Source: a virus | Lineage: Duplodnaviria > Heunggongvirae > Uroviricota > Caudoviricetes | Length of the DNA: 37,765 bases | Virus record (IMG/VR): IMGVR_UViG_643348545_000015 | Location: 1-37,765 of that record | Strand: one strand, 5' to 3' | Shown here: positions 1 to 37,765 of the stretch, piece by piece | How positions within the stretch are numbered: position 1 is the stretch's first letter | Layout of the letters: each line of letters begins with the position of its first letter | Program-made: the position numbers and the translations under genes | Notes under the pieces: model-generated | Databases searched by the model: none | Told to the model about the DNA's origin: nothing | Seen by the model: only the letters and a program-made list of their open reading frames with translations

Positions 1-483
1 ATGACGAAGAAAAAAGCACATAAACCTGGTTCAGCGACCATCGCGCTTAACAAGCGCGCCCGTCACGAATACTTTATCGAAGAAGAGTTCGAAGCGGGAC
101 TTGCCCTGCAAGGCTGGGAGGTTAAATCCCTGCGCGCAGGAAAAGCCAATATCAGCGACAGCTATGTCCTTCTGCGCGACGGAGAGGCATTTCTGTTTGG
201 CGCTAACATCACGCCAATGGCTGTGGCCTCCACGCATGTGGTGTGCGATCCTACCCGTACCCGCAAGTTACTTCTCAACCAGCGCGAACTGGACTCATTG
301 TACGGTCGCGTCAATCGAGAAGGCTATACCGTAGTGGCGCTCTCCCTGTACTGGAAAAATGCCTGGTGCAAAGTGAAAATCGGCGTCGCCAAAGGTAAGA
401 AACAGCACGATAAACGTTCAGATATCAAAGAACGCGAATGGCAGGTGGATAAAGCGCGTATCATGAAAAACGCCCACCGTTAA
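1..483 (+). CDS. smpB: SsrA-binding protein SmpB
   Basis: 160-aa [33 protein letters not shown]... recognisable as enterobacterial SmpB; sits directly upstream of the tmRNA gene. Confidence 0.95.
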
Positions 484-697
484 ACCTATATAAGCGATAC
501 TAATCAAATCCTCACCGCGCCTCCCTATCCGGTGGCGCGAATGAACATCTTATCGACTGTCAAATCTGACACAGATGTAGCCATCCCATTGCTTAATCGA
601 AAAAAAATCATACTATGCAGGCGCTAATTCCAGGATGATAACGCCTTTTGGGCTAGTCATGCTGCTCATAAATCTGGTATACTTACCGTTACACATT

Positions 698-1060
698 GGG
701 GCTGATTCTGGATTCGACGGGATTTGCGAAACCCAAGGTGCATGCCGAGGGGCGGTTGGCCTCGTAAAAAGCCGCAAAAAATAGTCGCAAACGACGAAAA
801 CTACGCTTTAGCAGCTTAATAACCTGCTTAGAGCCCTCTCTCCCTAGCCTCCGCTCTTAGGACGGGGATCAAGAGAGGTCAAACCCAAAAGAGATCGCGT
901 GGAAGCCCTGCCTGGGGTTGAAGCGTTAAAACTTAATCAGGCTAGTTTGTTAGTGGCGTGTCCGTCCGCAGCTGGCAAGCGAATGTAAAGACTGACTAAG
1001 CATGTAGTACCGAGGATGTAGGAATTTCGGACGCGGGTTCAACTCCCGCCAGCTCCACCA
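698..1060 (+). ncRNA. ssrA: tmRNA (SsrA), 363 nt
   Basis: Starts GGGGCTGATTCTGGATTCGACGGG, contains the tag reading frame GCAAACGACGAAAACTACGCTTTAGCAGCTTAA (ANDENYALAA*), ends with the tRNA-like acceptor ...GGTTCAACTCCCGCCAGCTCCACCA. Confidence 0.96.
1016..1060. repeat. attL core: 45-bp 3' end of ssrA, direct repeat of 36061-36105
   Basis: ATGTAGGAATTTCGGACGCGGGTTCAACTCCCGCCAGCTCCACCA is identical at both positions; flanking sequence diverges on both sides. Confidence 0.9.
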
Positions 1061-1070
1061 AATAAATCAA

Positions 1071-1103
1071 GGGGTTACGTGAAAGCGTAGCCCCTTTTTC
1101 TTT
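1071..1103 (+). terminator. Rho-independent terminator after reconstituted ssrA
   Basis: 9-bp stem GGGGTTACG / CGTAGCCCC (one G-U pair), 6-nt loop, then TTTTTCTTT. Confidence 0.5.
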
Positions 1104-1183
1104 GGTAGTGGCGGCAAAATGGCGACAGACTTTTGCGTCCATCTTGCCTGTCGCCATCTTGAAATCATGCAAAGAGGTTTCAC

Positions 1184-1666
1184 ATGGAAGAACTTCACTT
1201 TGTTTACATCAATGCAAATGGTCGTATCGGTGTTCACTCTATACAGAGCATCAGTTATAGCGAAAATCATATACAGGGCATTTGTAAGAACACCGATCGA
1301 ATAAAAACCTTCCGAAAAGACCGCATTCTTAAACAGTACGATTCACCAGAACAAGCCATTCAGGAGTGCGCGTCATTCCTCCCCGAAAACTACTCACATC
1401 TCACCAAGCAGTCTGGTCCGAAAAAAAATACATTCGATGTATGTTTCACCGGATTTAAGAAAGCAGATAAAGAAAGATTGGTTGATAAGGCGAATGAACA
1501 AGGATTAACGGTAAGAACCTCTGTAACCCAAAGCCTTCAGATGCTCTGTTGCGGTTACAATGCAGGCCCATCAAAAGTATCGGCAGCCCGGATGAAAGGC
1601 ACAATCATCATAGATGAGCCTGGCTTTATACATTTTCTTGAAACGGGTGAGATCCCAGATGAATAA
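1184..1666 (+). CDS. Hypothetical cargo protein with C-terminal BRCT-like domain
   Basis: 160-aa ORF with RBS AAGAGG 8 nt before the ATG. C-terminal half (FDVCFTGFKKADKERLVDKANEQGLTVRTSVTQSLQMLCCGYNAGPSKVSAARMKGTIIIDEPGFIHFL) follows the BRCT pattern of NAD-ligase C-termini. N-terminal half unassigned. Confidence 0.6.
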   Translation: MEELHFVYINANGRIGVHSIQSISYSENHIQGICKNTDRIKTFRKDRILKQYDSPEQAIQECASFLPENYSHLTKQSGPKKNTFDVCFTGFKKADKERLVDKANEQGLTVRTSVTQSLQMLCCGYNAGPSKVSAARMKGTIIIDEPGFIHFLETGEIPDE

Positions 1667-1667
1667 A

Positions 1668-1685
1668 AACCTGCCGTAGCAGGTT
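1668..1685. terminator. Bidirectional hairpin between the BRCT gene and ogr
   Basis: AACCTGC-CGTA-GCAGGTT, with a T-run on the minus strand (TTTTTAT) and CTCTTTCTC on the plus strand. Confidence 0.4.
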
Positions 1686-1692
1686 CTCTTTC

Positions 1693-1911
1693 TCAAAAAT
1701 TCATATGCCCCTGACCACCTGGCAATGGATGTGGAGGAGCAGTAGCAATCAGTGCGGGTGTCACAATAAACCGGACCACTGTTTCATGGGTAACAAAAGT
1801 GCTCCCGCAGTTAATATTTTGGCACTGGCAGTAACGCTCTTTGGTGCTTTCAGTTACTTGAAAACTGCTCCTTGTGTGTGCCGCATGACCACACTTTGGA
1901 CAATTCATCAT
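1693..1911 (-). CDS. ogr: Late-gene transcriptional activator, zinc finger (Ogr / 186 B)
   Basis: 72 aa from the internal ATG: MMNCPKCGHAAHTRSS...KERYCQCQNINCGSTF...PHPLPGGQ, the C2C2 Ogr pattern. The longer ORF-track extension to 1956 is probably not translated. Confidence 0.85.
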   Translation of the reverse strand: MMNCPKCGHAAHTRSSFQVTESTKERYCQCQNINCGSTFVTHETVVRFIVTPALIATAPPHPLPGGQGHMNF

Positions 1912-1979
1912 ATCCAGATCCCTACCTTTGCTATCAGAATCATTGTAATGATACACAAAATATCAATATTGAGAACACT

Positions 1980-3080
1980 TTATTCCATTTCAAGATCATC
2001 AATCTTCACTTCGAGTTCAATACTGGTTGTAAAACCGTTATCCGGGCTGACGGTATGTGTCAGAGTCGTAATGGTCCATTCCGCATCATCTATCGGCTGT
2101 TTAAAACCACTGACCTTCACAGGCATTTCCGTGTAGAGATCTGCCCGCCCTTCCGCCAGTTGTAGCGAGAATGACGCAACGCCACGTTGCAGGCGTTCCC
2201 ACTGCATTTTCGCTGCCCGTTCAGCGTTGCTCCGGTTGGCATAAGTGCGATTAAGTACCAGCACGTTTTCATCCGTCCCCACCAGGTAATCGCCCTGCTT
2301 CGCTTCCGGCTCTTTCTTCTGCTTCTTAGTCCTGCGCTTACGCTTCACCGTAGTGCTTTCTTTCTTCGCGGGTTCGCGGGTATGCAACCAGCTGGCAATT
2401 ACCCCCGTGTAAGCTCCGCGATCTGCCAGGGTAAAGCGGTGACTGTCGCCGTCCTTACGTGTGATAGTAATCACCGGCAGTGGTTTACCGCTGGCGCTTT
2501 TGCCCTGTCCCTGCCGGATGAATAACAGATTGCCATTTTTCACCGATGCAATGGCACCGTACTGGCGCGCCAGCCGCATCAAAAAACTGCCGTCACTCTC
2601 ATTAGTCTGGTCTATATGCTCCACAGGCTTATCCGACAGGTCTTTACCCAGTGCCATCTTCAGCTTGTGCCGCGCGGCTATTTCCTTCACCACTTCCCCG
2701 ATGGTGGTGTTATGCCACGATTTTTCACGGCGGGTATTCAGCGTTTCCCGAAAATCAGCACTTCGCGCCCGGATAGTCAGGCGGTCCGGTGCGCCAGTGT
2801 GTTCAATCTCGTCCACCGTGAATGCCCCTTTCGGGAAAAGCGGCTGCCCCTTCCAGCCCAGCGCCAGCGTAATGACCGCACCACGGCGCGGCAGCACGAT
2901 TTTTCCGTCGGCGTCGTCCAGCTCCAGATCAAGCTGGTCCGCTTCAAAGCCCCGGTTATCCGTCAGCGTAAGCCCCATCAGGCGTTTGTCCAGCACAGTG
3001 GTGATATCCTTCCCCTCAATACTGATGCTGAATGCGGGAGTTTTGTTGCCTTTGTTAAGCAGTTCAGAGCTGAAATTCAC
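1980..3080 (-). CDS. D: Tail protein D (late control gene D family)
   Basis: 366 aa, FSISIEGKDITTVLDKRLMGLTLTDNRGFEADQLDLELDD... GTG start overlapping the U stop (GTGA). Confidence 0.88.
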   Translation of the reverse strand: MNFSSELLNKGNKTPAFSISIEGKDITTVLDKRLMGLTLTDNRGFEADQLDLELDDADGKIVLPRRGAVITLALGWKGQPLFPKGAFTVDEIEHTGAPDRLTIRARSADFRETLNTRREKSWHNTTIGEVVKEIAARHKLKMALGKDLSDKPVEHIDQTNESDGSFLMRLARQYGAIASVKNGNLLFIRQGQGKSASGKPLPVITITRKDGDSHRFTLADRGAYTGVIASWLHTREPAKKESTTVKRKRRTKKQKKEPEAKQGDYLVGTDENVLVLNRTYANRSNAERAAKMQWERLQRGVASFSLQLAEGRADLYTEMPVKVSGFKQPIDDAEWTITTLTHTVSPDNGFTTSIELEVKIDDLEME

Positions 3081-3562
3081 GACAGCAGCCCTCCCACCGT
3101 TTTACTGATATCGCTTAAGGCAGACGTTGCCGTATCCTGCAAATTATTCAGCTGCGCACTGAGATCACCGAACATATCGGACAGGGATTCATCCACCCGT
3201 TTGAGCGACAGGGTAAACTCAATCCGGCGCGGCATACCATCGCGGAAAAACTCCGTTTTAGTCTGATTCAGTCCCTCAATCACATACATGCCGTAAATCG
3301 TGCCGCTGCCTTCAATCAGGGGCCATGCTTTTCCCTGTTCTGCCATCTGCTCCAGAGCCAGCAACGACAGCCTGCCGCCCGTTATCTCCGGCATAAGAAC
3401 ACCAGAAAGCGTCAGCATGTCGTTGTCCGGTCCCAGAAACTGCGTGGACGGACGACGGTTTACCCGGCTGTTTGCCGCATGTCGCCAGCTGCGTTGATAC
3501 TGCAGTTCCTGATACGGAACGGTGCGCAGCATAAACACGTACAATCCCAGCACCATCATCAT
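3077..3562 (-). CDS. U: Tail protein U
   Basis: 161 aa MMMVLGLYVFMLRTVPYQELQYQRSWRH..., P2 gpU-like; position between T and D. Confidence 0.88.
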   Translation of the reverse strand: MMMVLGLYVFMLRTVPYQELQYQRSWRHAANSRVNRRPSTQFLGPDNDMLTLSGVLMPEITGGRLSLLALEQMAEQGKAWPLIEGSGTIYGMYVIEGLNQTKTEFFRDGMPRRIEFTLSLKRVDESLSDMFGDLSAQLNNLQDTATSALSDISKTVGGLLS

Positions 3563-6500
3563 GCGTCGTATCCCCCCTGATCGCTGTAGTTACTCCTGGC
3601 TTTTGCCTTCAGCCTGCGTTCACGTTCATCAAGCTGGCGTGCCACCTCCCGCGCAATATCCTGCGCACTTTGTCCTGGCTGCGTCTGAATGATGATCTGC
3701 GTCGGTGCCTCAATCCGGTGAACGGGCGGCACAGTGGCTGCACGACTCACCATCGCTTCGCCGCCTTTCGCGGGAAGTGCCAAAGGATGCAACGGTGGAA
3801 GCTCTGCAGGCGCGGCAGCAACGCCCATCATTCCGGCAACAACGGCAGCCAGTGCAGCTGTATTTCTCCGGCTGGTCACATTTGCCGGGCCGTTAACAAT
3901 TTCCGGCCCGTTTTCACCGACGATGCCAAACTGCCCACGCGGGATATAGCCGCCGCTGTCATACATCCCCGCAAAGCCATATCCCCATGACGGAAAACCC
4001 CCCGATGGCATCATCACTTTACCGTCTGCATTCACCGTCGCAGGTTGCTGACGCGTCACTCTTTCCGGCAGTTTCGCCTTTGCAGCCTCTTTACTGACAA
4101 TGCCGAGTTTCTCCAGCAACCAGGAAACGCCGGATTTCAGGGAGTCCAGCGGATGCATGACCATATTCAGCCCTTCCGCCAGTGCCTCCCCGAATCGCCG
4201 CCCCATTGCCGCTGCACTCTGCAGTTCGGCAGAGGTCGACTTAACGGGCGTCAGCAGATCAGTAAACCAGCCCCACAGCGCCTGTACTTTGTCGCCAATC
4301 CACTGGAACACGGGCTTAAGCGGTTCGAATGCTGCACTGACGGGACCTGCCGCCGCTTTGAATCCTTCCACCACGCCACCAAGAAATGCGGTGATGGGTT
4401 GCCAGTATTTCCAGACAACCAGCGCCACGCCCGCCAGTGCAGTAACCACAAGACCTATCGGACTGAGCAGAGCACCTAACAGACCAGATACGGCATACAG
4501 GGCAACGCGCAGCATCGCCAGTGGACCAGATGCCAGTACTCGCAGCACCGTGCCTGCGGAGGCCAGTCCACCGCGCAGTACCGCCAGAGGATTCATAAAC
4601 ATCACAGCAACAGCACGTAAACCGGATAATCCAGACCGCAAAAGTGCAACCGGCGCACCTGCTACAGTTTTCAGGACATTTCCCGTCAGTGATGCCGTGC
4701 GGCGCAAAGACGACAACGGCGCAGTAAGTAAACCTGCGGCGTTGCCCGATGAAGCAAGCCCGCGTCGCAGCAGTGCAAGTGGTGCGCCAGCCAACCAGGA
4801 CAACGCGCTGCTGGTTCGCGTTACTGCTGCCGTAACGGAAGGTAACGTTTTGATACCCAGCACAGAGAATCCCAGACGGATGACTGCCAGCGGCCCCAGC
4901 ACAGCAGCCAACACCACAGCCAGGGTGCCGAGGCCCACAGTAACAGCAGCCACAACCGCGGCTACTTTCATCAGTGTGCCCGTCAGTTCAGGGTTAGCTT
5001 CCACCCAGCGACGCAACGCCCCCGTGATGCTTTTCACCGTGTACAGAATATCCATCAGCGGCTGGCGCAGCGTTTCGCCCAGGCTGCTGAAGGTGTTCTG
5101 CGCTCCGGTTTTGACCAACAACCACTGCGCAGAAAGTGAGTCCTTGTTAATGTCGGATTCTTTCTGCATCGAACCGAGCGCATCATTGCCCGCTGTCAGT
5201 TTTAGCTGGCGCTGCAGTTCCGGCAGGTTGTTTGCCAGTTTCGCCGCATCATCGCCAAACTCTTTACCAAACAACATGGTCATGGCAGACAGGCGCTTAT
5301 CCTGCGGCAGTGCGTTCACCTTCTCCAGTACGCGCTGGATAGTTCCCATCGCATCCTTCGTCATCTGCTTTTCAATCACTTCAGGATTGAGTTTCAGCAG
5401 ATTCATTCCTTCAAAGAAACTCTTGCTTTGCATGGTCGCAATGGACAATTCACGCACCATCGCGTTGGCAGCACTGGCAGCGACCTCCGGCGCAGCACCC
5501 AGTGTCAGGAAGGTGGAACCCAGCGCCGCCGCTTTACGATAATCCAGACGATCAGCCACACCGCCCAGGCGTTGCATGACATCAATGATGTCTGCCCCTT
5601 TCGACATAGCGTTATCATCCAGATAGTTCAGCGCATCACCGAGCTGTTCAATATTGCGGGTTGGTATTTTGTAGAGCTGGGCGATTTTCCCCAGACTTTC
5701 TGACAGTTCATCAGCTGGCAGCTCAAAGGCTGTTGCCGCCTTTGCTGCCGTACTGGCGAAGGCCAGCAGGTCACGTTTCTGGTCCTCCCAGCTGTCGTCA
5801 GGGTTTGCCACATTCATGCGCGCACCACCTTCAACCAGTGCGGCGAAGTCCACAGCACCGTTTTCCATTGGCAGCTGTTCACTGGCAGCTTTGATGGCAT
5901 CCTGCATTTCGTAAAAACGCGCAGTGCGGTTGCCATTATCGTCACGCAGACCATTGACCTGCTTTGCCACACCTTTCATGGCATCTTCCATGCTGGTATA
6001 GCTTTTTACCGCCGCCATCACTGGCGCGCCCATTGCCAGCCCTGCAGCCGTGGTGGTGGCTCCGGCTCCTGCGATGCGATCGCGCACTTCAAGCCGTCTT
6101 GAGTATTGTTCTCTGGCAGCGTTCATCCGTGCCTGTTGTTCACCCAGACGTTTAAGTGCTTTTTTCTGGCCCTCCAGTGCCTGACGAGTTTCTTCGGCAT
6201 TTTTCTTAAGTTCTCGCTGGGCACTACTGAGTTGTCTGGTATCAATCCCTGATTCTTTAAGTGCCTGACGTTGTCTCTGGACCGCCCCCAACAAGCCGTT
6301 ATAGGTCTGCTGAAGTTCCTGTACTCGTGTTTTGGCCTGACTGAATAACTTTGCCTGCGCGGCGGTTGGCCTGTTAGTGGCAGCAAATTGTGTGGCGAGT
6401 TTTGCCGCCTCTTCGCGGGCTGCGTTCAGGTTGTTGGCTGTTATGGCTAGTTGCGAGCGCGTCTTGCGAAATTCATCAATTCTGCCAGCCTGCTTATTCA

Positions 6501-6636
6501 GTTCTTTGAGGCTGTTTCGGGTATTCTGAATTGCGCCAGCCAGCTCTTTCGAACTGGCCTGTGCAGCACGGAATGGGCGGGTGAGTTTGTCAACCGCATT
6601 AAGAATGACCTGCAGGCGCAGGTTATTATCACTCAT
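3559..6636 (-). CDS. T: Tail tape-measure protein T
   Basis: 1025-aa Ala/Gly/Leu-rich ORF with coiled-coil N-terminus, following the E/E' frameshift pair. Confidence 0.9.
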   Translation of the reverse strand: MSDNNLRLQVILNAVDKLTRPFRAAQASSKELAGAIQNTRNSLKELNKQAGRIDEFRKTRSQLAITANNLNAAREEAAKLATQFAATNRPTAAQAKLFSQAKTRVQELQQTYNGLLGAVQRQRQALKESGIDTRQLSSAQRELKKNAEETRQALEGQKKALKRLGEQQARMNAAREQYSRRLEVRDRIAGAGATTTAAGLAMGAPVMAAVKSYTSMEDAMKGVAKQVNGLRDDNGNRTARFYEMQDAIKAASEQLPMENGAVDFAALVEGGARMNVANPDDSWEDQKRDLLAFASTAAKAATAFELPADELSESLGKIAQLYKIPTRNIEQLGDALNYLDDNAMSKGADIIDVMQRLGGVADRLDYRKAAALGSTFLTLGAAPEVAASAANAMVRELSIATMQSKSFFEGMNLLKLNPEVIEKQMTKDAMGTIQRVLEKVNALPQDKRLSAMTMLFGKEFGDDAAKLANNLPELQRQLKLTAGNDALGSMQKESDINKDSLSAQWLLVKTGAQNTFSSLGETLRQPLMDILYTVKSITGALRRWVEANPELTGTLMKVAAVVAAVTVGLGTLAVVLAAVLGPLAVIRLGFSVLGIKTLPSVTAAVTRTSSALSWLAGAPLALLRRGLASSGNAAGLLTAPLSSLRRTASLTGNVLKTVAGAPVALLRSGLSGLRAVAVMFMNPLAVLRGGLASAGTVLRVLASGPLAMLRVALYAVSGLLGALLSPIGLVVTALAGVALVVWKYWQPITAFLGGVVEGFKAAAGPVSAAFEPLKPVFQWIGDKVQALWGWFTDLLTPVKSTSAELQSAAAMGRRFGEALAEGLNMVMHPLDSLKSGVSWLLEKLGIVSKEAAKAKLPERVTRQQPATVNADGKVMMPSGGFPSWGYGFAGMYDSGGYIPRGQFGIVGENGPEIVNGPANVTSRRNTAALAAVVAGMMGVAAAPAELPPLHPLALPAKGGEAMVSRAATVPPVHRIEAPTQIIIQTQPGQSAQDIAREVARQLDERERRLKAKARSNYSDQGGYDA

Positions 6637-7065
6637 CGTTGGCCCCGCTTCTCTGAATCGCTTTATACCGCCATTCCAGCACTTCGGTCAGCGGCATAAC
6701 GTCAGTAACGGATGGCGGCCAGTGAAAGATGGTGGCGATATCAGCCACCAGATCGTCAACCGTCAGGCTGTCGGTAAACCGGCAAGCACCGACTTCTTCA
6801 ACAAAAAAGTGACAACCTCAACCGACATGGCAGTGAGATCTGCCGGGTCCATCTCTGCAATTTCCTGTGCAGTCAGTGCCGGACTGGAGATGCGGGGGAT
6901 CACGGTCATCATCGCGTTCACATCCATATCCATAATGGCCTGCAGGCGTGTACCGCGCAGCGCACCGGACTGCGGTTTACGCAGCACAATTTCGGTGATT
7001 TCTGTTTTACCGCGCTTGATGGGGGTATCCAGTTGAATAGTCTTTTCAGTCTGCTTATCGCTCAT
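6629..7065 (-). CDS. E: Tail assembly chaperone E and E+E' (programmed -1 frameshift)
   Basis: The 0 frame ends at 6763 (100 aa). Slippery heptamer T_TTT_TTG on the minus strand (6803-6809) lets the -1 frame continue to a TGA at 6629-6631 that overlaps the T start codon. Confidence 0.8.
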
Positions 7066-7119
7066 TTTGCTGTCCTGTAAATTGGGTTCTGGCGCGGTAT
7101 CCCGCGCCGTTCAGATACA

Positions 7120-7635
7120 TCAGAGGCCGAGGGCGTTGCGGTGCGCTTCCATCAGGTCCACACCGTCCACAATTTCCACCATGTTGATAAGGTCCACTTC
7201 ATAGAGCACCTCACCATTTATAGTCAGCTTCGCGTAGCTGTTGGTACTGGTCACTTTGGTGGTGTTGCTTTCGCCCGTCTTCCACTCGCCGGAATCCACT
7301 TCTTTGTGACGTCCACGCACCACAAGCTCCACGGCCTGCACTTCCCCGGTATCGTCACGCTGGATAGAGCCGGTAAAGCGCAACTGGATACCATCCACCG
7401 TGGCTTTGCCCATCTGCTTAAACAGCAGCAGTTCAGTACCACCAATGGAAAATTCCGTATCCAGTGCGCCGTCATCCAGCCCCAGATCCACATCCACTGC
7501 ACCCGGCATTCCGCCGCCGCGATACTTCTCATATTTGCGGGTAAATTTCGGCAGCGTCAGCGACTCAACGATCCCCTGCCAGTTGTTCCCGTCATTAAAC
7601 AGGTTCAGGTGTTTTAATTTGCGTGGTAAAGCCAT
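7120..7635 (-). CDS. FII: Tail tube protein FII
   Basis: 171 aa MALPRKLKHLNLFNDGNNWQG...; order FI-FII-E-T as in P2. Confidence 0.9.
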   Translation of the reverse strand: MALPRKLKHLNLFNDGNNWQGIVESLTLPKFTRKYEKYRGGGMPGAVDVDLGLDDGALDTEFSIGGTELLLFKQMGKATVDGIQLRFTGSIQRDDTGEVQAVELVVRGRHKEVDSGEWKTGESNTTKVTSTNSYAKLTINGEVLYEVDLINMVEIVDGVDLMEAHRNALGL

Positions 7636-7644
7636 GTTGTCCCC

Positions 7645-8817
7645 TTACGCGCTGACCTGGCTGGAGAAATTAACCAGGTACTGATCGGTGATGCGCTGAC
7701 GCAGCATCAGGTTTTCAAGTGGCGGCACTGGCGTGTAGTCGTAGTCGATGGTGAGTTTTCCGGCTTTCAGCGTGTCTTTGTCGTTCACCGACTCATCCAG
7801 CCAGCAATCACCACCAATGAGATAGCCCTGACTGACCAGGCTGCGCATTTTGGCGCGGATACCCTCGATAATGTCGCGGGCCAGCGACGGATTCAGCGGT
7901 TTATCCACCGCCCACATGTGCGCTTCTGCCATCGTGTCCGTCAGCACCTGCGCCGTGCGGGTGTAGTTTTCGAAGGCAAAGAGCGGGTCATCACTCAGGC
8001 AGCGGGAACCCCAGAAGCGAAAACCGTCTTTGCGGATAAGGGTGGTGACGTCGTTCTGGTTCAGCAGTCCCGCATCGGTTGCCGGGTCCTGCAGATCCCA
8101 GAACACATCAGCAGAAATTCCGGTGACACCGTTAACGCCCACGTTGGACAGGCTTTTGTGCCATCCGGTCTGCTCGTCAATTTTGGCGCGCAGACCAAGC
8201 GCACGGGCGGTGGCATAAGCCGTTGCTTCGGCATTCAGCACCGTGTCCCAGCCAGTAAAGTCGGGCCAGATCAGCATTCCTTCACGCTGACTGAAGTTTT
8301 CACGGTAAGTGATTGCTTCCTGCACCGTCTTGCAACCATACGCTGACAGGTAAGCAAATCCACGCAGGCTTTGCGCCACACTCAGCAACTCAGTAGCTAC
8401 CGCCTTCGTGTCGTGACCTGGCACGCCGAGAATGCGCGGTTTAACGCCGAGCTGTGACTGGGCAGATAACAGGGCTTTCATGCCTGTTTTTTTACCTTCA
8501 GCGGTCACTGCGCCGATGATATTGGTCGTGGTTTCTTCTTCCGTTTCACCCTGCGGCACACGCACAACAACGGTCACGGGTTTTGCCTGGTCAGCGATGG
8601 CATCCAGCGAACGAGCCAGCGTGCCTGACTCACCCGCTTTACCGCTGGCAGTCAGCACATCAGTGATCAGCACGGGTTTATTAAGAGGAAACATTTTTGC
8701 ATCGGCATCATCGCCCGTGCAGACCATACCCACGATGGCGGTGCTCACCGTGGTAATGGATCGGGTGCCTTCGTTGACTTCAACAACGCGCACCCCGTGG
8801 TGGTAATCCTGAGCCAT
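7645..8817 (-). CDS. FI: Contractile tail sheath protein FI
   Basis: 390 aa [24 protein letters not shown]...; RBS AGGAGG upstream. Confidence 0.92.
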
Positions 8818-8893
8818 AGTGGCGAACCTCCTGATTGGATTAGGCTTCGCCCTATGTTGAAGTGATTGTGCCTGACAAACAGCTAAGCGCAGT

Positions 8894-8911
8894 TGTACCG
8901 TTATTCACACA
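8894..8911 (-). promoter_or_regulatory. Candidate Ogr-dependent late promoter element (TGT-N12-ACA) for the F operon
   Basis: TGTACCGTTATTCACACA about 80 bp upstream of the FI start; same motif class as at 14972 and 20869. Confidence 0.5.
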
Positions 8912-8959
8912 AAATGACGGTATTTGTCTGCTTTCAGGGATAATCAAAATAAAGCTGAT

Positions 8960-9526
8960 TCAGGGAGATTTATTGTTCTTATTTGCCGGAAATTTTCGAT
9001 AAATGGTAGAAACGCCTACATCAAAAATCAGTGCAATACGCTGTCTTGATTCTCCGTCCTCGAGTAAACGCCCAATCTGTGCCCACTGTTCGCTGGTCAA
9101 CTTAGGACGGCGTCCACCTACTCTGCCTTTAGCACGAGCTGCAGCCAGCCCCGCCCTGGTACGTTCAACTATCAGTTCGCGTTCCATTTCAGCCAGGGCA
9201 CCCATGACATGAAAAAAGAAACGGCCCATTGGGGTGCTGGTATCAATACTGTCAGTCAGGCTTCGGAAATTCACGCCACGCTGGCGCAGCTCTTCTATCA
9301 GCGTAACAAGATGCCGCATACTGCGCCCCAGTCTGTCCAGCTTCCAGACAACCAGCGTGTCTCCTGCCGATAGTGTCCTGAGCAGCTTTTTCAGCCCCGG
9401 TCTGTCGGACTTGGTGCCACTGATTTTATCCTCAAAAATCCGCTCACATCCCGCACAGTTCAGTGCATTGCGTTGCAAATCGGTGTTCTGGTCATTTGTT
9501 GACACGCGTACATAGCCAATAAGCAT
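8960..9526 (-). CDS. Serine-recombinase DNA invertase (Hin/Gin/Cin/Pin family)
   Basis: MLIGYVRVSTNDQNTDLQRNAL...GDTLVVWKLDRLGRSMRHLV... with C-terminal HTH; start taken at the ATG 6 nt after GGGGG (the ORF track begins 2 codons earlier at 9532). Confidence 0.9.
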   Translation of the reverse strand: MLIGYVRVSTNDQNTDLQRNALNCAGCERIFEDKISGTKSDRPGLKKLLRTLSAGDTLVVWKLDRLGRSMRHLVTLIEELRQRGVNFRSLTDSIDTSTPMGRFFFHVMGALAEMERELIVERTRAGLAAARAKGRVGGRRPKLTSEQWAQIGRLLEDGESRQRIALIFDVGVSTIYRKFPANKNNKSP

Positions 9527-9581
9527 GATCATCCCCCTGAATAAAAACCGGAGATGATGCCAGTTAGCCGTTATCTCTGCA

Positions 9582-9607
9582 TTTTCATAAACGTTGGTTT
9601 GGGAGAA
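9582..9607. repeat. Invertase crossover site, left (26 bp)
   Basis: TTTTCATAAACG-TT-GGTTTGGGAGAA; 14 bp identical, in inverted orientation, to the site at 11440-11465. Confidence 0.75.
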
Positions 9608-10090
9608 GGCTCTGCATTACCGGTTGGGGTGCCTGTTCCGTGGCCTTCAGCCACACCGCCGACAGGCTGGCTGAAATGCAACGGTGCAGCTTTTTCTGCT
9701 GAAGAATACCCGGAACTGGCAAAGGCTTATCCGACAAATAAATTGCCTGATTTACGTGGTGAGTTTATTCGTGGCTGGGATGATGAACGTGGTGTGGATA
9801 GTGGGCGAACTCTGCTTTCAGCGCAAGGAGATGCTATTCGAAACATTACTGGCGGTTTTGGTCAGTTGCGCGTAAACAGCGAAATAAATGCAATTGTTGA
9901 TGTTCAAAGTGTGAGTGGTGCTTTTTACGGAGGTACCTCAGTCCGGAATAACATCAACGTATCTATGACATACGCTAATGACCGAAAAATCCGACAAGAT
10001 GTTCACTTCTCGGCGGCAAATGTTGTTCCAACAGCAAATGAAAATCGTCCACGTAACATCGCCTTTAATTATATTGTGAGGGCCGCATGA
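9596..10090 (+). CDS. Alternative tail-fibre C-terminal cassette (silent in this orientation)
   Basis: The frame opens exactly at the crossover site (INVGLGEGSALP...) and parallels AYLGLGE in H; it would fuse to the H constant part after inversion. Confidence 0.65.
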   Translation, partial: GLGEGSALPVGVPVPWPSATPPTGWLKCNGAAFSAEEYPELAKAYPTNKLPDLRGEFIRGWDDERGVDSGRTLLSAQGDAIRNITGGFGQLRVNSEINAIVDVQSVSGAFYGGTSVRNNINVSMTYANDRKIRQDVHFSAANVVPTANENRPRNIAFNYIVRAA

Positions 10091-10692
10091 TGAATAAAGC
10101 TGTATTAAATAGCGAACTCATCACCACAAAGGCGGGAGACATTACCGTTTACAATTATGATGGTGAGACACGAGAATATATTTCCACATCAACTGAATAT
10201 CTTGCTGTGGGTGTCGGTATCCCGGCATGTTCCTGTTTAGATGCTCCTGGAACACATAAGGCTGGTTATGCAATCTGCCGTTCGGCAGATTTAAACTCAT
10301 GGGAATATGTGCCAGACCATCGCGGTGAAGTTGTCTATAACACCGAAACGGGAGAATCAAAAGAAATCACAGCTCCGGGTAATTACCCTGAAAATACAAC
10401 CACTATCGTCCCGTTAACGCCATACGATAAATGGGATGGTGAGAAATGGGTGACGGATACCGAGGCACAGCATAGCGCCGCAGTAGAAGCGGCAGAAGCA
10501 CAGCGCCAGTCGCTGATTGATGCTGCAATGGCTTCCATCAGTCTGATTCAACTGAAATTACAGGCCGGGCGGAAGCTGACGCAGGCAGAAACCACCCGAC
10601 TTAACGCCGTGCTGGATTACATTGACGCGGTGACGGCAACAGATACCAGCACTGCGCCGGATGTCATCTGGCCTGAACTGCCGGAGGCGTAG
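10087..10692 (+). CDS. Alternative tail-fibre assembly protein (G')
   Basis: 201 aa; C-terminus ...[26 protein letters not shown] parallels the G C-terminus ...[24 protein letters not shown]. Confidence 0.75.
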   Translation: MMNKAVLNSELITTKAGDITVYNYDGETREYISTSTEYLAVGVGIPACSCLDAPGTHKAGYAICRSADLNSWEYVPDHRGEVVYNTETGESKEITAPGNYPENTTTIVPLTPYDKWDGEKWVTDTEAQHSAAVEAAEAQRQSLIDAAMASISLIQLKLQAGRKLTQAETTRLNAVLDYIDAVTATDTSTAPDVIWPELPEA

Positions 10693-11083
10693 GCCATTCA
10701 ATATCTGGAGCACTGGAGGTATCAACCAGTTCCAGTGCGTCCAGATAATCCAGCCACAAATTATATTGCGCCAGTTCCTCACCTTTCAGACGACCAATAG
10801 CGGCTTTACCAGGCCATTGCTTACTGTTCATGTATTCGTTGGCCTGTTCAATAAGTATACTTTTCATTCCCTCCGCTTCAGCTATTTCCTGTTCCTGTGT
10901 CTTCGCTGGATATTCAGTAAGTACAGGGTAGTTATCCGGGTTATTGATAATAATTTTCCCCGTACTCTGACCATTCATAAGTTCATAATAAAGAGCATCT
11001 TCAATATCGAAAGTATCATCGGGAATATCGCTGTTATTTTCAGAGAAAAATCCCTGAACAGATGGGGACCATTTCATTTTCAT
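10664..11083 (-). CDS. G: Tail-fibre assembly protein G (current orientation)
   Basis: 139 aa, directly downstream of H on the same strand. Confidence 0.85.
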
Positions 11084-12501
11084 AATTTCCCAATTCCTAA
11101 AATGTGGACATCATCAGCCTTACGGGCATTCCAGGTGACAATTACATCGGTAGAGTGACGATTAACTGAGATTGCATATGCTTCGTTAGTCGAGCCAGAA
11201 ACTTTTGTAGCAAACACAGCAAACAGGACACCAAATGACTGGGGCCATTTATAGCCTGACAGCTGATAATTACCATTATTCAGTGTTACAGCTTTGGCTG
11301 CTGCACTTGATGGAATCGTCAGCCACTGAAGTATCAACCCTCCTGGCAAAAGTTGTTTTCCGTAATAATCCCTCACCCCACTAAATGAAGCCATGTCCGG
11401 TATCTGATTTTCCCCTGTTCCCACACCCCGTTTTGCCGCTTCTCCCAAACCAAGGTATGCGAGAAGACCAGCTACATCCTTTCCACTCAAATTAGTCAGC
11501 GTATTGTCCAGCGGTTGTTTACCTGCTAGCGCATTAAGCATTGTCGTGGCAAAGTTCGGGTCATTCCCCAGCGCCGCCGCCAGTTCGTTCAATGTATCCA
11601 GTGCCGCAGGTGCAGAACCCACCATTCCTGCAATCGCCGATTTCACAAAAGCCGTAGTGGCAATCTGTGTATTGTTGACCGACTGCGCCGCAGTAGGTGC
11701 TGTTGGCGTTCCGGTAAGTGCCGGACTCGACAGCGGCGCTTTCAGTGCCAGCGCATTATTAATAGTGGTACTGAATTTCGGGTCATTGTTAATGGCTGCG
11801 GCAATTTCTTTCAGTGTGTCCAGCGTGGCTGGCGCACCGTTAATCAGAGCAGTAATAGCGGCCTGAACAAACTCTGTGGTCGCAATCCGAGTGGTGTTAT
11901 TTCCTGCTGCAGGCGTCGGCGCTTTTGGTTCTCCGGTAAATGTCGGATTATGTTTCTGCGCATACTGGGTATGAGGATCTTGTGCGGCAATGTGGTTTCT
12001 CATCTGGTCATCCACATACAGCTTTAATTCCAGGACTTTATCATCCACGTATTTACGGGTTGCCAGCACTACAGCAGGGTCGATTTTCAGGATGATATTG
12101 TCCGTGCTGCTGGTAATCAGCACCATGCGCACGGTCTGGGTACGCCCGCTGCCTTCAGCCAGTTGCGGCTTATAGCTTTCCGGGCAGTTTCCCACGGCAA
12201 TCAATGCCCCGGACTCATCAAACAGGCCCACTTCACGTATCCACCAACCGCCCTCGTTTTCAGGGATCACCTGTTCAGCAATAATCTGGCTACTGTTCTG
12301 CGGGTCGATATAAAGCATATTCAACGCAGCCCGGCGTTTCTCATTTACCAGTGCCGTCTGCTTTGCGTCCGGCGTCGGTAATACTCCGCCGCCATCGCCG
12401 ACCGCCATATGGGTAATTTTTAGCGGCACACCGAGCGCGGCGGCGCTGGCAAGTTTCGCCGCGCCAATATCCGTCAGCAGGGTATAAAATTTTGTGCTCA
12501 T
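11080..12501 (-). CDS. H: Tail fibre protein H
   Basis: 473 aa [39 protein letters not shown]... with repeated TTAFV/ALxGK fibre motifs; C-terminal ~128 aa lie inside the invertible segment. Confidence 0.9.
11440..11465. repeat. Invertase crossover site, right (26 bp), inside H
   Basis: TTCTCCCAAACC-AA-GGTATGCGAGAA; inverted partner of 9582-9607. Confidence 0.75.
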
Positions 12502-13103
12502 GGATTCACTCTCATTGTGTCAATAACATGGACCGCCCCGCCTTCATGCGCGGTGCCGCCAGAAATAATTGTTTCGTTGATATACGGATAGATCGTGATT
12601 TCTTCACCAAGATAGCTGGCGGCCCCTACCCAGTGCGGGCCACTGGTCTGCAGATTGATGGACATGCCGATCATGTGACGGCTACATGGTTTGGCATCGC
12701 TTATCAGCCGCTCAAGTTCCAGATAGGTATCTTCAGTGATGCCCTGATCCTGCACGCCGATATCCAGGCGAAACGTGCCTGGTATTTCTCCGGTCTGCCA
12801 CCACTCAATAATGCGGATCAGGAAGCCGAACGGCTCCACCACCCGCCGCACGGCACTGGTGGTTCCTTTGTGCTGATGAATATAAAAAGCATCCTTCACC
12901 ACCTGGCGTTTGACGCTTTCTGTCCAGCTCTCGTCCCAGCGATCCACAGAGAACGCCCAGGCGAGATAAGGCAGGAAACTGACCGGACAGGTCGCAGGAT
13001 TCCACAAGTCACGCAGTGGCACCTGCAGATCAGAAATCCCGCTGCAGGTTCGCGCCAGTCGGCGCTCCAGTGGTGTTGAACCCGGTGGCAGCAGACTATT
13101 CAT
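12498..13103 (-). CDS. I: Baseplate/tail protein I
   Basis: 201 aa [20 protein letters not shown]..., between J and H. Confidence 0.85.
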
Positions 13104-14004
13104 CCGTTCCTCCGTTGGTTACGCTCCACTGCGTACATGATGCCGCCTGTGTTTTGTTCAGGACCACATCCGCCAGCGGCGAAGCCAGCTCCACACGCTG
13201 CACCCCCTCAACATGCAGGGCGGCAAAGATGGCGCTACGGCGAATATCCCGACCAAGCCGCGTCTGACTGGCGATGTACTTCTGCAGGCTGGCTTTTGCC
13301 GCGGCCATTACCGGCTCTGCTTCCGGTCCCGGATAAAGAAAAATGGTGGCTTCCACGCGATACGGGATGATTTCTGCGCTGCGAACCGTCAGACGGTCAG
13401 CCACCGGGCGGACGTTCTCACTGTTCAGGGCGTTCTCCACCACATCCAGCAAGTCTTTTTCTGCTGTTCCGTCGCCTTCGCGGCTAAGGACAGTCAGCAC
13501 CACCTCTGCAGGTGCCGGACTGGTTGCACTGGCATCCGCCACCCGACCGTCGGCGCTTCGTGCATGAAACTCATAAGCGGCAGTTGGCCCCGCAACAGAA
13601 AGCCCCTCAAAGGCTGCAGGCACACGCAGGCGTAACGCTTCATCGCTTTCCATCACAGCTGCAACGGGCGGCACAGCGTCATTATCAGCAGGCGTCACCG
13701 TCAGGCGTTTCACGTTGTAGTTGGCAGCGAGCTGGTCAAGATCGCCGCCCATCGCGTAAGCCACCATCACAGCCTGCGCGGCTTCGTTAATGCGCTGGCG
13801 CAGAAGCAACTCACGGTAAGCGTTCTCCTGAAGCAATTTGGTGACGGGTTCAGATTCCAGTTCCAGCGTGCGGATCACGGCTTCCTGCTCATCTTTCGGA
13901 TGAAGCGCAACAAATTCGGCCTTGCGTTCGGCAAGCAGCGCCTCAAAGTCCGGCACATCGACAATCTGCGGCGCAGGCAACTGCGAAAGGTCAATCACTG
14001 CCAT
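13096..14004 (-). CDS. J: Baseplate protein J
   Basis: MAVIDLSQLPAPQIVDVPDFEALLAERKAEF...; start at the internal ATG (the ORF track extends to 14043). Confidence 0.85.
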   Translation of the reverse strand: MAVIDLSQLPAPQIVDVPDFEALLAERKAEFVALHPKDEQEAVIRTLELESEPVTKLLQENAYRELLLRQRINEAAQAVMVAYAMGGDLDQLAANYNVKRLTVTPADNDAVPPVAAVMESDEALRLRVPAAFEGLSVAGPTAAYEFHARSADGRVADASATSPAPAEVVLTVLSREGDGTAEKDLLDVVENALNSENVRPVADRLTVRSAEIIPYRVEATIFLYPGPEAEPVMAAAKASLQKYIASQTRLGRDIRRSAIFAALHVEGVQRVELASPLADVVLNKTQAASCTQWSVTNGGTDE

Positions 14005-14350
14005 TCTCTGCTCCTGTTGATACGGAAAGGGACACAGGCACACCGTTATTCCGCCGCCCGGTCAGCTCCACCACCATAGAACCGTCAAAGTTGCTGTTGA
14101 TGGTGATGGAATCCAGCGTCAGCCGTGGCTCCCAGCGACTCAGCGCCACATACACTGCCGACATGACCTGCAGGCGTAACGCCGGATTTTGTGGCTGGTC
14201 TATCAGTGCCGACAGCAGGGAACCATATTCACGACGAGCAATGCGGCTACCCTGCGGCGTCAGCAGAATGTCCCGCACCGACTGGCGCAGATGGTCAATA
14301 TCAGTAATGACTTTGCCGCTGGTATTGTTCATCCCGCTATAAAGCGTCAT
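13991..14350 (-). CDS. W: Baseplate wedge protein W (GPW/gp25 family)
   Basis: 119 aa, position between V and J. Confidence 0.85.
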   Translation of the reverse strand: MTLYSGMNNTSGKVITDIDHLRQSVRDILLTPQGSRIARREYGSLLSALIDQPQNPALRLQVMSAVYVALSRWEPRLTLDSITINSNFDGSMVVELTGRRNNGVPVSLSVSTGAENGSD

Positions 14351-14925
14351 ACCGGTCCTCCGGTTGTATCGCCGCCTTTCAGGACGCCAGTATGCTGATG
14401 CGCATCAACCACGATCCCGTTAGAACTCATCGCTCCGCCGCCCTGGGTAACACCACCATTGATCACCACTTCGCTGTTAATGCGCGTGCGGTCAGCCTCC
14501 AGTACAAACTCACTGGTTTTCATGGTGATGTTGTCAGCGGCCTCAATGACCATTGATTTGATGCCCCTGACATACCAGCGCCCGGTGGCGGGTTCGTATT
14601 CAAACCAGCCACCGTCAGGATGTTCTGTCACGCAGGCGTCTGCCGACGTCGACGGTGGTGCGAACTGATTCGAATAGACAGCGGGCAGCGCAAAGGCAGT
14701 TTCCAGATTGCCGCCCAAACTCAGTAGCACCACCTGCTCACCTTCCGATGGTTTCCACCATGTGCGGGCATTACCCGCGCGCAGCGTCAGCCAGTTAATC
14801 CAGTTGGTTTCAAGGTCGCCCGTTTTCACCCGACAAAGCCAGTGTTCCCGGTCCACTTCGGTGACTACACCAGTGCGGATCAGATTGGTGATAAGGCGCA
14901 TGATTTCGGTTAATTGTGCGTTCAT
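14347..14925 (-). CDS. V: Baseplate assembly/spike protein V
   Basis: 192 aa MNAQLTEIMRLITNLIRTGVVTEVD... Confidence 0.85.
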   Translation of the reverse strand: MNAQLTEIMRLITNLIRTGVVTEVDREHWLCRVKTGDLETNWINWLTLRAGNARTWWKPSEGEQVVLLSLGGNLETAFALPAVYSNQFAPPSTSADACVTEHPDGGWFEYEPATGRWYVRGIKSMVIEAADNITMKTSEFVLEADRTRINSEVVINGGVTQGGGAMSSNGIVVDAHQHTGVLKGGDTTGGPV

Positions 14926-14971
14926 AGGGAAAGGTTGCCATCAGGGGAAGAAAGGCGGCAGTGCTGCAACT

Positions 14972-14989
14972 TGTATCACTGCTGATACA
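14972..14989 (-). promoter_or_regulatory. Candidate Ogr-dependent late promoter element upstream of V
   Basis: TGTATCACTGCTGATACA, a perfect TGT-N12-ACA dyad in the S-V intergenic region. Confidence 0.5.
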
Positions 14990-14993
14990 AAAA

Positions 14994-15440
14994 TCACCCC
15001 GCCAACCATTGCAGAATCATGTCGCGGGTCATTGCCTCAACATCATCATTTACGCCCAGAAGGCGACGCTCTGCGTAACGGACCTCCGGTCCTTTGCGGC
15101 TGACGCGATCACGCAGGCCATAATGGTGAACGCGGGCAATGCGCTGCACCTTACCTTCAAACTGCACGCTGGCAGAATCCTCGCTGGCGGCGGTTTTCAG
15201 GTATTTTGTGGTGCGAAGTTTTGTAAACATCTGCCGTTTGATACGGCCTTTTTTACTGCGTGCTGTTACTCGCCTCGGTTCATAGCTGCTGCCATCAGGA
15301 TTGCGTTGCATCCTGATGTTCTGCTGCTGTGTCCGGCGCAGTTCCTGCGCCAGCTGGCGCATCATGCGGCTTCTGGCGGCTGGTTCCAGATTCGCCAGCA
15401 AGGCACTCAGCCAGTCGTCCACTTTCTGCAGTTCAGCCAC
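14994..15440 (-). CDS. S: Tail completion protein S
   Basis: 148 aa; GTG start overlapping the R stop. Confidence 0.75.
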   Translation of the reverse strand: MAELQKVDDWLSALLANLEPAARSRMMRQLAQELRRTQQQNIRMQRNPDGSSYEPRRVTARSKKGRIKRQMFTKLRTTKYLKTAASEDSASVQFEGKVQRIARVHHYGLRDRVSRKGPEVRYAERRLLGVNDDVEAMTRDMILQWLAG

Positions 15441-15864
15441 GTTTCACCGTCCACATTTCTTCAGGTTCATCAGGTTCCGCTATAGCTTCAACGCTCGACA
15501 CACTACCGTCAGTGCTGACCAGCACACGCTCCGTCAGTTGCAGGTTCAGGCTGATATCACAGACATCGTTGCGCAGAATATCCACCTCAAAGGTGAATAG
15601 TTTTTCCCGTAACGCCGGGTTATTGATGGCATCGGGCTGGTTATCCCTCAGCCACAGCAAAACCGGGGCCATCAGCAGATTCTGGTCGCCGCTGAAATCC
15701 TCAATCACCGCATTCAGGGTGTAACGGTACTCCCACGACATGGAGCTGGCCCCCGTGGCAACCAGCGAACCGTTATCCACAAACAGATGCAGTTTGTCCG
15801 GGTTATTGCGGACATAAGGCACCGCTTTATTGAGGGCGTGGCGCAGGGATTGTGGTTTGTTCAC
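15433..15864 (-). CDS. R: Tail completion protein R
   Basis: Start taken at GTG 7 nt after AGGAG (VNKPQSLRHALNKAVPYV...); the ORF track begins at an upstream TTG. Confidence 0.75.
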   Translation of the reverse strand: MNKPQSLRHALNKAVPYVRNNPDKLHLFVDNGSLVATGASSMSWEYRYTLNAVIEDFSGDQNLLMAPVLLWLRDNQPDAINNPALREKLFTFEVDILRNDVCDISLNLQLTERVLVSTDGSVSSVEAIAEPDEPEEMWTVKRG

Positions 15865-16117
15865 TGTTTCGCTCCTGACACGCAATAATCATATCCACTT
15901 TGTCTGCACAGACCGCCCAGGCGGCCTCCGTTTCATCCAGCAACGCATTCAGATCACCGTTAGTGCGCGGCGCTGCCTGATCCAGCCGACACGGCGTCAC
16001 TCGCGGACAACCACTGACGGTAAGCTGCACCTCCGGTGAGTGTGGGGCGTTCCCGCAGCCGGATAATGTCAGCAGGCAAAGGAGTATCAGCCCAGCGGCG
16101 TAAATCCTCGTTCTCAC
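15827..16117 (-). CDS. lysC: Outer-membrane lipoprotein spanin LysC (Rz1-like)
   Basis: Lipobox LTLSGC in MRTRIYAAGLILLCLLTLSGCG; embedded out of frame in the 3' part of lysB. Confidence 0.75.
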   Translation of the reverse strand: MRTRIYAAGLILLCLLTLSGCGNAPHSPEVQLTVSGCPRVTPCRLDQAAPRTNGDLNALLDETEAAWAVCADKVDMIIACQERNSEQTTIPAPRPQ

Positions 16118-16388
16118 GTTTCAGTTCCTCGATCCGGTGTTGTCGTTGTCTCAGCAGCGCGCTGGTCTGTTCTGCTTCGGCATAGAGCCGCGCCTGCTCC
16201 CGGTTATTGGTTTCAGTCAGAATAGACAGGCTGATAAGCTGGCTGTTGCTCTTTGCCAGTGCCTGGCTTTTGCTCTGCAGCTCGTCTGCCTGCGTGCTGA
16301 TGGTCTGGCTGGCATCAGCCAGCCGCCACGTCTGCCAGCCCAGCGCCGCCAGTAATAACGCCAGCACAACCAGCAGTAACCGGTTCAT
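15960..16388 (-). CDS. lysB: Inner-membrane spanin LysB (Rz-like)
   Basis: N-terminal TM helix MNRLLLVVLALLLAALGW followed by a coiled-coil-rich periplasmic domain. Confidence 0.8.
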   Translation of the reverse strand: MNRLLLVVLALLLAALGWQTWRLADASQTISTQADELQSKSQALAKSNSQLISLSILTETNNREQARLYAEAEQTSALLRQRQHRIEELKRENEDLRRWADTPLPADIIRLRERPTLTGGAAYRQWLSASDAVSAGSGSAAH

Positions 16389-16762
16389 GCTGCTACCCGT
16401 TGCGCCATCTGATTACGGGTGATCCAGAAGGCAATAACGGTCAGTAGATAAAAGACCAGGGTAATAGCCCACCCCGTCCAGGCGAGACTTACAACAATCA
16501 GCAATCGCATCACCCAACTGGTAAATACGTTTTCTTTTCGGGTAATTGTCTTCAGCAAAGATGCCCTCAACTCCTGCCAGAGCGGGCCATTCTTAATTAA
16601 CGCAACCAGTGCTACCGGAATTACCGCCCATGTCAGCAAACAGGCTACCCAAACGCCGGACGCTGCCAGTACCGGAAAAATCCCCTGCGGATACACCATT
16701 GCTGCGATTAACAGCGCCATCCATAACATCAGAAACAGTCCGCTGATTAATTTCTTTTTCAT
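16385..16762 (-). CDS. lysA: Lysis regulatory membrane protein LysA
   Basis: Multi-TM protein from MKKKLISGLFLMLWMALLIAAMV...; ATG one base after the K stop (TGAAATG). Confidence 0.75.
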   Translation of the reverse strand: MKKKLISGLFLMLWMALLIAAMVYPQGIFPVLAASGVWVACLLTWAVIPVALVALIKNGPLWQELRASLLKTITRKENVFTSWVMRLLIVVSLAWTGWAITLVFYLLTVIAFWITRNQMAQRVAA

Positions 16763-16763
16763 T

Positions 16764-17276
16764 TCAGTTTGCTCCCTGTAAACACCAGGCCATCTCCCGC
16801 GCACGGCGGTTATCCAGCCCCTGATTAAACACACCTTTTACATAAACCCAGCGCGGCAACTGTCGGCACGCATCCGCCCAGCGCCGCTGATTGAGCAATT
16901 TCACCAGCGTGGAGCTGCAGGCATTGCCCGTCCCCACGTTGAAGGCAAACGACACCGTAGCGTCATACACCTTCTGTGGTGGCTGTTGCTTCACACACCT
17001 TTCCAGTGCCCGCTCCACACGCAGCACGTTGGAGATCAGCCCTTCTGCTGCCTGTCGTTCCGTGATTGTTTTGCCGGGAATGACGCCCGATGTATTACCA
17101 ATGCCGTCGGTCCAGACACCCGCGCTGCACTGATACGGCTGCAGACGACAGCCTTCGTAATCGGCAATCAGTTTCAGCCCCTCCACGGAGGTGTGAAGCT
17201 GCTGAAAACCCGGCAGCGTGGCAGCAATAGCCAGCACGGCCCCGACAAGGCAGCGTTTAACGATTGATGGATTCAT
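16764..17276 (-). CDS. K: Endolysin, lysozyme family, with N-terminal signal-anchor-release (SAR) segment
   Basis: Weakly hydrophobic Gly/Ala-rich N-terminus MNPSIVKRCLVGAVLAIAATLPG, then a lysozyme-like domain (...LIADYEGCRLQPYQCSAGVWTDGIGNT...). Confidence 0.85.
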   Translation of the reverse strand: MNPSIVKRCLVGAVLAIAATLPGFQQLHTSVEGLKLIADYEGCRLQPYQCSAGVWTDGIGNTSGVIPGKTITERQAAEGLISNVLRVERALERCVKQQPPQKVYDATVSFAFNVGTGNACSSTLVKLLNQRRWADACRQLPRWVYVKGVFNQGLDNRRAREMAWCLQGAN

Positions 17277-17472
17277 AGTCCTCCCGCGAGATCTGCCCGT
17301 CGCGCAGAAGCTGGTAGGCTTTGTGTTTGTAGTACCAGTTGATAGCCAGCATCAGCACACCAATCATCAGGCCGCCCAGCGTTGAGGCATCCTTGATGGA
17401 CAAATCGCCCAGCCAGGCCAGCACGACGGCGATGCAATACGTGATAAAGGCGCTGATTCGCTCAAGCGTCAT
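17257..17472 (-). CDS. Y: Holin
   Basis: 71 aa with two hydrophobic helices and a charged C-terminus; directly upstream of the endolysin. Confidence 0.8.
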   Translation of the reverse strand: MTLERISAFITYCIAVVLAWLGDLSIKDASTLGGLMIGVLMLAINWYYKHKAYQLLRDGQISREDYESINR

Positions 17473-17475
17473 AAT

Positions 17476-17679
17476 TCAGTCCCATAGCTGGACGGTCTGC
17501 ACGGTGGTGGTGGTCGGAATGTCCGGCAGCTCCACCTGCAGCCCGTGAGGTAAAAAGGGGCCGTATTCGGCAAGCCCCGGATTTGCCTTCAGTACCTGCT
17601 CCGTGACACCCTGCGTGCGCCCGTAATGACGCCAGCAAAGCGCGTCCACCGTGTCATACTGATGCGCACGCACTTTCAT
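17476..17679 (-). CDS. X: Tail protein X
   Basis: 67 aa MKVRAHQYDTVDALCWRHYGRTQG... Confidence 0.8.
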   Translation of the reverse strand: MKVRAHQYDTVDALCWRHYGRTQGVTEQVLKANPGLAEYGPFLPHGLQVELPDIPTTTTVQTVQLWD

Positions 17680-18143
17680 CAGATAAGCTCCACTGTGCAG
17701 TGCGGCGCATCCTGCACCCGGCTGATGGCCCAGCGGGCGTCACGCCACAAATCACCGCTTGCTTCCGCCAGTTCCTCGCCCCGCTTCACACCGGACGCCG
17801 TGGCGTCATAGTCCTGGTAACGTTCGTTGAGCATGGCGCGTGCCCAGCAGTAAACCGCGTTGAAATAGTGCTGAATGCGCTCACTTTTGCCGTCCAGCTG
17901 TTCCGCCGGAACCTCTGCCAGCGAGGCATACCCCAGCATCTGCTGGCGTCTGCGAAACTCATACAGCTCTGCGTTGACCTCCGAAATTGCCGATAGCGCA
18001 ACCTGCTTTAAACGCGGCTGCGTCACCGTGCCGTCAGTGCGCATCACGCTGCGAAACTCCGACAGGTCCACATCAGGCCAGAACGGCGTATTCCTGATGA
18101 TTTCCGCCTGTTCCGGTGCCTGTTCTGGCGCAACAAACTTCAT
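17679..18143 (-). CDS. L: Head completion/stabilisation protein L
   Basis: Start at MKFVAPEQ... preceded by AGGAGA; the ORF track extends upstream to 18206. Confidence 0.8.
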   Translation of the reverse strand: MKFVAPEQAPEQAEIIRNTPFWPDVDLSEFRSVMRTDGTVTQPRLKQVALSAISEVNAELYEFRRRQQMLGYASLAEVPAEQLDGKSERIQHYFNAVYCWARAMLNERYQDYDATASGVKRGEELAEASGDLWRDARWAISRVQDAPHCTVELI

Positions 18144-18238
18144 GCTGCTTTCTCCTGAAATAGAGGGCGGTGGACGGGGTTTTGATGTGGCAGTGCCTTT
18201 CGCCACCCCGTGCCGCCCGTGCGCGGGGGCACGTTCTG

Positions 18239-18889
18239 TCAGCGGCTGTCATTGCGCAGTCTGCGCTCCAGCTGCTGTTTGTCTTTTTTCACGCCACAGC
18301 GGGGATCGAGCTGTAACGCATGGTTGAGATGATTAAGGGCGGACGCCGGATTGCTTTCACTCAGGACAGCGCCAATCGCTTTATGCAGACGCGCCCGTGA
18401 CTGGTCCGGCATATCCAGACCGTCTGTCAGTTCCAGCGTCTGCAGTAATAGATCCGCATCAAAGCCGGTGGCGGCAAGCATTGCGCTCTGCGCCGCGTCT
18501 GACATTTCCTCTGCCAGCACGGTCTGCACGTTGCGGTTACCCAGCGGCATCACCCAGCCATGACGCAGAGCATGACGCCCGATCTCCAGCGCCCCGGCAT
18601 AATCTCCGGCATCAATGCGCCACAGCATCACGTACATCAGCACGTCATCCTGTTGAGCGCCTCCGGCAGCCAGGACGCCCTCCGCCCAGGCGGCATATTT
18701 CGGCAGTAGCTCCACCTTGATTTCCGCTTTTTTCACCGTGGACTGAACGCCCTTGAGACGGCGGCGGTCTTCCGCCAGTTGCAGCAGCATCAGGTCATAG
18801 CCCGATGCGTGGCGAACACTGCCGCCCTCGCGGGCGGCCTGTTCAGCCTGAACGCGCAGGCGATGCTGCCGTGCGGGACTCAGGCTCAT
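18239..18889 (-). CDS. M: Terminase small (endonuclease) subunit M
   Basis: 216 aa; position between N and L. Confidence 0.8.
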   Translation of the reverse strand: MSLSPARQHRLRVQAEQAAREGGSVRHASGYDLMLLQLAEDRRRLKGVQSTVKKAEIKVELLPKYAAWAEGVLAAGGAQQDDVLMYVMLWRIDAGDYAGALEIGRHALRHGWVMPLGNRNVQTVLAEEMSDAAQSAMLAATGFDADLLLQTLELTDGLDMPDQSRARLHKAIGAVLSESNPASALNHLNHALQLDPRCGVKKDKQQLERRLRNDSR

Positions 18890-18892
18890 GGA

Positions 18893-19951
18893 TTACGCTC
18901 CGGTTTCGGCTGCGGCGGCGCTGAAATCACCAATCTGGATGTTTTCCACCAGTGCGGCACAGCGGTAGTCCTCAACCACATAGGCTTCGTTAACGGATTC
19001 AAAGTTTTCAATCCGGTCACGTTTCGGGTTGTCGATAACTGAACGGCGGCGGGTGTCTTCCTGCCAGTAGATGGACAGGTTATCCAGACGGGTGATCAGC
19101 AGCGCATTCGGCGGGAAGAACGGCGCACGCACGGCCTGCAGGCCACCCATGCGTTTCTGACTGATGATCATATCGGCAGCCAGTTTTTCACTGTTTTCCT
19201 GCTCTTTGTTGACCAGCGGGAAATACTTGTCAGACAGCAGTTCACGACCGCAAATCACCACCAGATCGTCATCGTCCTGGTAGACCACGTCGATAAGCTC
19301 ATTGACGGCATCCATCACCACGGCGTCCAGGTTGGCATATTCGCCACCTTTCCCGACTTTCACTGCGCCCGGTGTGGTTTCACCGCCCGTGGTGGTGCTG
19401 CCCATGACGTGATCCGGTGCATCCTCACGGATTTTCTGCAGCCAGCCTTTATTCACATCCTGCAGTAGCGGGTTTTCGCTACGGTTAGAGGTTTTCGCAC
19501 GCTTCACGCCGTTAAAGCCGATCATGATGCGGTCCAGTGCCTGACGTTTCACGATGGCGTTACGGATACGCACCTGGAAATCCTGAAACTTCGCCCACAG
19601 GTCCAGCTTCGCGTAGGTCAGCACCGTGTCAAAGTTGGTCTGTTCGCATTTGTATTCCACATCGACCATCAGCGTCGGATCGACAGGTTCACGCTCTTTC
19701 GCGGTGGTGTCAGTGGTTCCGGCAATGGTGCTGCCAACACCCAGCCCCAGCAGCTGACCGGACTGCTCAGTCACTGGCGTGACGTTAATCAGCGTCAGGA
19801 AAGCGGCGGACTGCTGGATCTGGTCTTCCAGCGTCTGCTGCACAGACGGCTCCACAGTGAACTTGCTGGACAGTTCTTCAACTGCCACACCGTTCAGACG
19901 CGCCAGCTGCTGCAGGTAAGCGTTAAAAGCAAAGCGGGTATTCTTCTTCAT
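18893..19951 (-). CDS. N: Major capsid protein N
   Basis: 352 aa MKKNTRFAFNAYLQQLARLNGVAVEEL... Confidence 0.9.
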   Translation of the reverse strand: MKKNTRFAFNAYLQQLARLNGVAVEELSSKFTVEPSVQQTLEDQIQQSAAFLTLINVTPVTEQSGQLLGLGVGSTIAGTTDTTAKEREPVDPTLMVDVEYKCEQTNFDTVLTYAKLDLWAKFQDFQVRIRNAIVKRQALDRIMIGFNGVKRAKTSNRSENPLLQDVNKGWLQKIREDAPDHVMGSTTTGGETTPGAVKVGKGGEYANLDAVVMDAVNELIDVVYQDDDDLVVICGRELLSDKYFPLVNKEQENSEKLAADMIISQKRMGGLQAVRAPFFPPNALLITRLDNLSIYWQEDTRRRSVIDNPKRDRIENFESVNEAYVVEDYRCAALVENIQIGDFSAAAAETGA

Positions 19952-19967
19952 CGGGTTTTATGCTCCA

Positions 19968-20801
19968 TCAGCAATTGGTCAGAGTGTCAGCAGGGGCGTT
20001 ACCGCCTGTTGCACGCTGGCGGTAGTCCTGGCGGCAGTCCTCATGGCTCAGCTTGTCCACCAGTTCGTTAAAGGCGGCCTGTTGTGCCTGCAGGGCAGTC
20101 TCCAACTTAGACAGGCGTTCTTCCTGCTCAGACAGGGATTTTTCGGTGCGTGCGCTCAGGTTTTGCTGCTCAGTGGCGACCAGCTCCACGGCCTTATGCA
20201 CATCAGAGAACCGGGCATCGTCGGACTGCTCTTTTTTGGTGAACAGCGCCGTGACGCGGGCAAACAGGGACGGCTTGTCCTCCTGGATTTCTTCCAGTTC
20301 GATCACCGTTTCCTCTGCGGCGGTAAAGAGATTGGCGGGATTCTGCTTGCGGTTTGCCAGCGGGTTATGGGCTGCACTGGCGCTGAATGTCAGCATTTCC
20401 GTACCCAGACTGGCTGGATCATCAGTGGCGGCCAGGCCAACCAGGTAGGCTTTGCCCGTATCAGCGAACTTCGGGCTGACTTCCATAGAGGTGAATAATT
20501 TCTGGCCTTTTTTCACCAGTTCCACCAGGGACTCCGTTGGCTCAACGTCGGCATACAGTGCCATCTTGCCCGCCAGCGGGCCTTCCGTGATTTCTTCAGC
20601 AAACAGCGCCGTCACCTTGCCGTAGCGGTTAAAGGTGCTGTCCGGCAGATAAGACTTGATGTGCTCAAGGTTAATCAGCGCGGTGTACACCGCCGGGTTG
20701 TAGCTGGCTGCCATCTGTTCCAGCCATTCACGCTGGATTTCGCGTCCGTCGGTGGTGGCACCTTCCACCCCGATGCGAAAACGCTTTGCTTTCACTGTCA
20801 T
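19968..20801 (-). CDS. O: Capsid scaffolding protein O
   Basis: 277 aa MTVKAKRFRIGVEGATTDGREI... Confidence 0.88.
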   Translation of the reverse strand: MTVKAKRFRIGVEGATTDGREIQREWLEQMAASYNPAVYTALINLEHIKSYLPDSTFNRYGKVTALFAEEITEGPLAGKMALYADVEPTESLVELVKKGQKLFTSMEVSPKFADTGKAYLVGLAATDDPASLGTEMLTFSASAAHNPLANRKQNPANLFTAAEETVIELEEIQEDKPSLFARVTALFTKKEQSDDARFSDVHKAVELVATEQQNLSARTEKSLSEQEERLSKLETALQAQQAAFNELVDKLSHEDCRQDYRQRATGGNAPADTLTNC

Positions 20802-20868
20802 GAGCCGTGCTCCGTTAGAAAAAACTTACTGGAGCCTTATGGTTGCGGTGATGGGGGCAGTGAAACAA

Positions 20869-20886
20869 TGCGCGGTATTTGTACCG
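20869..20886. promoter_or_regulatory. Candidate Ogr-dependent late promoter element in the divergent O/P intergenic region
   Basis: TGTACCGACTACCACACA, near-identical to the element upstream of FI. Confidence 0.5.
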
Positions 20887-20943
20887 ACTACCACACAAAC
20901 CGCAGGCGGGGAAAGCCTTCATTCAAGGCTGTAGGTTTGTGCC

Positions 20944-22710
20944 ATGAACACCACACTGACACCCGCAGATCTCGATCCCCGTCGGCAGGCCATGCTGCTG
21001 TACTTTCAGGGATACCGTGTAGCCCGCATTGCTGAAATGCTGGGCGAGAAAGTTGCAACCGTTCACAGCTGGAAGAAACGCGACAAGTGGGGTGACTATG
21101 GGCCGCTGGATCAGATGCAGCTCACCACCGCCGCACGCTACTGCCAGCTCATTATGAAGGAGCACAAAGAAGGGAAAGATTTCAAAGAGATTGACCTGCT
21201 GGCGCGCCAGTCGGAACGCCACGCGCGGATCGGCAAGTTTAACAATGGCGGCAACGAAGCCGACTTACCCCCTAACGTCGCCAACCGCAACAAAGGCCCG
21301 CGCCGTCAGCCGGAAAAGAATGTTTTCACCGATGAGCAGATTGAGAAGCTGGAAGAAATCTTCCATTCCTCCATGTTCAACTACCAGCGCCACTGGTGGG
21401 AAGCCGGAAAAACCAACCGCATCCGCAACCTGCTGAAGTCACGCCAGATCGGCGCGACCTTTTACTTTGCCCGTGAAGCCCTGATTGACGCTCTGCTTAC
21501 CGGACGTAACCAGATTTTCCTTTCCGCCAGCAAGGCACAGGCCCACGTCTTTAAGCAGTACATCATCGACTTCGCCAAAGAAGTGGAAGTGGAGCTGAAA
21601 GGCGATCCGATGGTGCTTCCCAACGGGGCCACACTGTATTTCCTCGGCACCAATGCCCGCACGGCCCAGAGTTACCACGGCAACCTGTATCTGGATGAAT
21701 ATTTCTGGATACCGAAATTCCAGGAGCTGCGCAAAGTGGCTTCCGGTATGGCTATTCACAAAAAATGGCGACAAACCTATTTTTCCACGCCATCCAGCCT
21801 GACACACAGTGCTTATCCGTTCTGGTCCGGTGCGCTATTCAACCGTGGGCGCAATAAAGCCGACAAGGTGGACATCGACCTGTCCCACAGCAATCTGGCT
21901 CCAGGCCTGCTGTGTGCAGACGGGCAATACCGCCAGATAGTCACCGTGGAAGATGCGGTGCGCGGCGGCTGTAACCTGTTCGACCTTGACCAGTTGCGCA
22001 TGGAATACAGCCCGGACGAATACCAGAACCTGCTGATGTGTGAATTCGTGGACGATCTCGCGTCCGTATTTCCGCTCAGCGAGCTGCAGGCATGCATGGT
22101 GGACAGTTGGGAAGTCTGGACCGACTTTCATGCACTGGCCCTGCGCCCGTTTGGCTGGCGAGAAGTGTGGATCGGTTATGACCCGGCAAAAGGTACGCAG
22201 AACGGCGACAGCGCCGGATGCGTGGTGGTGGCACCGCCAGCCGTGCCAGGCGGTAAGTTTCGCATTCTTGAGCGTCACCAGTGGCGCGGGATGGACTTCC
22301 GCGCCCAGGCTGACGCCATCAAAAAACTGACCGAACAGTACAACGTGACCTATATCGGTATCGACTCGACAGGTGTCGGTCACGGAGTTTACGAGAACGT
22401 GAAAGCGTTCTTTCCTGCCGTCCGGGAGTTTGTCTACAACCCCAACGTTAAAAATGCCCTGGTACTCAAGGCCTACGACATTATCAGCCACCGCCGTCTG
22501 GAGTTTGACGCCGGGCACACCGACATTGCGCAGTCATTCATGGCAATCCGTCGTGCCACCACCGCCAGTGGCAACCGCCCGACCTATGAAGCCAGCCGCA
22601 GCGAAGAAGCCAGCCACGCCGATCTGGCCTGGGCAACAATGCACGCACTGTTTAACGAACCGCTGCAGGGCGAGTCCGCCAATACCAGCAATATTGTGGA
22701 GATTTTTTGA
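20944..22710 (+). CDS. P: Terminase large (ATPase) subunit P
   Basis: 588 aa MNTTLTPADLDPRRQAMLLYFQGYRVARIAEMLGEK... Confidence 0.92.
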   Translation: MNTTLTPADLDPRRQAMLLYFQGYRVARIAEMLGEKVATVHSWKKRDKWGDYGPLDQMQLTTAARYCQLIMKEHKEGKDFKEIDLLARQSERHARIGKFNNGGNEADLPPNVANRNKGPRRQPEKNVFTDEQIEKLEEIFHSSMFNYQRHWWEAGKTNRIRNLLKSRQIGATFYFAREALIDALLTGRNQIFLSASKAQAHVFKQYIIDFAKEVEVELKGDPMVLPNGATLYFLGTNARTAQSYHGNLYLDEYFWIPKFQELRKVASGMAIHKKWRQTYFSTPSSLTHSAYPFWSGALFNRGRNKADKVDIDLSHSNLAPGLLCADGQYRQIVTVEDAVRGGCNLFDLDQLRMEYSPDEYQNLLMCEFVDDLASVFPLSELQACMVDSWEVWTDFHALALRPFGWREVWIGYDPAKGTQNGDSAGCVVVAPPAVPGGKFRILERHQWRGMDFRAQADAIKKLTEQYNVTYIGIDSTGVGHGVYENVKAFFPAVREFVYNPNVKNALVLKAYDIISHRRLEFDAGHTDIAQSFMAIRRATTASGNRPTYEASRSEEASHADLAWATMHALFNEPLQGESANTSNIVEIF

Positions 22711-23744
22711 TGGGAAAGAGTAAGAAAAACCGCGCTGCGGCGACGAATCAGATCCAGCATAAAAACCAGACTTCAGCCGAAGCATTCAGCTTCGGTGATC
22801 CCGTTCCAGTACTTGACCGCCGCGAACTGCTGGACTATGTGGAATGTGTTCAGACAGATCGCTGGTATGAGCCTCCCGTCAGCTTTGACGGACTGGCGCG
22901 CACCTTCCGCGCTGCCGTGCATCACAGTTCCCCGATTGCAGTAAAGTGCAACATTCTGACCAGTACCTATATCCCTCATCCGCTGCTCAGCCAACAGGCT
23001 TTTTCGCGTTTTGTGCAGGACTATCTGGTATTTGGTAACGCCTACCTGGAGAAACGCACGAACCGATTCGGTGAAGTTATCGCCCTTGAGCCTGCGCTGG
23101 CAAAATACACCCGACGCGGGTTAGACCTGGATACCTACTGGTTTGTGCAATACGGTATGACAACCCAGCCGTATCAGTTCACGAAAGGCAGCATTTTTCA
23201 TCTGATGGAACCGGACATCAACCAGGAGATCTACGGCCTGCCCGGCTATCTTTCTGCCATTCCATCCGCCCTGCTCAACGAATCCGCCACGCTGTTCCGC
23301 CGTAAGTATTACATCAACGGTAGTCATGCAGGCTTCATCATGTACATGACCGACGCCGCGCAGAATCAGGAGGATGTGAACAACCTCCGCAACGCGATGA
23401 AAAGCGCCAAAGGTCCAGGCAACTTCCGCAATCTGTTTATGTACTCGCCTAACGGCAAAAAGGACGGACTTCAGATTATCCCGTTGTCAGAAGTCGCAGC
23501 GAAGGATGAATTTCTTAACATCAAGAACGTGAGTCGGGATGACATGATGGCAGCGCACCGCGTGCCGCCGCAAATGATGGGGATTATGCCGAATAATGTT
23601 GGGGGGTTTGGGGATGTCGAAAAGGCGAGTCATGTATTTGTTCGTAACGAGTTAATTCCATTACAAAAAAGGCTAATTGAATTAAATGAATGGCTTAATG
23701 ACGAAATTATTCGTTTTGACGAATATAAATTAGGCAATACTTGA
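22710..23744 (+). CDS. Q: Portal protein Q
   Basis: 344 aa from the ATG overlapping the P stop (TGATG); the ORF track begins at TTG 22707. Confidence 0.9.
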   Translation: MGKSKKNRAAATNQIQHKNQTSAEAFSFGDPVPVLDRRELLDYVECVQTDRWYEPPVSFDGLARTFRAAVHHSSPIAVKCNILTSTYIPHPLLSQQAFSRFVQDYLVFGNAYLEKRTNRFGEVIALEPALAKYTRRGLDLDTYWFVQYGMTTQPYQFTKGSIFHLMEPDINQEIYGLPGYLSAIPSALLNESATLFRRKYYINGSHAGFIMYMTDAAQNQEDVNNLRNAMKSAKGPGNFRNLFMYSPNGKKDGLQIIPLSEVAAKDEFLNIKNVSRDDMMAAHRVPPQMMGIMPNNVGGFGDVEKASHVFVRNELIPLQKRLIELNEWLNDEIIRFDEYKLGNT

Positions 23745-23753
23745 TTAAAGCCT

Positions 23754-23787
23754 GTTTAAACTGGCTGTCGGAACAGCCAGTTTAAAC
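23754..23787. terminator. Bidirectional hairpin between Q and the convergent cargo operon
   Basis: Perfect 15-bp stem GTTTAAACTGGCTGT / ACAGCCAGTTTAAAC with loop CGGA. Confidence 0.55.
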
Positions 23788-24630
23788 ACCGGCACCAATG
23801 AAATCGCCATATGAATCTTCTTCAAGGCTGATGTATTCTACCCTCCATTGATCCATCCGCCTCAATGCATACAGGGAGAAATGAGTATCAGCAACAGCTA
23901 TGCACGTATTCAATTCTATAAGTTCTGAATGCCCCAAGGTTGGATCACCATAAAACTTATAAAACAAAGCCTTTAGATCAGAACATGTTTGTTCAGCCGC
24001 TCTTCTGGCATCGGGGCCACCTTCAGTTGCATCATAAACAACATTGATAGAAAGCTCATATGGTATGCCTTCCTCAAGATCGTTAAATCTTTCTTCGCCC
24101 AAATCGAAAAAAACTCCGATCAAATGCTCTGCGTTTGTGGCGATAATATCCGCAACTTCTTTTTCGAAAATAAACTTTTTATCCTCGTCGTAAGCCCGCA
24201 AGCGCTCTTCAAACGAGTTAGGAAACGCTGGACGACCATACTTAGCAGCTAACCATTGCTTAAGAGCTTGTTTCTCTTCTGTGCTAATGGAGAATGCTGG
24301 ATCGTTTTCCTCACAACAGAAAGCTTCTTTAGGAATGATGACTTTCCTTTCATGCCGGAGCTCTACTGCATTCTTCTTCGCACTTTCTGGGTTTTCAAAA
24401 CATAGATCGAGTATTCTCGGATGCTTAGCTCTTTTCATCCTGCTTGACCCCTTTTTCAAGGGGCCAAACATCAGTTCCACGTTTTTTTCTGAATTACTCT
24501 GTAAATCACAATCATGCGTTATAACTACAACTTTATGGTTCGTTTCATCAGGCTGCAGAATTCCAAGTGAAACGGCATCATCATGTTTAAGTACATGCCC
24601 CTGACGCCATGATGTTCCTCGTACCAACAT
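23782..24630 (-). CDS. Hypothetical protein, cargo operon gene 3
   Basis: 282 aa; ATG 9 nt after the gene 2 stop; no motif I can assign by eye; AT-rich codon usage. Confidence 0.6.
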   Translation of the reverse strand: MLVRGTSWRQGHVLKHDDAVSLGILQPDETNHKVVVITHDCDLQSNSEKNVELMFGPLKKGSSRMKRAKHPRILDLCFENPESAKKNAVELRHERKVIIPKEAFCCEENDPAFSISTEEKQALKQWLAAKYGRPAFPNSFEERLRAYDEDKKFIFEKEVADIIATNAEHLIGVFFDLGEERFNDLEEGIPYELSINVVYDATEGGPDARRAAEQTCSDLKALFYKFYGDPTLGHSELIELNTCIAVADTHFSLYALRRMDQWRVEYISLEEDSYGDFIGAGV

Positions 24631-24639
24631 AAATGTGAT

Positions 24640-25302
24640 TTATTCCTCTACCGTTCCAGGAATTGAAATAGATGACTTCCAATCATCTGTCGGTTTCGCC
24701 TTGCTTGCTAAGTAATTGGCCGATTCAGCAGCAGCATTCATCGCTTTAGCTTCATCAATCAATACCTGAACTGCCCTATTCCAATCCTCACCTTCTTTTA
24801 CTACGTCCATTAATGACTTACCATTAAATGCTTTCATTTTCACCAATAGCTTCGCATCATGGAGTCCAGCTTTGGAAAAAGAGTCAGCGACATTACTAAG
24901 GTTGGTAATGAATTGCACTTTTGAAGCATCATCAGGCTGGTTCTCCCCTGACAACCATTTATAGAGAGCCTGCCGAGTTATCCCCAAATCCTTTGCCAGT
25001 TCTGACATTGATGGAGACAGCACTTCTCGAATATTAGCTAAATGTTGGGCAACATTCCTGACATCAACCTCAGGAGAAATTGCAGGCGTGTACGTTGATT
25101 CTATGGAATCAAATGCAAACTGAACCCTTGGCTGAACATACTGACGCCATTGCTTATAAGCATTTACAGGGTATGAAGCCCCCGTACCAACTAATAGTAA
25201 AGATGCGGCGACAGCAACAACACCTGATACACATGAGCTTGACTGCAAATTTGGAGAATATCGATCTACAGAGCCTATGCTTCCGGTGGGAATTGCATAC
25301 AT
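24640..25302 (-). CDS. Hypothetical protein with N-terminal hydrophobic helix and HTH motif, cargo operon gene 2
   Basis: Start MYAIPTG... 7 nt after GGAGGTGA; hydrophobic CVSGVVAVAASLLLVGTGASY; HTH-like SMSELAKDLGITRQALYKWLSGE. Confidence 0.6.
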   Translation of the reverse strand: MYAIPTGSIGSVDRYSPNLQSSSCVSGVVAVAASLLLVGTGASYPVNAYKQWRQYVQPRVQFAFDSIESTYTPAISPEVDVRNVAQHLANIREVLSPSMSELAKDLGITRQALYKWLSGENQPDDASKVQFITNLSNVADSFSKAGLHDAKLLVKMKAFNGKSLMDVVKEGEDWNRAVQVLIDEAKAMNAAAESANYLASKAKPTDDWKSSISIPGTVEE

Positions 25303-25321
25303 TTTAGTCACCTCCGTTGTT

Positions 25322-26131
25322 TCAGTGCCATTTAGTACGGGCAAAATCTGAAACCATGCCTTCAAATGCTTCTTTAACTTTACTATGCAACGAAAGAATC
25401 TGTTTTTCAATTAACTGCAAATCAGTTGACATGTTGCCTTCAACATAATGATCTGTATCAATTATTGCGTGCATACGATGCTCTGTGTTACTAAATCTCG
25501 GCAACGGCAGTAAACCATTAGGAATCATATCTGGCGGAAAACCTAGCTGACCATTCATCTTATGTATTCGTGAAACCATAAATCCATTAGGGATCAATGG
25601 CTCAACACATGTCTGATATACGGACTCTTGTATAGACTGTATTGGCGTCCATCCGAAATCAACACCATGAAGTTCCTTTACAAGATACTGCTCAATTGTT
25701 TCGCTTTTCTCAGGAAACACAGCATCCAAATATCGAAGCCCAATCCGACTTAACAGCGATGGCTTAGCAAATTCTAGAACTTTGCTCAGACCAAGTATCA
25801 ATGACGAGATGAAAGATACATGGTTATCATAATATGTTGTATGGAACGTAATGAAATCGTTGCCTAAAACAAAACCAGATCTTCTATCTGCATCAATCAT
25901 CAACCAACTTGTCACAGGCTCAAATGAATGTACCGGTGGCTCATTGGGGTTTTTTATTTCAAATTTCAACTGAGTTGTATTGGAAACCTCAAATAAAGGA
26001 AATCCCTCAACTCTTAGCGCATCTTGTATGTCTGGAACATACTTACTCATTGCAGCTATTGGAGTAAACTTTACCTGTACCAATGCATAGTAAACGGGCG
26101 CATTGGACATACGTTCGCTGTTAGTACTCAT
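25322..26131 (-). CDS. Hypothetical protein, cargo operon gene 1
   Basis: 269 aa, RBS AAGGAGG before the ATG. The N-terminal pattern NAPVYYALVQVKF is vaguely reminiscent (from memory, unverified) of the uncharacterised TIGR04255 family. Confidence 0.6.
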   Translation of the reverse strand: MSTNSERMSNAPVYYALVQVKFTPIAAMSKYVPDIQDALRVEGFPLFEVSNTTQLKFEIKNPNEPPVHSFEPVTSWLMIDADRRSGFVLGNDFITFHTTYYDNHVSFISSLILGLSKVLEFAKPSLLSRIGLRYLDAVFPEKSETIEQYLVKELHGVDFGWTPIQSIQESVYQTCVEPLIPNGFMVSRIHKMNGQLGFPPDMIPNGLLPLPRFSNTEHRMHAIIDTDHYVEGNMSTDLQLIEKQILSLHSKVKEAFEGMVSDFARTKWH

Positions 26132-26271
26132 GCCGCCCTCCTTGAAATTGTTTCATCTCATATCTCTTTATCTTACTAACTGTAGTTTACACATAGGTTG
26201 ACACTTTCTCCATCATTAAGTTCACTATGACATCAATAGCCAAAACTCTTACGTAATCGCTTCGGCGCGCG

Positions 26272-26290
26272 CTCGTATCCCCGCCACGCC
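26272..26290 (-). other. Candidate cos site (cohesive-end sequence)
   Basis: Minus strand reads GGCGTGGCGGGGATACGAG. The first 13 nt match my recollection of the P2/186 19-nt cohesive end (GGCG[A/T]GGCGGGGAAAGCA[C/T]); orientation puts Q on the correct side. Confidence 0.35.
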
Positions 26291-26494
26291 TGCCCGCTTT
26301 ATGTAGTGGTTTTCATGCACCTGCATGATCTACGCAAAAGCCCACCAGTTCTGGCGGGCCTTAGCAAAAACGATCCTCAAACGATCATGCGATCTCATGC
26401 GGCATAGACATGCACTACAGAGCTAACGCCTCGCAAGGGCTCGTTGTTCAACCTTGCTGACGCCAGAAACAAGTTCAGACGCCAGCAACGTTTC

Positions 26495-26728
26495 TTAATG
26501 CAGCCAGCTGTCGTCTTCCCACACCTTCTGCATAATTTTCATCACTTGCTTCCTTTCTTCGTCCAGTTGCAGTCCGGTCAGTTCCACACCGTTAGAGCTA
26601 CCTTTGCGGATACGAATTACCGTTTTGGGATACAGGGGGCGCAGATTACGGTAAAGCTCGGATTCAAGGGCGTCCAGGGTAGACTGGCTAATCTTCTGCT
26701 CTTTATCGATCATTATTTCAATGCGCAT
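26495..26728 (-). CDS. dinI: DinI-family protein
   Basis: 77 aa MRIEIMIDKEQKISQSTLDALESELYRNLRPLYP...WEDDSWLH, resembling E. coli DinI; RBS GAGGTGA. Confidence 0.8.
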   Translation of the reverse strand: MRIEIMIDKEQKISQSTLDALESELYRNLRPLYPKTVIRIRKGSSNGVELTGLQLDEERKQVMKIMQKVWEDDSWLH

Positions 26729-26738
26729 AAAAGTCACC

Positions 26739-26927
26739 TCAGCTGATGACATCCATTGAGCGGTTGTATTCGTGGCTTCTGATTTTTGCCATGAGTTCAT
26801 CAGTCAATTCAGAAACCCACTGCAGAGCCAGTCCCTTCTCTTCATCACTACACTCACTGGCCGCTACAAGCTTAAGAAAAAAATCAATGCGCTGGAGCTT
26901 CAAAGACTCCAAAAAATAGTCCTGCAT
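26739..26927 (-). CDS. Small hypothetical protein, first gene of the LexA-box operon
   Basis: 62-aa ORF with RBS GGAGGAAAG, 10 nt upstream of the dinI-like gene; function unknown. Confidence 0.5.
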   Translation of the reverse strand: MQDYFLESLKLQRIDFFLKLVAASECSDEEKGLALQWVSELTDELMAKIRSHEYNRSMDVIS

Positions 26928-26970
26928 CTTTCCTCCTATGACACCACACGCAATACTGTATGTATAACCA

Positions 26971-26986
26971 CTGTTTATAATTACAG
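26971..26986. promoter_or_regulatory. LexA (SOS) box
   Basis: CTGTTTATAATTACAG, a perfect CTGT-N8-ACAG, 44-59 nt upstream of the 62-aa ORF. Confidence 0.7.
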
Positions 26987-27080
26987 TATATAATAATCTT
27001 ACTGATGTAAAACGTTTTTTTACGTTTATCAGCCTGATATGCCTGGTATTATTAAGAGCACGAATGGTTAACCATCGTAA

Positions 27081-27377
27081 TTAATACAGGTTTCGCCACT
27101 TATCATCTTCCTGCAAACGCTGGTTCCGATAGAAGATACGCAGGCCTGCTCCTGACGAAATACTGCCGCCGCGAAGGAGTAAATCGACCTCTTTCTCGCT
27201 ACCATCAAACCCTCTGGACTTCAGCTCATACACGAGCTGCTGTCGCTGATGGTCTGTAATTCGCTGTTTGTAGTCTTTACACCGTTTCGGTTTAACCAGG
27301 TGTAACCTTGCTGCCAGTTCCCGGCGTTCTTTTTTGCTCATACTGTGCAGGTAATCGTGCAACTCCTTGTCATCCAT
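27081..27377 (-). CDS. Hypothetical charged protein downstream of A
   Basis: ORF-track frame 27081-27437 opens at a TTG overlapping the A stop; first ATG at 27377 ([13 protein letters not shown]...). No clear RBS, so the call is uncertain. Confidence 0.35.
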
Positions 27378-27433
27378 GCGGGTGATATCCGTTCTGGTAT
27401 CCCCATCAGCTGATTTGTCTTTCCCTTGTTGGT

Positions 27434-29521
27434 TCAAATTTTCAGCAAGGGGACAGTTATTGCCACGAGTCCAAGGGGACAGTTATTGCCACGAGTCCAA
27501 GGGGCGCAAGCGCCCTGGTCGGCTGCCGCCTCCTGAACGTCAACGGCCTTACGAACCATTTTCCACTTCACGGCATGAGTGCAGATTTTGCCCTCTGCAA
27601 TGGGTGACCAGATGCCATAAATACGAATGCCGTGATCGCCATAGGCGGTCGGCTCTTCGTTGATTTCATAAGCGGTTCTGATGAGGTGATATTTACGGGG
27701 AACCAGTACGCCGCCCTGCTTCATGATGTAGGTGGCAAAACAACCAGCATCAGCTGCAGCCAGAATGGCATCAAGGCGCGGGTTATCCAGTACCGGCGCA
27801 CCTGCTTTTTTGTCACCCTGTTGCCTTGCCGCCTGACCAGCCAGCAATCGCAGTTCACGGTAAGCCTGACGCCCCGGAATGCCAAAGAAGCGGAATTGCT
27901 GAACACGATGCAGAGACGCCCAGGCATTAACGTATTCAGCGTTATCACGCAGAGATTTACCCGTTTCCTTGCTGATCTCGCCAGCCAGACCACGCCCGTC
28001 AATGTTCTTACTGATGTATTTCGCGATGTAGCTAGTCGGCGTTCCTTTGCGCGGGTTTATCAGCTCAGACTTAAAGCGTGGCCCCGTGTTATTACCCAGC
28101 TCCTCGCGGTCTTCACGGATAGCAAACTTACGCAACAATGCAGTAATGGCGCGGCGGTCTTTTTTGCGCATGAAACACAACAGGTGCCAGTGAACTGTGC
28201 CGTCATGATGCGGCTCAGCCACCCGCACGCCATACCAGCGCAACCCGGCTTTGTGCATCGCCTTACGAAATGCAGCAAACATGCCGACCAGATAATCACT
28301 GCTTTGTCTTACCGTCGCATTTGTCCAAGTCGGGTTGGGCCTACCGTTATTTAGCGTGGAATGGAAACGTGACGGACAGGTGATGGTGTAGAAAACGGCG
28401 CAGTCACCGCGCATTTCCGCGATAAGCTCCAGACCTTTAACACAGGCCATCATCTCATTGCGGCGATGCGCAGGGTTGCTGCTGCTGGCGTTTACCACAT
28501 CCTCCATGTCCAGCGTGTCGCCGTCTTCGTTCACCAGTTCATGAGAACGGAAAAACTCCAGCGACTTACGGCGCTGCTCACGTTTATGCATCACGGCTTC
28601 ATAGCTGACATAGGGAGATGCTTTTTTGCTGACCAGGCAAACAGCACGCAACTGCTCTTCCCGCCATTCGCAACGCATCTTCCACAATTTCCGATACCAC
28701 CAGTCGGCGCACAGCATACGCGCCAGCGACCCCGGAATGAGTTCATAGGGCACGGGTTTACGGCGGTTTCTTTTCCGGCGGAGTTGCTCAAACGCAGGCG
28801 GTATGACATCCAGTCGCAGGGTTTCCGCCGCCACCTTTTCCCATGTCTTGCGGATTTCTTCTGGCTTAACGTCATCGGTGGCATACAAATCGCCACAAGC
28901 GGCATCAAGGCACATGCTCATATGCGCAGCTACCAGGGTGGACAGGCGTTTCACCTGATCCTGACTCATTTCAGGCAGGATCAGCAGACCGTCCAGCCCT
29001 TCATGGCTTGCCATAAAGCGAAAAGAAGTGGATAGCTGACTGTCGCGTACATGCTCCAGTCGTTCCAGACATGGCTTAATCGTCTCACGCAAATAGCGGG
29101 AATAAGCCTTTGGCCTGCCCAGGCTGCTGAAGTATTCAATACGTTGCATCAGCGGCTTGCTGATATGGGAAGGCTGGGCGTTAACGTCCGCCAGAATGAC
29201 CATGCCCGGATTAAAACGCTGCTGCTCATGCGCCAGCTTTGCCCGGCTAATGAGCTTATCCTGCTCCATTTCGCGCTGGACAGGATCACGTGATTCATTA
29301 AAGAAATAACGCTCCCATACCTGATCACTCAGAGCCTCGCGGCGCAGTTGTTCCTGCTCGTTATCGGTAGCGTACAGAGTGATCAGGTTTGAAAGCGCAG
29401 AAACCGGCGCAACTTCCGCCGGGTCCAGATAAGGGTTAATGGCCTTTTTCGGGCTGTTCCATGAGAATGCTGCGGCGACCTCGTTAAAGCCGCTGCAGTT
29501 GTTCATATCAGCATGGCTCAT
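27434..29521 (-). CDS. A: Rolling-circle replication initiator endonuclease A
   Basis: 695 aa with HUH-type motif VHWHLLCF and tyrosine motif YIAKYISK. Confidence 0.9.
27446..27504. repeat. Tandem direct repeat, 2.3 copies of a 26-bp unit
   Basis: CAAGGGGACAGTTATTGCCACGAGTC at 27446-27471 and 27472-27497, plus CAAGGGG; lies in the last ~25 codons of A. Confidence 0.9.
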
Positions 29522-30375
29522 GCACGCACTCCGTACACGGCAGAACTATCCACGCCACGCGAAGGATCAAATCCCACCCAGCAGCGCGGCCCGGAAACAG
29601 CGATGATTTCTGTTGCAGATTTACTCTCACCAGCTGCTACACCGATGCTGCGTTTTGCCTTGATGTAGTGGTGAGTAAAATTGCGATACAGCGAACGGAT
29701 CAGGGATGTATCACTGTTAGAAACAATGACCGGATGTCCTTCTGATGACCGATGTTCAAGAACGGATGCCAGGTGATACTGGTCATCTTCAGTGAAACCA
29801 TCAGTGTGATAGCCGGAAAACGTACCGTCATACGGCGGATCGCAATACACCACATCCCCCACCTGCAGCATCGCCAGCGTTTCATCAAAGCTTGCGCAGA
29901 TAAACGTTGCTCGCTGGGCTTTTTCTGCAAATGTGCGAAGTTCTTTTTCAGGGAAATACGGATTTTTATAATTACCGTAGGGAATGTTGAAATGCCCGCT
30001 CTTGTTATAGCGACATAAACCACGGTAACCGTGACGATTGAGATACAGGAAATATACCGCTTTCATGAAATCAGTAATTTCAGTGGAGTAATTAAACTCC
30101 TGCCTTATGTTGTAATAAGCCACCTCCCTGTTTGCGATCTCAAATAAAACTCTGGCGCGAGATATAAACGATTCACAATCAGCGGCAACCTTTTTATAGA
30201 GGTTGATTAAATCAGGATTAATATCCGCAACCAGATAGCTGGGGTAATCCGTCTCCATCATCACAGCACAAGAACCCGCGAAAGGTTCAACCAGTCGCGG
30301 GCCTGCAGGAAGGTGTTTTTTCAGTTCGGACATAATGGCGGTTTTATTACCCGCCCATTTCAGGATGGTGCTCAT
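29518..30375 (-). CDS. DNA adenine methyltransferase (Dam-like)
   Basis: Start [11 protein letters not shown]... after AGGAGGTG; DPPY motif ([10 protein letters not shown]); stop overlaps the A start. Confidence 0.85.
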
Positions 30376-30550
30376 ACAGCACCTCCTGCAATAACATATC
30401 CTAAAGCTTCTAATGGGGTTAATGAGCGAATTGATAGCATCACCCATTGTTCTGAAACTGCCATGACGTCATTAACCGGAAGCACATGAGAGATAACCGC
30501 GGCCCATTCCCTACCCGTAAATACGCCATGCTTCCGGTAATGACTCCAAC

Positions 30551-31054
30551 TTACTGATAGTGTTTTATGTTCAGATAATGCCCGATGACCTTGTCATGCA
30601 GCTCCACCGATTTTGAGAACGACAGTGACTTCCGTCCCAGCCTTGCCAGATGTTGTCTCAGATTCAGATTATGTCGCTCAATGCGCTGAGTGTAACGCTT
30701 GCTGATAACGTGCAGCTTTCCCTTCAGGCGTGATTCATACAGCGGCCAGCCATCCGTCATCCATACCACGACCTCAAAGGCCGACAGCAGGCTCAGAAGA
30801 CGCTCCAGTGTGGCCAGAGTGCGTTCACCGAAGACGTGCGCCACAACAGTCCTCCGTATCCTGTCATACGCGTAAAACAGCCAGCGCTGACGTGATTTAG
30901 CACCGACGTAGCCCCACTGTTCGTCCATTTCAGCGCAGACAATCACATCACTGCCCGGTTGTATGCGCGAGGTTACCGACTGCGGCCTGAGTTTTTTAAG
31001 TGACGTAAAACCGTGTTGAGGCCAACGCCCATAATGCGTGCACTGGCGCGACAT
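30551..31054 (-). CDS. insB: IS1 InsB frame (transposase made as InsAB' by -1 frameshift)
   Basis: ...[44 protein letters not shown]... open frame overlapping the 3' end of insA. Confidence 0.9.
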
Positions 31055-31248
31055 CCGACGCCATTCATGGCCATATCAATGATTTTCTGGTGCGTACCGG
31101 GCTGAGAGGCGGTGTAAGTGAACTGTAGTTGCCATGTTTTACGGCAATGAGAGCAGAGATAGCGCTGATGTCCGGCAGTGCTTTTGCCGTTACGCACCAC
31201 GCCTTCAGTAGCGGAGCAGGAAGGACATCTGATGGAAATGGAAGCCAC
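30973..31248 (-). CDS. insA: IS1 InsA
   Basis: 91 aa [40 protein letters not shown]... Confidence 0.93.
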
Positions 31249-31447
31249 GCAAGCACCTTAAAATCACCATCATACACTAAATCAGTAAGTTGGCAGCATT
31301 ACCCATGCTTCCATTCGCAAAGAGAAAGAACATCACCAACTTTATAGCCACGATCGTCTTTACGAAGTTCAGCCGTCTTTTGACCTGCAACCACAGCGTT
31401 GAAATACTTAGGTGCAATTTTTAATTGATGGATACGCACAGCCCCTG

Positions 31448-31675
31448 TCATACAGCACCTCCGTTGTAATGTTTGCCTTTCAGCTCTGCGATTTCCTGGC
31501 AAGTAATGCAAAGCTGCACACCCGGAATGGCGCGGCGTCGTGCTGGCGGAATTGGCGCTTCACACTCAATGCAAAGCACGCGAGACACGCCCGGTGTTTT
31601 GGCACGAGCAGCACGGATATGGCGCTGGCGTTCTTCTTCAACGCGCTGCTGTACGAGATCCATTGCATCAGCCAT
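31448..31675 (-). CDS. TraR/DksA-type C4 zinc-finger protein
   Basis: 75 aa with [26 protein letters not shown]; stop overlaps the ASCH start. Confidence 0.7.
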
Positions 31676-31908
31676 TAGTGGATCTCCTGCGCTTCGTTCT
31701 GGATTGCTTCAGCAGTCACACGCAGCAGTTCTGCCGCTTCCACGTGGTTTAGCTGACGGGATGAGATATGACACGCCAGGCTATCAAGGCGAGCTGCCAT
31801 TGCTTCAGCCCTTGCCCGGCGTTCTTCCAGACGAGCCTCTGTCAGTAAAATATTAAGCCCTGCATCATCCGGTCCGGTTTTAGTCGTAAGGATTTCAATA
31901 TTACGCAT
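31675..31908 (-). CDS. Hypothetical early-operon protein
   Basis: MRNIEILTTKTGPDDAG..., 8 nt after AGGAGA. Confidence 0.55.
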   Translation of the reverse strand: MRNIEILTTKTGPDDAGLNILLTEARLEERRARAEAMAARLDSLACHISSRQLNHVEAAELLRVTAEAIQNEAQEIH

Positions 31909-31975
31909 AATCAATTCTCCTGAATTTAGATAAAGGGATGCCCGGCGGGTTTACGCCATTAATTTCATTAGTTGG

Positions 31976-32317
31976 TTAATTCGGCATGGTTAGCCGTTTG
32001 GGAAATAAGCTCACCACTGCACGAAAATGATTCATTGCTTTAATCAACTCCCGCTTTTCGTCAGTGGTCAGCTCATTAATGCTGATGCTATGACGTTCAG
32101 CTGGAATTTTTGCCATAAAGAATATGGCAGCCAGTGCTCGTTTATTTTGTTCGTTATTGATATCCCGTGGATCACGCATATCTTTAATAAACCGCTCAAG
32201 CTCTGACTCAATATTCAGGCCAAATACTTTCGCCCTTAACTCCGCAATGTGATTAAGTCCATTCAGGCGTTCACCGGGGCTTAATGGAACAGTCGCCGCA
32301 GCGCCATTAATTGCCAT
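31976..32317 (-). CDS. Hypothetical early-operon protein
   Basis: 113-aa ORF with ATG start, same strand as the early operon. Confidence 0.55.
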   Translation of the reverse strand: MAINGAAATVPLSPGERLNGLNHIAELRAKVFGLNIESELERFIKDMRDPRDINNEQNKRALAAIFFMAKIPAERHSISINELTTDEKRELIKAMNHFRAVVSLFPKRLTMPN

Positions 32318-32339
32318 AATTCATATCCCCAAAACGCAA

Positions 32340-32564
32340 CTATCGTTCTTTGTTCTTACGGTAACGTTCAAGAGGAGATACATTTTTTCGTATCGTCTCT
32401 TTAACCTGCTCTCCCCGTAAAAACGTCCCATCCCTTAGCGTGAAAAAGTAACTGCCATCGCCCGACAACGACGGATAACAACAGAGCAAATCATCTTCAG
32501 GTACTGAATAACTCTCCCCTCTGTAACGAAACTGATAAACCACTTCACTTTCCGCTGCATACAT
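32340..32564 (-). CDS. Hypothetical early-operon protein
   Basis: 74-aa ORF, RBS GGAGAAAG 5-6 nt before the ATG. Confidence 0.5.
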   Translation of the reverse strand: MYAAESEVVYQFRYRGESYSVPEDDLLCCYPSLSGDGSYFFTLRDGTFLRGEQVKETIRKNVSPLERYRKNKER

Positions 32565-32731
32565 TTTGACTTTCTCCGTTTCCTCGTGGTCAATTCAGAC
32601 AGCAATTCATCTTGTGAATGACATGGATGCCAGCGTTTACCATCCTCACCCATGATCCAGCCGTGACCGTAGTGCATTGCCGGGCTTTGTTTTACCAGCA
32701 GCGATGCAAATGATGGTTCTTTCGTCAGCAT
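32435..32731 (-). CDS. Hypothetical early-operon protein (3' end uncertain)
   Basis: Start MLTKEPSFASLL... 5 nt after GAGGTG just past the cII stop; the frame overlaps the next gene by 130 nt, so the true end or a frameshift is unresolved. Confidence 0.4.
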   Translation of the reverse strand: MLTKEPSFASLLVKQSPAMHYGHGWIMGEDGKRWHPCHSQDELLSELTTRKRRKSKCMQRKVKWFISFVTEGRVIQYLKMICSVVIRRCRAMAVTFSR

Positions 32732-32738
32732 AAGCACC

Positions 32739-33248
32739 TCACAGCAAACCGAATGAAGCACCGAGGCCAGTCACGGTATCAACTGCACTCACCATCGCAG
32801 GATTAGCCTGTAAACGGGCCTGCAATGAAACAGCCGCCAGCGCCATCAGTCGTGTTACAGAGTTAATGCTGCTGATAGCATCACGACGACCGGCACTAGT
32901 TTTTACATCACCAGATACCGCACCTGCTGCAACACGCCCGATCTCTGCAGTTGCGCTCATGACGTAATGCGGCAGTTTCTCTTTTGCCACCTCATTAATC
33001 GGTACACATGGCAGACAATGAATCTGTGCCAGAAAACCATCTACCAGCGTTGAATCTTCAGTCAGATCGGTAAGCAGCCAGATTTCTGGTGCGGTTAATA
33101 AATGAGGCTGAGCTGGGTTCAGCTTGTTCCGCAGAATCTGCACATTCATGCCTGCACGTTCTGCCAGTTGCACCAGGTTGTGACGCAGTGCAAAAGCCCT
33201 ACAGGCTTCATCGAAATGCGGATGTTTGGAAATCTTGTAATCAAACAT
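32739..33248 (-). CDS. cII: CII-type lysogeny establishment regulator (phage 186 CII-like)
   Basis: 169 aa [49 protein letters not shown]...SFGLL, closely matching my recollection of 186 CII. Confidence 0.85.
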
Positions 33249-33280
33249 GGTGCCCCCTTAGAAAGTTCCCATAATTGAAC

Positions 33281-33523
33281 TTACTTACCAACAATGACGC
33301 GGAAGTTGGAATGACCGAGGGATTCACGGACCTGATCAGTTTTGTACATCAGATAACGAAGGCTTACGCGGCCTTTATTTTTTTCTTTCTTGACCATGTA
33401 CTTAGCAAGTTGACCATGGTGAATTTTTTGGTAAACAGAGCCACGGGAAATGCCCTCCCACTCTGCGAACTCTGCAGGCGTAGCCATCTCTTTTGGTACA
33501 CGAATTGAAATATCAGTACTCAT
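33281..33523 (-). CDS. apl: Apl/Cox-type excisionase and lytic-lysogenic switch protein
   Basis: 80 aa with HTH TPAEFAEWEGISRGSVYQKIHHGQ; first gene of the rightward-promoter operon, divergent from cI. Confidence 0.8.
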   Translation of the reverse strand: MSTDISIRVPKEMATPAEFAEWEGISRGSVYQKIHHGQLAKYMVKKEKNKGRVSLRYLMYKTDQVRESLGHSNFRVIVGK

Positions 33524-33602
33524 AGTGCAGTATCTCTTACTTTGTGTGCGTGTTAGTTCGTTTTAGCTCGTCTCTTTAACTCTCACATCAAGAGACACGA
33601 AG

Positions 33603-33631
33603 ACATTACGATCTTGATTCAAGATTGTCAA
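33603..33631 (-). promoter_or_regulatory. Candidate lytic promoter pR with operator palindrome in the spacer
   Basis: On the minus strand: -35 TTGACA (33626-33631), 17-bp spacer containing palindrome ATCTTGA-T-TCAAGAT (33611-33625), -10 TAATGT (33603-33608). Confidence 0.55.
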
Positions 33632-33644
33632 ATGGAGATTACCA

Positions 33645-34277
33645 ATGTTAAACATCAGAATGGGTTCCGATACGGGAGGTAAGGCAGCTATTGAGAGGCT
33701 GCTTGAGGCTTATGGATTCACAACTAAGCAGGCATTAAGCGAGCACCTGAATGTCTCAAAAAGTACTATGGCAAACAGAGTGTTACGTGACAGTTTTCCT
33801 GCTGACTGGATAATTCAGTGTGCACTAGAAACCGGTGTTTCGTTACTTTGGTTAGCCACTGGACAGGGAAGCATGAAAGAAGGATACGAGCCTGAGAAAA
33901 GATCTCATAACGAGAACAAACAAGCAATTAAACCGTTATCCAAACTCATAACTCCATCTATTCCTAAAGGAACCTTGGAAAATGGACAACTCAGTATTGA
34001 TGAAGAGATTTTCCTAGACCACAGCATATTACCTGCAGATTATGAAGAATCGATGTTCTTAGAAACCCCTACTGATTGTTATCTCATCGATAAATCAGTT
34101 AAACAAGTCAGCAATGGATTCTGGCTTATCAATATTGATGGAATGATTATTATTGCAAAAATCATGCGGATTCCCGGCAATAAGATTGTAGTAAATCAAG
34201 ATGAAGCGTCTTTCGAGTGCTCTGCTGATGATGTGGAAGTTATTGGGCGTGCAGTCAAAGTAATAAAGAGTATCTAA
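33645..34277 (+). CDS. cI: Immunity repressor CI (186-type)
   Basis: 210 aa with N-terminal HTH (...LSEHLNVSKSTMANRVLRDSF...CALETGVSLLWLATGQG); I see no LexA-like Ser-Lys autocleavage motif; directly upstream of int. Confidence 0.8.
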   Translation: MLNIRMGSDTGGKAAIERLLEAYGFTTKQALSEHLNVSKSTMANRVLRDSFPADWIIQCALETGVSLLWLATGQGSMKEGYEPEKRSHNENKQAIKPLSKLITPSIPKGTLENGQLSIDEEIFLDHSILPADYEESMFLETPTDCYLIDKSVKQVSNGFWLINIDGMIIIAKIMRIPGNKIVVNQDEASFECSADDVEVIGRAVKVIKSI

Positions 34278-34279
34278 AC

Positions 34280-35296
34280 ATGACTGTCAGAAAACAGCCA
34301 AACGGTAAATGGTTGTGCGAGTGCTATCCCAATGGACGCAATGGCAAGCGCGTGCGTAAGCAATTTGCTACGAAAGGCGAAGCCATTGCTTTTGAAAGCT
34401 TCACAATGGAAGAAGTGAACAAAAAACCATGGCTGGGGGAAAAGGAAGATCGGCGACACCTATCAGAATTAATTGAGCAGTGGTATTCCCTGTATGGTCA
34501 AACACTCGCAGACCCCAAGCGCCTCATAGCGAAACTTAGAATTATCTGTAATGGTCTAGGCGATCCCATCGCTTCAGAACTGACAGCCGGTGACTTTACG
34601 AAATACCGCGAAGCACGGTTAAAAGGTGAAGTACGAAATGAAGATGGCACGTTTATGTCGCCCGTTAAGCCCCGCACGGTAAACCTTGAACAGCGCAATC
34701 TATCATCTGTTTTTGGTACACTGAAAAAGCTGGGCCACTGGTCAGCCCCCAACCCGCTTGCTGGGCTGCCAACATTTAAAATTGCTGAGAGTGAATTGGC
34801 GTTCCTGACCCCGGAAGAAATTAAACGTCTGCTGGATGCCTGCGCCGATTCTCAAAGCTCCAGCCTGCTTTTGATTGCAAAAATATGCCTGGCCACCGGC
34901 GCACGCTGGAGCGAAGCCGAAAACCTGCAGAGTCATCAGGTATCAAAATACCGTATCACTTATACCAAGACCAAAGGCAAGAAAAACCGAACTGTGCCTA
35001 TTTCTAAGGATTTATATGAAGAACTGCCTAAGAATAGGGGGAAGTTATTCACCCCATGCAGAAAAGCCTTTGAGCGTGCAGTAAAGCGGGCTGGTATCGA
35101 TCTGCCAGAGGGTCAATGTACTCACGTTCTGCGTCATACATTCGCTAGCCATTTTATGATGAATGGTGGAAACATATTGGTTTTGCGGGATATCCTAGGA
35201 CATTCAGATATAAAAATGACCATGGTCTATGCACACTTCGCCCCAGACCATTTAGAAGATGCCGTAACTAAAAATCCTTTATTTAATTTGAGGTAA
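34280..35296 (+). CDS. int: Tyrosine integrase (P2 Int family)
   Basis: 338 aa with C-terminal catalytic region ...HVLRHTFASHFMMNGGNILVLRDILGHSDIKMTMVYAHF... Confidence 0.93.
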   Translation: MTVRKQPNGKWLCECYPNGRNGKRVRKQFATKGEAIAFESFTMEEVNKKPWLGEKEDRRHLSELIEQWYSLYGQTLADPKRLIAKLRIICNGLGDPIASELTAGDFTKYREARLKGEVRNEDGTFMSPVKPRTVNLEQRNLSSVFGTLKKLGHWSAPNPLAGLPTFKIAESELAFLTPEEIKRLLDACADSQSSSLLLIAKICLATGARWSEAENLQSHQVSKYRITYTKTKGKKNRTVPISKDLYEELPKNRGKLFTPCRKAFERAVKRAGIDLPEGQCTHVLRHTFASHFMMNGGNILVLRDILGHSDIKMTMVYAHFAPDHLEDAVTKNPLFNLR

Positions 35297-35306
35297 GTAG
35301 TAATTT

Positions 35307-35975
35307 ATGAATAGCGAACTAGAGTTACTTATAAAAATATTATTCCCTTCCCTATCTGCCATTATATCCTTATTAGGGCTTAAAACAGGGTGGACTTATA
35401 AAAAAGACAAACTATTCACATCACGTAAAAACATTAGCGAATTTTCATATCAGATGTATAAAAGCAGTGAAGATCCGACCTTCAAAAAACTGGCGGAAGA
35501 TTACGGCATTGCTGCATTAACCAAAGATAACACATTGACAAAAAAACAAAGATTAATATTACTCAACACAACAAACCCCGTTAGCGATATAGATGATTAT
35601 TCCAAATGTCAAAGTCTAATTTCCATTACCACCCATAAAGAAATATTCGCATGGAATAAAAAAAGATATAAATACAGCATATATAGAAAATTAATAAAAA
35701 TTATAACAACTCTAATTTACTTCATGGGCAGTCTCATCGTAGCACTTCCTTTCAGTTATTCTGTTGTAGTAAGTGCTAAGATGATGGAGAAGATAAACCA
35801 TCTAACTACTTGGCAATACTTTGGTTTAAGCAGCTATTTTGTGGTATCGGGAGTAGCAATATGCTTTATCTGCCTAGATAAGCTCTCCAAGATTAAGATC
35901 GCCGAGAGATTAATCGTTTCAAATAGGCGTTTAGGCGACAAATGCAGTGGCGGCACTTTGGCGGCAGAAAGTTAA
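35307..35975 (+). CDS. AT-rich hypothetical membrane protein (cargo)
   Basis: 222 aa with about three hydrophobic helices (LELLIKILFPSLSAIISLLGL; IITTLIYFMGSLIVALPFSYSVVV; YFGLSSYFVVSGVAICFICL); Lys/Asn/Ile-rich; starts 11 nt after the int stop. Confidence 0.6.
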   Translation: MNSELELLIKILFPSLSAIISLLGLKTGWTYKKDKLFTSRKNISEFSYQMYKSSEDPTFKKLAEDYGIAALTKDNTLTKKQRLILLNTTNPVSDIDDYSKCQSLISITTHKEIFAWNKKRYKYSIYRKLIKIITTLIYFMGSLIVALPFSYSVVVSAKMMEKINHLTTWQYFGLSSYFVVSGVAICFICLDKLSKIKIAERLIVSNRRLGDKCSGGTLAAES

Positions 35976-36060
35976 AAACCCATAAAACGGACAGACACCG
36001 CATAAATCTAACCAACTGAAAATCAAAGCAAATCATTGTTTTTACAGACATTGAAATGCT

Positions 36061-36105
36061 ATGTAGGAATTTCGGACGCGGGTTCAACTCCCGCCAGCTC
36101 CACCA
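36061..36105. repeat. attR core: displaced 45-bp 3' end of ssrA
   Basis: Identical to 1016-1060. Confidence 0.9.
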
Positions 36106-36234
36106 ATCATGATTGGACGGTGTAAGGACTACACCAACAAAAACAGGAAGTTATAAGTCTCAGCAGGACACCGACCAGACGGTGAGGAGACAAAAAAGGA
36201 TACGCAACGGAGTCGCGACTCCCTATGACATTAA

Positions 36235-36257
36235 AGCCCGCTGATGCGGGCTTTTTT
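36235..36257 (+). terminator. Rho-independent terminator-like hairpin
   Basis: AGCCCGC-TGAT-GCGGGCT followed by TTTTTTATT. Confidence 0.5.
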
Positions 36258-36688
36258 ATTGGTCCTGACCCGCCCTGAATAGAATTCATCCAATTACAGT
36301 CCAGACATATACAGTATCCCTCAGCTCAGTATCAGCTTCTCGACAAATGGTCACTGTTATTTACCCGTTGCCAGAAAGAGAATAATTTGCCCCCATAGCC
36401 AGCCTTTCCGGAATCTGTATATTCATTAATATTGTTATCGATTCCATCAAGTAACATAGGTTGGATGCGATTGATCTTACTCACATTAGTCGACACGGAA
36501 CTCAGTAAGTTGAACTCTGGAAAAGCAGTTTAAATAGCATTTAAACAAATGCCACCAGTTCGAAAAAGAGTATAAGCACACTTAATATATTGTTTTAATT
36601 ATTCATTTCCTTTCAACCCAATTCTTATCCCTCACATTATTTGTTATTAATTTGTTGTTTTTGATCACAATAAGAAAACAATATGTAA

Positions 36689-37765
<1,077 letters not shown>

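Follow-up and report, generated by a model that had tools for sequence, protein, structure and literature searches.

A Fels-2-type prophage in ssrA carrying an IS1 element and a 26-bp duplication at its replication origin

The stretch of DNA analyzed here (the window, 37,765 nt) very probably holds a Fels-2-type prophage that was integrated in ssrA by its own tyrosine integrase and has since, recently, been crippled by an IS1 element and a 26-bp duplication. The prophage is probably replication-defective. A Fels-2-type P2-family prophage in ssrA is an already known element type, since Fels-2 and SopEPhi integrate there (PMC3448106), and RefSeq genomes already contain annotated prophages that are nearly the same (99.6%); the prophage finding as given is a textbook case.

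The element is a complete P2-family (Peduoviridae) myovirus genome of the Fels-2/Cartapus type, about 34.2 kb long before the later lesions. Its virion and packaging features are as follows:

1693 to 1911, minus strand: Ogr/B-type zinc-finger late activator, 67% identical to 186 B and 56% to P2 Ogr (PHROG 603)
1980 to 8817, minus strand: tail genes D, U, T (tape measure), E/E', FII (tube) and FI (sheath), by PHROGs and the Cartapus annotation
8960 to 9532, minus strand: Gin/Cin-type serine DNA invertase (Resolvase 3e-53, HTH_7), 85% identical to the Fels-2 invertase
9582 to 11465: invertible tail-fiber segment with 27-nt inverted repeats at its ends, 81% complementary; content: alternative fiber C-terminus (9554-10090), Tfa (10087-10692, plus strand), Tfa (10664-11083, minus strand) and the H C-terminus
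11080 to 14925, minus strand: tail fiber H and baseplate genes I, J, W and V, by PHROGs and domain matches
14994 to 20801, minus strand: S, R, lysis cassette (spanin, LysA-like, endolysin, holin), X, L, M, N (capsid) and O (scaffold), by PHROGs
20944 to 23744, plus strand: terminase large subunit P and portal Q, 97% and 89% identical to Fels-2 P and Q
26273 to 26291, minus strand: cos by sequence match, GGCGTGGCGGGGATACGAG, 14/19 to the P2 cohesive end

The syntenic late set (Q P, O N M L X, lysis, R S V W J I H, FI FII E T U D) is present, every late gene has a PHROG match, and the order is that of the Fels-2 and Cartapus annotations; across the late region the nucleotide sequence is about 96% identical to that of Cartapus and of CP019275. 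At cos, 58 nt match the annotated Cartapus cos end with 98% identity. The tail-fiber inversion module appears intact by sequence: the invertase lies beside inverted crossover sites, alternative fiber C-termini and Tfa genes, as in Gin/Cin/Hin systems, and the segment contains Collar, Caudo_TAP and Phage_tail_fib domains.

The regulatory region consists of three operons:

33645 to 35975, plus strand: lysogenic operon, with cI (33645-34277), int (34280-35296) and a 222-aa cargo ORF (35307-35975)
31448 to 33523, minus strand: promoter-proximal part of the early lytic operon, with apl, cII, fil, DUF5347, DUF2732 and a traR/dksA-like gene
26495 to 26986, minus strand: SOS operon, with a LexA box (26971-26986), a tumA-like gene (26927-26739, 62 aa) and a DinI-like tumB (26728-26495, 77 aa)

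CI carries PF07022 (2e-30) and PF16452 (7e-31) and is 32% identical to 186 CI; Apl, CII, Fil and Int are 30%, 68%, 60% and 55% identical to their 186 counterparts, and Int is only 39% identical to P2 Int. The genes apl, cII and fil (PF06892 and PF10893 are present) diverge from cI-int in the arrangement of the 186 record, and a protein comparison of the window found no homologues of P2 C, Cox or B. The LexA box, the window's sole perfect CTGT-N8-ACAG, precedes the tumA-like ORF by 44 nt and has a conserved counterpart in Fels-2; the DinI-like ORF is 41% identical to the C-terminal half of 186 Tum. Fels-2 and PSP3 likewise have a split tum (PMC3121763). A simple scan gave one pR-like site (33651-33624, minus strand) and no pL-like site in the cI-apl spacer, and no canonical sigma-70 promoter ahead of the tum operon. 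Taken together, the gene content (CI, Apl, CII, Fil and a LexA box before a split tum operon) supports a 186-type switch. The first-pass annotation had proposed both a 186-like rather than P2-like switch and a LexA-box operon, and both hold; its placement in the P2/186 family stands as to family, but the closest named relatives are Fels-2, SopEPhi and Cartapus, not 186 itself.

The lesions lie in the replication part of the early operon:

27081 to 29521, minus strand: replication gene A (HUH rolling-circle initiator), frameshifted (PF05840 6e-128; compared with the 804-aa L001 protein)
27446 to 27497: 26-bp tandem duplication on the ori nick-site core, placed by alignment to the annotated P2 and 186 ori
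29518 to 30375, minus strand: Dam-type N6-adenine methyltransferase (PF02086 1e-76)
30536 to 31303, minus strand: IS1, 768 bp, with 23-bp terminal inverted repeats, insA (91 aa) and insB' (167 aa)
30527 to 30535 and 31304 to 31312: 9-bp IS1 target duplication, CATGCTTCC

The element has a gpA-type initiator with the ori inside its own gene, which in this copy is frameshifted: a 695-aa ORF, native to residue 684 of 804, is followed by a stranded C-terminal ORF of 118 aa. An intact IS1 interrupts the early operon between traR and dam-A and splits a DUF3850 gene (30372-30535 and 31304-31452). IS1 is taken to be polar on downstream genes, here dam and A. No damage is seen in the late genes, in int, apl or cI, or at either att site. 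The first-pass annotation, which had treated the prophage as intact, noted neither lesion, nor the recurrence of the duplication elsewhere, nor the three-gene cargo cassette described below.

From these features we infer the regulation of the prophage and its loss of function. Integration would have joined attB to a phage attP carrying the last 45 nt of ssrA, leaving an intact ssrA at attL followed by the phage terminator, and at attR a displaced 46-nt copy beside the native terminator and glaH/csiD. Judged by homology, lysogeny would be held by a 186-type CI repressor, and induction would come through LexA derepression of the split tum operon, which encodes the putative antirepressor TumA and the DinI-like TumB; excision would be carried out by Apl and Int. 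Since then the prophage has gained the IS1, which lies ahead of dam and A in the early operon, and the duplication on the ori core, which truncates A after residue 684. Such a prophage is probably still derepressible and excisable, would neither replicate nor yield phage, and may still express its cargo genes. Because of the IS1 in the early operon and the frameshift in A, mitomycin C or UV would be expected to produce excision junctions but probably no phage.

That the prophage is instead fully functional, with the 695-aa A still initiating replication, IS1 insufficiently polar and induction yielding infectious phage, strikes us as improbable. The A protein of 186 has only 694 aa, the same size as the truncated one, and the PF05840 domain (residues 188-510) is untouched, so that the protein might retain some activity; however, the 120 residues lost here are conserved, as the 91.5% identity of the stranded 118 aa to Fels-2 A indicates. 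The same duplication is found in otherwise intact-looking prophages of unrelated strains, as if tolerated, yet it is rare (8 of 5426 complete E. coli genomes, or about 0.6% relative to the 1252 genomes with an ori-region match covering at least 80% of the query). The alleles do not form one lineage: in other prophages they sit on five or more distinct sequence backgrounds, beside non-duplicated relatives, as would be expected if dead ends kept arising and not if a functional variant were spreading. The remaining phage genes are all intact, which would favor function, but the IS1 sits within the early operon, upstream of A. In RefSeq the same duplication is elsewhere labeled "replication endonuclease, frameshifted".

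It is highly unlikely that the duplication, the IS1 or both are assembly or sequencing artefacts of the window. Neither lesion occurs in the closest relatives, and the IS1 at its present site is absent from all 5426 complete genomes, but the eight genomes with the identical duplication are independently finished, three IMG/VR contigs share it and another carries a three-copy form. The IS1, annotated in RefSeq matches as an IS1 family transposase, bears perfect hallmarks of transposition: its length, inverted repeats of about 23 bp, insA/insB' and a target duplication within the 8-9 bp of the family.

How the duplication arises is a separate question. The ancestral ori reads CCCCTTG-GACTCGTGGCAATAACTGT-CCCCTTG, and simple slippage during replication, from one 7-bp repeat to the other, accounts for the same duplication. 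A more speculative view, which we hold to be doubtful, is that the duplication is no random lesion but arises repeatedly from the chemistry by which the phage itself replicates. In that case gpA would end a rolling-circle round at the downstream pseudo-nick site rather than the true one, releasing circles lengthened by exactly 26 nt, in which the ori is duplicated and A is frameshifted. These genomes would be packageable and would lysogenize but never replicate again, and the resulting "self-tamed" prophages could possibly revert through loss of one repeat. If this is true, Fels-2-like phages continually seed bacterial populations with such prophages. A distant gpA carries an in-frame 33-bp form. 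An ori-centered duplication that recurs and inactivates A in independent prophages suggests a mechanistic hotspot for prophage domestication and could merit specialist attention.

The insertion itself shows in the following features:

698 to 1060, plus strand: ssrA (tmRNA), intact, tag ANDENYALAA (ARAGORN; Rfam RF00023, full model, 295.8 bits)
1016 to 1061: attL core, a 46-nt identity block made of the last 45 nt of ssrA plus one
36061 to 36106: attR core, a displaced copy of the ssrA 3' end
1069 to 1106, plus strand: phage-supplied intrinsic terminator, now 3' of ssrA
36233 to 36264, plus strand: native ssrA terminator, now separated from the gene, with which it is contiguous in empty-site genomes
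1109 to 1156: P' arm, three candidate Int arm-type sites TGGCGRCA (1109, 1120 and, inverted, 1149)
35948 to 35966, plus strand: P arm, two candidate arm-type sites TGGCGGCA

A repeat search of the window, read base by base, found a single exact direct repeat of the tmRNA 3' end around 35 kb of phage DNA, as had been described, with a start-to-start spacing of 35045; such a repeat has a calculated chance expectation of about 1e-19 in 37.8 kb. Its length had been given as 45 bp, which is correct for the ssrA portion, but the total identity is 46 nt, the extra base lying one beyond the ssrA CCA end. The edges are set by the preceding bases (G vs T) and the next bases (A vs T), and the matches to phage records run exactly from 1016 to 36106. 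The integrase is near attR, though not directly beside it as had been claimed, the 222-aa ORF lying in between. The right junction does lead into csiD, the flank reaching glaH (= csiD) at 36788.

Comparison with ssrA loci lacking the insertion, the check proposed in the first-pass annotation, confirms that the prophage insertion in the 3' end of ssrA is real. When the two flanks are joined in silico, the resulting sequence is present without a break, at 100% identity, in 851 of the 5426 complete E. coli genomes, so that the insertion is demonstrated rather than inferred, and in Nissle 1917 smpB-ssrA-glaH/csiD is contiguous; this is the opposite of inter-repeat DNA that belongs to the core genome with no empty neighborhood. 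The same ssrA-phage attL junction is present in 174 of 5426 (3%). Although ssrA is well known to attract a range of different elements and other island DNA follows attR in STEC relatives, the notion that the 35 kb are ancestral or island DNA with a repeat of other origin, for instance the remnant of a CP4-57-like island or a satellite targeting ssrA, has a negligible chance of being right and is already refuted by the empty sites, exact at base resolution. Also against it are the independent phage-record matches that stop precisely at the repeat boundaries, the cognate integrase, arm-type sites and Fels-2-identical attP, and a complete P2-type virion and replication gene set that belongs to neither island nor satellite.

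Since the sequence does not show where within the 46-nt core the crossover fell and its position is inferred, phage origin can be strictly proved for no more than the terminator and the bases outside the core. The earlier claim that the phage supplied the ssrA 3' end and its terminator thus stands for the latter and those bases, not strictly for the 3' end. The terminator-like hairpin (1069-1096) lies on the phage side, 9 nt past the CCA end; the Fels-2 attP flank has a near-identical sequence, and the 186 record annotates a lysogenic-operon terminator beside attP. In the circular phage it may serve as the terminator of the cI-int operon. The arm-type motif has 13 matches in the window against 4.1 expected, five of the 13 falling within about 110 bp of the att cores; the 186 record gives the arm consensus as YAYCGCCAYTY. 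For annotation of the locus it helps to know that ssrA is intact, that its terminator has been swapped and that the prophage is probably defective.

Apart from the 222-aa ORF, which has a hydrophobic N-terminus, the cargo comprises:

1184 to 1666, plus strand: 160-aa ORF, homologue of Cartapus gp32 (PHROG 2561, 2e-77)
23782 to 26131, minus strand: three-gene cassette in the cos-proximal gpA-gpQ hotspot, with a TIGR04255 protein (26131-25322), an HTH protein (25302-24640) and a 282-aa protein (24630-23782)

The 160-aa ORF has a weak BRCT-like C-terminus (E=0.001, below cutoff), and in Cartapus the homologous gene is a moron that lysogens express (PMC9928086, Table 1). The hotspot was defined in PMC9122126. 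The cassette keeps its gene order in phage and non-phage loci; against the PADLOC 2023 HMMs the TIGR04255 and 282-aa proteins had no match and the middle gene only weak HTH matches. A conserved, uncharacterized three-gene cassette in a validated defense hotspot could merit specialist attention.

Among known systems, Fels-2 (Felsduovirus) and SopEPhi share the gene order from ogr to int and the integration target. Fels-2 also has the same attP core with an almost identical P' arm and terminator, a Gin-type invertible tail fiber, Dam, the split tum operon and the LexA box, and its Int (92%), Apl (100%), DinI-like (100%), TumA-like (97%) and CII (90%) proteins are close. It differs in A (88%) and in CI, which at only 60% identity probably confers a different immunity. 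Cargo differs from that of Fels-2/SopEPhi at all three variable positions (beside attP, after int and in the cos-proximal hotspot), and the present host is E. coli, its copy carrying the IS1 and the A frameshift. Cartapus (Elveevirus), a Fels-2-like P2 phage and prophage of E. coli LF82 (PMC9928086), occupies the same ssrA-glaH site in LF82 and has the same 160-aa moron beside attP and the same cos, but differs in its DUF4145 hotspot cargo, a RES-domain gene after int and other lysis and tail-fiber details; it shows low-level spontaneous production, whereas the A gene of the present copy is broken. Phage 186 (Eganvirus) resembles the element in its CI/Apl/CII/Fil switch, probable face-to-face cI/apl arrangement, predicted LexA-controlled Tum-type induction, tRNA-targeting-type Int with a similar arm-site motif and ori inside gene A. 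Unlike the element, 186 integrates in tRNA-Ile genes, has a single 146-aa Tum fusion and the shorter A, and is without Dam, invertase and hotspot cassette, with protein identities of only 30-68%. P2 (Peduovirus) is not SOS-inducible and integrates at non-tRNA sites; it shares the late gene set and order, an Ogr-type activator, the gpA/ori arrangement, cos and a cos-proximal accessory locus (old/tin in P2), but has a C/Cox switch and gene B that are absent from the present element.

The left end of the window holds a tmRNA gene whose 3' end is present again some 35 kb downstream:

698-1060, + strand, ssrA (tmRNA), the one tmRNA gene in the window; it fits the full Rfam model (295.8 bits) and encodes the tag peptide ANDENYALAA

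The longest direct repeat that a repeat search detects in the window is 46 nt long and exact; its copies, at 1016-1061 and 36061-36106, have a spacing of 35045 bp. By simple arithmetic an exact repeat of 46 nt is expected by chance about 1e-19 times, and the repeat cannot be attributed to chance. The first-pass annotation had described it as a 45-bp duplication of the ssrA 3' end; when both junctions are read this length is right for the ssrA part, as the shared block comprises the final 45 nt of ssrA, but the identity includes the first base past the CCA end and is 46 nt in total. Because both copies are identical, bases of phage and host origin within this core are indistinguishable.

The claim that the element is an insertion was examined against the empty ssrA locus, the check suggested with the first-pass annotation, and the outcome favors insertion. 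The query was a 359-nt junction in which the left flank to 1061 is joined to the right flank from 36107. This junction is a single unbroken piece in 851 of 5426 complete E. coli genomes, with 100% identity in the listed top matches, which include Nissle 1917, ATCC 25922 and clone D i14, and the annotation of Nissle 1917 runs smpB, ssrA, glaH (csiD), lhgO with nothing between them. The occupied junction, with the ssrA 3' end joined to the present phage arm, occurs in 174 genomes. Matches to independent phage records start exactly at 1016 and end exactly at 36106, as predicted by an attP with the same core.

PHROG and Pfam assignments, together with annotated relatives, show that the 35 kb is a complete P2-family genome, with the following gene order:

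First, from the left: ogr/B-like activator; tail genes D, U, T, E/E', FII, FI
Next: Gin-type invertase and invertible tail-fibre segment; then H, I, J, W, V, S, R
Next: lysis cassette; X, L, M, N, O; P and Q on the opposite strand
Next: three-gene cargo cassette, cos, LexA-box operon, gene A, dam, several small early genes, fil, cII, apl
Right end: cI, int and one further cargo ORF, divergent from the early operon

A 174-aa ORF at 14961-15485 (+ strand) is probably spurious: it belongs to no family and runs antisense to tail-completion gene S (14994-15440), which is well supported. Close to this position, Cartapus, a P2/Fels-2-like prophage of E. coli LF82 (PMC9928086), has a genuine additional gene on the + strand, which the window lacks.

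The present copy carries two lesions that the first-pass annotation did not note. Compared with its STEC relative, the window contains 768 additional bp at 30536-31303, with terminal inverted repeats of 23 bp, ORFs of insA and insB' size and a target duplication of 9 bp (CATGCTTCC), and this insertion is an intact IS1. It interrupts a DUF3850 gene, a homologue of the non-essential P2 orf91, within the early operon and upstream of dam and A. The IS1 junction at this site is absent from all 5426 complete E. coli genomes, and the insertion is therefore recent and private to the present strain. The second lesion is in gene A, which encodes the rolling-circle replication initiator gpA and carries the ori. 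A 26-bp tandem duplication at 27446-27497 shifts the frame, and the product is native through residue 684 and then continues for 11 residues out of frame, compared with 804-809 aa for A of the relatives; the C-terminal 118 residues, which share 91.5% identity with Fels-2, are left in another frame. The remaining phage genes have the same lengths as those of relatives. From the sequence, this is most likely a recently crippled prophage, for which derepression and excision would be possible and replication would not. The main rival reading, in which the truncated A retains residual function, we think rather improbable, even though A of phage 186 is itself only 694 aa and the catalytic domain of the truncated protein is untouched.

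Alignment of the region to the annotated P2 nick site (gcgcctcGgagtcctgtcaataactgt) and the 186 ori (ctctcgGagttctgtcaataactgt) places the duplicated unit, CCCCTTGGACTCGTGGCAATAACTGT, as the ori core itself. The non-duplicated ancestor is CCCCTTG-GACTCGTGGCAATAACTGT-CCCCTTG, in which two 7-bp direct repeats have a spacing of 26 bp and the predicted nick falls within the first CCCCTTG. Slippage between these 7-mers would yield exactly the observed 26-bp product, and aberrant rolling-circle termination by gpA at the downstream pseudo-site would do so equally well.

The same duplication recurs in other prophages. Using a 59-nt query and a strict E-value, we found the exact two-copy form in 8 of the 5426 genomes, and RefSeq marks the duplicated A gene as frameshifted in both genomes examined (S88 and an O9:H10 pig strain). 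The S88 prophage matches the window in CI, Apl and CII, whereas that of the pig strain differs from it in CI, Apl, Int, cargo and chromosomal site. A pattern search of IMG/VR for two CAATAACTGT cores at 10-40 nt spacing gave 54 matches, for the most part due to chance. The two-copy form lies inside the gpA genes of three IMG/VR contigs, and one Fels-2-like A gene there has a three-copy form and is likewise frameshifted; a distant, intact gpA of 659 aa (only 37% identical) contains a partly diverged, in-frame 33-bp ori duplication.

The sequences listed with the ori duplication besides the window are the comparison sequences L022, L023, L024, L049, L054, L068 and L069, the last being the prophage of the pig strain. 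Of 1900 flanking positions, a single one distinguishes the window from a non-duplicated relative. The divergence of the window from every other duplication allele is 3-4% over the 1500 nt upstream and 4.5-8% over the 400 nt downstream. Among themselves these alleles differ by about 2-4% upstream and 2.5-6.5% downstream, except for the identical pair L024 and L068. Since the flanking haplotypes differ, with at least five backgrounds, the same 26-bp duplication appears to have arisen at least five times. Movement of the duplication alleles by recombination in very short conversion patches keeps some residual plausibility, as the sequence is invariant for about 45 nt upstream of the ori and for 26 nt downstream of it, and we favor recurrent origin. 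A literature search on P2 ori duplications returned nothing relevant, which is no proof of novelty.

The induction circuit lies close by. The window's only perfect CTGT-N8-ACAG, at 26971-26986, is 44 nt upstream of a 62-aa ORF that is followed by a 77-aa ORF of the DinI family. The 62-aa (tumA-like) protein shares 97% identity with its counterpart in Fels-2 and has no PADLOC match, and the DinI-like protein matches the Fels-2 protein at 100% identity and the C-terminal half of 186 Tum at 41%. The LexA box is conserved in Fels-2. In Fels-2 and PSP3 a stop codon splits tum, with the antirepressor encoded upstream and a DinI homologue downstream (PMC3121763). The LexA-box operon of the first-pass annotation is therefore real and corresponds to this split form of tum, whose function in the prophage is presumably the same, judging by homology.

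The tail-fibre switch has the same arrangement as in Fels-2 and Cartapus:

8960-9532, Gin/Cin-type invertase adjoining a 1.9-kb invertible segment
9582-9608 and 11439-11465, 27-nt inverted repeats bounding the segment, one of them within the H gene

The segment carries an alternative fibre C-terminus and two tail-fibre assembly (Tfa) genes, in opposite orientations.

AT-rich cargo genes occupy three variable positions:

1184-1666, orf160, 160 aa, weak BRCT-like C-terminus
23782-26131, hotspot cassette between portal gene Q and cos, encoding a TIGR04255-family protein, an HTH protein and a 282-aa protein without a family
35307-35975, orf222, 222 aa, hydrophobic N-terminus, last ORF of the cI-int operon; PHROG 21256, no known family

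The positions of orf160 and orf222 flank attP. The Cartapus homologue of orf160 is a moron, expressed in lysogens at 15-fold above background (PMC9928086). Cartapus has a RES-domain gene after int, and the pig-strain prophage has an AAA ATPase and DUF4276 pair between cI and int; orf222 has no PADLOC match. The gpA-gpQ hotspot has been shown to carry diverse anti-phage systems (PMC9122126). None of the three cassette proteins matches a system in PADLOC, PDB sequence searches with four cargo proteins gave no significant match, and the cassette protein accessions and the term TIGR04255 are absent from the supplements of PMC9122126 and from the other literature searched. With 50-57% identity, the three genes recur in this order in another P2-like prophage, and they do so too in the Nitrincola chromosome, at a non-phage site with a histidine kinase on one side and its response regulator on the other; the cassette thus behaves as an autonomous module.

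Both att arms contain matches to TGGCGRCA, of which the window has 13 compared with 4.1 expected by chance, five of them within about 110 bp of the att cores:

1109, 1120, 1149 (inverted), candidate arm-type sites of the P' arm
35948, 35959, candidate arm-type sites of the P arm

This layout resembles the 3+2 arm-type sites annotated in 186. A strong terminator-like hairpin (1069-1096) lies on the phage side directly past ssrA, and the native ssrA terminator (36233-36254) is now stranded beyond attR. The 186 record annotates a lysogenic-operon terminator beside attP, and by analogy the phage hairpin would normally end transcription of the cI-int operon while the phage is circular. On integration, ssrA and the cI-int operon would thus exchange terminators, leaving the attP-side hairpin behind ssrA, and the cI-int-orf222 operon appears to read through attR towards the native ssrA terminator.

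The element was placed by comparison with the proteins of 186, P2 and Fels-2. CI is 32% identical to 186 CI, has both 186-type CI Pfam domains and does not resemble P2 C. For Apl the identity is 30% to 186 and 100% to Fels-2, for CII 68% and 90%, respectively, for Fil 60% to 186, and for Int 92% to Fels-2, 55% to 186 and 39% to P2. Comparison with the P2 proteins found no homologues of Cox or B. The switch is thus 186-like rather than P2-like, as had been proposed, and the more exact placement is in the Fels-2/SopEPhi/Cartapus group. Next to the identical Apl, CI is only 60% identical to that of Fels-2 (33281-34277), a contrast that points to either a recombination boundary within the switch region of about 120 bp or differing constraints on the two genes.

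Overall, the observation of the first-pass annotation is confirmed and its interpretation supported. As element type, target and switch are all documented, the finding itself is already known; what is added is the corrected state of the present copy, with its IS1 and frameshifted A, together with the recurrence of the ori duplication and an uncharacterised cassette in the hotspot. In the late region the nucleotide identity to Escherichia phage Cartapus is about 96%; in the early region the identity to prophages of STEC strains such as STEC2018-553 is 99.6-99.7%. The attP halves of Fels-2, once joined, give the same core as the window, and its P' flank, including the hairpin with T-run and the TGGCGRCA motifs, equals window positions 1062-1130 almost base for base. 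PMC3448106 names ssrA as the integration target of Fels-2 and SopEPhi, and describes 186-type integrases as tending towards tRNA-like gene targets.

Follow-up and report, generated by a model that had tools for sequence, protein, structure and literature searches.

A WYL-BRCT protein encoded at the attL end of a P2-like prophage is a candidate superinfection-exclusion factor

In phage lambda, rexAB occupies the classical repressor-linked slot for exclusion genes. The bstA gene of phage BTP1 is a prophage exclusion gene in a repressor-linked slot, and BstA senses the replication of foreign phage DNA (PMC8585504). The defense hotspots described for P2 are gpA-gpQ, int-att, int-primase, and the tail genes (PMC13586616). 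The characterized WYL proteins PafBC, DriD, and CapW are DNA-damage sensors activated by single-stranded DNA (ssDNA) (PMC11804915, PMC11662680, PMC10853764), and the roles of the ligand residues in the WYL domain of PafB have been described (PMC11804915). [quoted passage not shown] We found no paper containing both "BRCT domain" and "WYL domain" and none describing a protein of this architecture; the literature on BRCT domains in prophages, defense, or exclusion, judged from titles and abstracts, likewise contained no paper on a WYL-BRCT family. Here we describe such a protein, termed ORF160, and consider superinfection exclusion among its possible functions.

The window analyzed, a stretch of 37,765 nt, contains a 35-kb P2/186-like prophage integrated in ssrA. 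The 3' end of the tmRNA gene (698-1060) is the attL core (1016-1061), which recurs as an exact 46-bp direct repeat in the attR core (36061-36106). ORF160 is located at the attL end, between the att core and ogr. According to the list of open reading frames, it starts with ATG and extends exactly from 1184 to 1666 on the plus strand (160 amino acids, stop codon included), 122 nt downstream of the attL core. In P2, approximately 100 bp separate the end of ogr from the attP core, and this interval contains no CDS, so the sequence-only reading was right that P2 has no gene at this position. It had also assigned ORF160 its own ribosome-binding site and terminator, and we recovered both: a Shine-Dalgarno sequence, AGAGG (1173-1177, plus strand), lies 6 nt 5' of the ATG, where orthologues keep a purine-rich block, and the terminator scan identified a terminator-like hairpin (1668-1685, plus strand) directly after the stop codon. 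This hairpin is common to ORF160 and its convergent, tail-to-tail neighbor, an ogr/delta-type late activator (1693-1956, minus strand; Pfam Ogr_Delta, 1.5e-20).

On the upstream side, the same scan revealed a phage-supplied intrinsic terminator with a 12-bp stem and a T-run (1069-1096, plus strand) behind the rebuilt 3' end of ssrA. Whether the phage DNA is integrated or circular, this terminator precedes ORF160, and it is kept in Cartapus and five other ssrA-integrating relatives. The only strongly conserved element upstream of ORF160, seen in an alignment of seven genomes, is the nearly invariant GTGGCGGCAAAATGGCG(A/G)CAG (1108-1128, plus strand). It consists of two TGGCG(G/A)CA direct repeats, which probably represent arm-type sites for Int in attP. 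The interval from the terminator to the ATG contained no sigma-70 consensus, and inspection by eye revealed no Ogr-type TGT-N12-ACA site upstream of ORF160. Because a recognizable sigma-70 promoter is lacking and this strong terminator lies some 90 nt upstream of the gene, we can only infer that ORF160 is expressed in the lysogen.

The search for homologues of ORF160 returned 122 sequences, and PHROG 2561 matches the protein over its full length (E = 2e-77). Pairwise dN/dS values of 0.04 to 0.11 among eight orthologues indicate strong purifying selection, and intact, annotated copies of the gene occur in 176 of 5,426 complete Escherichia coli genomes, with 95 to 100% nucleotide identity. ORF160 is thus not a chance ORF, in agreement with the earlier view that a real gene lies between ogr and attL. 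At 50% identity, the full-length WYL-BRCT module falls into at least 207 clusters (E < 1e-30). ORF160 is constant in the Elveevirus phages Cartapus, MLG42, and 500465-1, as well as in six ssrA-integrating prophages of other genera; within this phage lineage the gene is fixed and does not represent random cargo. The label "cargo" given to it earlier is misleading, also because the gene sits between CI and int in distant P2-like prophages. Neither does its location correspond to a P2 defense hotspot such as gpA-gpQ, Z/fun, or int-att: ORF160 is found on the ogr side of attP, whereas the truly variable cargo slot, int-att, is on the other side.

In this window, the int-att slot harbors orf222 (35307-35975, plus strand; PHROG 21256), an AT-rich cargo gene (34.5% GC) in the int-attR interval that encodes three predicted transmembrane (TM) segments and adjoins ORF160 across attP in the circular phage. 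We considered orf222 as an obligate partner of ORF160, in a two-gene system split by attP, and rejected this: it is present in 29 E. coli genomes versus 176 for ORF160, and the slot contains a different gene, for a RES-annotated protein, in Cartapus and nothing in MLG42. In two other genera (L012 and L014), a homologue of orf222 immediately follows the WYL-BRCT gene, so that a facultative link may exist.

The N-terminal half of the protein, left unassigned in the sequence-only reading, can be assigned to the WYL domain. Residues 1-66 (1184-1381, plus strand) form the Sm/SH3-like five-stranded barrel that is typical of this domain, plus one helix, with conserved residues Y8, K41, T42, F43, R44, D46, and R47. 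Pfam WYL (PF13280) gave no match for this copy of ORF160; it matched 12 of 67 family members (best value, 1.5e-5), several relatives score above the cut-off, and family profile A4 matched PafBC at 3e-6 and PafC at 8e-5. In the profile alignment, R44 and R47 of the sequence TFRKDR (FRxDR motif) align with R211 and R214 of PafB and K41 aligns with R208, and on this alignment the residues that contact the WYL ligand are conserved. H29 takes the place of Y196 of PafB, the tyrosine of the WYL motif, which is a tyrosine in most family members, and the tryptophan of the motif has been lost in ORF160. The two contact arginines of CapW (RWHVR motif) are apparently not kept, although this mapping is indirect, the motif having been placed via PafBC and without superposition. 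The wHTH-WYL-WCX regulators CapW, BrxR, DriD, and PafBC differ from ORF160 in that the latter has neither a winged HTH nor the WCX dimerization/clamp domain; its WYL domain is N-terminal (from residue 3) and is followed by a BRCT domain as the only other domain. Without wHTH and WCX, ORF160 cannot be a transcription factor of this class, and we count the absence of WCX against an exclusion function.

The arginine pair for ssDNA binding that ORF160 has kept is compatible with a role in counter-defense or self-protection, in which the protein would mask phage DNA ends, nicks, or ssDNA, thereby shielding them from host nucleases or, during induction, concealing the ssDNA by which WYL-controlled host defenses such as CapW-CBASS and BrxR-BREX are de-repressed. 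CapW-controlled CBASS lowers lambda prophage induction approximately 100-fold via ssDNA sensing (PMC11662680), and given such a system a prophage-made WYL decoy that is present before induction would be advantageous. A fold search of BFVD with Foldseek gave mainly ligase BRCT matches, together with a few proteins of about 160 amino acids from other phages that are, by annotation only, ligase-like or BRCT proteins; these also favor counter-defense and count against exclusion. We nevertheless consider a counter-defense role unlikely. Anti-nuclease functions are usually found in the early lytic operon, whereas the gene belongs to the repressor operon; the TM-anchored versions described below do not sit easily with the idea of a soluble sponge, and known anti-defense proteins show no homology to ORF160.

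A BRCT-like C-terminal half had been proposed earlier, a claim that was to fall if structure prediction gave no BRCT fold; the predicted structure shows this fold. Residues 85-154 (1436-1645, plus strand) adopt the beta-alpha-beta-beta-alpha-beta-alpha arrangement of BRCT domains (about 80 to 90 residues). They are connected to the WYL domain by a variable linker, residues 67-84 (1382-1435, plus strand), of which 67-73 are modeled as a short helix. The linker is the most length-variable part of family alignment A1 and its pLDDT drops to 69 in the block 71-80; the model as a whole has a mean pLDDT of 92.5 yet a pTM of 0.53. Within the BRCT domain, all 67 sequences share T89, G90, and K131, and K92, K93, and K96 are nearly invariant. 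In the model, strand 1 ends with T89 and G90 and helix 2 starts with K131, which aligns with the lysine of the GQSK sequence of RFC1. Sequence and model thus contain the S/T-G plus lysine pocket of the phosphate-binding BRCT subclass, and phosphate binding is predicted. Pfam PF00533 scored this copy at 19.5 bits, below its gathering threshold of 21.3 bits, so that membership of the BRCT family rests on the fold and on family-level sequence evidence. The latter is illustrated by two relatives that pass the threshold (P0196 with 40 bits and P0161 with 74.6 bits) and by BRCT matches at E <= 0.1 in 57 of 67 family members.

The closest BRCT sequence matches are to the DNA-binding LigA and RFC1 types, from which ORF160 differs in that its BRCT domain is accompanied by a WYL domain only, outside any ligase or clamp loader. 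It also differs in charge, since the protein is about neutral (pI 6.95; 5.8 for the BRCT half), unlike strongly basic, non-specific DNA binders. ORF160 is a small, cytoplasmic two-domain protein with no catalytic part. This bears on the annotations in databases, where PHROG 2561 and some RefSeq phage records read "DNA ligase" and the Cartapus gene is a "putative exonuclease"; weak NCBIfam matches to LigA and to a DEDDh exonuclease point in the same direction. Both matches, however, cover the terminal BRCT domain only: positions 549-650 of the 652-position LigA model, with 19.6 bits versus a cut-off of 444, and positions 229-307 of the 331-position exonuclease model, with 26 bits versus a cut-off of 389. 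The 160 residues are filled by WYL, linker, and BRCT, with no room for adenylation, OB, Zn, HhH, or exonuclease domains, and a relic is contradicted by the strong purifying selection and by conservation across Gammaproteobacteria. The probability that ORF160 is either enzyme, or a decaying fragment of one, is therefore close to nil.

The lack of a basic character would suit another type of ligand, namely, a phosphate-bearing small molecule such as an NAD+/ADP-ribose derivative or a cyclic nucleotide, with ORF160 acting as a sensor and adaptor in a nucleotide-signaling immune or toxin system. WYL domains are able to bind c-di-GMP (PMC11880434), and BRCT domains can bind poly(ADP-ribose) (PMC6334254) and, as reported for ligase IV, NAD+ (reviewed in PMC10386641); furthermore, the Cartapus gene just across attP is annotated as RES/NAD+-binding. 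We give this possibility little credence, as neighboring genes vary, the RES gene is missing from both this window and MLG42, linkage to a cyclase or another enzyme that generates a signal is not consistent, and the nearest BRCT matches are of DNA-binding types.

In other P2-like phages, the WYL-BRCT gene forms part of a lysogeny operon of which CI is the first gene. It directly follows CI in PHL101, PV94, Xenorhabdus, L060, and L012, L014, and L028-L030 (186-type CI), and it also comes after CI in L033, L035, and L039 (S24-type CI). Gaps between CI and the WYL-BRCT gene are about 2 to 35 nt in many relatives, and in L060 and L056 the gene is nearly contiguous with CI or int (2 to 3 nt). In Serratia-type prophages and Burkholderia phage vB_FUB5a, one membrane-anchored gene is situated between the repressor and the WYL-BRCT gene. 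The ancestral order is CI, WYL-BRCT, int; in P2-like temperate phages, the gene is part of the lysogeny (repressor) module. In this window, by contrast, the 186-type CI repressor (33645-34277, plus strand; Pfam Phage_CI_repr and Phage_CI_C) is separated from ORF160 by the integrase gene (34280-35296, plus strand; Pfam Int_N and Phage_integrase), orf222, and attP with the terminator. The interposition of int and attP in the ssrA-integrating lineage places the prophage copy at attL, just behind ssrA.

The predicted co-transcription with CI in relatives also invites the view that ORF160 modulates the lysis-lysogeny decision: WYL would sense the ssDNA of damaged DNA, as characterized WYL proteins do, and BRCT would relay this to CI or Int. 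The protein would then adjust how lysogeny is established or induction occurs and would not act on other phages. Contacts between proteins are a common function of BRCT domains (PMC10386641), and the near contiguity with CI or int in L060 and L056 is consistent with such a role. The prophage nonetheless already carries a DinI-like ORF (26495-26800) that resembles Tum of 186. Tum is the SOS-controlled antirepressor of 186-type phages, and S24 (LexA/lambda CI-like) repressors respond to RecA by self-cleavage, so that homologues located after such RecA-responsive repressors would not need an extra damage sensor. In this lineage, int and attP uncouple ORF160 from CI. Membrane-anchored fusions and repressor-free copies beside restriction-type genes also misfit a repressor cofactor, and we regard this role as improbable.

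Since the gene is always beside int and/or attP in P2-like phages, in the order CI-WYL-BRCT-int or int-attP-WYL-BRCT, and since ~55 nt separate the start of ORF160 from the putative arm-type repeats, a function as an accessory factor in integration or excision was also considered. Copies without an adjacent integrase exist, however, many copies are membrane-anchored, and relatives possess a Cox/Apl-type directionality factor. In addition, tyrosine-recombinase intermediates have 5'-OH and 3'-phosphotyrosyl ends and thus lack the 5'-phosphate that the TG…K pocket of BRCT would favor. We hold an accessory role in recombination to be very doubtful.

A link to the membrane emerged from other family members. 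TM segments, mostly N-terminal, were predicted in 44 of the 150 best-scoring family representatives (~29%), including a member from a Pasteurellaceae P2-like prophage (L041), and the membrane proteins encoded next to WYL-BRCT genes include orf222-like, Flk_N-like, and orf283 products. Such a partner is not universal, as no membrane protein is adjacent in L056, L060, and MLG42. Pfam detected nothing except WYL and BRCT in the longer relatives, a PDB profile search with their C-terminal domain of about 230 amino acids gave no match, and PHROGs assigned the fused domains to families of unknown function only. Outside prophages, the WYL-BRCT gene adjoins AbiGi, McrB_N-HNH, and Mrr_cat genes. In Pseudomonas phage SC_8_H2H8_2017, a brief search upstream revealed no repressor. 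The PADLOC candidate system PDC-S48, for which we found no mention in the literature, has in common with ORF160 a related C-terminal BRCT domain (E = 1.8e-7), although only positions 335-406 of its 411-position model match ORF160, and the same applies to the longer family members.

The two functions suggested in the sequence-only reading, superinfection exclusion and modulation of DNA repair, are both plausible, and the context favors the former. From a conserved gene with two recognizable folds, conserved ligand-contacting residues, a place in the repressor operon, and fusion partners, we propose, with a probability of roughly 40%, that ORF160 is a lysogeny-operon protein that would bind ssDNA or 5'-phosphate DNA ends and would act in superinfection exclusion or abortive infection. 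The protein would be made in lysogens. Its flexible linker joins a WYL domain, the ssDNA-sensing pocket of all characterized bacterial WYL regulators, to a LigA/RFC1-type BRCT domain whose TG…K pocket would hold a DNA or peptide phosphate. Its target would be an ssDNA stretch with a 5'-phosphate end or nick, as may occur in cohesive ends, resected ends, gaps, and rolling-circle intermediates, structures that would flag foreign phage DNA as it enters or replicates. Binding may block sealing or replication directly, in competition with ligase-type BRCT recognition; alternatively, a signal may be passed to a membrane partner. Counting against this proposal are the lack of a recognizable promoter, the near-neutral pI, the apparent loss of the CapW arginines, the relatives with no membrane protein next door, the small number of genomes with orf222, and the restriction of the PDC-S48 match to the BRCT part. 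Position and logic would be analogous to those of lambda cI-rexA-rexB or BTP1 bstA: in relatives, the prophage repressor gene is immediately followed, within one operon, by the WYL-BRCT gene, and a non-enzymatic, putatively DNA-sensing part is often fused or adjacent to a membrane component, as with the sensor RexA and the membrane protein RexB. RexA, RexB, and BstA have no sequence or fold relationship to ORF160, and int and attP split ORF160 from CI here.

More tentatively, WYL-BRCT proteins may be the sensors of an unrecognized, widespread prophage immunity family that would read ssDNA and 5'-phosphorylated ends or junctions at the inner membrane and then block circularization or replication, or trigger a membrane effector. 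The membrane part would be fused, encoded next door, or absent, depending on the lineage. If true, no earlier WYL domain would have been seen to sense DNA directly except within transcription factors or CRISPR accessory proteins, and a BRCT domain that stands alone in a bacterium or phage would for the first time have a defined role.

Increasingly, WYL domains are seen as the principal ssDNA sensors that activate bacterial DNA-damage and anti-phage programs, so far mainly inside transcription factors, and nearly all known bacterial BRCT domains are appendages of ligase or of a DnaQ-like exonuclease. The WYL-BRCT family unites both domains without an enzyme and without an HTH. Should its members instead tune induction or shield the prophage from host WYL regulators, this would be equally informative on prophage-host signaling. 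If ORF160 is an exclusion or defense factor, it would represent a new sensor logic in which DNA-end structure is read at the membrane, would explain a conserved Peduoviridae gene of unknown function, and would put right the erroneous labels "DNA ligase" and "exonuclease" that now spread from one phage genome to the next.

The DNA analyzed is from E. coli, with 100% matches to several STEC genomes, and contains a 35-kb prophage bounded by two exact copies of a 46-bp repeat (1016-1061, at the 3' end of the tmRNA gene ssrA, and 36061-36106). Host genes flank it on both sides, namely, smpB (1-483) at the start of the window, ssrA (698-1060), and csiD (from 36788) beyond the prophage. The order of its head and tail genes is P2-type. 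The prophage harbors ogr (1693-1956, minus strand), a 186-type CI repressor gene (33645-34277) and an integrase gene (34280-35296); this CI, along with a DinI-like ORF that resembles the 186 antirepressor Tum (26495-26800, minus strand), suggests that it is SOS-inducible via a LexA-controlled antirepressor. An IS1 transposase ORF (30551-31054, minus strand) was observed in the early region; the insertion may have knocked out an early gene and left the prophage defective. A Hin/Gin-type serine invertase (8960-9532, minus strand) lies beside opposed tail-fiber collar/assembly ORFs (9554-10692, plus strand; 10664-12501, minus strand), and segment 8960-12501 looks like an invertible host-range segment. 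Three ORFs without Pfam assignment (23782-26131, minus strand; 281 aa, 255 aa with a weak HTH, and 268 aa) are located between portal gene Q and replication gene A, the classical P2 old/tin defense hotspot, and probably form an unrecognized defense or accessory cassette. The 3' end of gene A contains a perfect tandem duplication of the 26-bp unit CAAGGGGACAGTTATTGCCACGAGTC (27446-27497), the 52 bp of which are not divisible by three; it may be origin related or reflect recent slippage.

ORF160, a gene of 160 codons, corresponds exactly to the interval 1184-1666 (plus strand) flagged in the sequence-only reading. As proposed there, it has its own ribosome-binding site (AGAGG, 6 nt before the ATG) and a terminator-like hairpin (1668-1685), the latter common to ORF160 and the convergent ogr. 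The earlier comparison with P2 was also correct, since in P2 the ~100 bp that follow ogr contain its terminator, Int/IHF sites and the attP core, with no coding sequence in between. ORF160 is a real gene. Homologues numbered 122 in a collection of 5.8 billion proteins, and when 1.84 billion cluster representatives were searched with a profile, 207 matches fell below 1e-30 and 2,528 below 1e-3, the weaker of which probably include BRCT-only proteins. The dN/dS ratio among eight orthologues was 0.04 to 0.11, and the gene was intact in 176 of 5,426 complete E. coli genomes. Because sequenced virions of Cartapus, 500465-1 and Yersinia phage MLG42 (genus Elveevirus) carry a homologue between attP and ogr, the gene is packaged phage DNA and not host DNA.

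Behind the rebuilt ssrA 3' end there is a terminator with a 12-bp stem (1069-1096), which is kept in all ssrA-integrating relatives compared and in the phage genomes and is thus upstream of ORF160 whether the phage is integrated or circular. The 87 nt between this terminator and the ATG contain no sigma-70 consensus promoter, and the only nearly invariant element there consists of two TGGCG(G/A)CA direct repeats (1108-1128) that probably serve Int as arm-type sites. A 10-bp inverted repeat, ATGGCGACAG/CTGTCGCCAT (1119-1128 / 1148-1157), overlaps them, is found only in the window's phage and Cartapus, and could be an operator or a leader RNA hairpin. Transcription could start at a weak promoter or reach the gene by read-through from ssrA, which is very strongly expressed.

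The protein consists of two domains. The Pfam BRCT score of this copy is just below threshold (19.5 bits versus a cut-off of 21.3), and an AlphaFold2 model built from 67 homologues is confident (mean pLDDT of 92.5), with a pTM of only 0.53 because a lower-confidence linker joins two well-defined domains. The N-terminal half, previously regarded as unassigned, is a WYL domain: 12 of the 67 family members match Pfam WYL, and the broadened family profile matches PafBC (3e-6) and PafC (8e-5) in the PDB. The PafB arginine pair R211/R214 is indispensable for single-stranded DNA (ssDNA) binding (PMC11804915). In the profile alignment to PafBC, this pair aligns with R44/R47 in a nearly invariant TFRKDR motif and PafB R208 with K41, so that the WYL pocket retains the arginines that PafB needs for ssDNA; the tyrosine of the WYL motif, present in most relatives, aligns with H29. 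However, wHTH and WCX flank the WYL domain in every characterized WYL regulator and are both absent here, and the arginines of the CapW motif RWHVR (PMC11662680) seem not to be kept, although this mapping is indirect. The lack of the WCX clamp and the near-neutral pI are general cautions. The BRCT domain has an intact lysine-rimmed phosphate pocket of the type that binds nicks or 5'-phosphate junctions. A role as a small-molecule sensor is improbable, and one as a recombination accessory factor slightly more so.

Two existing labels, "DNA ligase" in PHROG 2561 and RefSeq and "putative exonuclease" in Cartapus, are to be regarded as wrong, because the LigA and DEDDh exonuclease matches span only the terminal BRCT domain and reach a small fraction of the required score. 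There is no catalytic domain within the 160 residues, and a ligase or exonuclease, or a relic of either, is very improbable.

We scanned one genome per GTDB species and obtained 49 loci, some 20 of which have P2-type markers within 10 kb. Two arrangements recur. The ssrA integrators (Escherichia, Erwinia, Klebsiella, Plesiomonas, Tatumella and Citrobacter) have the order of the window, smpB-ssrA-att-WYL/BRCT-ogr-D. In more distant P2-like prophages, including Mannheimia PHL101 and Vibrio PV94, the WYL-BRCT gene lies inside the repressor operon, on the same strand and usually immediately 3' of the repressor (≤ ~35 nt past CI), often just 5' of int. Xenorhabdus and a metagenomic relative (L060, with a CI to WYL-BRCT gap of 2 nt) have the order CI-WYL-BRCT-int. 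The repressor is a 186-type CI in Acerihabitans, Rahnella, Brenneria, Parasalinivibrio and Hafnia and an HTH-S24 (lambda CI-like) protein in Aeromonas, Wohlfahrtiimonas and Pseudomonas, whereas in Serratia-type prophages and Burkholderia phage vB_FUB5a a membrane-anchored Flk_N-like gene separates repressor and WYL-BRCT gene. In the circular form of the window's phage the order is CI→int→orf222→attP→WYL-BRCT, so the window contains the same operon split by int and attP; integration places the gene at the prophage end opposite CI. The recurrent arrangements show that the gene is not random cargo. The truly variable slot is int-att, in agreement with its being a minor hotspot in P2-like phages (PMC13586616). 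It is occupied by orf222 in only 29 of 5,426 E. coli genomes, by a 401-aa protein annotated RES/NAD+-binding (PHROG 7835) in Cartapus (L001, 2008-3213) and by no gene in MLG42, which indicates rapid turnover beside a constant WYL-BRCT gene. Outside recognizable prophages, the gene adjoins AbiGi, McrB_N-HNH or Mrr_cat genes or is an orphan.

The location next to the repressor could also point to a modulator of induction or lysogeny. This is unlikely given that the prophage already has a Tum-like module, that the gene co-occurs with S24-type repressors, and that membrane-anchored and repressor-less copies exist.

Association with membrane proteins is frequent but not universal. Among the best 150 family representatives, 86 are stand-alone (~160-200 aa), 44 are longer with predicted transmembrane (TM) segments, mostly 1-3 N-terminal helices, and 20 are longer and soluble, some with a recurrent ~230-aa C-terminal domain. 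This domain, conserved in representatives P0159, P0170, P0179 and P0186 (PHROG 36782) with invariant motifs that include GW.F.V, LDIK and WTQG, had no match in sequence searches of Pfam or the PDB and is a possible effector. Between CI and gene D, a Pasteurellaceae P2-like prophage (L041) encodes a predicted 3-TM fusion. Membrane-protein neighbors comprise the Flk_N-like protein, a protein with two TM segments encoded 3' of int in Xenorhabdus, and orf222-like proteins; prophages of Acerihabitans (L012) and Rahnella (L014) encode the last directly 3' of the WYL-BRCT gene. In the window, orf222 (35307-35975, plus strand; PHROG 21256) is AT-rich (34.5% GC), encodes three predicted TM segments and occupies the int-attR cargo slot; its product may cooperate facultatively with WYL-BRCT or serve in exclusion on its own.

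The WYL arginines, the BRCT pocket, the lack of an enzyme or HTH domain, the repressor operon and the frequent membrane tethering suggest a lysogeny-operon protein that recognizes DNA joining a single-stranded stretch to a 5'-phosphate end or nick. Its most likely role, to which we assign a probability of about 40%, is superinfection exclusion or abortive defense. On this reading, incoming phage DNA would be capped by the protein at its cohesive ends, at nicks or on replication intermediates; alternatively, the protein would signal to a membrane partner. Folds, conserved residues, gene order and fusions are established, and ligand, expression and phenotype are inferred. Position and logic resemble those of lambda cI-rexAB. 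They also resemble those of BTP1 bstA (PMC8585504). A self-protective role, or a role as decoy for the ssDNA signal read by host WYL regulators, would accord with the block of prophage induction by CapW-CBASS (PMC11662680) but fits poorly with the operon position and the TM fusions, and we consider it as doubtful as a modulator function.

Database entries for the family read "hypothetical" or "BRCT domain-containing protein", and some carry the incorrect name "DNA ligase". Among the papers that could be searched, we found none on WYL and BRCT domains together, nor on PDC-S48, the candidate defense model that provides the sole PADLOC similarity, confined to the BRCT domain. The family combines known kinds of elements, namely, WYL sensors, BRCT phosphate binders and repressor-linked prophage accessory genes, and is not categorically new. 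It makes a well-defined, widespread and testable candidate.

Follow-up and report, generated by a model that had tools for sequence, protein, structure and literature searches.

The tail-fibre module described here very probably constitutes a two-state inversion switch of the Pin/Gin type, presumably aided by Fis, through which a P2/186/Fels-2-like prophage would hedge its bets on host range. The window (the whole 37,765-nt stretch of DNA analysed) represents an E. coli prophage of this kind integrated at ssrA, the integration site of Fels-2, and ssrA att repeats are present. Its early region carries an IS1 and, given this insertion, the prophage may not be fully inducible. The fibre gene is part of the late operon, downstream of J- and I-like genes, and relatives in RefSeq are syntenic, with neighbours annotated as 'phage tail protein I', 'baseplate assembly protein' and GPW. 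Full collinearity with NZ_CP027340.1 was considered and dropped: past position 30535 the two part ways, the window having gained an additional IS1 and ending differently on the right.

A serine DNA invertase of the Pin/Gin/Cin/Hin ('Din') family is encoded at 8960-9526 on the minus strand, outside the invertible segment and reading away from it. The ORF (8960-9532) is intact and matches the Pfam domains Resolvase (3e-53) and HTH_7 (7e-16). The Mu Gin structures 3UJ3 and 4M6F match residues 1-183 at 8e-93, as opposed to only 1.5e-34 for gamma-delta resolvase. The start codon is most likely the ATG at 9526, which yields a 188-aa protein aligned with residue 1 of Gin, rather than position 9532. 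The invertase of the ATCC 8739 prophage is 97.3% identical in amino acid sequence; the values for e14 PinE, P1 Cin and Mu Gin are 84.8%, 77.4% and 73.9%, respectively. The original prediction of a Hin/Cin-family invertase beside the segment is thus borne out as to the enzyme (Pfam matches; 74-85% identity to Gin, Cin and PinE), although Pin (e14)-like is the better name. None of the five proteins of the locus scores above a family cut-off in NCBIfam.

The catalytic Ser9 is kept within a YVRVS motif, and Y5, R7, R65, R68, H106 and M114 are likewise retained, the last two being the wild-type residues. Fis independence arises from substitutions at the H106 and M114 positions; the crystallised Gin constructs (3UJ3 and 4M6F) carry a V at the position of M114. 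Also kept are K46, K47, R50 and Q150-x-x-R-L, corresponding to the family residues that contact Fis or the enhancer (basic residues at 46, 47 and 50, and the Q150-x-x-R-L motif; PMC3798978).

The segment flanked by the recombination sites was delimited from its inverted repeats. The best such repeat in the interval 8800-12600 pairs 9582-9608 with 11439-11465 (27 nt, 81% complementary). Within it lie the only two exact copies of the 14-mer TTCTCCCAAACCAA that the window contains, one on each strand, at 9594-9607 (minus) and 11440-11453 (plus); with up to two mismatches allowed, 0.35 matches would be expected by chance. The 14-bp core originally ascribed to the two sites is accordingly real but slightly too short, the exact common run being 15 bp (CTTCTCCCAAACCAA). 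The invertase-proximal crossover site (26 bp, 9582-9607) reads TTTTCATAAACG-TT-GGTTTGGGAGAA on the plus strand, with the central dinucleotide at 9594-9595; its reverse complement, TTCTCCCAAACC-AA-CGTTTATGAAAA, equals the distal site (26 bp, 11440-11465; TTCTCCCAAACC-AA-GGTATGCGAGAA, central dinucleotide at 11452-11453) at 21 of 26 positions. As had been predicted, both sites have the same central dinucleotide; it is asymmetric (AA/TT), and the sites themselves show imperfect dyad symmetry. Their centres are 1858 bp apart, in agreement with the proposed segment of about 1.86 kb between inverted 26-bp sites; counted inclusively from one central dinucleotide to the other (9594-11453), the segment measures 1860 bp.

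A single 26-bp pattern recovers the annotated boundaries of the Mu G segment, P1 cixL and the ends of the e14 P segment, and both sites in the window fit it. The proximal site is identical in all 26 positions to the e14 site adjoining pinE, and the repeat that PMC12529663 reports in e14 corresponds to its core. The distal site departs from the consensus in its outer half, having GGTAT in place of GGTTT. No third site was found in the whole window (up to two mismatches to the 14-mer), nor any additional site between 8000 and 13000 when up to five mismatches to a degenerate 26-mer were tolerated. The switch is a simple two-state one; a three-repeat locus as in EPEC, or a shufflon of the Min type, was ruled out, there being no sites beyond the two.

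The fibre gene contains the distal site, which encodes ...YLGLGE. This gene, at present 473 codons long (11080-12501, minus strand), begins with a constant part of the P2 H type (11454-12501, minus strand; 354 aa) whose N-terminus matches Pfam Phage_tail_fib (1e-63). When the segment is flipped in silico, an open, in-frame fibre of 514 aa replaces that of 473 aa, and both junctions and reading frames are kept. The prefix common to the two forms ends at residue 354, with ...AYLGLGE, so that the crossover point falls at the constant/variable boundary as originally proposed.

The cassette currently fused to this shaft, Sv (11080-11439, minus strand), specifies 119 aa after GLGE and matches no Pfam domain. 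It is rare among phage records: in the matches listed, only phage Cartapus has a full-length counterpart (95.8%). The alternative cassette, Sv' (9608-10090, plus strand), is silent at present; it specifies 160 aa after GLGE, matches the Phage Tail Collar domain of Pfam (5e-16) and is 59% identical in amino acid sequence to both e14 StfE and the ATCC 8739 allele. Collar-type tips are common across phages. The two tips have no sequence relationship to each other, one being a Collar protein and the other lacking any Pfam match.

Behind each cassette stands one Caudo_TAP gene, and all four reading frames are intact. The chaperone of the current orientation (10664-11083, minus strand; 139 aa, Caudo_TAP 6e-24) starts within the stop of H (ATGA); its identity with the ATCC 8739 allele is 98.6%, and with e14 TfaP 50%. 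The TfaE-like chaperone, silent at present (10090-10692, plus strand; 200 aa, Caudo_TAP 4e-32), overlaps the Sv' stop in the same fashion (ATGATGA) and is 92.5% identical to e14 TfaE. The two chaperone genes overlap by 29 nt at the 3' end of the 139-aa gene. Two alternative fibre C-termini and two chaperones on opposite strands, exchanged by an in-frame flip, are what the original prediction had described. Just outside the segment, an ATG at 9557 opens a 177-aa ORF in the present orientation and would open a 136-aa leader-Sv chimera after inversion; the same arrangement is present in e14 stfE.

A candidate for the Fis-binding recombinational enhancer was sought at the 5' end of the invertase gene. 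The stretch at 9437-9508 (gene nt 19-90) gives a gap-free alignment with cin nt 19-90, where the P1 record places the enhancer, and contains two Fis-like G-N13-C cores, at gene nt 22-36 and 71-85. The spacing counted between these cores is 49 bp; that of the Fis sites of Hin is 48 bp. The centre of the proximal core is about 96 bp from the centre of the left crossover site, the corresponding distance in hin being about 100 bp (PMC3798978). Identity over the stretch is 76% with P1, 74% with Mu and 88% with e14, slightly above that of the remainder of the invertase gene, although some conservation is to be expected anyway because the stretch lies in coding sequence. Given these similarities, 9437-9508 may act as a Fis enhancer, and the switch may depend on Fis.

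By this reading, invertase dimers would bind the two inverted 26-bp sites and, together with host Fis bound to the enhancer near the start of the invertase gene, assemble an invertasome. Cuts staggered by 2 bp at the central AA/TT, a 180-degree rotation of one tetramer half and religation would then invert the 1.86 kb between the sites. Because the distal site is placed at the constant/variable boundary, the 354-aa N-terminal shaft would stay constant and receive, in each orientation, one of two unrelated tips, with that tip's own chaperone gene brought directly downstream, in translational coupling. Since the fibre genes belong to the late operon, the orientation of a lysogen at the time of induction would decide the fibre carried by the entire burst, which amounts to bet-hedging on host range. 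Analogy with Mu and P1, together with the presence of two unrelated C-terminal cassettes, suggests that receptor specificity would change with orientation.

Inversion has taken place in sister prophages. In two assemblies of E. coli ATCC 8739 (NC_010468.1 and NZ_CP033020.1), the prophages are oppositely oriented: the flanks (2307 and 2660 bp) are identical, the 1831-bp interior of one is the exact reverse complement of the other's, and both breakpoints are located within the sites. The same is seen in 2020N21-246 versus 2020N21-246-1, where identical flanks enclose a 3080-bp interior, including IS1203, that is an exact reverse complement, again with breakpoints within the sites. Inversion thus took place at sites identical or nearly identical to those studied here, although it could have been carried out by another Din invertase of the host acting in trans. 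Among related E. coli complete genomes (matches covering at least 80% of a 3.8-kb query), at least 32 have the orientation of the window and at least 41 the flipped one. The original prediction had named a single orientation combined with a dead invertase as the outcome that would speak against it; Ser9 is intact, and sister prophages of one strain occur in both orientations.

These data bear on the possibility that the locus is a frozen relic, with an inherited architecture in a copy that has lost the ability to invert, be it because its sites are weak, its invertase gene is silent or the prophage is defective; only the 473-aa fibre would then be made by the lysogen. Four complete genomes among the matches listed carry the prophage region at 99% identity or more, and all have the orientation of the window. 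A query with the flipped region found, among the matches listed from complete E. coli genomes, none at 99% identity or more and only relatives at 92-96%. All genomes at this level of identity, and the window itself, thus have the one orientation, and no inverted form of this exact copy was seen among the matches listed. The off-consensus GGTAT in the distal site, the IS1 of the early region and the frameshifted cassettes of the close relative 2012EL-2448 point in the same direction. So does the lack of a sigma-70 consensus promoter for the invertase within 9527-9620, for what a promoter scan is worth whose site counts did not exceed those in shuffled sequence. However, in the 2020N21-246 pair both sites are identical to those of the window over all 26 bp, so the very GGTAT-containing site has recombined in that lineage. 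In addition, the invertase, both cassettes and both chaperones are intact, and locking cannot be argued from a mere four or five STEC assemblies that may be clonal, given the ratio of at least 32 to at least 41 among relatives. We therefore regard a frozen locus as improbable and favour a functional switch; the rate at which the window's own strain switches is something we infer.

We also considered that inversion might serve the lysogen and not the virion, with a stand-alone tip protein made from the ATG at 9557 blocking a surface receptor against other phages. RefSeq annotates a CDS at 9557-10090, and the flipped ATCC 8739 assembly has an annotation for the reciprocal 136-aa chimera, whose reading frame is open. 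In nucleotide sequence, this part of the locus shows 85% identity with the e14 stfE/pinE region, and the e14 chimera StfE2 is reported to block T2 adsorption (PMC12529663). Against this, the prophage is complete and its fibre has an obvious role in the virion, the tips are unlike those of e14 (59% identity in one case, no match in the other), and the GGAG preceding the ATG at 9557 is merely 3 nt away from it. No promoter-like site was found for this ORF, in a scan that was equally uninformative (counts no higher than in shuffled sequence), and a comparable ORF extension in Mu was a prediction of gene-finding software. An exclusively lysogenic role appears extremely unlikely on these grounds. 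A combined role, in which the 'silent' cassette would also be expressed as a free tip (177 or 136 aa) that masks a receptor and excludes phages, the switch serving both virion host range and lysogen defence by analogy with e14, is very unlikely. The preferred reading remains that of a virion host-range switch.

Recognition of the switch has practical consequences. RefSeq names the parts no more precisely than 'recombinase family protein' or 'phage tail protein', and the silent cassette figures there as a separate CDS. For host-range prediction or comparison of assemblies, the locus should be treated as having two states, with a fibre of either 473 or 514 aa; differences in orientation between assemblies of one strain are biology and not errors. 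Since the current tip is rare, and among the matches listed is common only to phage Cartapus, identification of its receptor would be new information. As a discovery the locus carries little weight, the mechanism having long been known: switches of this type are represented by Mu G, P1 C, e14 P, Fels-2 fin and the P2-like prophages of EPEC.

Among the closest counterparts is the P segment of e14 with PinE, in which fibre-tfa, tfa'-Sv' and an invertase gene reading away from the segment succeed one another as in the window. The e14 segment is reported to be 1797 bp long, versus 1858 bp here. Unlike the present element, e14 is what is left of a decayed lambdoid prophage; its StfP is short (209 aa) and its stfE is annotated as a pseudogene, whereas the window has a complete P2-type tail module and a constant shaft of 354 aa. 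We rejected homology over the whole J/I/fibre module: the I, J and H-shaft proteins have no tblastn match in e14, the current tip has no detectable match there, and only the invertase, the two sites, tfaE and the 5' portion of Sv' are homologous.

The Mu G/Gin and P1 C/Cin systems have in common with the window an invertase of the same family, 26-bp sites with an AAACC-NN-GGTTT core, and an Sc plus Sv/U versus Sv'/U' layout; the candidate enhancer of the window occupies the same position, early in the invertase gene, as the one annotated in P1. Their segments, at 3 kb in Mu and 4.2 kb in P1, are larger and belong to different phage backbones; the tips and chaperones of the window have no match at E<1e-3 to Mu S, U, S' and U' or to P1. 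The direction of the invertase gene also sets P1 apart: cin points at its segment, with cixL overlapping the 3' end of the gene, while the invertase genes of the window, Mu and e14 read away.

With phage P2 itself, the element has in common the late tail order W-J-I-H-chaperone-FI-FII and an H protein with a Phage_tail_fib N-terminal domain. P2 is not known to have an invertase or a further cassette in the interval from G to FI; the slot matching this interval is where the window holds its second cassette pair and the invertase. Fels-2 fin (Salmonella LT2/LT7) and the loci of EPEC E2348/69, compared here by published description, are likewise P2-family prophages with a Pin-like invertase adjoining the fibre genes. 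In both cases the two orientations have been observed, by fin-mediated inversion of fibre genes between LT2 and LT7 (PMC7953296) and by PCR and sequencing of phase-variable inversions in the P2-like prophages of EPEC (PMC4272514). One E2348/69 locus has three repeats and four variants, as opposed to the two sites of the window, and cassette alleles vary between prophages.

The strongest inverted repeat in a scan of positions 8800-12600 pairs 9582-9608 with 11439-11465. Within it, the 14-mer TTCTCCCAAACCAA occurs in just two exact copies in the whole 37.8-kb window, one per strand (0.35 matches are expected by chance when up to two mismatches are allowed). The 26-bp site next to the invertase gene (9607-9582, read on the reverse strand) is TTCTCCCAAACC-AA-CGTTTATGAAAA, and the distal site (11440-11465, as read on the plus strand) is TTCTCCCAAACC-AA-GGTATGCGAGAA. 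They agree at 21 of 26 positions, share an asymmetric central dinucleotide and have their centres 1858 bp apart, so the original prediction of inverted 26-bp sites with a common 14-bp core and central dinucleotide, bounding a segment of ~1.86 kb, holds. A single degenerate 26-bp pattern, applied to Mu, P1, e14 and the window, recovers both annotated boundaries of the Mu G segment, the annotated P1 cixL and both ends of the e14 P segment; in the window it finds both sites and nothing else nearby. The proximal site is identical at 26 of 26 positions to the e14 site beside pinE. Its core, TTGGTTTGGGAGAAGG, equals the e14 repeat given in PMC12529663.

The adjoining reverse-strand ORF (8960-9532), where an invertase had been predicted, matches the Pfam Resolvase (3e-53) and HTH_7 (7e-16) families. 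Since both its alignment to crystallised Mu Gin (3UJ3, 4M6F; E = 8e-93, Gin residues 1-183) and its RefSeq relatives begin at the third codon, the gene is placed at 8960-9526 (188 aa). The protein is 97.3% identical to its counterpart in the sister prophage of E. coli ATCC 8739, 84.8% to e14 PinE, 77.4% to P1 Cin and 73.9% to Mu Gin. The catalytic serine, whose mutation had been named as a sign of inactivity, is present (S9), and Y5, R7, R65 and R68 are also retained. Substitutions at the positions of H106 and M114 make Gin Fis-independent; both residues are wild type here, while the crystallised Gin constructs have V at the position of M114. The basic helix-B residues K46, K47 and R50 and the Q150-x-x-R-L motif are retained as well; these elements touch the Fis-bound enhancer and are conserved in DNA invertases only (PMC3798978).

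In the P1 record the Cin enhancer is annotated at nt 19-90 of cin, a stretch across which the window, P1, Mu and e14 invertase genes align without gaps. Fis-like G-N13-C cores lie at nt 22-36 and 71-85 of the window gene, positioned as in pin and gin, and the proximal core is ~96 bp from the centre of the left site, the equivalent distance in hin being ~100 bp (PMC3798978). Identity in this stretch versus the next 300 nt is 76% versus 72% for P1 and 88% versus 81% for e14. The arrangement agrees with a Fis-dependent invertasome but, as the stretch is itself coding, falls short of proof.

The fibre gene (11080-12501, minus strand, 473 aa) carries a P2-type Phage_tail_fib N-terminal domain (1e-63). 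On the plus strand, a silent cassette ORF with a Phage Tail Collar domain ends at 10090. Two ORFs for tail-fibre assembly proteins (Caudo_TAP), at 10087-10692 on the plus strand and 10664-11083 on the minus strand, converge with a 29-nt overlap. When 9594-11453 is flipped in silico, both junction sequences stay the same, and an in-frame 160-aa Collar-domain tip takes the place of the 119-aa one after ...AYLGLGE, giving a fibre of 514 aa whose first 354 residues are common to both forms. In either orientation the chaperone start overlaps the fibre stop (ATGA, ATGATGA). Repeat, site and domain searches thus show every part of the described structure, including the site at the AYLGLGE constant/variable boundary and the paired cassettes and chaperones on opposite strands. 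The tips are unrelated to one another. No Pfam domain matches the expressed tip, and among 50,697 phage records only that of phage Cartapus matches it over its full length. The silent tip is of a widespread collar type, yet shares just ~59% identity with its alleles in e14 and ATCC 8739; the cassettes are thus mosaic from one prophage to another.

A 177-aa ORF starts from an ATG at 9557, beyond the segment, and would become a 136-aa chimera upon inversion. RefSeq relatives list the silent cassette as a stand-alone 'phage tail protein' CDS (9557-10090, plus strand), an annotation that is probably an artefact of the switch. A promoter scan found none for this ORF. In e14 the reciprocal chimera, StfE2, reportedly prevents T2 from adsorbing (PMC12529663); by analogy a similar role could be imagined for the 9557 product but is unlikely.

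Whether both orientations exist was answered differently by near-identical and by sister prophages. Four complete E. coli genomes match the 3.8-kb region almost or fully perfectly (three at 100% identity, one at 99.3%), all four in the window orientation, and a search with the flipped sequence returned no copy at 99% identity or above. In contrast, two independent ATCC 8739 assemblies (NC_010468.1 and NZ_CP033020.1), whose prophage is ~93.5% identical to the window, have identical flanks of 2307 and 2660 bp around a 1831-bp interior that is exactly reverse-complemented; the breakpoints fall within the 26-bp sites, and the inner half-site has a T/C difference that moves with the segment. Likewise, strain 2020N21-246 and its derivative 2020N21-246-1, with both sites identical to those of the window, differ by exact reverse complementation over 3080 bp. 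The sister prophages are direct evidence of inversion; misassembly is an unlikely cause, since the repeats are so short, although the invertase responsible may have acted in trans. Among the matches listed in complete E. coli genomes that cover at least 80% of the query, 32 are of window type and 41 flipped.

Some of these loci have peculiarities of their own. In the 2020N21-246 pair (NZ_CM125665.1 / NZ_CM125675.1) an IS1203 within the segment disrupts one fibre cassette and flips along with it. A 99.3%-identical relative in strain 2012EL-2448 (NZ_CP027586.1, 1012234-1016957) encodes the same invertase protein; its segment is ~77 bp shorter, and the annotation marks frameshifts in the silent cassette and in both chaperone genes, reflecting either decay or assembly error. 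The circular E. coli record NZ_OU342919.1 holds the region twice (7150-11061 and 4890936-4894847), with ~19 kb between the copies, counted across the origin of the record, and one copy per orientation; these could be two prophages, or an assembly-junction duplication that caught a mixed population.

The window contains a complete P2/186/Fels-2-like prophage of ~35 kb, bounded by two directly repeated, exact 46-bp copies of the ssrA 3' end (1016-1061 and 36061-36106; tmRNA gene ssrA, 698-1060), which mark its attachment sites, with an integrase ORF at 34280-35296. RefSeq annotation of the closest record gives ogr, D, tape measure, tube, sheath, the switch, I, J, W and V, together with lysis genes, capsid, terminase, portal, replication genes, CII, CI and integrase. 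Because the fibre genes sit in the late tail operon, orientation at induction should, by analogy with Mu, determine the type of fibre on the phage released. An IS1 (30536-31299; InsA 30973-31248 and InsB 30551-31054, both minus strand) lies in the early region beside a Dam-like methylase gene (29518-30447) and apparently truncates a DUF3850-like ORF (31299-31511); it is missing from the otherwise 99.7% identical prophage of NZ_CP027340.1 and may affect inducibility. Three minus-strand cargo genes (23782-26131) between the portal and DinI-like genes, named by RefSeq as hypothetical, transcriptional regulator and TIGR04255 family, received no PADLOC assignment and a Pfam match (HTH) in the middle gene only; they could be an uncharacterised cassette, with accessory or defence functions, in a variable prophage region. 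Between ssrA/attL and ogr, a 160-aa hypothetical protein (1184-1666, plus strand) weakly matches the PADLOC candidate family PDC-S48 over its C-terminal 70 residues (1.8e-07).

The mechanism is that of Mu G/Gin, P1 C/Cin, e14 P/Pin and Salmonella Hin, and assignment to the Pin/Gin type is very likely correct. In DNA, e14 is 84.6% identical across 9065-9783 (from the invertase across the proximal site into the beginning of the silent cassette) and 89% across the tfaE-like region, 10040-10819. In EPEC E2348/69, Goldberg et al. detected inversions that were phase-variable in two P2-like prophages; they validated a complex four-variant locus by PCR and ascribed the inversions to tail-fibre alternation (PMC4272514). 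Zaworski et al. found a tail-fibre inversion beside the pin homologue fin between the Fels-2 prophages of LT2 and LT7 (PMC7953296), and Milman et al. found programmed inversions to be enriched for tail-fibre genes (PMC9881135). In conclusion, the observation behind the original prediction is confirmed and its interpretation supported; with a textbook mechanism and published cases in the P2 family, the switch is of an already known kind, correctly read.

Follow-up and report, generated by a model that had tools for sequence, protein, structure and literature searches.

Organization of the insert

The window analysed here, a stretch of 37,765 nt (positions 1 to 37,765 of IMG/VR record IMGVR_UViG_643348545_000015), comes from a 186/P2-like Escherichia coli prophage in which a 2.5-kb insert of low GC content lies between the portal gene Q and cos. 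The insert carries three genes on the minus strand, g1 (25322–26131, 269 aa), g2 (24640–25302, 220 aa from its ATG, with an alternative TTG-extended ORF that reaches 25410) and g3 (23782–24630, 282 aa), separated by gaps of 19 and 9 nt. These ORFs lie exactly where a first-pass annotation of the sequence had placed three tightly coupled genes, and the RefSeq annotation gives the same three CDSs. The ATG of g1 is preceded by a ribosome-binding site (AAGGAGGG) and that of g2 by GGAGG, 8 nt to its 5′ side. GC content is 0.39–0.42 over positions 23501–26000, as against 0.52–0.57 in the capsid genes and 0.53–0.56 in gene A, which bears out the earlier description of the operon as AT-rich.

Between the convergent genes Q and g3 lies a hairpin (23753–23788, not assigned to a strand) that begins 9 nt past the stop codon of the portal gene and extends over that of g3. 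Its arms (23753–23768 and 23773–23788) are 100% complementary around a loop of 4 nt, so that the perfect stem reported earlier is indeed present, with arms that measure 16 nt rather than 15. The hairpin is possibly a bidirectional terminator or a boundary of the insert; it was passed over by a terminator scan, since it is not followed by a run of T. At the other end, the cos-like core GGCGTGGCGGGGATACGAG (26272–26290, minus strand) sets the right-hand limit of the cargo. The cos-like motif first noticed beside the operon is thereby placed, and Table S2A of Rousset et al. (2022) has an identical string within a fragment cloned from the P2 hotspot. From about position 26253 the sequence is again homologous to other P2-like prophages, with other genomes matching query positions 2554–2601 only. 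For an RNA component of the type III toxin–antitoxin or retron kind, there were no Rfam matches and no tandem repeats in 23500–26900.

A variable slot within the A–Q hotspot

Rousset and colleagues defined the region from gpA to gpQ as the A–Q hotspot, a slot in which validated defence systems are exchanged (Rousset et al., 2022; PMC9122126). Our cassette lies in this region, between gpA and gpQ beside cos, and varies among related prophages: it is found in 18 of 5,426 complete E. coli genomes, while about 1,200 have a related portal gene, in keeping with the first-pass view that it is cargo of a variable slot and not part of the 186/P2 core. In sister prophages the same slot holds DUF262, an OLD-like ATP-dependent endonuclease, DprA, or a P-loop NTPase together with HsdR-N, such that the cassette alternates there with known or likely defence genes. 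The suggestion that the equivalent slot of P2 carries old and tin needs qualification, as these genes flank cos on the side of gene A (PMC9122126) and g1–g2–g3 flanks it on the Q side, with both sides falling within the A–Q hotspot of Rousset and colleagues.

The cassette itself has been listed before: Table S5B of Rousset et al. (2022) has it as genetic system #59, labelled ‘HTH_31’ and ‘1 TM in protein 2’, with 69 occurrences. The earlier label of an ‘undescribed’ system is thus too strong. With that number of occurrences, system #59 is one of the more frequent entries for the P2 hotspot that earlier screens passed over, and it is absent from the tables of tested systems in the same study. 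Our searches of the literature and supplements by family name (TIGR04255), WP accession and sequence string returned this Table S5B entry as their single match, with no paper naming the cassette and no experimental record of it.

Linkage and spread of the three genes

At every locus examined the three genes stood together in one order. All 86 loci retrieved with patterns from g3 alone keep this order and the orientation of the genes, as do 44 of 46 viral (IMG/VR) contigs, the remaining two being cut at contig ends, and all plasmid loci of TIGR04255 that were inspected in Deinococcota, Cyanobacteria and Alphaproteobacteria, even at 22–30% identity. In L076, L079 and L082 (two Arenicellales lineages) g1 and g2 are fused. 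The distribution of the triad is sporadic across many phyla, including phyla without P2/P4, and most occurrences lie outside phages, in chromosomes and plasmids. In 30 viral contigs triads of 39–100% identity directly adjoin the portal gene, the portals themselves being 59–100% identical. Computationally, g1–g2–g3 behaves as one unit, and probably a horizontally mobile one.

Outside phages the triad keeps varied company. In a raw tally of neighbours, made without a control and ignoring kinship among loci, BrxR and an HmaA-like helicase occur near it in at least six non-phage loci, other neighbours include type I methyltransferases, Hhe, DrmD, SspA, JetC, SLATT, DUF262, integrases and transposases, and many loci sit amid housekeeping or metabolic genes. 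ParA, TniQ and other toxin–antitoxin pairs are also among the neighbours of the triad. Conserved metabolic neighbours were not seen among the loci surveyed.

Predicted properties of the three proteins

The product of g1 matches the NCBIfam TIGR04255 HMM over its full length (profile positions 1–252 of 252; score 180.7 bits, cutoff 30, E = 4.3e-53), and its RefSeq name agrees with this match. TIGR04255 is a named but uncharacterised family. The predicted fold of g1 is a TBP-like double beta-alpha-beta4-alpha, with a sheet that also resembles the ligand-binding sheets of the phosphagen-kinase/glutamine-synthetase type. Its invariant polar residues include Arg, Asp and His residues predicted to line the curved TBP-like beta-sheet. 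A comparison of the g1 profile with PDB sequences gave nothing meaningful.

For g2 the first-pass annotation had proposed a hydrophobic helix combined with a Cro/CI-type HTH, and the HTH has held up better than the helix. A Pfam HTH_3 match at residues 98–124 is marginal in g2 itself (score 23.6 bits, cutoff 23, E = 5.5e-5) and recurs in 43 of 46 homologues. In the recognition helix R109, Q110, Y113, K114 and W115 are invariant. The HTH also gives weak matches to the antitoxin families dnstrm_HI1420, MqsA and spr1629. Towards its N terminus g2 has a (G/S)TG(S/A)xY motif; its C-terminal half is helical, and the protein ends in a conserved tail with Trp, in which W207 and P214 are invariant. The hydrophobic helix is present in this g2 sequence, but a 19-residue Kyte–Doolittle mean of at least 1.6, our criterion for a transmembrane segment, is reached in 22 of the 46 homologues, the mean is at most 1.1 in 11, and the segment is missing from the g1–g2 fusion proteins. 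A transmembrane helix is therefore doubtful, and we dropped membrane anchoring as a defining trait of this regulator, the conserved feature being (G/S)TG(S/A)xY. We also considered an Xre antitoxin with a C-terminal DUF2384 toxin-binding domain (Xre–RES/ParS type), to which the pattern is similar by eye, and set it aside: DUF2384 is absent from the 25 Pfam families most often matched by the 46 homologues (E ≤ 0.1).

The g3 family comprises about 1,950 clusters, is unannotated and is not in Pfam. The protein is predicted to have an N-terminal SH3-like barrel similar to MazF, Kid and CcdB, followed by a central helix that is conserved (KQWLAAKYGRPAFP) and, at the C-terminal end, an alpha/beta domain. 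An inspection by eye had assigned none of the products to a known defence family, but g3 does have a toxin-like signature that the eye misses, the MazF-type fold predicted for it. The resemblance is one of fold. A manual motif alignment had suggested homology to MazF at the sequence level, but hhalign did not support it (probability below 1%, against a narrow MazF alignment of 109 E. coli-type sequences, Neff 2.6), and we retain fold similarity alone. No Pfam family matched g3 at E ≤ 1, PemK (PF02452) was not found, and the g3 profile gave nothing meaningful against PDB sequences. Across 135 diverse members the family keeps invariant Cys, Asp, His and Arg residues, and the conserved set (H-D-C-D, E48, E52, R72 and R133) includes an H-D-C-D group distinct from the catalytic residues of MazF. 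From the invariant H-D-C-D, Glu and Arg residues we infer that g3 may have an enzymatic activity.

A conserved direct repeat upstream of g1

A direct repeat, TGTCAACCTATGTGTAAAC (TGTMAAC-N5-TGTMAAC; 26185–26203, minus strand), lies 72 nt upstream of the g1 ATG. It is the single match to this pattern in the window, and 100 shuffles gave none. The repeat is conserved: 80 of 89 loci have it in the 250 nt that precede g1, as against 31 matches elsewhere in 2.65 Mb, and it recurs across loci with unrelated flanks. We propose it as a candidate operator of g2 that would overlap the operon promoter, although HTH dimers usually target inverted rather than direct repeats, which counts against such a reading.

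Comparison with known systems

Against PADLOC-DB v2.0.0, neither g1 nor g3 has an HMM match at E ≤ 1, and g2 has weak, HTH-level matches only, to RmrA and mad1. The earlier statement that none of the products could be assigned to a known defence family by eye holds insofar as PADLOC v2 offers nothing beyond a generic HTH, with the correction that g1 falls in a named family, TIGR04255.

Among the closest parallels are the type II toxin–antitoxin systems MazEF, PemIK, Kis–Kid and CcdAB, which share with the cassette the fold predicted for the N-terminal barrel of g3, a DNA-binding protein encoded immediately upstream, and an operator-like repeat before the operon. The HTH gene g2, 9 nt before g3, stands in the usual order of antitoxin then toxin. 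Antitoxins of the MazEF and Kis–Kid type have toxin-binding tails, to which the conserved Trp-containing tail of g2 may be likened. Beyond this the systems diverge, with no kinship at the sequence level. Where MazF/PemK toxins are single domains of about 110 aa with a MazE/PemI (AbrB/RHH) antitoxin as partner, g3 is a two-domain protein of 282 aa, with an extra conserved helix, a C-terminal domain, conserved residues unlike those of MazF and an XRE HTH protein upstream, and the cassette has an obligatory third gene. The anti-phage toxin–antitoxin systems RnlAB and LsoAB differ in another way: RnlA joins TBP-like domains and a HEPN nuclease in one polypeptide and its antitoxin RnlB is unrelated, whereas our cassette lacks a HEPN domain and encodes the TBP-like, HTH and MazF-fold proteins separately.

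With the validated P2-hotspot systems (old–tin, Rst_3HP, DUF4238, DprA–PRTase, 2TM–1TM–TIR) the cassette shares the gpA–gpQ slot by cos, a similar size and a swap-in/swap-out distribution, and like Rst_3HP (‘hp+hp+hp’) it consists of three genes without recognisable domains. It is not Rst_3HP, however: comparison of g1, g2 and g3 with Hp1, Hp2 and Hp3 gave a best blastp E-value of 0.044 over 28 residues, and the family HMMs gave nothing. In sequence the cassette resembles neither those proteins nor, the generic HTH aside, any described system that PADLOC v2 models. In the toxin–antitoxin–chaperone (TAC) systems and CmdTAC, the latter also a P2-hotspot cargo (10.1101/2024.10.15.618418), three co-transcribed genes likewise include a third protein that modulates an antitoxin–toxin pair. 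There the third protein is a SecB-type chaperone, whereas here it is a TBP-like TIGR04255 protein encoded first in the operon, and the components show no homology.

Possible function

The computational evidence covers the character of the three genes as a unit, the cis-element, the folds, the position in the hotspot and the turnover at the slot. On this basis our preferred reading, to which we give a little under an even chance, is that the cassette is a mobile, autoregulated, tripartite toxin–antitoxin-like module for abortive infection or phage exclusion, carried as cargo of the A–Q hotspot. The XRE HTH of g2 would bind the TGTMAAC direct repeats upstream of g1 and repress the operon. As autorepressor and as adaptor or antitoxin, g2 would bridge the other two proteins, with its N-terminal part contacting g1, as the natural g1–g2 fusions suggest, and its Trp-containing tail inhibiting the MazF-fold domain of g3 in the manner of MazE/Kis-type tails. 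The sensor or ligand-binding subunit would be g1, with a phage-derived or infection-induced ligand binding on its TBP-like sheet. Such binding might then release or activate g3, the putative effector, and lead to an enzymatic growth stop.

A wider claim, which we regard as conceivable and put forward tentatively, is that TIGR04255/XRE-HTH/MazF-fold triads constitute an unrecognised multi-phylum family of autoregulated three-component abortive-infection systems, running from TBP-like sensor through HTH adaptor to a Cys-dependent effector whose chemistry would be unlike that of characterised MazF, CcdB or ToxN, and that TIGR04255 as a whole is defined by this module. Should the cassette protect against phage, TIGR04255, the g3 family of some 2,000 clusters absent from Pfam, and the conserved operator would acquire a function together, and a widespread three-component system would join the repertoire of defence and toxin–antitoxin systems. 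Should it not, it would still be a well-defined mobile regulatory module deserving a name. The 2.5-kb E. coli cassette, its defined invariant residues and DNA site, and the natural g1–g2 fusions provide a clear experimental handle.

Other functions are to be weighed against abortive infection. It is unlikely, in our view, that the triad serves as a non-toxic accessory module of a regulatory or enzymatic kind, such as a ligand-responsive transcription unit in which g1 and g3, as enzymes or ligand binders, act on nucleic acid or a small molecule and so contribute to stress adaptation or lysogenic conversion. The invariant, enzyme-typical polar residues of both proteins, the likeness of g1 to TBP-like and phosphagen-kinase/glutamine-synthetase-type ligand-binding sheets, and the many chromosomal loci amid metabolic genes would suit such a role, and about a quarter of P2 hotspot cargo, for example partition systems and toxins, is not defence (PMC9122126). 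Yet conflict systems typically show such a sporadic, phylum-hopping distribution together with low GC, and the lack of conserved metabolic neighbours, the MazF-type fold predicted for g3 and the exchange with defence genes at the slot all point away from an accessory function.

Some of the same observations bear on a plain addiction module that stabilises its carrier elements by post-segregational killing and has no anti-phage role. The triad occurs on plasmids, in prophages and beside integrases, ParA, TniQ and other toxin–antitoxin pairs, and the order of HTH gene then toxin-fold gene, with a conserved operator-like repeat, is in line with addiction; but an integrated prophage has little to gain from segregational killing, simple addiction would make the strictly conserved g1 superfluous, and the cassette appears repeatedly in a slot where validated defence systems swap, such that we consider this explanation rather improbable. 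A device for counter-defence or competition between elements, which would favour the P2-like phage against host immunity, P4-like satellites or related P2-like phages only, could account for the temperate phages that carry the triad beside the packaging site in 30 viral contigs, and systems of the P2 hotspot are known participants in P2–P4 and P2–P2 competition (PMC9122126). We nonetheless think it very unlikely, as most occurrences lie outside phages and in many phyla without P2 or P4, and anti-defence genes are rare in P2 elements, any such gene being present in 28 of 1,511.

A three-gene cassette in the gpA–gpQ hotspot

This P2/186/Fels-2-like prophage of E. coli carries a cassette of three genes that is real and amounts to more than one unusual operon. 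The module that they form is widespread and conserved, has an operator of its own and is uncharacterised. Its three minus-strand ORFs lie exactly where the first-pass annotation had placed them, with the same lengths and gaps of 19 and 9 nt. In transcription order they are g1 (25322–26131, 269 aa; TIGR04255 family, predicted TBP-like fold), g2 (24640–25302, 220 aa; XRE-type HTH) and g3 (23782–24630, 282 aa; N-terminal domain of MazF/Kid/CcdB-like fold). The region is 100% identical in several complete genomes, which RefSeq annotates in the order portal, hypothetical protein, transcriptional regulator, TIGR04255 family protein, DinI-like protein, replication endonuclease. A strong ribosome-binding site lies before g1 and another before g2. 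The g2 frame is open further upstream to a TTG at 25410 (24640–25410, minus strand; 256 aa), overlapping the end of g1; two things favour the 220-aa product, a GGAGG site preceding the ATG at 25302 and its annotation in RefSeq. The AT-richness noticed at first reading is borne out (GC 0.39–0.42 over the insert versus 0.52–0.57 in the flanks), as is a perfect hairpin between the convergent portal gene (Q) and g3 (23753–23788, 4-nt loop), although its stem has 16 bp rather than the 15 first counted. This hairpin overlaps the g3 stop codon, and a terminator scan gave no match there because no T-run follows it. At the other end, the cos core GGCGTGGCGGGGATACGAG lies at 26272–26290 (minus strand), where homology with other P2-like prophages resumes.

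The operon is cargo rather than core: in a set of 5,426 complete genomes of E. coli, only 18 have it, against ~1,090 that match the cos-side flank and ~1,240 that match the portal 3′ region. Four sampled sister prophages have the capsid–terminase–portal backbone in common with this one, and three of them also a DinI-like gene before gene A (replication endonuclease). What directly follows their portal gene differs from the cassette: a DUF262 protein, an OLD-like ATP-dependent endonuclease, a P-loop NTPase with an HsdR-N protein, and DprA. The slot is the gpA–gpQ hotspot of P2-like phages (Rousset et al., 2022; PMC9122126). Its earlier equation with the P2 old/tin slot is correct as to the hotspot but not as to the side, as old and tin lie on the gene-A side of cos in the cloned fragment given in that supplement (PMC9122126), whereas the cargo here lies on the Q side. 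In IMG/VR, g3 is present in 46 viral contigs and the full triad in 44; 31 carry a P2-like portal, 30 of them within 300 nt of the g3 end. Triad identity across these contigs is 39–100% and portal identity 59–100%, with the same adjacency, so divergent versions recur at the same phage slot. Among 50,697 deposited phage genomes there was no close copy, and the only distant one was in an Acinetobacter prophage-like contig.

The three genes as one module

A GTDB scan seeded on g3 peptides alone gave 80 loci, from Gamma-, Beta- and Alphaproteobacteria and, in MAGs, from Chloroflexota, Nitrospirae, Verrucomicrobia, Chlamydiae, Gemmatimonadota, Omnitrophota and Holophagae. The proposed check of co-occurrence was clear, with the order g1–g2–g3 in all 86 loci compared. 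Spacing between g2 and g3 is typically 9–18 nt, the sole break being inserts of 4.3 kb (L064, 5732–10001) and 2.3 kb (L086, 7687–10025) in two chlamydial MAGs. In two Arenicellales lineages, also from MAGs, a single ORF of 409–420 aa (L076, 8709–9971; L079 and L082, 8751–9980) encodes g1 and g2 as a fusion, without a hydrophobic segment and with the g1 IDTDH motif replaced by EIEH or VLVDH; such fusion is a classic hint that both proteins act jointly. TIGR04255 appears to be defined by the three-gene module, since the triad is kept in plasmid-borne relatives at 22–31% identity (Klebsiella, Pseudomonas, Meiothermus, Gloeocapsa, Vibrio, Acinetobacter, Robbsia) and at TIGR04255 loci whose third gene is recognised only by HMM (Mesorhizobium, Chroococcidiopsis and, at borderline significance, Rhizobium etli, E = 0.035). 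The three genes almost certainly form one functional unit.

A conserved control element upstream of g1

Upstream regions of g1 from loci with unrelated flanks have in common a block containing GTGTCAACCnnnnTGTAAACT. Searched as TGTMAAC-N5-TGTMAAC with at most two mismatches within 250 nt upstream of g1, this direct repeat is found in 80 of 89 loci, most exceptions being contig ends or over-extended start calls, against only 31 matches elsewhere in 2.65 Mb. It spans Proteobacteria to Deinococcota and Cyanobacteria, many loci having two pairs. The window has a single occurrence, on the minus strand at 26185–26203 and 72 nt upstream of the ATG of g1; shuffled versions gave none. This conserved control element is new. 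Reverse-complemented, the heptamer contains the −35 consensus TTGACA. In Serratia sp. L9 (L007, ~8400–8500), 6–7 tandem copies of an 8-nt unit, GTGAGATA, separate the operator repeat from the start of g1, possibly as a spacer of variable length; one related copy is present in E. coli.

The first-pass annotation gave g2 a single hydrophobic helix and an HTH, of which the HTH holds across the family (a weak but consistent match in 43 of 46 homologues). Only 22 of the 46 have an N-terminal stretch hydrophobic enough to pass the usual threshold for a transmembrane helix, and a membrane anchor is therefore no family feature; what is conserved N-terminally is a (G/S)TG(S/A)xY motif. R109, Q110, Y113, K114 and W115 make up an invariant recognition helix, and the tail is conserved as PTxDWxSxxSIPG. 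Given the conserved element and this invariant helix, g2 probably autoregulates through the TGTMAAC repeats.

Possible function of the cassette

The suggestion of an undescribed anti-phage system needs qualification. By string search, the cassette is system #59 in Table S5B of the Rousset et al. supplements (‘HTH_31’, 69 occurrences, ‘1 TM in protein 2’), but it is absent from Tables S2A and S2B, which hold the systems cloned and tested (PMC9122126). It is thus not wholly undescribed: it has a place in a published list, as an untested entry for the hotspot, and the general kind to which it belongs, cargo of P2 hotspots that is TA-like or defensive, is already known. The validated ‘hp+hp+hp’ system of Rousset et al. 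is unrelated, and neither Vassallo 2022 nor DefensePredictor has a validated entry for the cassette in its supplements. PADLOC v2 profiles matched neither g1 nor g3, and neither TIGR04255 nor any of the three WP accessions is mentioned in the literature searched.

An autoregulated tripartite toxin–antitoxin-like module is the picture with the best support, and as a full model it is tentative. Here g2 would bind the TGTMAAC repeats, repress the operon there and link g1, as sensor, to g3, as effector; toxicity, a trigger and protection against phage would belong to the same model. The unit character, cis-element, folds and hotspot behaviour are shown computationally. MazE–MazF and Kis–Kid offer parallels to the succession of an HTH gene and a toxin-fold gene, to the tail of g2 with its Trp and to the barrel of MazF type in g3, and RnlA similarly couples TBP-like domains with an RNase toxin (PMC8266594). 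A defence function is, on balance, slightly favoured. Of the alternatives, an accessory unit that is regulatory or enzymatic and not toxic seems unlikely, a pure addiction module rather more so, and a competition or counter-defence device serving the phage quite improbable.

Outside phages, a survey of the two nearest ORFs on each side of the cassette found a BrxR/WYL regulator with an HmaA-like SNF2–NOV_C helicase in at least six loci. The pair lies upstream of g1, divergently (L004, L043, L045, L049, L055, L074), and comprises a BrxR-type WYL regulator of ~296 aa and a SNF2/DEAD helicase of 1,130–1,250 aa that has a NOV_C domain and matches PADLOC HmaA at E = 0; in L003/L004 an NYN-domain gene follows. 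Other neighbours include type I methyltransferases, Hhe, DrmD, SspA, STK_OB, PDC-S37, mad2 and JetC, mobility-type genes (transposases, resolvases, TniQ, ParA) and many housekeeping genes. Nearby in Meiothermus are an integrase, a PIN TA pair and a methyltransferase with DUF262, and in Gloeocapsa a SLATT protein. As a count made without control or lineage correction, this set fits a mobile conflict system.

Other features of the prophage

Between the prophage integrase (34280–35296) and host csiD (36788–37765) lies a plus-strand ORF (35307–35975, 222 aa) of very low GC (0.36–0.38) without a family match, its only hit being an insignificant one to 1TM-TIR (E = 0.007); this integrase–att slot is a minor P2 defence hotspot according to a 2026 study. 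The prophage is preceded by host smpB (1–483) and the tmRNA gene ssrA (698–1060), followed by two small low-GC ORFs: one (1184–1666) is similar at its C-terminus to the C-terminal region of DEDDh exonuclease and LigA, as well as to PADLOC PDC-S48 (E = 2e-7), and the other (1705–2136) has no match. A serine invertase (Resolvase and HTH_7; 8960–9532, minus strand) adjoins tail-collar and tail-fibre-assembly genes, and the whole (8960–10692) is probably a Gin/Cin-type invertible host-range segment.

Follow-up and report, generated by a model that had tools for sequence, protein, structure and literature searches.

The question raised by this locus is whether a short stretch of the minus strand (26272-26290), described in the initial annotation as resembling the cohesive ends of phages 186 and P2, is the site at which a resident prophage is cut for packaging, and what is to be made of a second, partial copy of the same sequence in the intergenic region between genes O and P. 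Both were examined in the window, i.e., the whole stretch of 37,765 nt analyzed here. We are highly confident that 26272-26290 (minus strand) is cosN of an E. coli prophage of the P2 family, of the Fels-2/186 type, and that the second copy, found at 20904-20916, is a chance look-alike and not a cos. The cosN reading is based on homology, position, conservation boundaries, the presence of the packaging genes and genome size.

From the ORF map and the Pfam matches, the window is a complete P2-family prophage, with a map reversed with respect to that of P2. The genes on which the argument draws, assigned by ORF map and Pfam, are the following:

18239-18889, small terminase gene M (Pfam Phage_term_smal, 7e-40)
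18893-19951, minus strand, capsid gene N
19968-20801, minus strand, scaffold gene O
20944-22710, plus strand, terminase large subunit gene P (Pfam Terminase_6N, Terminase_6C and Terminase_5)
22707-23744 (stop codon at 23744), plus strand, portal gene Q (Pfam Phage_portal)
26495-26800, minus strand, DinI/Tum-like gene
27434-29521, minus strand, replication gene A (Phage_GPA domain, aa 188-510, intact)
34280-35296, integrase gene

The packaging genes (gpM, the small terminase; gpP, the large terminase; gpQ, the portal) are all encoded within the window and intact according to Pfam. A perfect direct repeat of 46 bp, at 1016-1061 and 36061-36106, represents attL and attR, 35,045 bp apart; one of the copies is the 3' end of ssrA, whose tmRNA gene lies at 698-1060, and an Rfam scan of the window returned nothing but this tmRNA. 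The prophage is integrated at ssrA and the excised genome would measure 35,045 bp, a unit that fits a P2-type capsid (about 30-36 kb; P2 has 33,593 bp and SEN8 35,203 bp). A closely related element is deposited as the E. coli "plasmid" p13P477T-2 (CP019275.1, 37,446 bp, circular), which is really a circular P2-family phage genome; its cos is that of the window but its cargo is not, and the annotation gives frameshifts in several genes.

Direct reading of the minus strand from 26290 to 26272 gives GGCGTGGCGGGGATACGAG, exactly as first reported, and the cohesive ends with which it had been compared proved to be those at positions 1-19 of the P2 record (NC_001895, annotated cosL, GGCGAGGCGGGGAAAGCAC) and of the 186 record (NC_001317, annotated cos, GGCGTGGCGGGGAAAGCAT). 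The window 19-mer fits the P2-family consensus GGCG(A/T)GGCGGGGA..., its first 13 nt are equal to those of 186, as had been noticed, and over the whole end the identity is 15/19 to 186 and 14/19 to P2, with the mismatches to 186 at four of the last six positions. The alignment to the published sites that the initial annotation had proposed as a check was made with the joined right and left ends of P2, 186 and P4 against the window, Fels-2 and a related E. coli element, and it revealed an ungapped 55-bp core (26265-26319) identical at 44/55 positions to 186, 42/55 to P2 and 43/55 to P4. The core (29 + 19 + 7 nt, from TGCAT to GCGCGC) follows the pattern TGCATKAAAACC-N7-RAAGYGGGCR, 19 nt, YGCGCGC. 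All lineages share the same colinear order of elements, namely distal GCAT(G) boxes at about -123 to -100, a proximal box (G/C)TGCAT(G/T)AAAACC, the motif AAAG(C/T)GGGC(A/G), the 19-nt end and (C/T)GCGCGC, and a stem-loop lies at about -70 to -45 in 186, P4, Fels-2 and the window; beyond (C/T)GCGCGC all of them diverge from one another, P2 and P4 included. Since the flanks are homologous too, the match at 26272-26290 goes far beyond chance. The stretch from TGCAT to GCGCGC corresponds to the "55-bp core" attributed to Ziermann and Calendar (1990), which, as that work is described in the papers citing it, is needed for packaging in P2-family phages.

The elements of the cos module, all on the minus strand, are listed below, with positions relative to the top-strand nick where these are given:

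26265-26271, CGCGCGC, left flank of cosN and last conserved bases of the core (alignment)
26272-26290, cosN, predicted 19-nt 5' cohesive end GGCGTGGCGGGGATACGAG (identity to 186/P2; identical to the putative cos of SEN8)
26291-26319, right 29 nt of the 55-bp core, TGCATGAAAACCACTACATAAAGCGGGCA, with the proximal GCAT box and GCGGGCA^GGCG (ungapped alignment with P2, 186 and P4)
26337-26362, stem-loop followed by a U run (folding of 26328-26372)
26386-26415, distal GCAT(G) repeat cluster, GTGCATGTCTATGCCGCATGAGATCGCATG, with GCAT at -123, -110 and -100 from the nick
26265-26415, whole conserved cos module, about 151 bp, from -125 to +26 (conservation profile)

The boundaries of the module emerge from its relatives. 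An exact search of IMG/VR with the 26-mer formed by the cohesive end and the CGCGCGC flank matched at least 119 contigs, and the cos module is common to more than 120 related viral contigs. When 121 unique sequences were anchored on the 26-mer, conservation was high from -125 to +26 and fell to 0.3-0.5 on either side, with values of 0.69-1.00, mostly above 0.9, in the 29 nt at 26291-26319. All five sequences (P2, 186, P4, Fels-2 and the window) read YGCGCGC just past the cohesive end, and the arrangement of the distal GCAT repeats also occurs in P2 (GGTGCATGAGATTGCAT), 186 and P4; their conservation suggests that these repeats may form a cosB-like arm bound by the small subunit of the terminase. 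The segment of 45 nt at 26328-26372 folds with a minimum free energy of -22.9 kcal/mol (z = -4.5; none of 200 shuffles was as stable). In 186 and P4, stem-loops of other sequence occupy the equivalent place, and the loop positions are the least conserved; the hairpin at 26337-26362 probably terminates the transcript that reads from the DinI/tum side towards cos.

Since the 26-mer search had itself fixed positions 0-25, a second profile was anchored upstream of cosN and on its first four bases, for a total of 179 distinct contexts. In these, positions 6-12, 15, 18 and 21-26, counted from the start of the cohesive end, are nearly invariant, while positions 5, 13, 14, 16, 17, 19 and 20 vary, and conservation collapses at position 27, i.e., past the 7 nt that follow the cohesive end. 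The variable positions take in every difference of the window from 186 and P2, and intermediate ends such as ATAGCAT-T and ATACGAT-T were found, so that the 3' part of the cohesive end seems to be loosely constrained. Across the loci L008 to L210, a sample biased to ATACGAG by the first search, the ends can be arranged in the graded series AAAGCAC-T, AAAGCAT-T, ATAGCAT-T, ATACGAT-T, ATACGAG-C, CTACGAG-C and GTACGAG-C, in which positions 16 and 17 switch jointly (GC to CG or the reverse) and positions 19 and 20 mostly do so. The series suggests that substitutions in the last third of the cohesive end are acceptable to the terminase.

The cos variant of the window is an ordinary site of the P2 family, already annotated and published as a putative cos. 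The Felsduovirus SEN8 (KT630647.2) carries the window 19-mer verbatim at positions 1-19, where it is called "putative cos site" (Bosak et al., 2017, PMC5427200), and the 26 nt made of GGCGTGGCGGGGATACGAG and CGCGCGC that open the SEN8 record are identical to the window. The SEN8 cos was assigned "by annotation", with a Nextera (tagmentation) library, and not by end mapping (PMC5427200). Variants in print include ggcgaggcgggggaacgag in SEN4 and SEN5 and GGCGTGGCGGGGAGACGAG in the Stenotrophomonas phage Smp131. Fels-2 has this site too, with the 19-mer and CGCGCGC unchanged. SEN8 and Fels-2 present the layout of the window, with cos followed by accessory genes and the portal gene Q, and the synteny A - DinI - cos - cargo - Q - P is common to the three; they differ in the number of cargo genes (two in SEN8, one in Fels-2, three in the window), and SEN8 comes from Salmonella whereas the host of the window prophage is E. 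coli. Phages 186 and PSP3 share with the window the first 13 nt of the end, the GCAT boxes, the stem-loop and the A-tum/DinI-cos-portal synteny, but 186 differs at positions 14, 16, 17, 19 and 20 (ATACGAG C in the window, AAAGCAT T in 186), is free of cargo from cos to W, its homologue of Q, and carries orf97 on the other side of cos. P2 and P4 have the same architecture, with a 19-nt end, a gpM/gpP terminase and homology that stops 7 nt past the end; P2 has A at position 5 where the window has T, differs in the 3' third, and has its cargo genes, old and tin, on the side of cos that faces A, not on the one facing Q. Among the contigs bearing this cos variant, a tblastn search with the C-terminus of P4 Psu found no P4-like satellites.

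A wider comparison can be made with phage lambda. The lambda cos (cosQ-cosN-cosB) is alike in function, with a nick site, a one-sided arm for the small subunit and 5' cohesive ends, which in lambda are 12 nt long, and for the P2 family circular monomers can serve as the substrate. The lambda site has no sequence homology to the cos of the window, which, with ends of 19 nt instead of 12, falls outside the lambda family.

The position of the site agrees with its assignment. It lies between the A side and Q, with the strand of the cohesive end pointing to Q, in the orientation found in P2 and 186. The initial annotation had put 2.5 kb, filled by the cargo operon, between Q and the left end of the virion, and this arrangement stands as a prediction: cos and the Q stop codon (23744) are separated by 2546 bp, SEN8 has the same layout, and in more than 120 relatives the breakpoint occurs here. 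The space between cos and Q is occupied by the following features:

23754-23787, no strand assigned, perfect 15-bp inverted repeat, GTTTAAACTGGCTGT-CGGA-ACAGCCAGTTTAAAC, between the convergent Q gene and cargo operon
23782-26131, minus strand, cargo operon of three ORFs encoding proteins of 269 aa (TIGR04255), 256 aa (HTH) and 282 aa (no family)

Searches of the cargo with Pfam, PADLOC and NCBIfam returned only the TIGR04255 match of the 269-aa protein (E = 4e-53) and the HTH domain, and no match to an anti-phage defense system of PADLOC at a meaningful threshold. Of 5426 complete E. coli genomes, only 18 carry the cargo in full, and several chromosomes of this species match the cargo region at 100% identity; the 1089 E. 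coli genomes with some match to the query were left out, their matches not being assignable to the cos portion. The gap between Q and the cargo is of 37 nt, mostly taken up by a hairpin of 34 nt that runs on into the cargo ORF, and judging from its sequence the inverted repeat is probably a bidirectional terminator that marks the far edge of the cargo slot.

In 91 loci that carry this cos with Q downstream, the slot measures 149-3527 bp from the core to the Q stop codon and its inserts fall into 64 sequence clusters. Twelve of the 91 sites are "empty", with cos 149-175 bp from Q as in P2 and 186, and the window insert of 2523 bp is common to three loci. The junction is fixed at +26/+27 in both the 121- and the 179-sequence sets. 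From 7 nt past the cohesive end to the Q terminator, the DNA is a free slot whose cargo changes from one relative to another. It is the known cos-adjacent hotspot of P2-like phages for cargo and defense genes, which Rousset et al. (2022, PMC9122126) place immediately next to cos, in the gpA-gpQ interval. Earlier literature is in line with this, with foreign genes reported between cosL and the Q homologue (Dodd and Egan, 1996; Nakayama, 1999; both as quoted in the phiRSY1 paper) and the retrons Ec67 and Ec86 reported between cos and a terminator of a 186-like prophage (Dodd and Egan, 1996). What is found here is the same in kind as that hotspot (Dodd and Egan, 1996; Rousset et al., 2022), with 64 types of insert in 91 loci.

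A second variable junction was observed on the A/DinI side, where conservation collapses at -126 (26416-26494 of the window, and related loci). The slot at this junction holds old/tin in P2, orf97 in 186 and STM2726 in Fels-2, and in the window it is empty except for about 35 nt in common with 186 (gttgaacaacgagccc..gcgaggcgttagc).

The second copy of the motif has a different setting. The initial annotation had read at 20893-20905 a sequence matching the central 13 nt of the 186/P2 cohesive end; the match is real, AGGCGGGGAAAGC being identical at 13/13 positions to P2 cos 5-17, with a 12-nt match to 186, but its coordinates were off by 11, the motif lying at 20904-20916. The features concerned are:

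20880-20897, plus strand, TGT-N12-ACA dyad, site of a late activator (Ogr/B-type) of the divergent O and P promoters
20904-20916, plus strand, second motif AGGCGGGGAAAGC, at about -40 to -28 of the predicted late P promoter

The counterparts of the dyad in P2 (3057-3087) and 186 (3798-3817) are annotated as activator sites, and in the window other TGT-N12-ACA dyads lie upstream of the tail operons at 8894-8911 and 14972-14989. The motif, in the context ccgc|AGGCGGGGAAAGC|cttcatt, begins 6 nt downstream of the dyad at 20880-20897; if the spacing of P2 holds (47 nt from the end of ACA to the P start site), transcription of P would start at 20944 and the motif would fall at about -40 to -28, a placement that depends on the P2 annotation. 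The predicted start coincides with the A of the ATG of P, so that in the Fels-2 lineage the messenger of the terminase large subunit may have no leader; upstream of P, the genomes of P2 and 186 contain about 23 nt more, among them a GAGG Shine-Dalgarno, and the P ATG with its context is conserved in 32 distinct relatives. We also considered GGGGAAAG as a general feature of late promoters and ruled it out, a single copy being present in the window and none in the other promoters of the TGT-N12-ACA type.

Different explanations could be offered for the resemblance at 26272-26290. One is that it is a chance match in GC-rich DNA and that the real cos lies elsewhere, for instance beside Q as in P2 and 186, where cos is 186-195 bp from the portal stop codon, as against 2.5 kb for the window motif. 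We find this barely conceivable, given that the Q-cargo gap leaves only its 37 nt, mostly hairpin, for such a site, that nothing else in the window comes within three mismatches of the 186 19-mer, and that the core is identical to 186 at 44 of its 55 positions and continues into a colinear upstream arm; the distance itself recurs in the layout of SEN8 and Fels-2, and in the 12 cargo-less relatives the same cos sits 149-175 bp from Q. A different matter is whether the site, though intact in appearance, is unused, the prophage being defective and the motif a relic never cleaved in this strain. A perfect tandem duplication of 26 bp at 27446-27497 (CAAGGGGACAGTTATTGCCACGAGTC twice) frameshifts gene A on the minus strand, which ends at 695 aa, and deleting one copy in silico restores an ORF of 804 aa like Fels-2 gpA, absorbing the "118-aa ORF" at 27081-27437; with A truncated in this way, the prophage may be replication-defective and its cos perhaps never used. 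On the other hand, A of phage 186 is naturally 694 aa long, so that the truncated protein may still work, and its Phage_GPA domain is untouched; the packaging genes are all intact, the core is identical to that of the plaque-forming SEN8, and the module is 100% identical to Klebsiella phage records, among them Kp4845-2, over the 216 nt at 26265-26480. An unused cos seems unlikely to us, and it would bear on the condition of the prophage and leave the assignment of the motif unchanged.

The remaining alternative concerns 20904-20916, which could be a functional element related to cos, either a secondary recognition site of the terminase or the remnant of an ancestral cos of the P2/186 type. If so, its 13-nt identity to the P2/186 cos core would be more than coincidence, and the terminase or gpM could bind there, with a feedback on its own operon. 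The location in the promoter of the terminase large-subunit gene would suit such a role, and the resemblance is mildly unusual: of 1500 versions of the window simulated with a first-order Markov model, only 2.2% held a match of at least 13 nt to the P2 or 186 19-mer, in a test chosen post hoc. The sub-core GGGAAAG is also invariant in 32 of 32 distinct O/P intergenic sequences of relatives, but since the whole intergenic region is well conserved this invariance is not distinctive. Beyond the 2.2% figure and this invariance, no observation made here speaks for binding of the terminase or gpM at the motif. Against a function, the motif shares with the cos of its own genome only the 8-mer GGCGGGGA, which is at chance level (two matches in the window, at the two reported places, vs. 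1.02 expected), and around 20904-20916 there are neither nick contexts (GCGSGCR/YGCGCGC) nor GCAT boxes. In relatives whose cos 26-mer is identical the motif reads GCCGGGGAAAG or GTCAGGGAAAG, its GGCGGGG having become GCCGGGG or GTCAGGG with no co-variation, and it is missing from the P promoters of P2 and 186; GGGGAAAG is found in no other late promoter of the window. We regard a cos-related function here as very unlikely, and the initial annotation was right that the O/P interval is not a place where a cos should lie. The most plausible reading of the second motif is a coincidental resemblance to cos in the -35 region of the late P promoter.

With 26272-26290 taken as cosN, a scheme of cleavage can be proposed. 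According to the P2 paradigm, a terminase formed by the small subunit gpM and the large subunit gpP acts on the circular replicated genome. In the window prophage, the terminase would recognize the arm of about 125 bp with its GCAT repeats, on the A/DinI side of cos, and would introduce two nicks 19 nt apart, one per strand and each immediately 3' of a GCGSGCR element (top, GCGGGCA^GGCG; bottom, GCGCGCG^CTCG). The resulting 5' overhangs would read GGCGTGGCGGGGATACGAG. The left end of the mature molecule would begin at 26290 and lead through the three cargo genes into Q, and the right end would carry the conserved GCAT arm. A sequence GCG(G/C)GC(A/G) precedes the nick on each strand in the window, P2, 186 and P4, and on this comparison we suggest that the GCGSGCR elements are determinants of the nick sites, with CGCGCGC at 26265-26271 as the putative recognition element of the bottom strand, which would explain why exactly 7 nt past the end are conserved. 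The cleavage positions are those predicted from P2 and 186, and it is on the homology to these two phages that they rest, since the cos of SEN8 was called by annotation from a tagmentation library.

The assignment of cos is of use chiefly for bookkeeping, as it would fix the predicted virion ends and the map origin of this E. coli prophage, with the left end at 26290 reading leftwards in the window. The three-gene cargo sits on the portal side of cos, whereas old/tin of P2 and orf97 of 186 are on the opposite side. For studies of such cargo, its limits are given by the packaging site on one side and by the portal gene on the other, as it begins 7 nt past the cohesive end and ends at the 15-bp inverted repeat by the Q terminator, and the relatives of the prophage offer dozens of alternative inserts at the same junction.

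Follow-up and report, generated by a model that had tools for sequence, protein, structure and literature searches.

Prophage induction by an antirepressor under LexA control, and not by cleavage of the repressor, is the textbook alternative to lambda-type induction. The locus described here raises the question of whether a small two-gene operon carrying a LexA box, in a prophage whose CI repressor has no recognizable self-cleavage motif, is a switch of that kind, and which of its two genes would provide the antirepressor. The operon lies in a viral record of 37,765 nucleotides (IMGVR_UViG_643348545_000015); this whole stretch of DNA is called the window below, and by sequence it is a 186-like P2-family prophage of Escherichia coli with its early operon on the minus strand. 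The locus is very probably the module for SOS induction in a P2-family prophage of the 186/Fels-2 type, in a split form composed of tumA and tumB. It is a LexA-repressed operon of two genes, one for a small antirepressor (TumA) and one for a protein resembling DinI (TumB).

A first-pass annotation of the same DNA had described the box, the two genes and a CI without cleavage motif, all of which stand, together with an out-of-frame overlap of the two genes, which does not. Nor does the novelty that it implied: split-tum SOS modules are already known and common, with published and annotated precedents. As a discovery the locus matters little, tumA and tumB being annotated in PSP3, a split tum being described in Fels-2 and PSP3, and identical proteins having been tested genetically in E. 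coli HS.

Position, promoter and operator of the tum operon

The operon lies directly downstream of the replication gene A (29521..27434, minus strand), the place held by p95-tum in 186, as seen when gene order was compared with those of 186, Fels-2, PSP3 and DuoHS, a prophage of E. coli HS. CII of the window is of the CP76 type (Pfam). The region 26440-27080 (641 bases) is 100% identical to a chromosomal stretch of E. coli 2012EL-2448, in which the neighbouring prophage genes are the same, and the operon is present in 1125 of 5426 complete E. coli genomes (about a fifth).

A putative -35 hexamer of the tum promoter, TTTACA (27006..27011, minus strand), was read from the sequence by analogy with the annotated 186 p95 promoter, and is conserved in Fels-2, DuoHS and CP019275. 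The putative -10 region (26983..26990, minus strand) can be read either as TACTGT at 17-nt spacing (26988-26983) or as TATACT at 15-nt spacing (26990-26985). Read with the 17-nt spacing, the predicted promoter, TTTACA-17-TACTGT, is built like the annotated p95 of 186, TTCACA-18-TACTGT. The hexamers are weak, and a simple consensus scan called no sigma-70 promoter at the tum operon.

SOS box 1 is a 20-mer (26969..26988) that overlaps the -10 region and the likely start site. Its core at 26971-26986, CTGTTTATAATTACAG, is the sole exact CTGT-N8-ACAG match in the window, in agreement with the perfect box that had first been noticed on the operon promoter. This 16-mer pattern is not significant by itself, 0.51 matches being expected per window and at least one being present in 39 of 100 shuffled sequences. 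The window was also scanned with a LexA weight matrix, which is limited in having been made from 19 E. coli sites: the best score was that of 26969-26988 (23.1 bits), the second best that of the adjacent 26954-26973 (17.9 bits), and the next site scored 9.2 bits. The second site, SOS box 2 (20-mer, 26954..26973), reads GTGG-N8-ACAG on the coding strand, with one degenerate half-site, and its score is within the range of the sites used to train the matrix. The 16-mer cores of box 1 and box 2 (26956-26971) overlap by one base. The TumA-type genes of 186, PSP3, Fels-2, a Klebsiella phage, Yersinia phage vB_YenM_06.16-2, Cronobacter phage ESSI-2 and ESSI2_ev015 are each preceded, at a distance of 36-62 nt, by a perfect LexA box; in all, this box is kept in eight phage lineages with TumA-type genes, the surrounding sequences being otherwise dissimilar. 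The LexA box is regarded as significant because the two top matrix scores are adjacent to each other at the promoter and because the box is conserved across phages.

The tum operator is, as judged from these scores, a dual overlapping SOS box, with putative LexA occupancy of both boxes. DuoHS has the same promoter and the same dual SOS box, whereas there is just one SOS box in 186, PSP3, ESSI-2 and the Yersinia phage. Two overlapping SOS boxes also precede the colicin E1 gene cea, and the 31-nt tum operator aligns with them almost base for base; the alignment of colicin operators with the tum operator reads CTGT-N8-(A/C)CAGTGGTTATA(C/T)(A/G)TACAGTATT. The dual operator of a Klebsiella bacteriocin, carried by a small Col-type plasmid, likewise aligns nearly base for base with the tum operator. 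Colicin operators precede a bacteriocin gene, whereas the operator in the window precedes a phage antirepressor gene and is a dual box by prediction only. By analogy, a colicin-style dual SOS box may set a high damage threshold for the tum operon.

The two genes and the two parts of 186 Tum

The first gene of the operon, tumA, was confirmed as a 62-aa ORF on the minus strand (26739..26927), running from an ATG at 26927 to a TGA at 26739 and preceded by the Shine-Dalgarno sequence AGGAGG (26937-26932). No Pfam or NCBIfam family matched its product. A BLASTP comparison of the 62-aa protein with 186 Tum showed no similarity, so profile methods were required to establish homology with Tum. The 62-aa protein matched three PHROG families, phrog_698 (E 5.9e-38), phrog_8554 (E 1e-8) and phrog_1993 (E 2e-3), and the first 61 residues of 186 Tum matched the same three (E 2.7e-5, 1.4e-11 and 1.4e-22, respectively). 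When a 28-sequence alignment of the 62-aa family was compared with 186 Tum by hhalign, residues 5-44 of both aligned without gaps (probability 94.5%, E 7.5e-8), and the family-conserved Glu7, Arg13, Cys26, Ala34-Leu35 and Glu40 were all matched in 186 Tum. By these profile comparisons, the 62-aa protein and the N-terminal region of 186 Tum are homologous. The AF2 model of TumA is a two-helix hairpin (pLDDT 88); a Foldseek search of the PDB with this model returned only non-significant generic hairpins (best E 0.83).

The second gene, tumB, encodes a 77-aa DinI-family protein (26495..26728, minus strand). It starts at ATG 26728 (MRIEIMIDKEQ...), 10 nt past the tumA TGA, and its ribosome-binding site, GAGGTG (26740-26735), overlaps the tumA stop codon (26741-26739). 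The out-of-frame overlap reported by the first-pass annotation is therefore not real; it appeared because the longest ORF (26800..26495, 101 aa) had been taken in place of the real start. A 234-nt dinI-like gene is annotated likewise in Fels-2, PSP3, E. coli HS and CP019275, and the relatives start with MRIEI or MRINI. That this gene is DinI-like, as first noted, is borne out by Pfam: DinI (PF06183) matched TumB with E 6.6e-23 and 81.3 bits, above the gathering score of 24.2, over positions 1-63 of the 63-position profile, the domain starting at residue 14 of the 77-aa protein. TumB scored below the NCBIfam equivalog PRK10597 for the chromosomal E. coli DinI (42.7 bits versus a cut-off of 111), and by these scores it is DinI-like and not DinI proper. 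With 186 Tum (residues 71-145) TumB shares 41% identity, and with PSP3 TumB 78%. Membership of the DinI family suggests that TumB may bind RecA filaments.

Downstream of tumB, a likely intrinsic terminator (26332..26362, minus strand) consists of an 11-bp G+C-rich stem followed by UUUUGCG; its U-run is short, and a strict terminator scan did not call it. RNA folding of 26320-26500 on the minus strand gave z = -3.55, and predicted a further hairpin, with no U-run, at about 26450-26492 on the same strand, upstream of the likely terminator.

The first-pass annotation had proposed that both ORFs be aligned to 186 Tum, and had remarked that together they approach its size. The combined length is indeed close (62 + 77 = 139 aa, compared with 146 aa), and the alignments place the 62-aa protein on the N-terminal part (hhalign) and the DinI-like protein on the C-terminal part (41% identity). 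The two genes are thus, by homology, the two halves of Tum, i.e. a split Tum. The 186 locus shares with the window the LexA box on a TACTGT -10 hexamer, the position after gene A and the CI type. It differs in that a linker of about 25 residues joins the two parts of 186 Tum, whereas they are separate genes in the window. An internal GTG in 186 additionally gives the DinI part by itself (Tum95.5), a product annotated as one that 'modulates SOS induction'. In 186 tum is followed by orf97, whereas tumB in the window is followed by the terminator and unrelated cargo.

The split form has precedents. In Fels-2 and PSP3, tum is split by a stop codon (Lemire et al., 2011; PMC3121763), and in PSP3 the antirepressor activity is carried by the upstream gene (PMC3121763). 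The PSP3 record annotates tumA as 'similar to 5' end 186 tum; UV induction of prophage', and also tumB. Both phages have a small gene followed by a DinI-family gene (STM2728 and STM2726.1 in Fels-2, tumA and tumB in PSP3), with a LexA box, directly after gene A. Fels-2 STM2728 (TumA) is 96.8% identical to TumA of the window; PSP3 TumA is barely recognizable by sequence, its hhalign comparison with the 62-aa family being weak (E 0.004, probability 8.6%). A parallel exists in the dinI-gfoA/gftA operons of Gifsy phages 1 to 3, in which a LexA-repressed DinI homologue is associated with a small antirepressor acting against a non-cleavable repressor (Lemire et al., 2011; PMC3121763). The Gifsy operons differ in that dinI comes first, so that the gene order is reversed, and in that the phages are lambdoid; no sequence relation was found between the Gifsy antirepressors or repressors and TumA or the 186-type CI.

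The CI repressor and the role of the 62-aa gene in induction

The cI gene of the window (33645..34277, plus strand) encodes a 186-type immunity repressor, the presumed target of TumA, assigned by Pfam and by its 32% identity to 186 CI. The protein contains the same two domains as 186 CI, Phage_CI_repr (E 1.7e-30) and Phage_CI_C (E 7.2e-31). No Peptidase_S24 match was obtained with Pfam at E values up to 0.1, and the Ala-Gly dipeptide is absent from the sequence. By sequence, its only relatives in the PDB are the 186 CI entries 2FJR, 2FKD and 7JVT; the sole further PDB match, 7CI1 (AcrVA2, E 0.07), is at chance level. These results uphold the first-pass remark that CI has no visible autocleavage motif. 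A LexA-like Ser-Lys dyad was looked for by placing LexA by eye in the alignment of CI with 186 CI: a Lys aligns with LexA Lys156, the Ser position is occupied by Phe and no S24 profile matches, and this candidate was rejected.

Genetic evidence comes from DuoHS. Its TumA (ECHS_RS04495) and DinI-like protein (ECHS_RS04500) are both 100% identical to those of the window, and its operon has the same position after gene A. Either a markerless delta-tum deletion or a lexA(Ind-) allele abolishes mitomycin C-induced lysis and virion assembly of DuoHS (Phollow paper, Nat Microbiol 2025; PMC12055606). The deletion primers NHR24 and NHR28 join the ATG of tum to its TGA, retaining GGTGACTTTTATGCGCATTG (PMC12055606), and the two junctions have exact matches in the window, at 26925-26947 and at 26719-26741. 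Mapped in this way, DuoHS delta-tum removes exactly the 62-aa ORF and keeps the dinI-like gene with its ribosome-binding site. The deletion assigns an essential role in induction to the 62-aa gene. Because TumA and TumB of E. coli HS are 100% identical to those of the window, the functional test called for by the first-pass annotation has in effect been done on the same proteins. DuoHS differs from the window in its CI, which is only 41% identical to that of the window and of another immunity type, in its intact gene A and in its other downstream cargo.

These data bear on two other accounts of the locus. TumB, and not the 62-aa protein, might be the inducer, acting for instance via RecA, the 62-aa ORF being a leader or accessory peptide. 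TumB is indeed the better conserved of the two (78% to PSP3 TumB, 41% to 186 Tum), and 186 makes a DinI-only product said to modulate SOS induction. However, induction of DuoHS was abolished in a deletion that keeps the dinI-like gene and its ribosome-binding site (PMC12055606), ESSI-2-like and Yersinia phages have a TumA-type gene behind a LexA box with no DinI-family neighbour, the upstream gene is the one with antirepressor activity in PSP3, and deletion of the dinI homologues of the Gifsy phages left induction unaffected (PMC3121763); a role of TumB as inducer is very unlikely. Alternatively, CI could be inactivated directly by cleaving itself under RecA stimulation, as happens in lambda, and the LexA operon would be an accessory SOS module with no say in induction. 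The C-terminal part of CI does match a UmuD-like PHROG family weakly (E 0.003), a hint of a distant fold relation, but the missing Peptidase_S24 match and Ala-Gly dipeptide, the restriction of solved relatives to 186 CI, the Phe found at the position of the LexA catalytic serine when CI is aligned with 186 CI (LexA placed by eye) and the tum requirement for DuoHS induction (PMC12055606) make self-cleavage extremely improbable.

A further account leaves the circuit intact and makes the prophage a remnant. A perfect tandem duplication of 26 bp (CAAGGGGACAGTTATTGCCACGAGTC, two copies, 27446-27497, minus strand) shifts the reading frame of gene A; a 695-aa ORF remains, and a 118-aa ORF (27081-27437) corresponds to the displaced C-terminus. 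Fels-2, DuoHS and the otherwise identical prophage of E. coli 2012EL-2448 have one copy of the 26-bp unit and an uninterrupted A protein of 804-809 aa. The prophage of the window could be defective in replication, in which case derepression might no longer lead to productive lytic growth and induction would be abortive or host-killing, or the duplication may be a sequencing or assembly error. Against a defect, the A protein of 186 has only 694 aa, so that a 695-aa product might still work. We consider the remnant reading rather unlikely, and it would alter the outcome of induction, not the identity of the tum operon.

We therefore return to the tum operon as an SOS-induction module that uses a LexA-controlled antirepressor, the 186-style strategy put forward in the first-pass annotation, each sequence-testable part of which was borne out (CI type, CII, position and Tum homologies). 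In the lysogen, LexA would bind the dual overlapping SOS operator over the -10 and the early transcribed region, and keep the operon off. Upon DNA damage, active RecA would promote LexA self-cleavage and the tum operon would be transcribed. The two-helix TumA would then bind the 186-type CI, itself not self-cleaving, and CI would no longer hold its operators; the 186 Tum protein binds CI and prevents operator binding, as summarized in a citing paper (Shearwin et al., 1998, cited in PMC3121763). Loss of CI from the operators would allow the early lytic promoter to fire (Apl, CII and replication genes). TumB, the counterpart of the Tum C-terminal part and of Tum95.5, most likely acts on host RecA filaments and so tunes the SOS signal. 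It is probably dispensable for the switch itself, as TumA-type genes stand alone in ESSI-2-like and Yersinia phages and the Gifsy dinI deletions are neutral. That induction requires LexA cleavage and the 62-aa gene has been shown by others with identical proteins, in DuoHS. Direct binding of TumA to CI of the window, the binding of LexA at the two boxes and the function of TumB are deduced; in particular, an action of TumA on the window's own CI is extrapolated from prophages whose CI is 41% (DuoHS) and 60% (Fels-2) identical to it.

Distribution of TumA, its pairing with CI, and the downstream cargo

A word-indexed protein search with TumA gave 484 matches, and every one of the 120 listed has an identity of 82% or more and a length of 55-109 aa; among these 120, none has a Pfam domain and none is fused to DinI. 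The 67 TumA representatives returned by an exhaustive representative search are nearly all short, with no obvious DinI fusion of Tum length (about 146 aa) and a few longer matches of up to 1218 aa; this search used a single sequence, never reached 186 Tum and is uninformative on fused forms. In Yersinia phage vB_YenM_06.16-2, ESSI-2 and ESSI2_ev015, the TumA-type gene is alone behind a perfect LexA box, with no adjacent DinI-family gene; in the ESSI-2 record it is left without any annotation. These lone genes are consistent with TumA being the essential part.

In RefSeq, TumA is named 'hypothetical protein' (WP_001154431.1), and in some phage records and one UniRef name TumA, or a 96-aa version extended upstream, is called 'levan regulatory (domain) protein'. 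Neither name fits its demonstrated role as a Tum-type antirepressor; WP_001154431.1 should be annotated as such when SOS-inducible P2-family prophages are predicted.

A TumA of 98-100% identity is shared by phages that have CI repressors just 40-60% identical to that of the window; CI of Fels-2, for example, is 60% identical. In the nearest phages, RE2010 and SE479_1PHIH2, CI is about 97% and TumA 96.8% identical to the proteins of the window; no induction data were found for these two. The two CI domains were compared separately in 14 phages (loci L009-L021), a small sample of related phages that provides a lead and not a result. In those with a TumA at least 84% identical to that of the window, the CI N-terminal domain was 65-78% and the C-terminal domain 28-59% identical to the window protein; in those with a TumA at most 49% identical or undetectable by tblastn, the corresponding values were 40-51% and 23-32%. 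As a lead, the TumA type would track the N-terminal DNA-binding domain of CI and not its C-terminal oligomerization domain.

One invariant TumA may serve many immunity types, in combination with a colicin-style dual SOS box acting as a high damage threshold; this is a tentative proposal, to which we give somewhat less than even weight. If it is correct, TumA would dock on the conserved N-terminal domain of CI and, in polylysogens, might cross-induce heteroimmune prophages of the Fels-2 type. A literature search, with a coverage that excludes Bunny et al. (2002), found no earlier report of a broad TumA specificity or of a colicin-style dual tum box. The association of one TumA with divergent CIs and the colicin-like operator are small, testable leads on antirepressor specificity and on the induction threshold.

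Three cargo genes lie on the minus strand at 23782-26131, between the tum terminator and the portal gene. The one at 25322-26131 encodes a member of the TIGR04255 family (E 4e-53). The gene of an HTH regulator, which is given a length of 220 aa in the 2012EL-2448 annotation, falls inside 24640-25410, and the third gene (23782-24630) has a product of 282 aa to which profile searches assigned no family. PADLOC gave no defence-system match for the three. Their position is that of a variable 'moron' site, which is occupied by orf97 in 186 and by other genes in Fels-2 and DuoHS.

Follow-up and report, generated by a model that had tools for sequence, protein, structure and literature searches.

A 26-bp tandem repeat in replication gene A of a Fels-2-type prophage as a candidate duplication of the origin nick site

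The repeat array and replication gene A

The window analysed here, meaning the whole stretch of 37,765 nucleotides, carries a P2-family prophage of the Fels-2 type together with its chromosomal flanks (Table 1). With 99.3% identity between its glaH flank and E. coli chromosomes, the window is an E. coli segment. A tblastn search of the window with the RE2010 proteins gave no match for gp01 and showed gene A to be the only gene that is split, at the repeat described below and between frames -1 and -3. The 39 other proteins with a match each lie in a single frame and most are full length, the partial ones being the tail fibre, fibre assembly, portal and fil proteins. On its sequence, the prophage is intact apart from the lesion in A, which suggests that the lesion is recent.

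Table 1. Features of the prophage and of the gene A locus, in window coordinates; a slash marks the nick.
Feature	Position	Strand	Description or basis
Fels-2-type (Felsduovirus-like) P2-family prophage	1016..36106		Carries the locus; integrated at ssrA, bounded by att repeat
att repeat, 46 bp	1016-1061 and 36061-36106		Prophage bounds
tmRNA gene (ssrA)	698-1060
Truncated replication gene A, 695 aa	27434..29521	minus	Last 20 codons in shifted frame
Orphan ORF, 118 codons, TTG 'start'	27081..27437	minus	Out-of-frame C-terminal tail of ancestral gpA
Tandem array	27446..27504	minus	26-bp duplication of the putative ori core; repeat finding, relatives with one unit
Array, 5' heptamer CCCCTTG	27504-27498	minus	First element in A-sense order
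Array, unit 1, GACTCGTGGCAATAACTGTCCCCTTG	27497-27472	minus	Second element in A-sense order
Array, unit 2	27471-27446	minus	Third element in A-sense order
Predicted gpA nick site 1, CTTG/GACT	between 27498 and 27497	minus	Homology to P2 and 186 annotations
Second complete predicted nick site, CCCCTTG/GACTCG	between 27472 and 27471	minus	Product of the duplication
Ancestral pseudo-site CCCCTTG/CTGAAA	27445..27446	minus	Right-hand endpoint of the duplication
GC-rich palindrome GGGCGC-TT-GCGCCC	27502..27515	minus	Ends 4 nt 5' of the predicted nick

The repeat was recovered by two repeat-finding methods. Tandem Repeats Finder reports an array of period 26 with 2.3 copies, 100% matches, a score of 118 and the consensus CAAGGGGACAGTTATTGCCACGAGTC, and a repeat search of the window resolves it into two exact 26-nt copies (27446-27471 and 27472-27497) and a 7-nt partial copy (27498-27504), exactly as an earlier note on this DNA had described it. 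The 26-mer CCCCTTGGACTCGTGGCAATAACTGT, in which the 7 nt upstream are included, has two occurrences in the window, with no further one at up to three mismatches, and was found in none of 100 shuffles. The two frames in which the copies had been read (TRGNNCPL, then GLVAITVPL) are also correct for the minus-strand ORF that contains them.

The product of this ORF contains a Phage_GPA domain (PF05840, residues 188-510, E = 6e-128) with the HUH motif HWH at residues 444-446 and the two-tyrosine motif YIAKY at residues 498-502, the counterparts in P2 gpA being HWH at 399 and YIAKY at 450-454. The domain, the HUH motif and the YxxxY motif that characterise the Phage_GPA rolling-circle initiators are therefore all present, but the protein is not full length, with 695 residues against 804 in relatives and a displaced tail. 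In relatives, A measures 2415-2430 nt (804-809 aa) and continues without a stop at the position where the window has one, as far as the end of the apparent next gene. Removal of one repeat unit in silico restores an ORF of 804 aa whose product shares 98.3% identity with RE2010 gpA from end to end, and in E. coli genomes with the identical two-copy array the gene is flagged by NCBI PGAP as a 'replication endonuclease, frameshifted' pseudogene. Together with the tblastn split, these observations identify the ORF at 27081-27437 as the displaced tail of A. Its product matches positions 661-759 of the phrog_91 profile and aligns with the gpA tails of 186 and P2; the tail thus belongs to the conserved family. 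We rejected the ORF as an independent gene, since it has no Pfam family, the gpA profile covers it with its C-terminal part and, once the unit is removed, it continues A in frame.

Because 26 is not a multiple of three, the extra unit shifts the frame of A and yields the 695-residue product. The array sits at the end of A only because the premature stop is made by the repeat itself. It occupies codons ~674-693 of the truncated gene, that is around codon 675 of the native 804-codon gene and 3' of the region coding for the catalytic domain, and not the last ~25 codons of native A as had been supposed. The earlier note also inferred an ATGA translational coupling to a following gene; the overlap reads TTGA, the start of the downstream ORF is merely the first TTG after the stop, and that ORF is the A tail. 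Its expectation that a one-unit change would alter the A C-terminus holds, whereas the expected effect on coupling does not, there being no such coupled gene. As predicted from the translations, the truncated protein keeps the catalytic domain and loses ~120 conserved C-terminal residues. This truncation probably impairs replication of the phage, with a presumed loss of function.

Homology of the repeat unit to the P2 and 186 origins

In P2, a 'nick site at ori' is annotated at nt 29892 (GenBank NC_001895), and this site, according to the citation in PMC3986222, was mapped experimentally by Liu and Haggard-Ljungquist in 1994. In 186, a rep_origin is annotated at 28576 as 'located by similarity with P2; consistent with electron microscopy mapping' (GenBank NC_001317). 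The two annotations differ by one nucleotide in convention, and the coordinates fall in the same alignment column. The sequences at the aligned nick are GCGCCTCG/GAGTCCTGTCAATAACTGT in P2, GCCCTCTCG/GAGTTCTGTCAATAACTGT in 186 and GCGCCCCTTG/GACTCGTGGCAATAACTGT in the window, where the 5' half-site is CCCCTTG. An alignment of P2, 186, Fels-2, RE2010 and the window has 19 invariant columns out of 26, CC.CT.GGA.T..TG.CAATAACTGT, and the block conserved over the nick reads CTYG/GA..T..TG.CAATAACTGT. The window, 186 and P2 lineages each have a small GC hairpin, set 4-5 nt to the 5' side of the nick. It reads GGGCGC-TTCT-GCGCCC in 186, and GCGGC-ATC-GCCGC in P2, unlike the others; the fold z-scores of these hairpins are not significant on their own.

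These comparisons support the identification of the repeat unit as the core of the prophage's rolling-circle origin, with a predicted nick site CCCCTTG/GACTCG and a conserved 3' recognition block TGGCAATAACTGT. The nick in the Fels-2-type phages is here placed by homology to P2. The suggestion in the earlier note that the repeats are origin-associated is supported, the unit being homologous to the annotated nick sites of P2 and 186, whereas its gene model is not. The P2 and 186 origins likewise lie inside A, downstream of the catalytic domain, and have the same conserved block, the GC hairpin and the gpA family motifs HWH and YIAKY. The window differs from them in carrying the core twice in tandem, in the 5' half of the site (CCCCTTG against GCGCCTCG in P2) and in that its nick is a prediction.

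The ancestral Fels-2-type sequence already has CCCCTTG both 5' of the nick and 26 nt downstream, where the seven nucleotides on the 5' side of the nick are repeated as a pseudo-site. The nick and this second CCCCTTG heptamer delimit the duplicated interval exactly.

Distribution and length variants of the origin

The locus has a single unit in ~99% of relatives. All 52 Fels-2-type phage records (including RE2010, Fels-2, Cartapus and many Klebsiella phages) are single-copy and 26 bp shorter than the window, and the same shorter form is found in ~1,100 E. coli prophages. In a BLAST census of 5,426 complete E. coli genomes, the allele with one extra unit (+26) was present in 8 of the ~1,099 that have this type of A. 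Five IMG/VR viral contigs have two copies (one of them with a SNP) and one has three, against at least 120 with a single copy, and a further three two-copy contigs come from metagenomes. An identical 52-nt array is shared by the eight independent complete E. coli genomes, which include S88, and by seven independent IMG/VR and metagenome contigs with different haplotypes; the contig L022 carries the array with one mismatch. The exact two-copy pattern was absent from 185,579 species-representative genomes, and neither IMG/VR nor E. coli yielded an allele with a -26 deletion.

Several other candidates were discarded. Among the species representatives the gapped pattern matched only a 1.8-kb Formivibrio metagenome-assembled contig, whose intervening sequence is unrelated; this match is probably due to chance. 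A scan for two ori cores within 31 nt returned L148 and five identical unrelated contigs (L149-L153), the latter being judged chance matches. An apparent +9 length difference in CP019275.1 consists of scattered single-base indels.

A neighbour-joining tree of the 800-bp flanks of 125 loci requires 11 gains for the 11 +26 alleles and five for the five +6 alleles described below, the same as random placement. For nearly all variant alleles the closest flank belongs to a single-copy allele, and the flanks of one +26 locus (L012) and one +6 locus (L025) are identical. The +26 allele is thus derived, rare and polyphyletic. Repeated origin is the simplest reading, though recombination could blur the tree. 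As copy number among related prophages is seen to be one, two or three, the site is a recurrent hotspot.

Variants were collected from BLAST windows of 299 bp and 501 bp, which are the only unbiased censuses, and from gapped pattern scans; part of the survey was anchored on the nick site and so carries ascertainment bias. Besides +26, the Fels-2-type loci include a +6 allele (GACTCG twice; four E. coli genomes and four IMG/VR contigs), a +12 allele (GACTCG three times; one genome), a +21 allele (GACTCGTGGCAATAACTGTCC twice, with no microhomology; one genome, L018), a +52 allele with two extra units (the single three-copy contig, L007) and, in E. coli Combat2C1, a -36 allele that reads CCCCTTG/GAACC and lacks the entire 3' half of the ori. 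All of these, +26 included, start at CTTG/GAC and extend 3'. The in-frame ori variants are annotated as intact genes. The sole length change away from the nick bond is a 12-bp duplication ~45 nt downstream in KL53, which also carries +6; ordinary duplications also happen in this region.

With the nick as the anchor, an equivalent +6 allele of P2-type prophages, in which GAGTCC is duplicated directly after nt 29892, was predicted to occur in some of them, and a synthetic query recovered exactly this allele in three E. coli genomes, whose prophages have different cargo genes. The 186-type +6 allele, with GAGTTC twice at the homologous bond, is present in one IMG/VR contig and in 1 of 59 E. coli genomes. 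Neither the P2-type nor the 186-type +6 has microhomology, so their boundaries are unambiguous. Independent events in Fels-2-, P2- and 186-type elements, several with zero microhomology, have one endpoint exactly at the homologous bond of the annotated or predicted nick. Scans of IMG/VR, for which the denominator is not known, found neither a predicted +50 duplication at the next CTCG of the 186-type ori nor insertions of 1-31 nt at the P2-type nick. Isolated phages had no ori length variants (0/52 Fels-2-type and 0/77 P2-type), numbers too small to show counter-selection.

Origin and significance of the rearrangements

The sequences show that the extra unit duplicates a homologue of the annotated ori nick sites and that it frameshifts A. 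From these data we consider it probable that this duplication and the other rearrangements of the series arose as by-products of nicking and rejoining by gpA at the ori. Both the dependence on gpA and the exact chemistry of the rearrangements are inferred. After nicking, or at the end of a replication round, the 3'-OH strand would be extended n nucleotides past the nick while gpA is held on the 5' end. Joining of this strand to the 5' end that carries gpA would then repeat in tandem the n nucleotides immediately 3' of the nick. Alternatively, gpA may cleave a downstream pseudo-site instead of the regenerated nick, with the same n-nucleotide duplication, and the reciprocal joining would give a deletion starting at the nick. 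A value of n = 26 would be favoured because the seven nucleotides 5' of the nick (CCCCTTG) recur there; n = 6 was the commonest in-frame outcome in all three genera examined. Other nick-dependent routes, such as flap re-ligation or fork collapse at a persistent nick, would produce the same anchor. For RepC of plasmid pT181, synthesis is documented to overshoot the nick by 10-12 nt before the strand is transferred (PMC5703833), and such synthesis would be a natural source of the duplicated nucleotides.

The position of the right-hand endpoint is less uniform. A CTYG/ pseudo-site fits the +6 and +26 alleles of the Fels-2 type, but as a general rule it was rejected, since it fails for +21, for -36 and for the P2- and 186-type +6. 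As the right-hand endpoints of +6, +21 and -36 have no convincing pseudo-site consensus, no single chemical model accounts for all lengths. A more specific version of our reading, which we put forward only tentatively, is that gpA itself writes the rearrangements, overshooting by 6 nt (in the three genera) or by 26 nt where the 5' half-site recurs, and that the two-copy allele is a self-correcting off state. Speculatively, a round that begins at one nick and terminates at the other would regenerate a working A gene if gpA were supplied.

The most serious rival is replication slippage, in which the nascent strand misaligns between the CCCCTTG repeats 26 bp apart and the link to the ori is incidental. 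The perfect 7-bp microhomology that flanks the unit would give the identical +26 product without gpA, the expansion from two to three copies in L007 is typical of slippage, and recurrent origin fits any hotspot. Slippage leaves unexplained, however, the Fels-2-type +21 and the P2- and 186-type +6, which share the left boundary without microhomology, as well as the -36 deletion that starts at the nick. Slippage deletions are usually at least as frequent as duplications, yet the -26 allele is missing from IMG/VR and E. coli alike, and the other 7-mer repeated within 40 bp over these 800 bp, GTCAGGC, is duplicated in none of the 125 loci. We therefore regard slippage with an incidental ori as rather unlikely. 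The slippage hotspot proposed in the earlier note survives as a hotspot of copy number; the sister rearrangements that begin at this bond with no microhomology make it improbable that slippage is the whole mechanism.

A selected function for the array, with the units serving as iteron-like gpA binding or nick sites or as a reversible, phase-variable replication switch, appears very improbable to us. The unit is the putative ori core, alleles of one, two and three copies exist, and if a replication round started at one of two tandem nicks and ended at the other, the array could conceivably return to a single copy. Iterons, however, would be expected as multiple copies conserved across relatives, and one copy is the rule in ~99% of E. 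coli prophages, in the 120 or more IMG/VR contigs and in 52/52 phage records. Furthermore, with two copies A loses its reading frame and is annotated as a pseudogene, and on the tree the alleles turn up as dispersed singletons, not as one lineage that has been maintained. That sequencing or assembly duplicated a short segment is hardly credible: mis-assembly can yield short tandem duplications, and CP019275.1 has the scattered indels typical of long-read errors, but the same 52-nt array recurs in eight complete E. coli genomes and seven contigs on different haplotypes.

Duplication by gpA at its own nick would have precedents in other replicons. Nick-site illegitimate recombination by the M13 gene II protein and by pC194 RepA was reportedly described by Michel and Ehrlich in 1986. 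The likeness lies in one endpoint exactly at the origin nick with the other variable, and, for +26, in an other endpoint that resembles the 5' half of the nick site. The classical cases were mostly deletions or cointegrates, selected in the laboratory in plasmids and filamentous phage. In contrast, the present events are short tandem duplications (6-52 nt) in natural prophages of a double-stranded DNA phage and, being located in the gene that encodes the initiator, they act back on it. The phiX174 gene A protein is likewise a two-tyrosine HUH initiator with its origin embedded in its own gene, and we take the nick contexts to be alike (CAACTTG/ATATTAATAAC in phiX and CCCCTTG/GACTCGTGGCAATAAC in the window). 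Unlike the phage studied here, phiX174 has a single-stranded DNA genome, and we know of no comparable natural duplication series in it. Slipped-strand contingency loci resemble the array in having a unit that is not a multiple of three, copy-number polymorphism among close relatives and frame switching; the array differs in its long 26-nt unit, its one to three copies and its rare and scattered off state. The gpA family and the placement of the ori within A are well known. A keyword literature search, of incomplete coverage, found no description of natural, recurrent, nick-anchored duplications inside gene A of the P2 family.

For annotation, A and the following ORF of the window should be treated as one frameshifted replication gene, and the PHROGs family phrog_23581 appears to have been built from such orphan A tails. 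For the biology of these phages, the ori embedded in A is a recurrent mutational hotspot that can disable its own initiator or alter it in frame, and so provides a simple route to prophages that are replication-defective and otherwise intact. Late genes and lysis of P2- and 186-type phages depend on replication; hence lysogens with a truncated A may survive induction, which could enrich such alleles. Since P2-, 186- and Fels-2-type elements share this boundary, nick sites could be located from sequence alone. If gpA does write the rearrangements, population genomics would map rolling-circle nick sites at single-bond resolution, and the series would preserve, in natural and directly testable form, the errors that HUH-type nicking enzymes such as gpA make in strand transfer.

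Length changes at the ori nick

Short tandem duplications were found at the gpA nick of both P2-type and 186-type prophages. Three P2-type prophages, those of E. coli 0-4, 23AR0762 and 1335KP (L156-L158), carry GAGTCC twice, and two 186-type prophages (L155 and L163) carry GAGTTC twice. The left edge of these 6-nt duplications coincides exactly with the annotated ori nick, and microhomology is absent. The A gene is called intact by annotation in all four annotated E. coli records with such a duplication, a count outside which falls L155, an IMG/VR contig that carries no annotation.

The prophage of E. coli Combat2C1 (NZ_CP019243.1) exhibits a 36-bp in-frame deletion starting from the nick, with the junction CCCCTTG|GAACC. 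This deletion takes out the entire conserved 3' half of the ori, leaving the reading frame of A open, and the prophage is probably ori-minus.

The E. coli KL53 locus (L160) carries, beside a 6-nt gain at the nick, a second event in the form of a 12-bp tandem duplication (CAAGGGAAAGAC x2), which is the sole length change seen without a nick anchor.

Other loci matching the ori

The 37,446 bp circular record CP019275.1, filed as 'plasmid p13P477T-2', is a Fels-2-type phage genome. Its ori is present in one copy, and its annotation flags both A and dam as frameshifted; a single-base insertion near the ori looks like a sequencing error. A Formivibrio metagenome-assembled contig (CAXYUI010000370.1) matched both the 16-nt and the 11-nt anchors of the ori pattern, the 50 nt between them being unrelated sequence, and this match is probably due to chance.

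A different P2-like lineage (L148, IMGVR_UViG_2531839591_000017) has the ori core AGTTCTGTCAATAACTGTACGGAGGGTG twice, 33 bp apart. The pair is probably an imperfect in-frame duplication.

Accessory regions and the orphan A tail of the window

The invertase gene and the adjoining ORFs, which run opposite in orientation to the fibre gene, look like a Gin/Cin-type invertible host-range segment (window 8960-11158). Pfam and PADLOC gave no assignment for the three cargo ORFs except weak HTH matches. At the same position in relatives the contents vary, and include SIR2-, AIPR-, TIR-, DarT/macro- and HEPN-domain proteins.

Location of features in the window and in two other loci
Feature	Position	Strand	Remarks
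ssrA (tmRNA) gene	window 698-1061		contains 46-bp att core
DNA invertase gene	window 8960-9532	minus	phrog_125, E = 3e-101
Tail-fibre C-terminal and fibre-assembly ORFs (by match)	window 9554-11158	plus	adjoin invertase gene
Three cargo ORFs	window 23782-26131	minus	portal gene to DinI interval; 282 aa, 256 aa (HTH domain), 269 aa
Orphan A tail	window 27081-27437	minus	phrog_23581, phrog_14885
222-aa ORF	window 35307-35975		int to attR interval; phrog_21256; weak 1TM-TIR match
Second 46-bp att core	window 36061-36106		far prophage end
Paired ori cores, L148	around 7190-7235	minus	cores separated by CTTGG
12-bp duplication, L160	A tail, ~45 nt downstream of nick

The orphan A tail, the out-of-frame C-terminal end of the ancestral gpA, is matched end to end by phrog_23581 (118 positions, 'unknown function'). 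Because of this end-to-end match, phrog_23581 appears to have been assembled from split-A alleles and to represent no genuine gene family.

Follow-up and report, generated by a model that had tools for sequence, protein, structure and literature searches.

Why does a P2-like prophage, whose hosts already have Dam, carry a Dam-like methyltransferase gene of its own, and does the place of that gene directly before the replication gene A point to a function in replication? We addressed these questions for a prophage inserted at ssrA, contained in a stretch of 37,765 nt (the window, IMG/VR record IMGVR_UViG_643348545_000015) in which an Rfam scan found tmRNA only. We consider it fairly likely that the gene is the orphan Dam of P2-like, Felsduovirus-type prophages, made early in the lytic cycle and completing the methylation of phage DNA. 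The window's own copy sits in a prophage that has apparently been crippled twice, by an IS1 insertion and by a frameshift in A.

The gene encodes a predicted GATC-specific Dam

The dam ORF (29518..30375, minus strand; 858 nt) would encode an intact 285-aa N6-adenine DNA methyltransferase of the D12 class (alpha type), predicted to be GATC-specific. It starts with an ATG at 30375, 6 nt downstream of a putative Shine-Dalgarno sequence (AGGAGG, 30382..30387, minus strand) that is part of a 15-nt junction, GGAGGTGCTGTATGA; this junction also forms the joint between the zinc-finger gene and the DUF3850 gene described below. A longer reading of 309 aa from an ATG at 30447 is unlikely because the relatives begin at the 858-nt position.

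The product matches the complete Pfam profile PF02086 for D12-class N6-adenine methyltransferases (profile positions 1-253 of 253, E=1e-76, 258.5 bits with a cut-off of 22 bits) and the NCBIfam model TIGR00571 'dam' (322.7 bits, cut-off 114.85 bits). The catalytic motif IV, DPPY, corresponds to residues 179-182 and aligns with D181-Y184 of E. coli Dam. The adenine methyltransferase with a DPPY motif that a sequence-only reading of this DNA had reported is thus confirmed. Motif I (FxGxG) reads F32-A-G34-S-C36 with a cysteine replacing the second glycine, and the acidic residue D54 of E. coli Dam is kept as D51. Because the Dam of Salmonella phage RE-2010 has the same motif I sequence, we regard the cysteine as characteristic of the family and not as damage. 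The score against the host-Dam equivalog model NF008152 / PRK10904 is 288.9 bits, under the cut-off of 441 bits. Judged by these scores, the product is a member of the Dam family and no orthologue of chromosomal dam. Comparison with the RE-2010 gene gives a dN/dS of 0.13 (15 synonymous and 7 non-synonymous changes), a ratio indicating that dam is under purifying selection.

To E. coli Dam (PDB 2g1p) the product is 46% identical over 265 aligned positions. Two positions that contact DNA in the E. coli enzyme are changed (N120 to R and R137 to N) and the 5-residue loop following DPPY is deleted. In the crystal structure of E. coli Dam with DNA, residues Y119, L122, R124 and P134 reportedly read GATC or hold the DNA; all four are kept, together with K9, R95, R116, N126, N132, Y138 and DPPY. 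R95, R116, N126 and N132 of E. coli Dam contact DNA phosphates, and the K9A mutation relaxes its GATC specificity (PMC6567924). Since the GATC-contact residues are kept, GATC specificity is very likely, while the preference for flanking bases may have shifted given the changes at N120 and R137 and the lost loop.

No restriction partner is found

It is conceivable that dam belongs to a restriction-modification system as its modification component and that the matching nuclease escaped notice, but we hold this to be extremely improbable. D12-class methylases are also known from type II systems (DpnII, for example) and the second PADLOC model for the product is a type II MTase (287 bits), but the top model, 'orphan methyltransferase' (oMTase), scores above it with 371 bits (E=8.9e-112). 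In agreement with the earlier remark that no restriction partner is nearby, no restriction enzyme gene was recognised among the ORFs scanned, which represent part of the window's ORFs. On one side of dam lie a DksA/TraR-type zinc-finger gene and a DUF3850 gene interrupted by IS1; on the other side lies A. In all relatives the flanking genes (zinc-finger gene or DUF3850 gene on one side and A on the other) are conserved phage genes, and cargo ORFs elsewhere in the prophage gave no nuclease match in Pfam or PADLOC.

dam occupies a variable position before gene A

The stop codon of dam (TGA, 29520..29518) and the start codon of A (ATG, 29521..29519) share an ATGA (29518..29521, minus strand), and a GGAG inside dam is found 7 nt upstream of the ATG of A. 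The gene is therefore directly upstream of A with a 4-nt overlap, as first described. This ATGA or GTGA overlap between dam and A is present in 45 of the 76 related loci that carry dam. Where an extra gene lies between dam and A (15 loci), the stop codon of dam is still within an ATGA/GTGA-type junction.

Genes unrelated to dam overlap A in the same position in other phages, by 4 nt in phage 186 (orf84, PAPS-reductase-like) and by 11 nt in phage P2 (Orf83, DUF5405). The phage 186 record states that 'translation to end of orf84 appears necessary for translation of A protein'. Judging by these arrangements, the overlap is a general feature of A expression and is not specific to dam; it says nothing on any link between methylation and replication. 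Of the translational coupling proposed for dam and A, the overlap architecture stands, but a tie specific to dam does not.

The fixed upstream neighbour of this variable position is the zinc-finger gene (31448..31675, minus strand; PF01258, E=3.1e-11), found in the same position in RE-2010, P2 and 186. Between it and A, relatives have Dam, either alone or accompanied by a PAPS-reductase-like gene or by a C5-cytosine methylase, or else they have no gene there; in the dam-less relatives the zinc-finger gene leads straight into A. Among 90 sequences (the window and 89 loci), 12 have a DUF3850 gene between the zinc-finger gene and dam. The site preceding A acts like a slot for exchangeable cargo and is often occupied by DNA-modification genes, which fits a protective role for phage DNA.

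The origin of replication is not an evident target

The origin lies inside A, and Dam could methylate it to regulate nicking or re-initiation. The fact that dam adjoins A and would be translated together with it is in favour of such control, as is a GATC at 27634, about 130 bp upstream of the ori core, that is kept in the three sequences compared (window, RE-2010 and CP019275). We located the origin via the annotated nick site of P2: a 26-nt ori core, CCCCTTGGACTCGTGGCAATAACTGT, is homologous to the annotated P2 ori nick region, GCGCCTCGGAGTCCTGTCAATAACTGT. This core is invariant in 80 unbiased relatives and contains no GATC, the nearest GATC being about 130 bp away. The kilobase around the origin has 2 GATCs compared to a window mean of 3.2 per kb, and a second nearby GATC of RE-2010 and CP019275 is missing from the window. 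Furthermore, P2 and 186 have homologous A proteins and origins and no phage dam. Because the invariant core is without GATC, the earlier suggestion that the enzyme may methylate the origin finds no support; we rejected it and consider control of the origin by Dam very improbable.

A conserved GATC pair is found beside cos

The window contains 121 GATC sites, with an observed/expected ratio of 0.70. Other 4-nt palindromes have ratios of 0.57-1.01, which bracket this value, so there is no avoidance specific to GATC and no signal of avoidance or enrichment in the prophage.

A candidate Dam target is nevertheless found next to cos. The cos core region (26271..26321, minus strand), identified by alignment with the annotated P2 cosR, is homologous to the right cohesive end of P2. 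About 75-95 bp from this core are two GATCs 11 bp apart (GCATGATC-N7-GATCG, 26372..26386, minus strand). Across 79 distinct cos regions, either GATC of the pair occurs in 97.5%, whereas the 7 nt between them vary. The window and its close relatives have two more GATCs in the same 130 bp, and the dam-less phages P2 and 186 have no GATC at the homologous positions.

P1 Dam has a demonstrated packaging role at the pac site. By analogy, the phage Dam might act on the cos-side pair, whose sites are spaced by one helical turn, and in some lineages on additional GATCs, with the methylation state gating the binding of terminase or SeqA. The conservation of the pair and the lack of GATCs at the homologous positions of P2 and 186 are consistent with this idea, and the GATC cluster at first looked promising as a feature tracking dam carriage. 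It was downgraded since 8 dam-less close relatives keep the pair, 7 of them with both sites; thus the pair does not track phage dam. In addition, TGCATG repeats near the pair, which contain no GATC, are equally conserved, so the GATCs may be a mere part of a protein-binding site. Taken together, we judge packaging control unlikely. Quite unlikely, too, is the fuller scenario for Felsduovirus-type phages, in which Dam would ensure full methylation of the pair in the burst and terminase (or SeqA) would time packaging by methylation. If true, this would give a cos phage an epigenetic switch resembling P1 pac, and the pair offers a tangible test point for the purpose of the phage Dam in this group.

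The window's prophage carries an IS1 and a frameshifted A

The operon of dam contains a complete IS1 of 768 bp (30536..31303, minus strand), 160 bp upstream of the gene. The IS1 has inverted repeats and contains insA and insB (Pfam InsA and IS1 transposase domains) in the direction of the phage early operon. The element is flanked by a 9-bp target-site duplication, GGAAGCATG, with the upstream copy at 31304..31312 and the downstream copy at 30527..30535 (both minus strand). The insertion splits a DUF3850/ASCH-like gene into a 5' part (31304..31451, minus strand) and a 3' part (30372..30535, minus strand) whose stop codon overlaps the ATG of dam (ATGA). The split gene was recognised by alignment to the intact 303-bp gene of strain 2012EL-2448, which matches PF12961 (E=1.1e-23); the otherwise identical prophage of that strain is without IS1. 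The IS1 junction was found in 0 of 5426 complete E. coli genomes and is absent from the GTDB representative genomes. Polarity of IS1 insertions is textbook knowledge, and the window's dam, while intact, is probably silenced, cut off by IS1 from the early promoter.

A different outcome can be envisaged in which the prophage Dam is expressed in the lysogen, here through read-out from IS1, and alters GATC methylation, gene expression or the mutation rate of the host. IS1 lies upstream of dam in the same orientation, a promoter-like hexamer pair inside it (30696..30668) faces dam, and effects of prophage Dam on host phenotypes have been speculated on in papers. However, promoter and terminator scans around IS1 and dam gave counts at chance level (7 promoter-like matches compared to 5.2 expected). 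The gene is deep in an early lytic operon, has no promoter of its own and is chained by codon overlaps to the genes upstream, and in E. coli strains with Dam homologues the methylation of host GATC sites already reaches about 99.9%. Such lysogenic conversion is therefore improbable.

The second lesion affects gene A, the rolling-circle replication initiator. Its N-terminal part (27434..29521, minus strand; Phage_GPA, E=6e-128) ends after 695 aa as the result of a frameshift: it is 99% identical to the 804-aa A of RE-2010 over residues 1-684 and then diverges. The reading frame is shifted because the 26-bp ori core is duplicated in tandem (27453..27504, minus strand), as seen in the alignment with RE-2010 and CP019275. 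Intact relatives have one copy, and the core is single-copy in 80 of 80 unbiased relatives. The orphaned C-terminal part of A (118 aa; 27081..27437, minus strand) continues in the original frame, and the two parts meet in a TTGA in which its TTG and the new TGA stop of the N-terminal part overlap. Because the extra copy of the internal origin puts A out of frame, the prophage is probably defective in replication. None of the GTDB representatives has the duplication junction. We also observed that the ori duplication recurs in other contigs.

Proposed expression and role of the phage Dam

A putative early promoter of the dam operon (TTGACA, 17 nt, TAATGT; 33603..33631, minus strand) was assigned from sequence and alignment, judging by where it lies with respect to the CI and Apl/Cox-like genes; a consensus promoter scan chose a weaker neighbouring match over it. 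The spacer of this promoter contains a GATC (33610) that is kept in the small number of immunity regions compared. It was dropped as a link to the phage dam, given that the Pe promoter of P2, a phage without dam, likewise has a GATC in its spacer.

We propose that the CI repressor would hold the early lytic operon off in the lysogen and that Dam would be produced along with A after induction or infection. Stop/start codon overlaps chain the genes of the operon, so that ribosomes ending dam would begin A. According to bioRxiv 10.1101/2020.06.22.160242, host Dam becomes limiting on high-copy DNA, and phage Dam serves anti-restriction. The phage enzyme would supplement that of the host on the high-copy phage DNA, leaving the approximately 120 GATC sites of each progeny genome fully methylated. 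DNA in this state may withstand enzymes that cut unmethylated GATC and may evade MutH and SeqA, whose substrate is hemimethylated DNA. In general terms, the most plausible role of dam is to protect or mark the DNA of the phage. Since the hosts already have Dam, and since P2, 186 and 8 close relatives do without such a gene, any benefit must be conditional.

Prevalence and comparison with known systems

The gene as such adds nothing new: dam is well known, numerous entries for phages and bacteria already list it under routine annotation, and it has matches in 1241 of 5426 complete E. coli genomes, roughly one in four. A 100% identical copy is found in six complete E. coli genomes, and the gene annotated as WP_000104159.1 in E. 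coli 2012EL-2448 shows the same identity. In the literature searched we found no experimental study of a Felsduovirus-type Dam, where reviews and general statements on phage Dam were the only coverage, and no methylation or expression data on the window's dam or near-identical relatives.

Phage-borne orphan GATC methylases are widely documented. The Dams of P1, of T4 and T2 and of Stx phages (M.EcoVT2Dam), as well as the Dam beside retron Ec67 on a P2-like prophage, are likewise phage-borne and orphan, but they are distant or unrelated in sequence and are found in other genomic contexts. T4 Dam is a detectable sequence relative of the window's protein (E=4.7e-18). A function in packaging has been demonstrated for P1 Dam, whereas for the window's dam it is hypothetical. 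With the chromosomal Dam of E. coli (PDB 2g1p, 4gol) the product has in common the D12 fold family, DPPY and the residues contacting GATC and phosphates. It differs by G39 to C in motif I, by the N120 and R137 replacements and by the 5-residue deletion, and its gene is phage-borne and part of a lytic operon.

The closest counterparts are the other Felsduovirus-type Dams. The annotated genes of RE-2010 (gp10, YP_007003503) and Klebsiella phage 4LV2017 are 97-98% identical to dam and both are found in the order zinc-finger gene, dam and A. Together with WP_000104159.1 they span 97-100% identity and have the same length of 858 nt, the 4-nt overlaps and the position between the zinc-finger gene and A. 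Compared to RE-2010 and 4LV2017, the window is distinguished by a DUF3850 gene between the zinc-finger gene and dam, by the IS1 that splits it and by the frameshifted A.

An adenine methyltransferase gene overlapping A

Reading of the sequence gives an intact 858-nt ORF, dam, at 29518..30375 on the minus strand, encoding 285 aa and starting at ATG 30375 with AGGAGG six nt upstream. In profile searches its product matches PF02086 (D12-class N6-adenine methyltransferase) over the full length (E=1e-76) and scores 322.7 bits against TIGR00571, the NCBIfam Dam model (cut-off 114.85), while with 288.9 bits it stays below the 441 cut-off of the chromosomal-Dam equivalog model. DPPY occupies residues 179-182. 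The next gene, A, matches the Phage_GPA replication initiator profile of Pfam (E=6e-128); the dam TGA (29520..29518) overlaps its ATG (29521..29519), and GGAG sits 7 nt upstream of that ATG. The sequence-only reading had described a DPPY-motif adenine methyltransferase sharing 4 nt with A, and these data confirm it in every detail.

Phage dam genes of this kind are already known. At the DNA level dam shares 97-98 % identity with genes annotated in Salmonella phage RE-2010, in Klebsiella phage 4LV2017 and in about 40 more phage records, and tblastn finds relatives of the protein in 473 phage records. Gene order and 4-nt overlaps in RE-2010 (zinc finger 4790..5017, methyltransferase 5014..5871, A 5868..8282) are identical to those in the window, and a Klebsiella paper gives the same gene row for a Fels-2-like prophage. 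When complete E. coli genomes were searched, 1241 of 5426 had a match to a query made of dam with short flanks. Six complete genomes are 100 % identical to it except for its 10 IS1 bases, and there the gene carries the annotation 'DNA adenine methylase'.

Predicted specificity and role

The phage protein is 46 % identical to the E. coli Dam of PDB 2g1p. It keeps K9, D54, R95, R116, Y119, L122, R124, N126, N132, P134, Y138 and DPPY, and differs at N120 (R), R137 (N) and the second motif I glycine (C) and by the loss of the five-residue loop after DPPY. Crystal-structure work on E. coli Dam reportedly identified Y119, L122, R124 and P134 as base contacts. R95, R116, N126 and N132 contact phosphates, and a K9A mutant gains methylation of non-GATC sites (PMC6567924). 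Of the changes that separate dam from its RE-2010 counterpart, 15 are synonymous and 7 non-synonymous (dN/dS = 0.13). From sequence comparison, we predict that the phage Dam very likely methylates GATC.

A single P2-like prophage, integrated at the 3′ end of ssrA, makes up essentially the whole window. Its flanks (1..1060 and 36788..37765) hold smpB (1..483) followed by the tmRNA gene ssrA (698..1060) and, on the far side beyond the integrase and CI-type repressor genes (33645..35296), csiD. The minus-strand early operon runs Apl/Cox-like, CII, DUF5347, DUF2732, DksA/TraR zinc finger, DUF3850, dam and A, with a putative early promoter (TTGACA-17 nt-TAATGT) at 33603..33631. The spacer of this promoter holds a GATC adjoining the inverted repeat ATCTTGA-A-TCAAGAT; a GATC is equally placed in CP019275, a relative of different immunity type, and in the Pe spacer of P2, which has no dam.

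Because it lies in a CI-controlled early operon, dam would be made only after induction or infection, alongside the replication initiator. The prophage has 121 GATC sites, at an observed/expected ratio of 0.70 versus 0.57-1.01 for other palindromes, so that there is no specific avoidance. The best-supported mechanism is that phage Dam supplements host Dam, which would leave progeny genomes fully methylated. Full methylation could benefit the phage by protecting its DNA from enzymes that cleave unmethylated GATC or, alternatively, by evading MutH and SeqA, whose target is hemimethylated DNA. The earlier interpretation thus finds partial support; of its two suggested roles, a protective phage Dam is consistent with our view of its function.

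GATC sites near the origin and beside cos

The second suggested role, methylation of the origin, finds no support. The ori nick is annotated inside A in the P2 record, and the homologous sequence in the window is GCGCCCCTTGGACTCGTGGCAATAACTGT, compared with GCGCCTCGGAGTCCTGTCAATAACTGT in P2. The 26-nt ori core, invariant among 80 unbiased relatives, contains no GATC; the closest one is about 130 bp away, and a second GATC near ori in RE-2010 and CP019275 is absent from the window.

Homology to the P2 right end places the cos core at 26271..26321. Upstream of it, a stretch of about 65 bp contains four GATCs, at 26327, 26372, 26383 and 26391 (region 26327..26394). They include a pair 11 bp apart, GCATGATC-N7-GATCG. 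Among 79 distinct related cos regions, each site of the pair is conserved in 97.5 %, with a variable spacer between the two. It is conceivable that this pair is a packaging signal read by Dam, and its absence from the dam-less phages P2 and 186 would fit. However, close relatives without dam keep the pair, and we regard such a signal as quite improbable. Alternatively the pair could simply belong to a protein-binding site.

Three cargo genes (23782..26131) separate cos from the portal gene. Their products are a TIGR04255-family protein, an HTH regulator and an unknown protein of 282 aa, and neither Pfam nor the PADLOC defence models give a significant match. The three may form an as yet uncharacterised module for accessory or defence functions; a paper on retron Ec67 places the insertion of that element in the same position, between cos and the packaging gene. 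Elsewhere, a Hin/Gin-type serine invertase gene (8960..9532) adjoins the tail-fibre region, which suggests an invertible host-range segment.

Damage around dam

The DUF3850/ASCH-like gene is split, 160 bp upstream of dam, by a complete IS1 (768 bp, 30536..31303) in the orientation of the operon. A perfect 9-bp target duplication, GGAAGCATG, flanks the element, the whole spanning 30527..31312. In the otherwise identical prophage of E. coli 2012EL-2448 the DUF3850 gene is intact (303 bp), and the insertion was found neither in the 5426 complete E. coli genomes nor in any GTDB representative genome. IS1 insertions are classically polar, and therefore the early promoter probably drives little expression of dam and A.

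In A itself the 26-bp ori core is duplicated in tandem (27453..27504), which shifts the frame, so that the product has 695 aa and not 804. In the wild-type sequence CCCCTTG flanks a 19-nt segment as a 7-bp direct repeat, offering a substrate for slippage. Four IMG/VR contigs, differing in their flanking SNPs, share the duplication junction, and one has three copies; the 80 unbiased relatives all lack it. This distribution suggests that such duplications disable these prophages rarely but repeatedly. The new TGA stop shares 27434..27437 (TTGA) with a TTG at the head of the 118-aa C-terminal remainder, which keeps the old frame; A, though split, may still be translated. Given the IS1 insertion and the A frameshift, the prophage is likely replication-defective and dam an intact passenger.

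Exchangeable cargo before A

The comparison drew on 80 viral contigs whose A relatives show 77-99 % identity; together with earlier loci and the window itself they yielded 76 dam carriers. The ATGA/GTGA overlap of dam with A is found in 45 of the 76. An extra gene intervenes in another 15, where the dam stop still lies in an ATGA/GTGA-type junction. Occupants before A comprise Dam alone or Dam followed by a PAPS-reductase-like protein, a C5-cytosine DNA methylase or unknown proteins of 139-285 aa. Among relatives whose upstream sequence is long enough, eight lack dam, and in these the zinc-finger gene leads directly into A.

The DUF3850 gene, present in 12 of 90 sequences (89 loci plus the window), is likewise a cassette. 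One 15-nt junction, GGAGGTGCTGTATGA, consisting of a ribosome-binding site and overlapping stop and start, bounds it on both sides (30372..30390 and 31448..31466), and in phages lacking the gene a single copy joins the zinc-finger gene to dam. GGAGGTGCTGTATGA has the appearance of a boundary at which recombination exchanges cassettes.

Known phages show the same arrangement with other genes. In 186, orf84 (PAPS-reductase-like) precedes A with a 4-nt overlap, and the record notes that translation of A protein appears to need translation through the end of orf84; in P2, Orf83 (DUF5405) overlaps A by 11 nt. Taken together with the varied or absent occupants in relatives, these comparisons argue that the overlap is a property of A and not of dam, and that the slot before A is exchangeable cargo, often DNA-modification genes, in an operon chained by overlapping codons.
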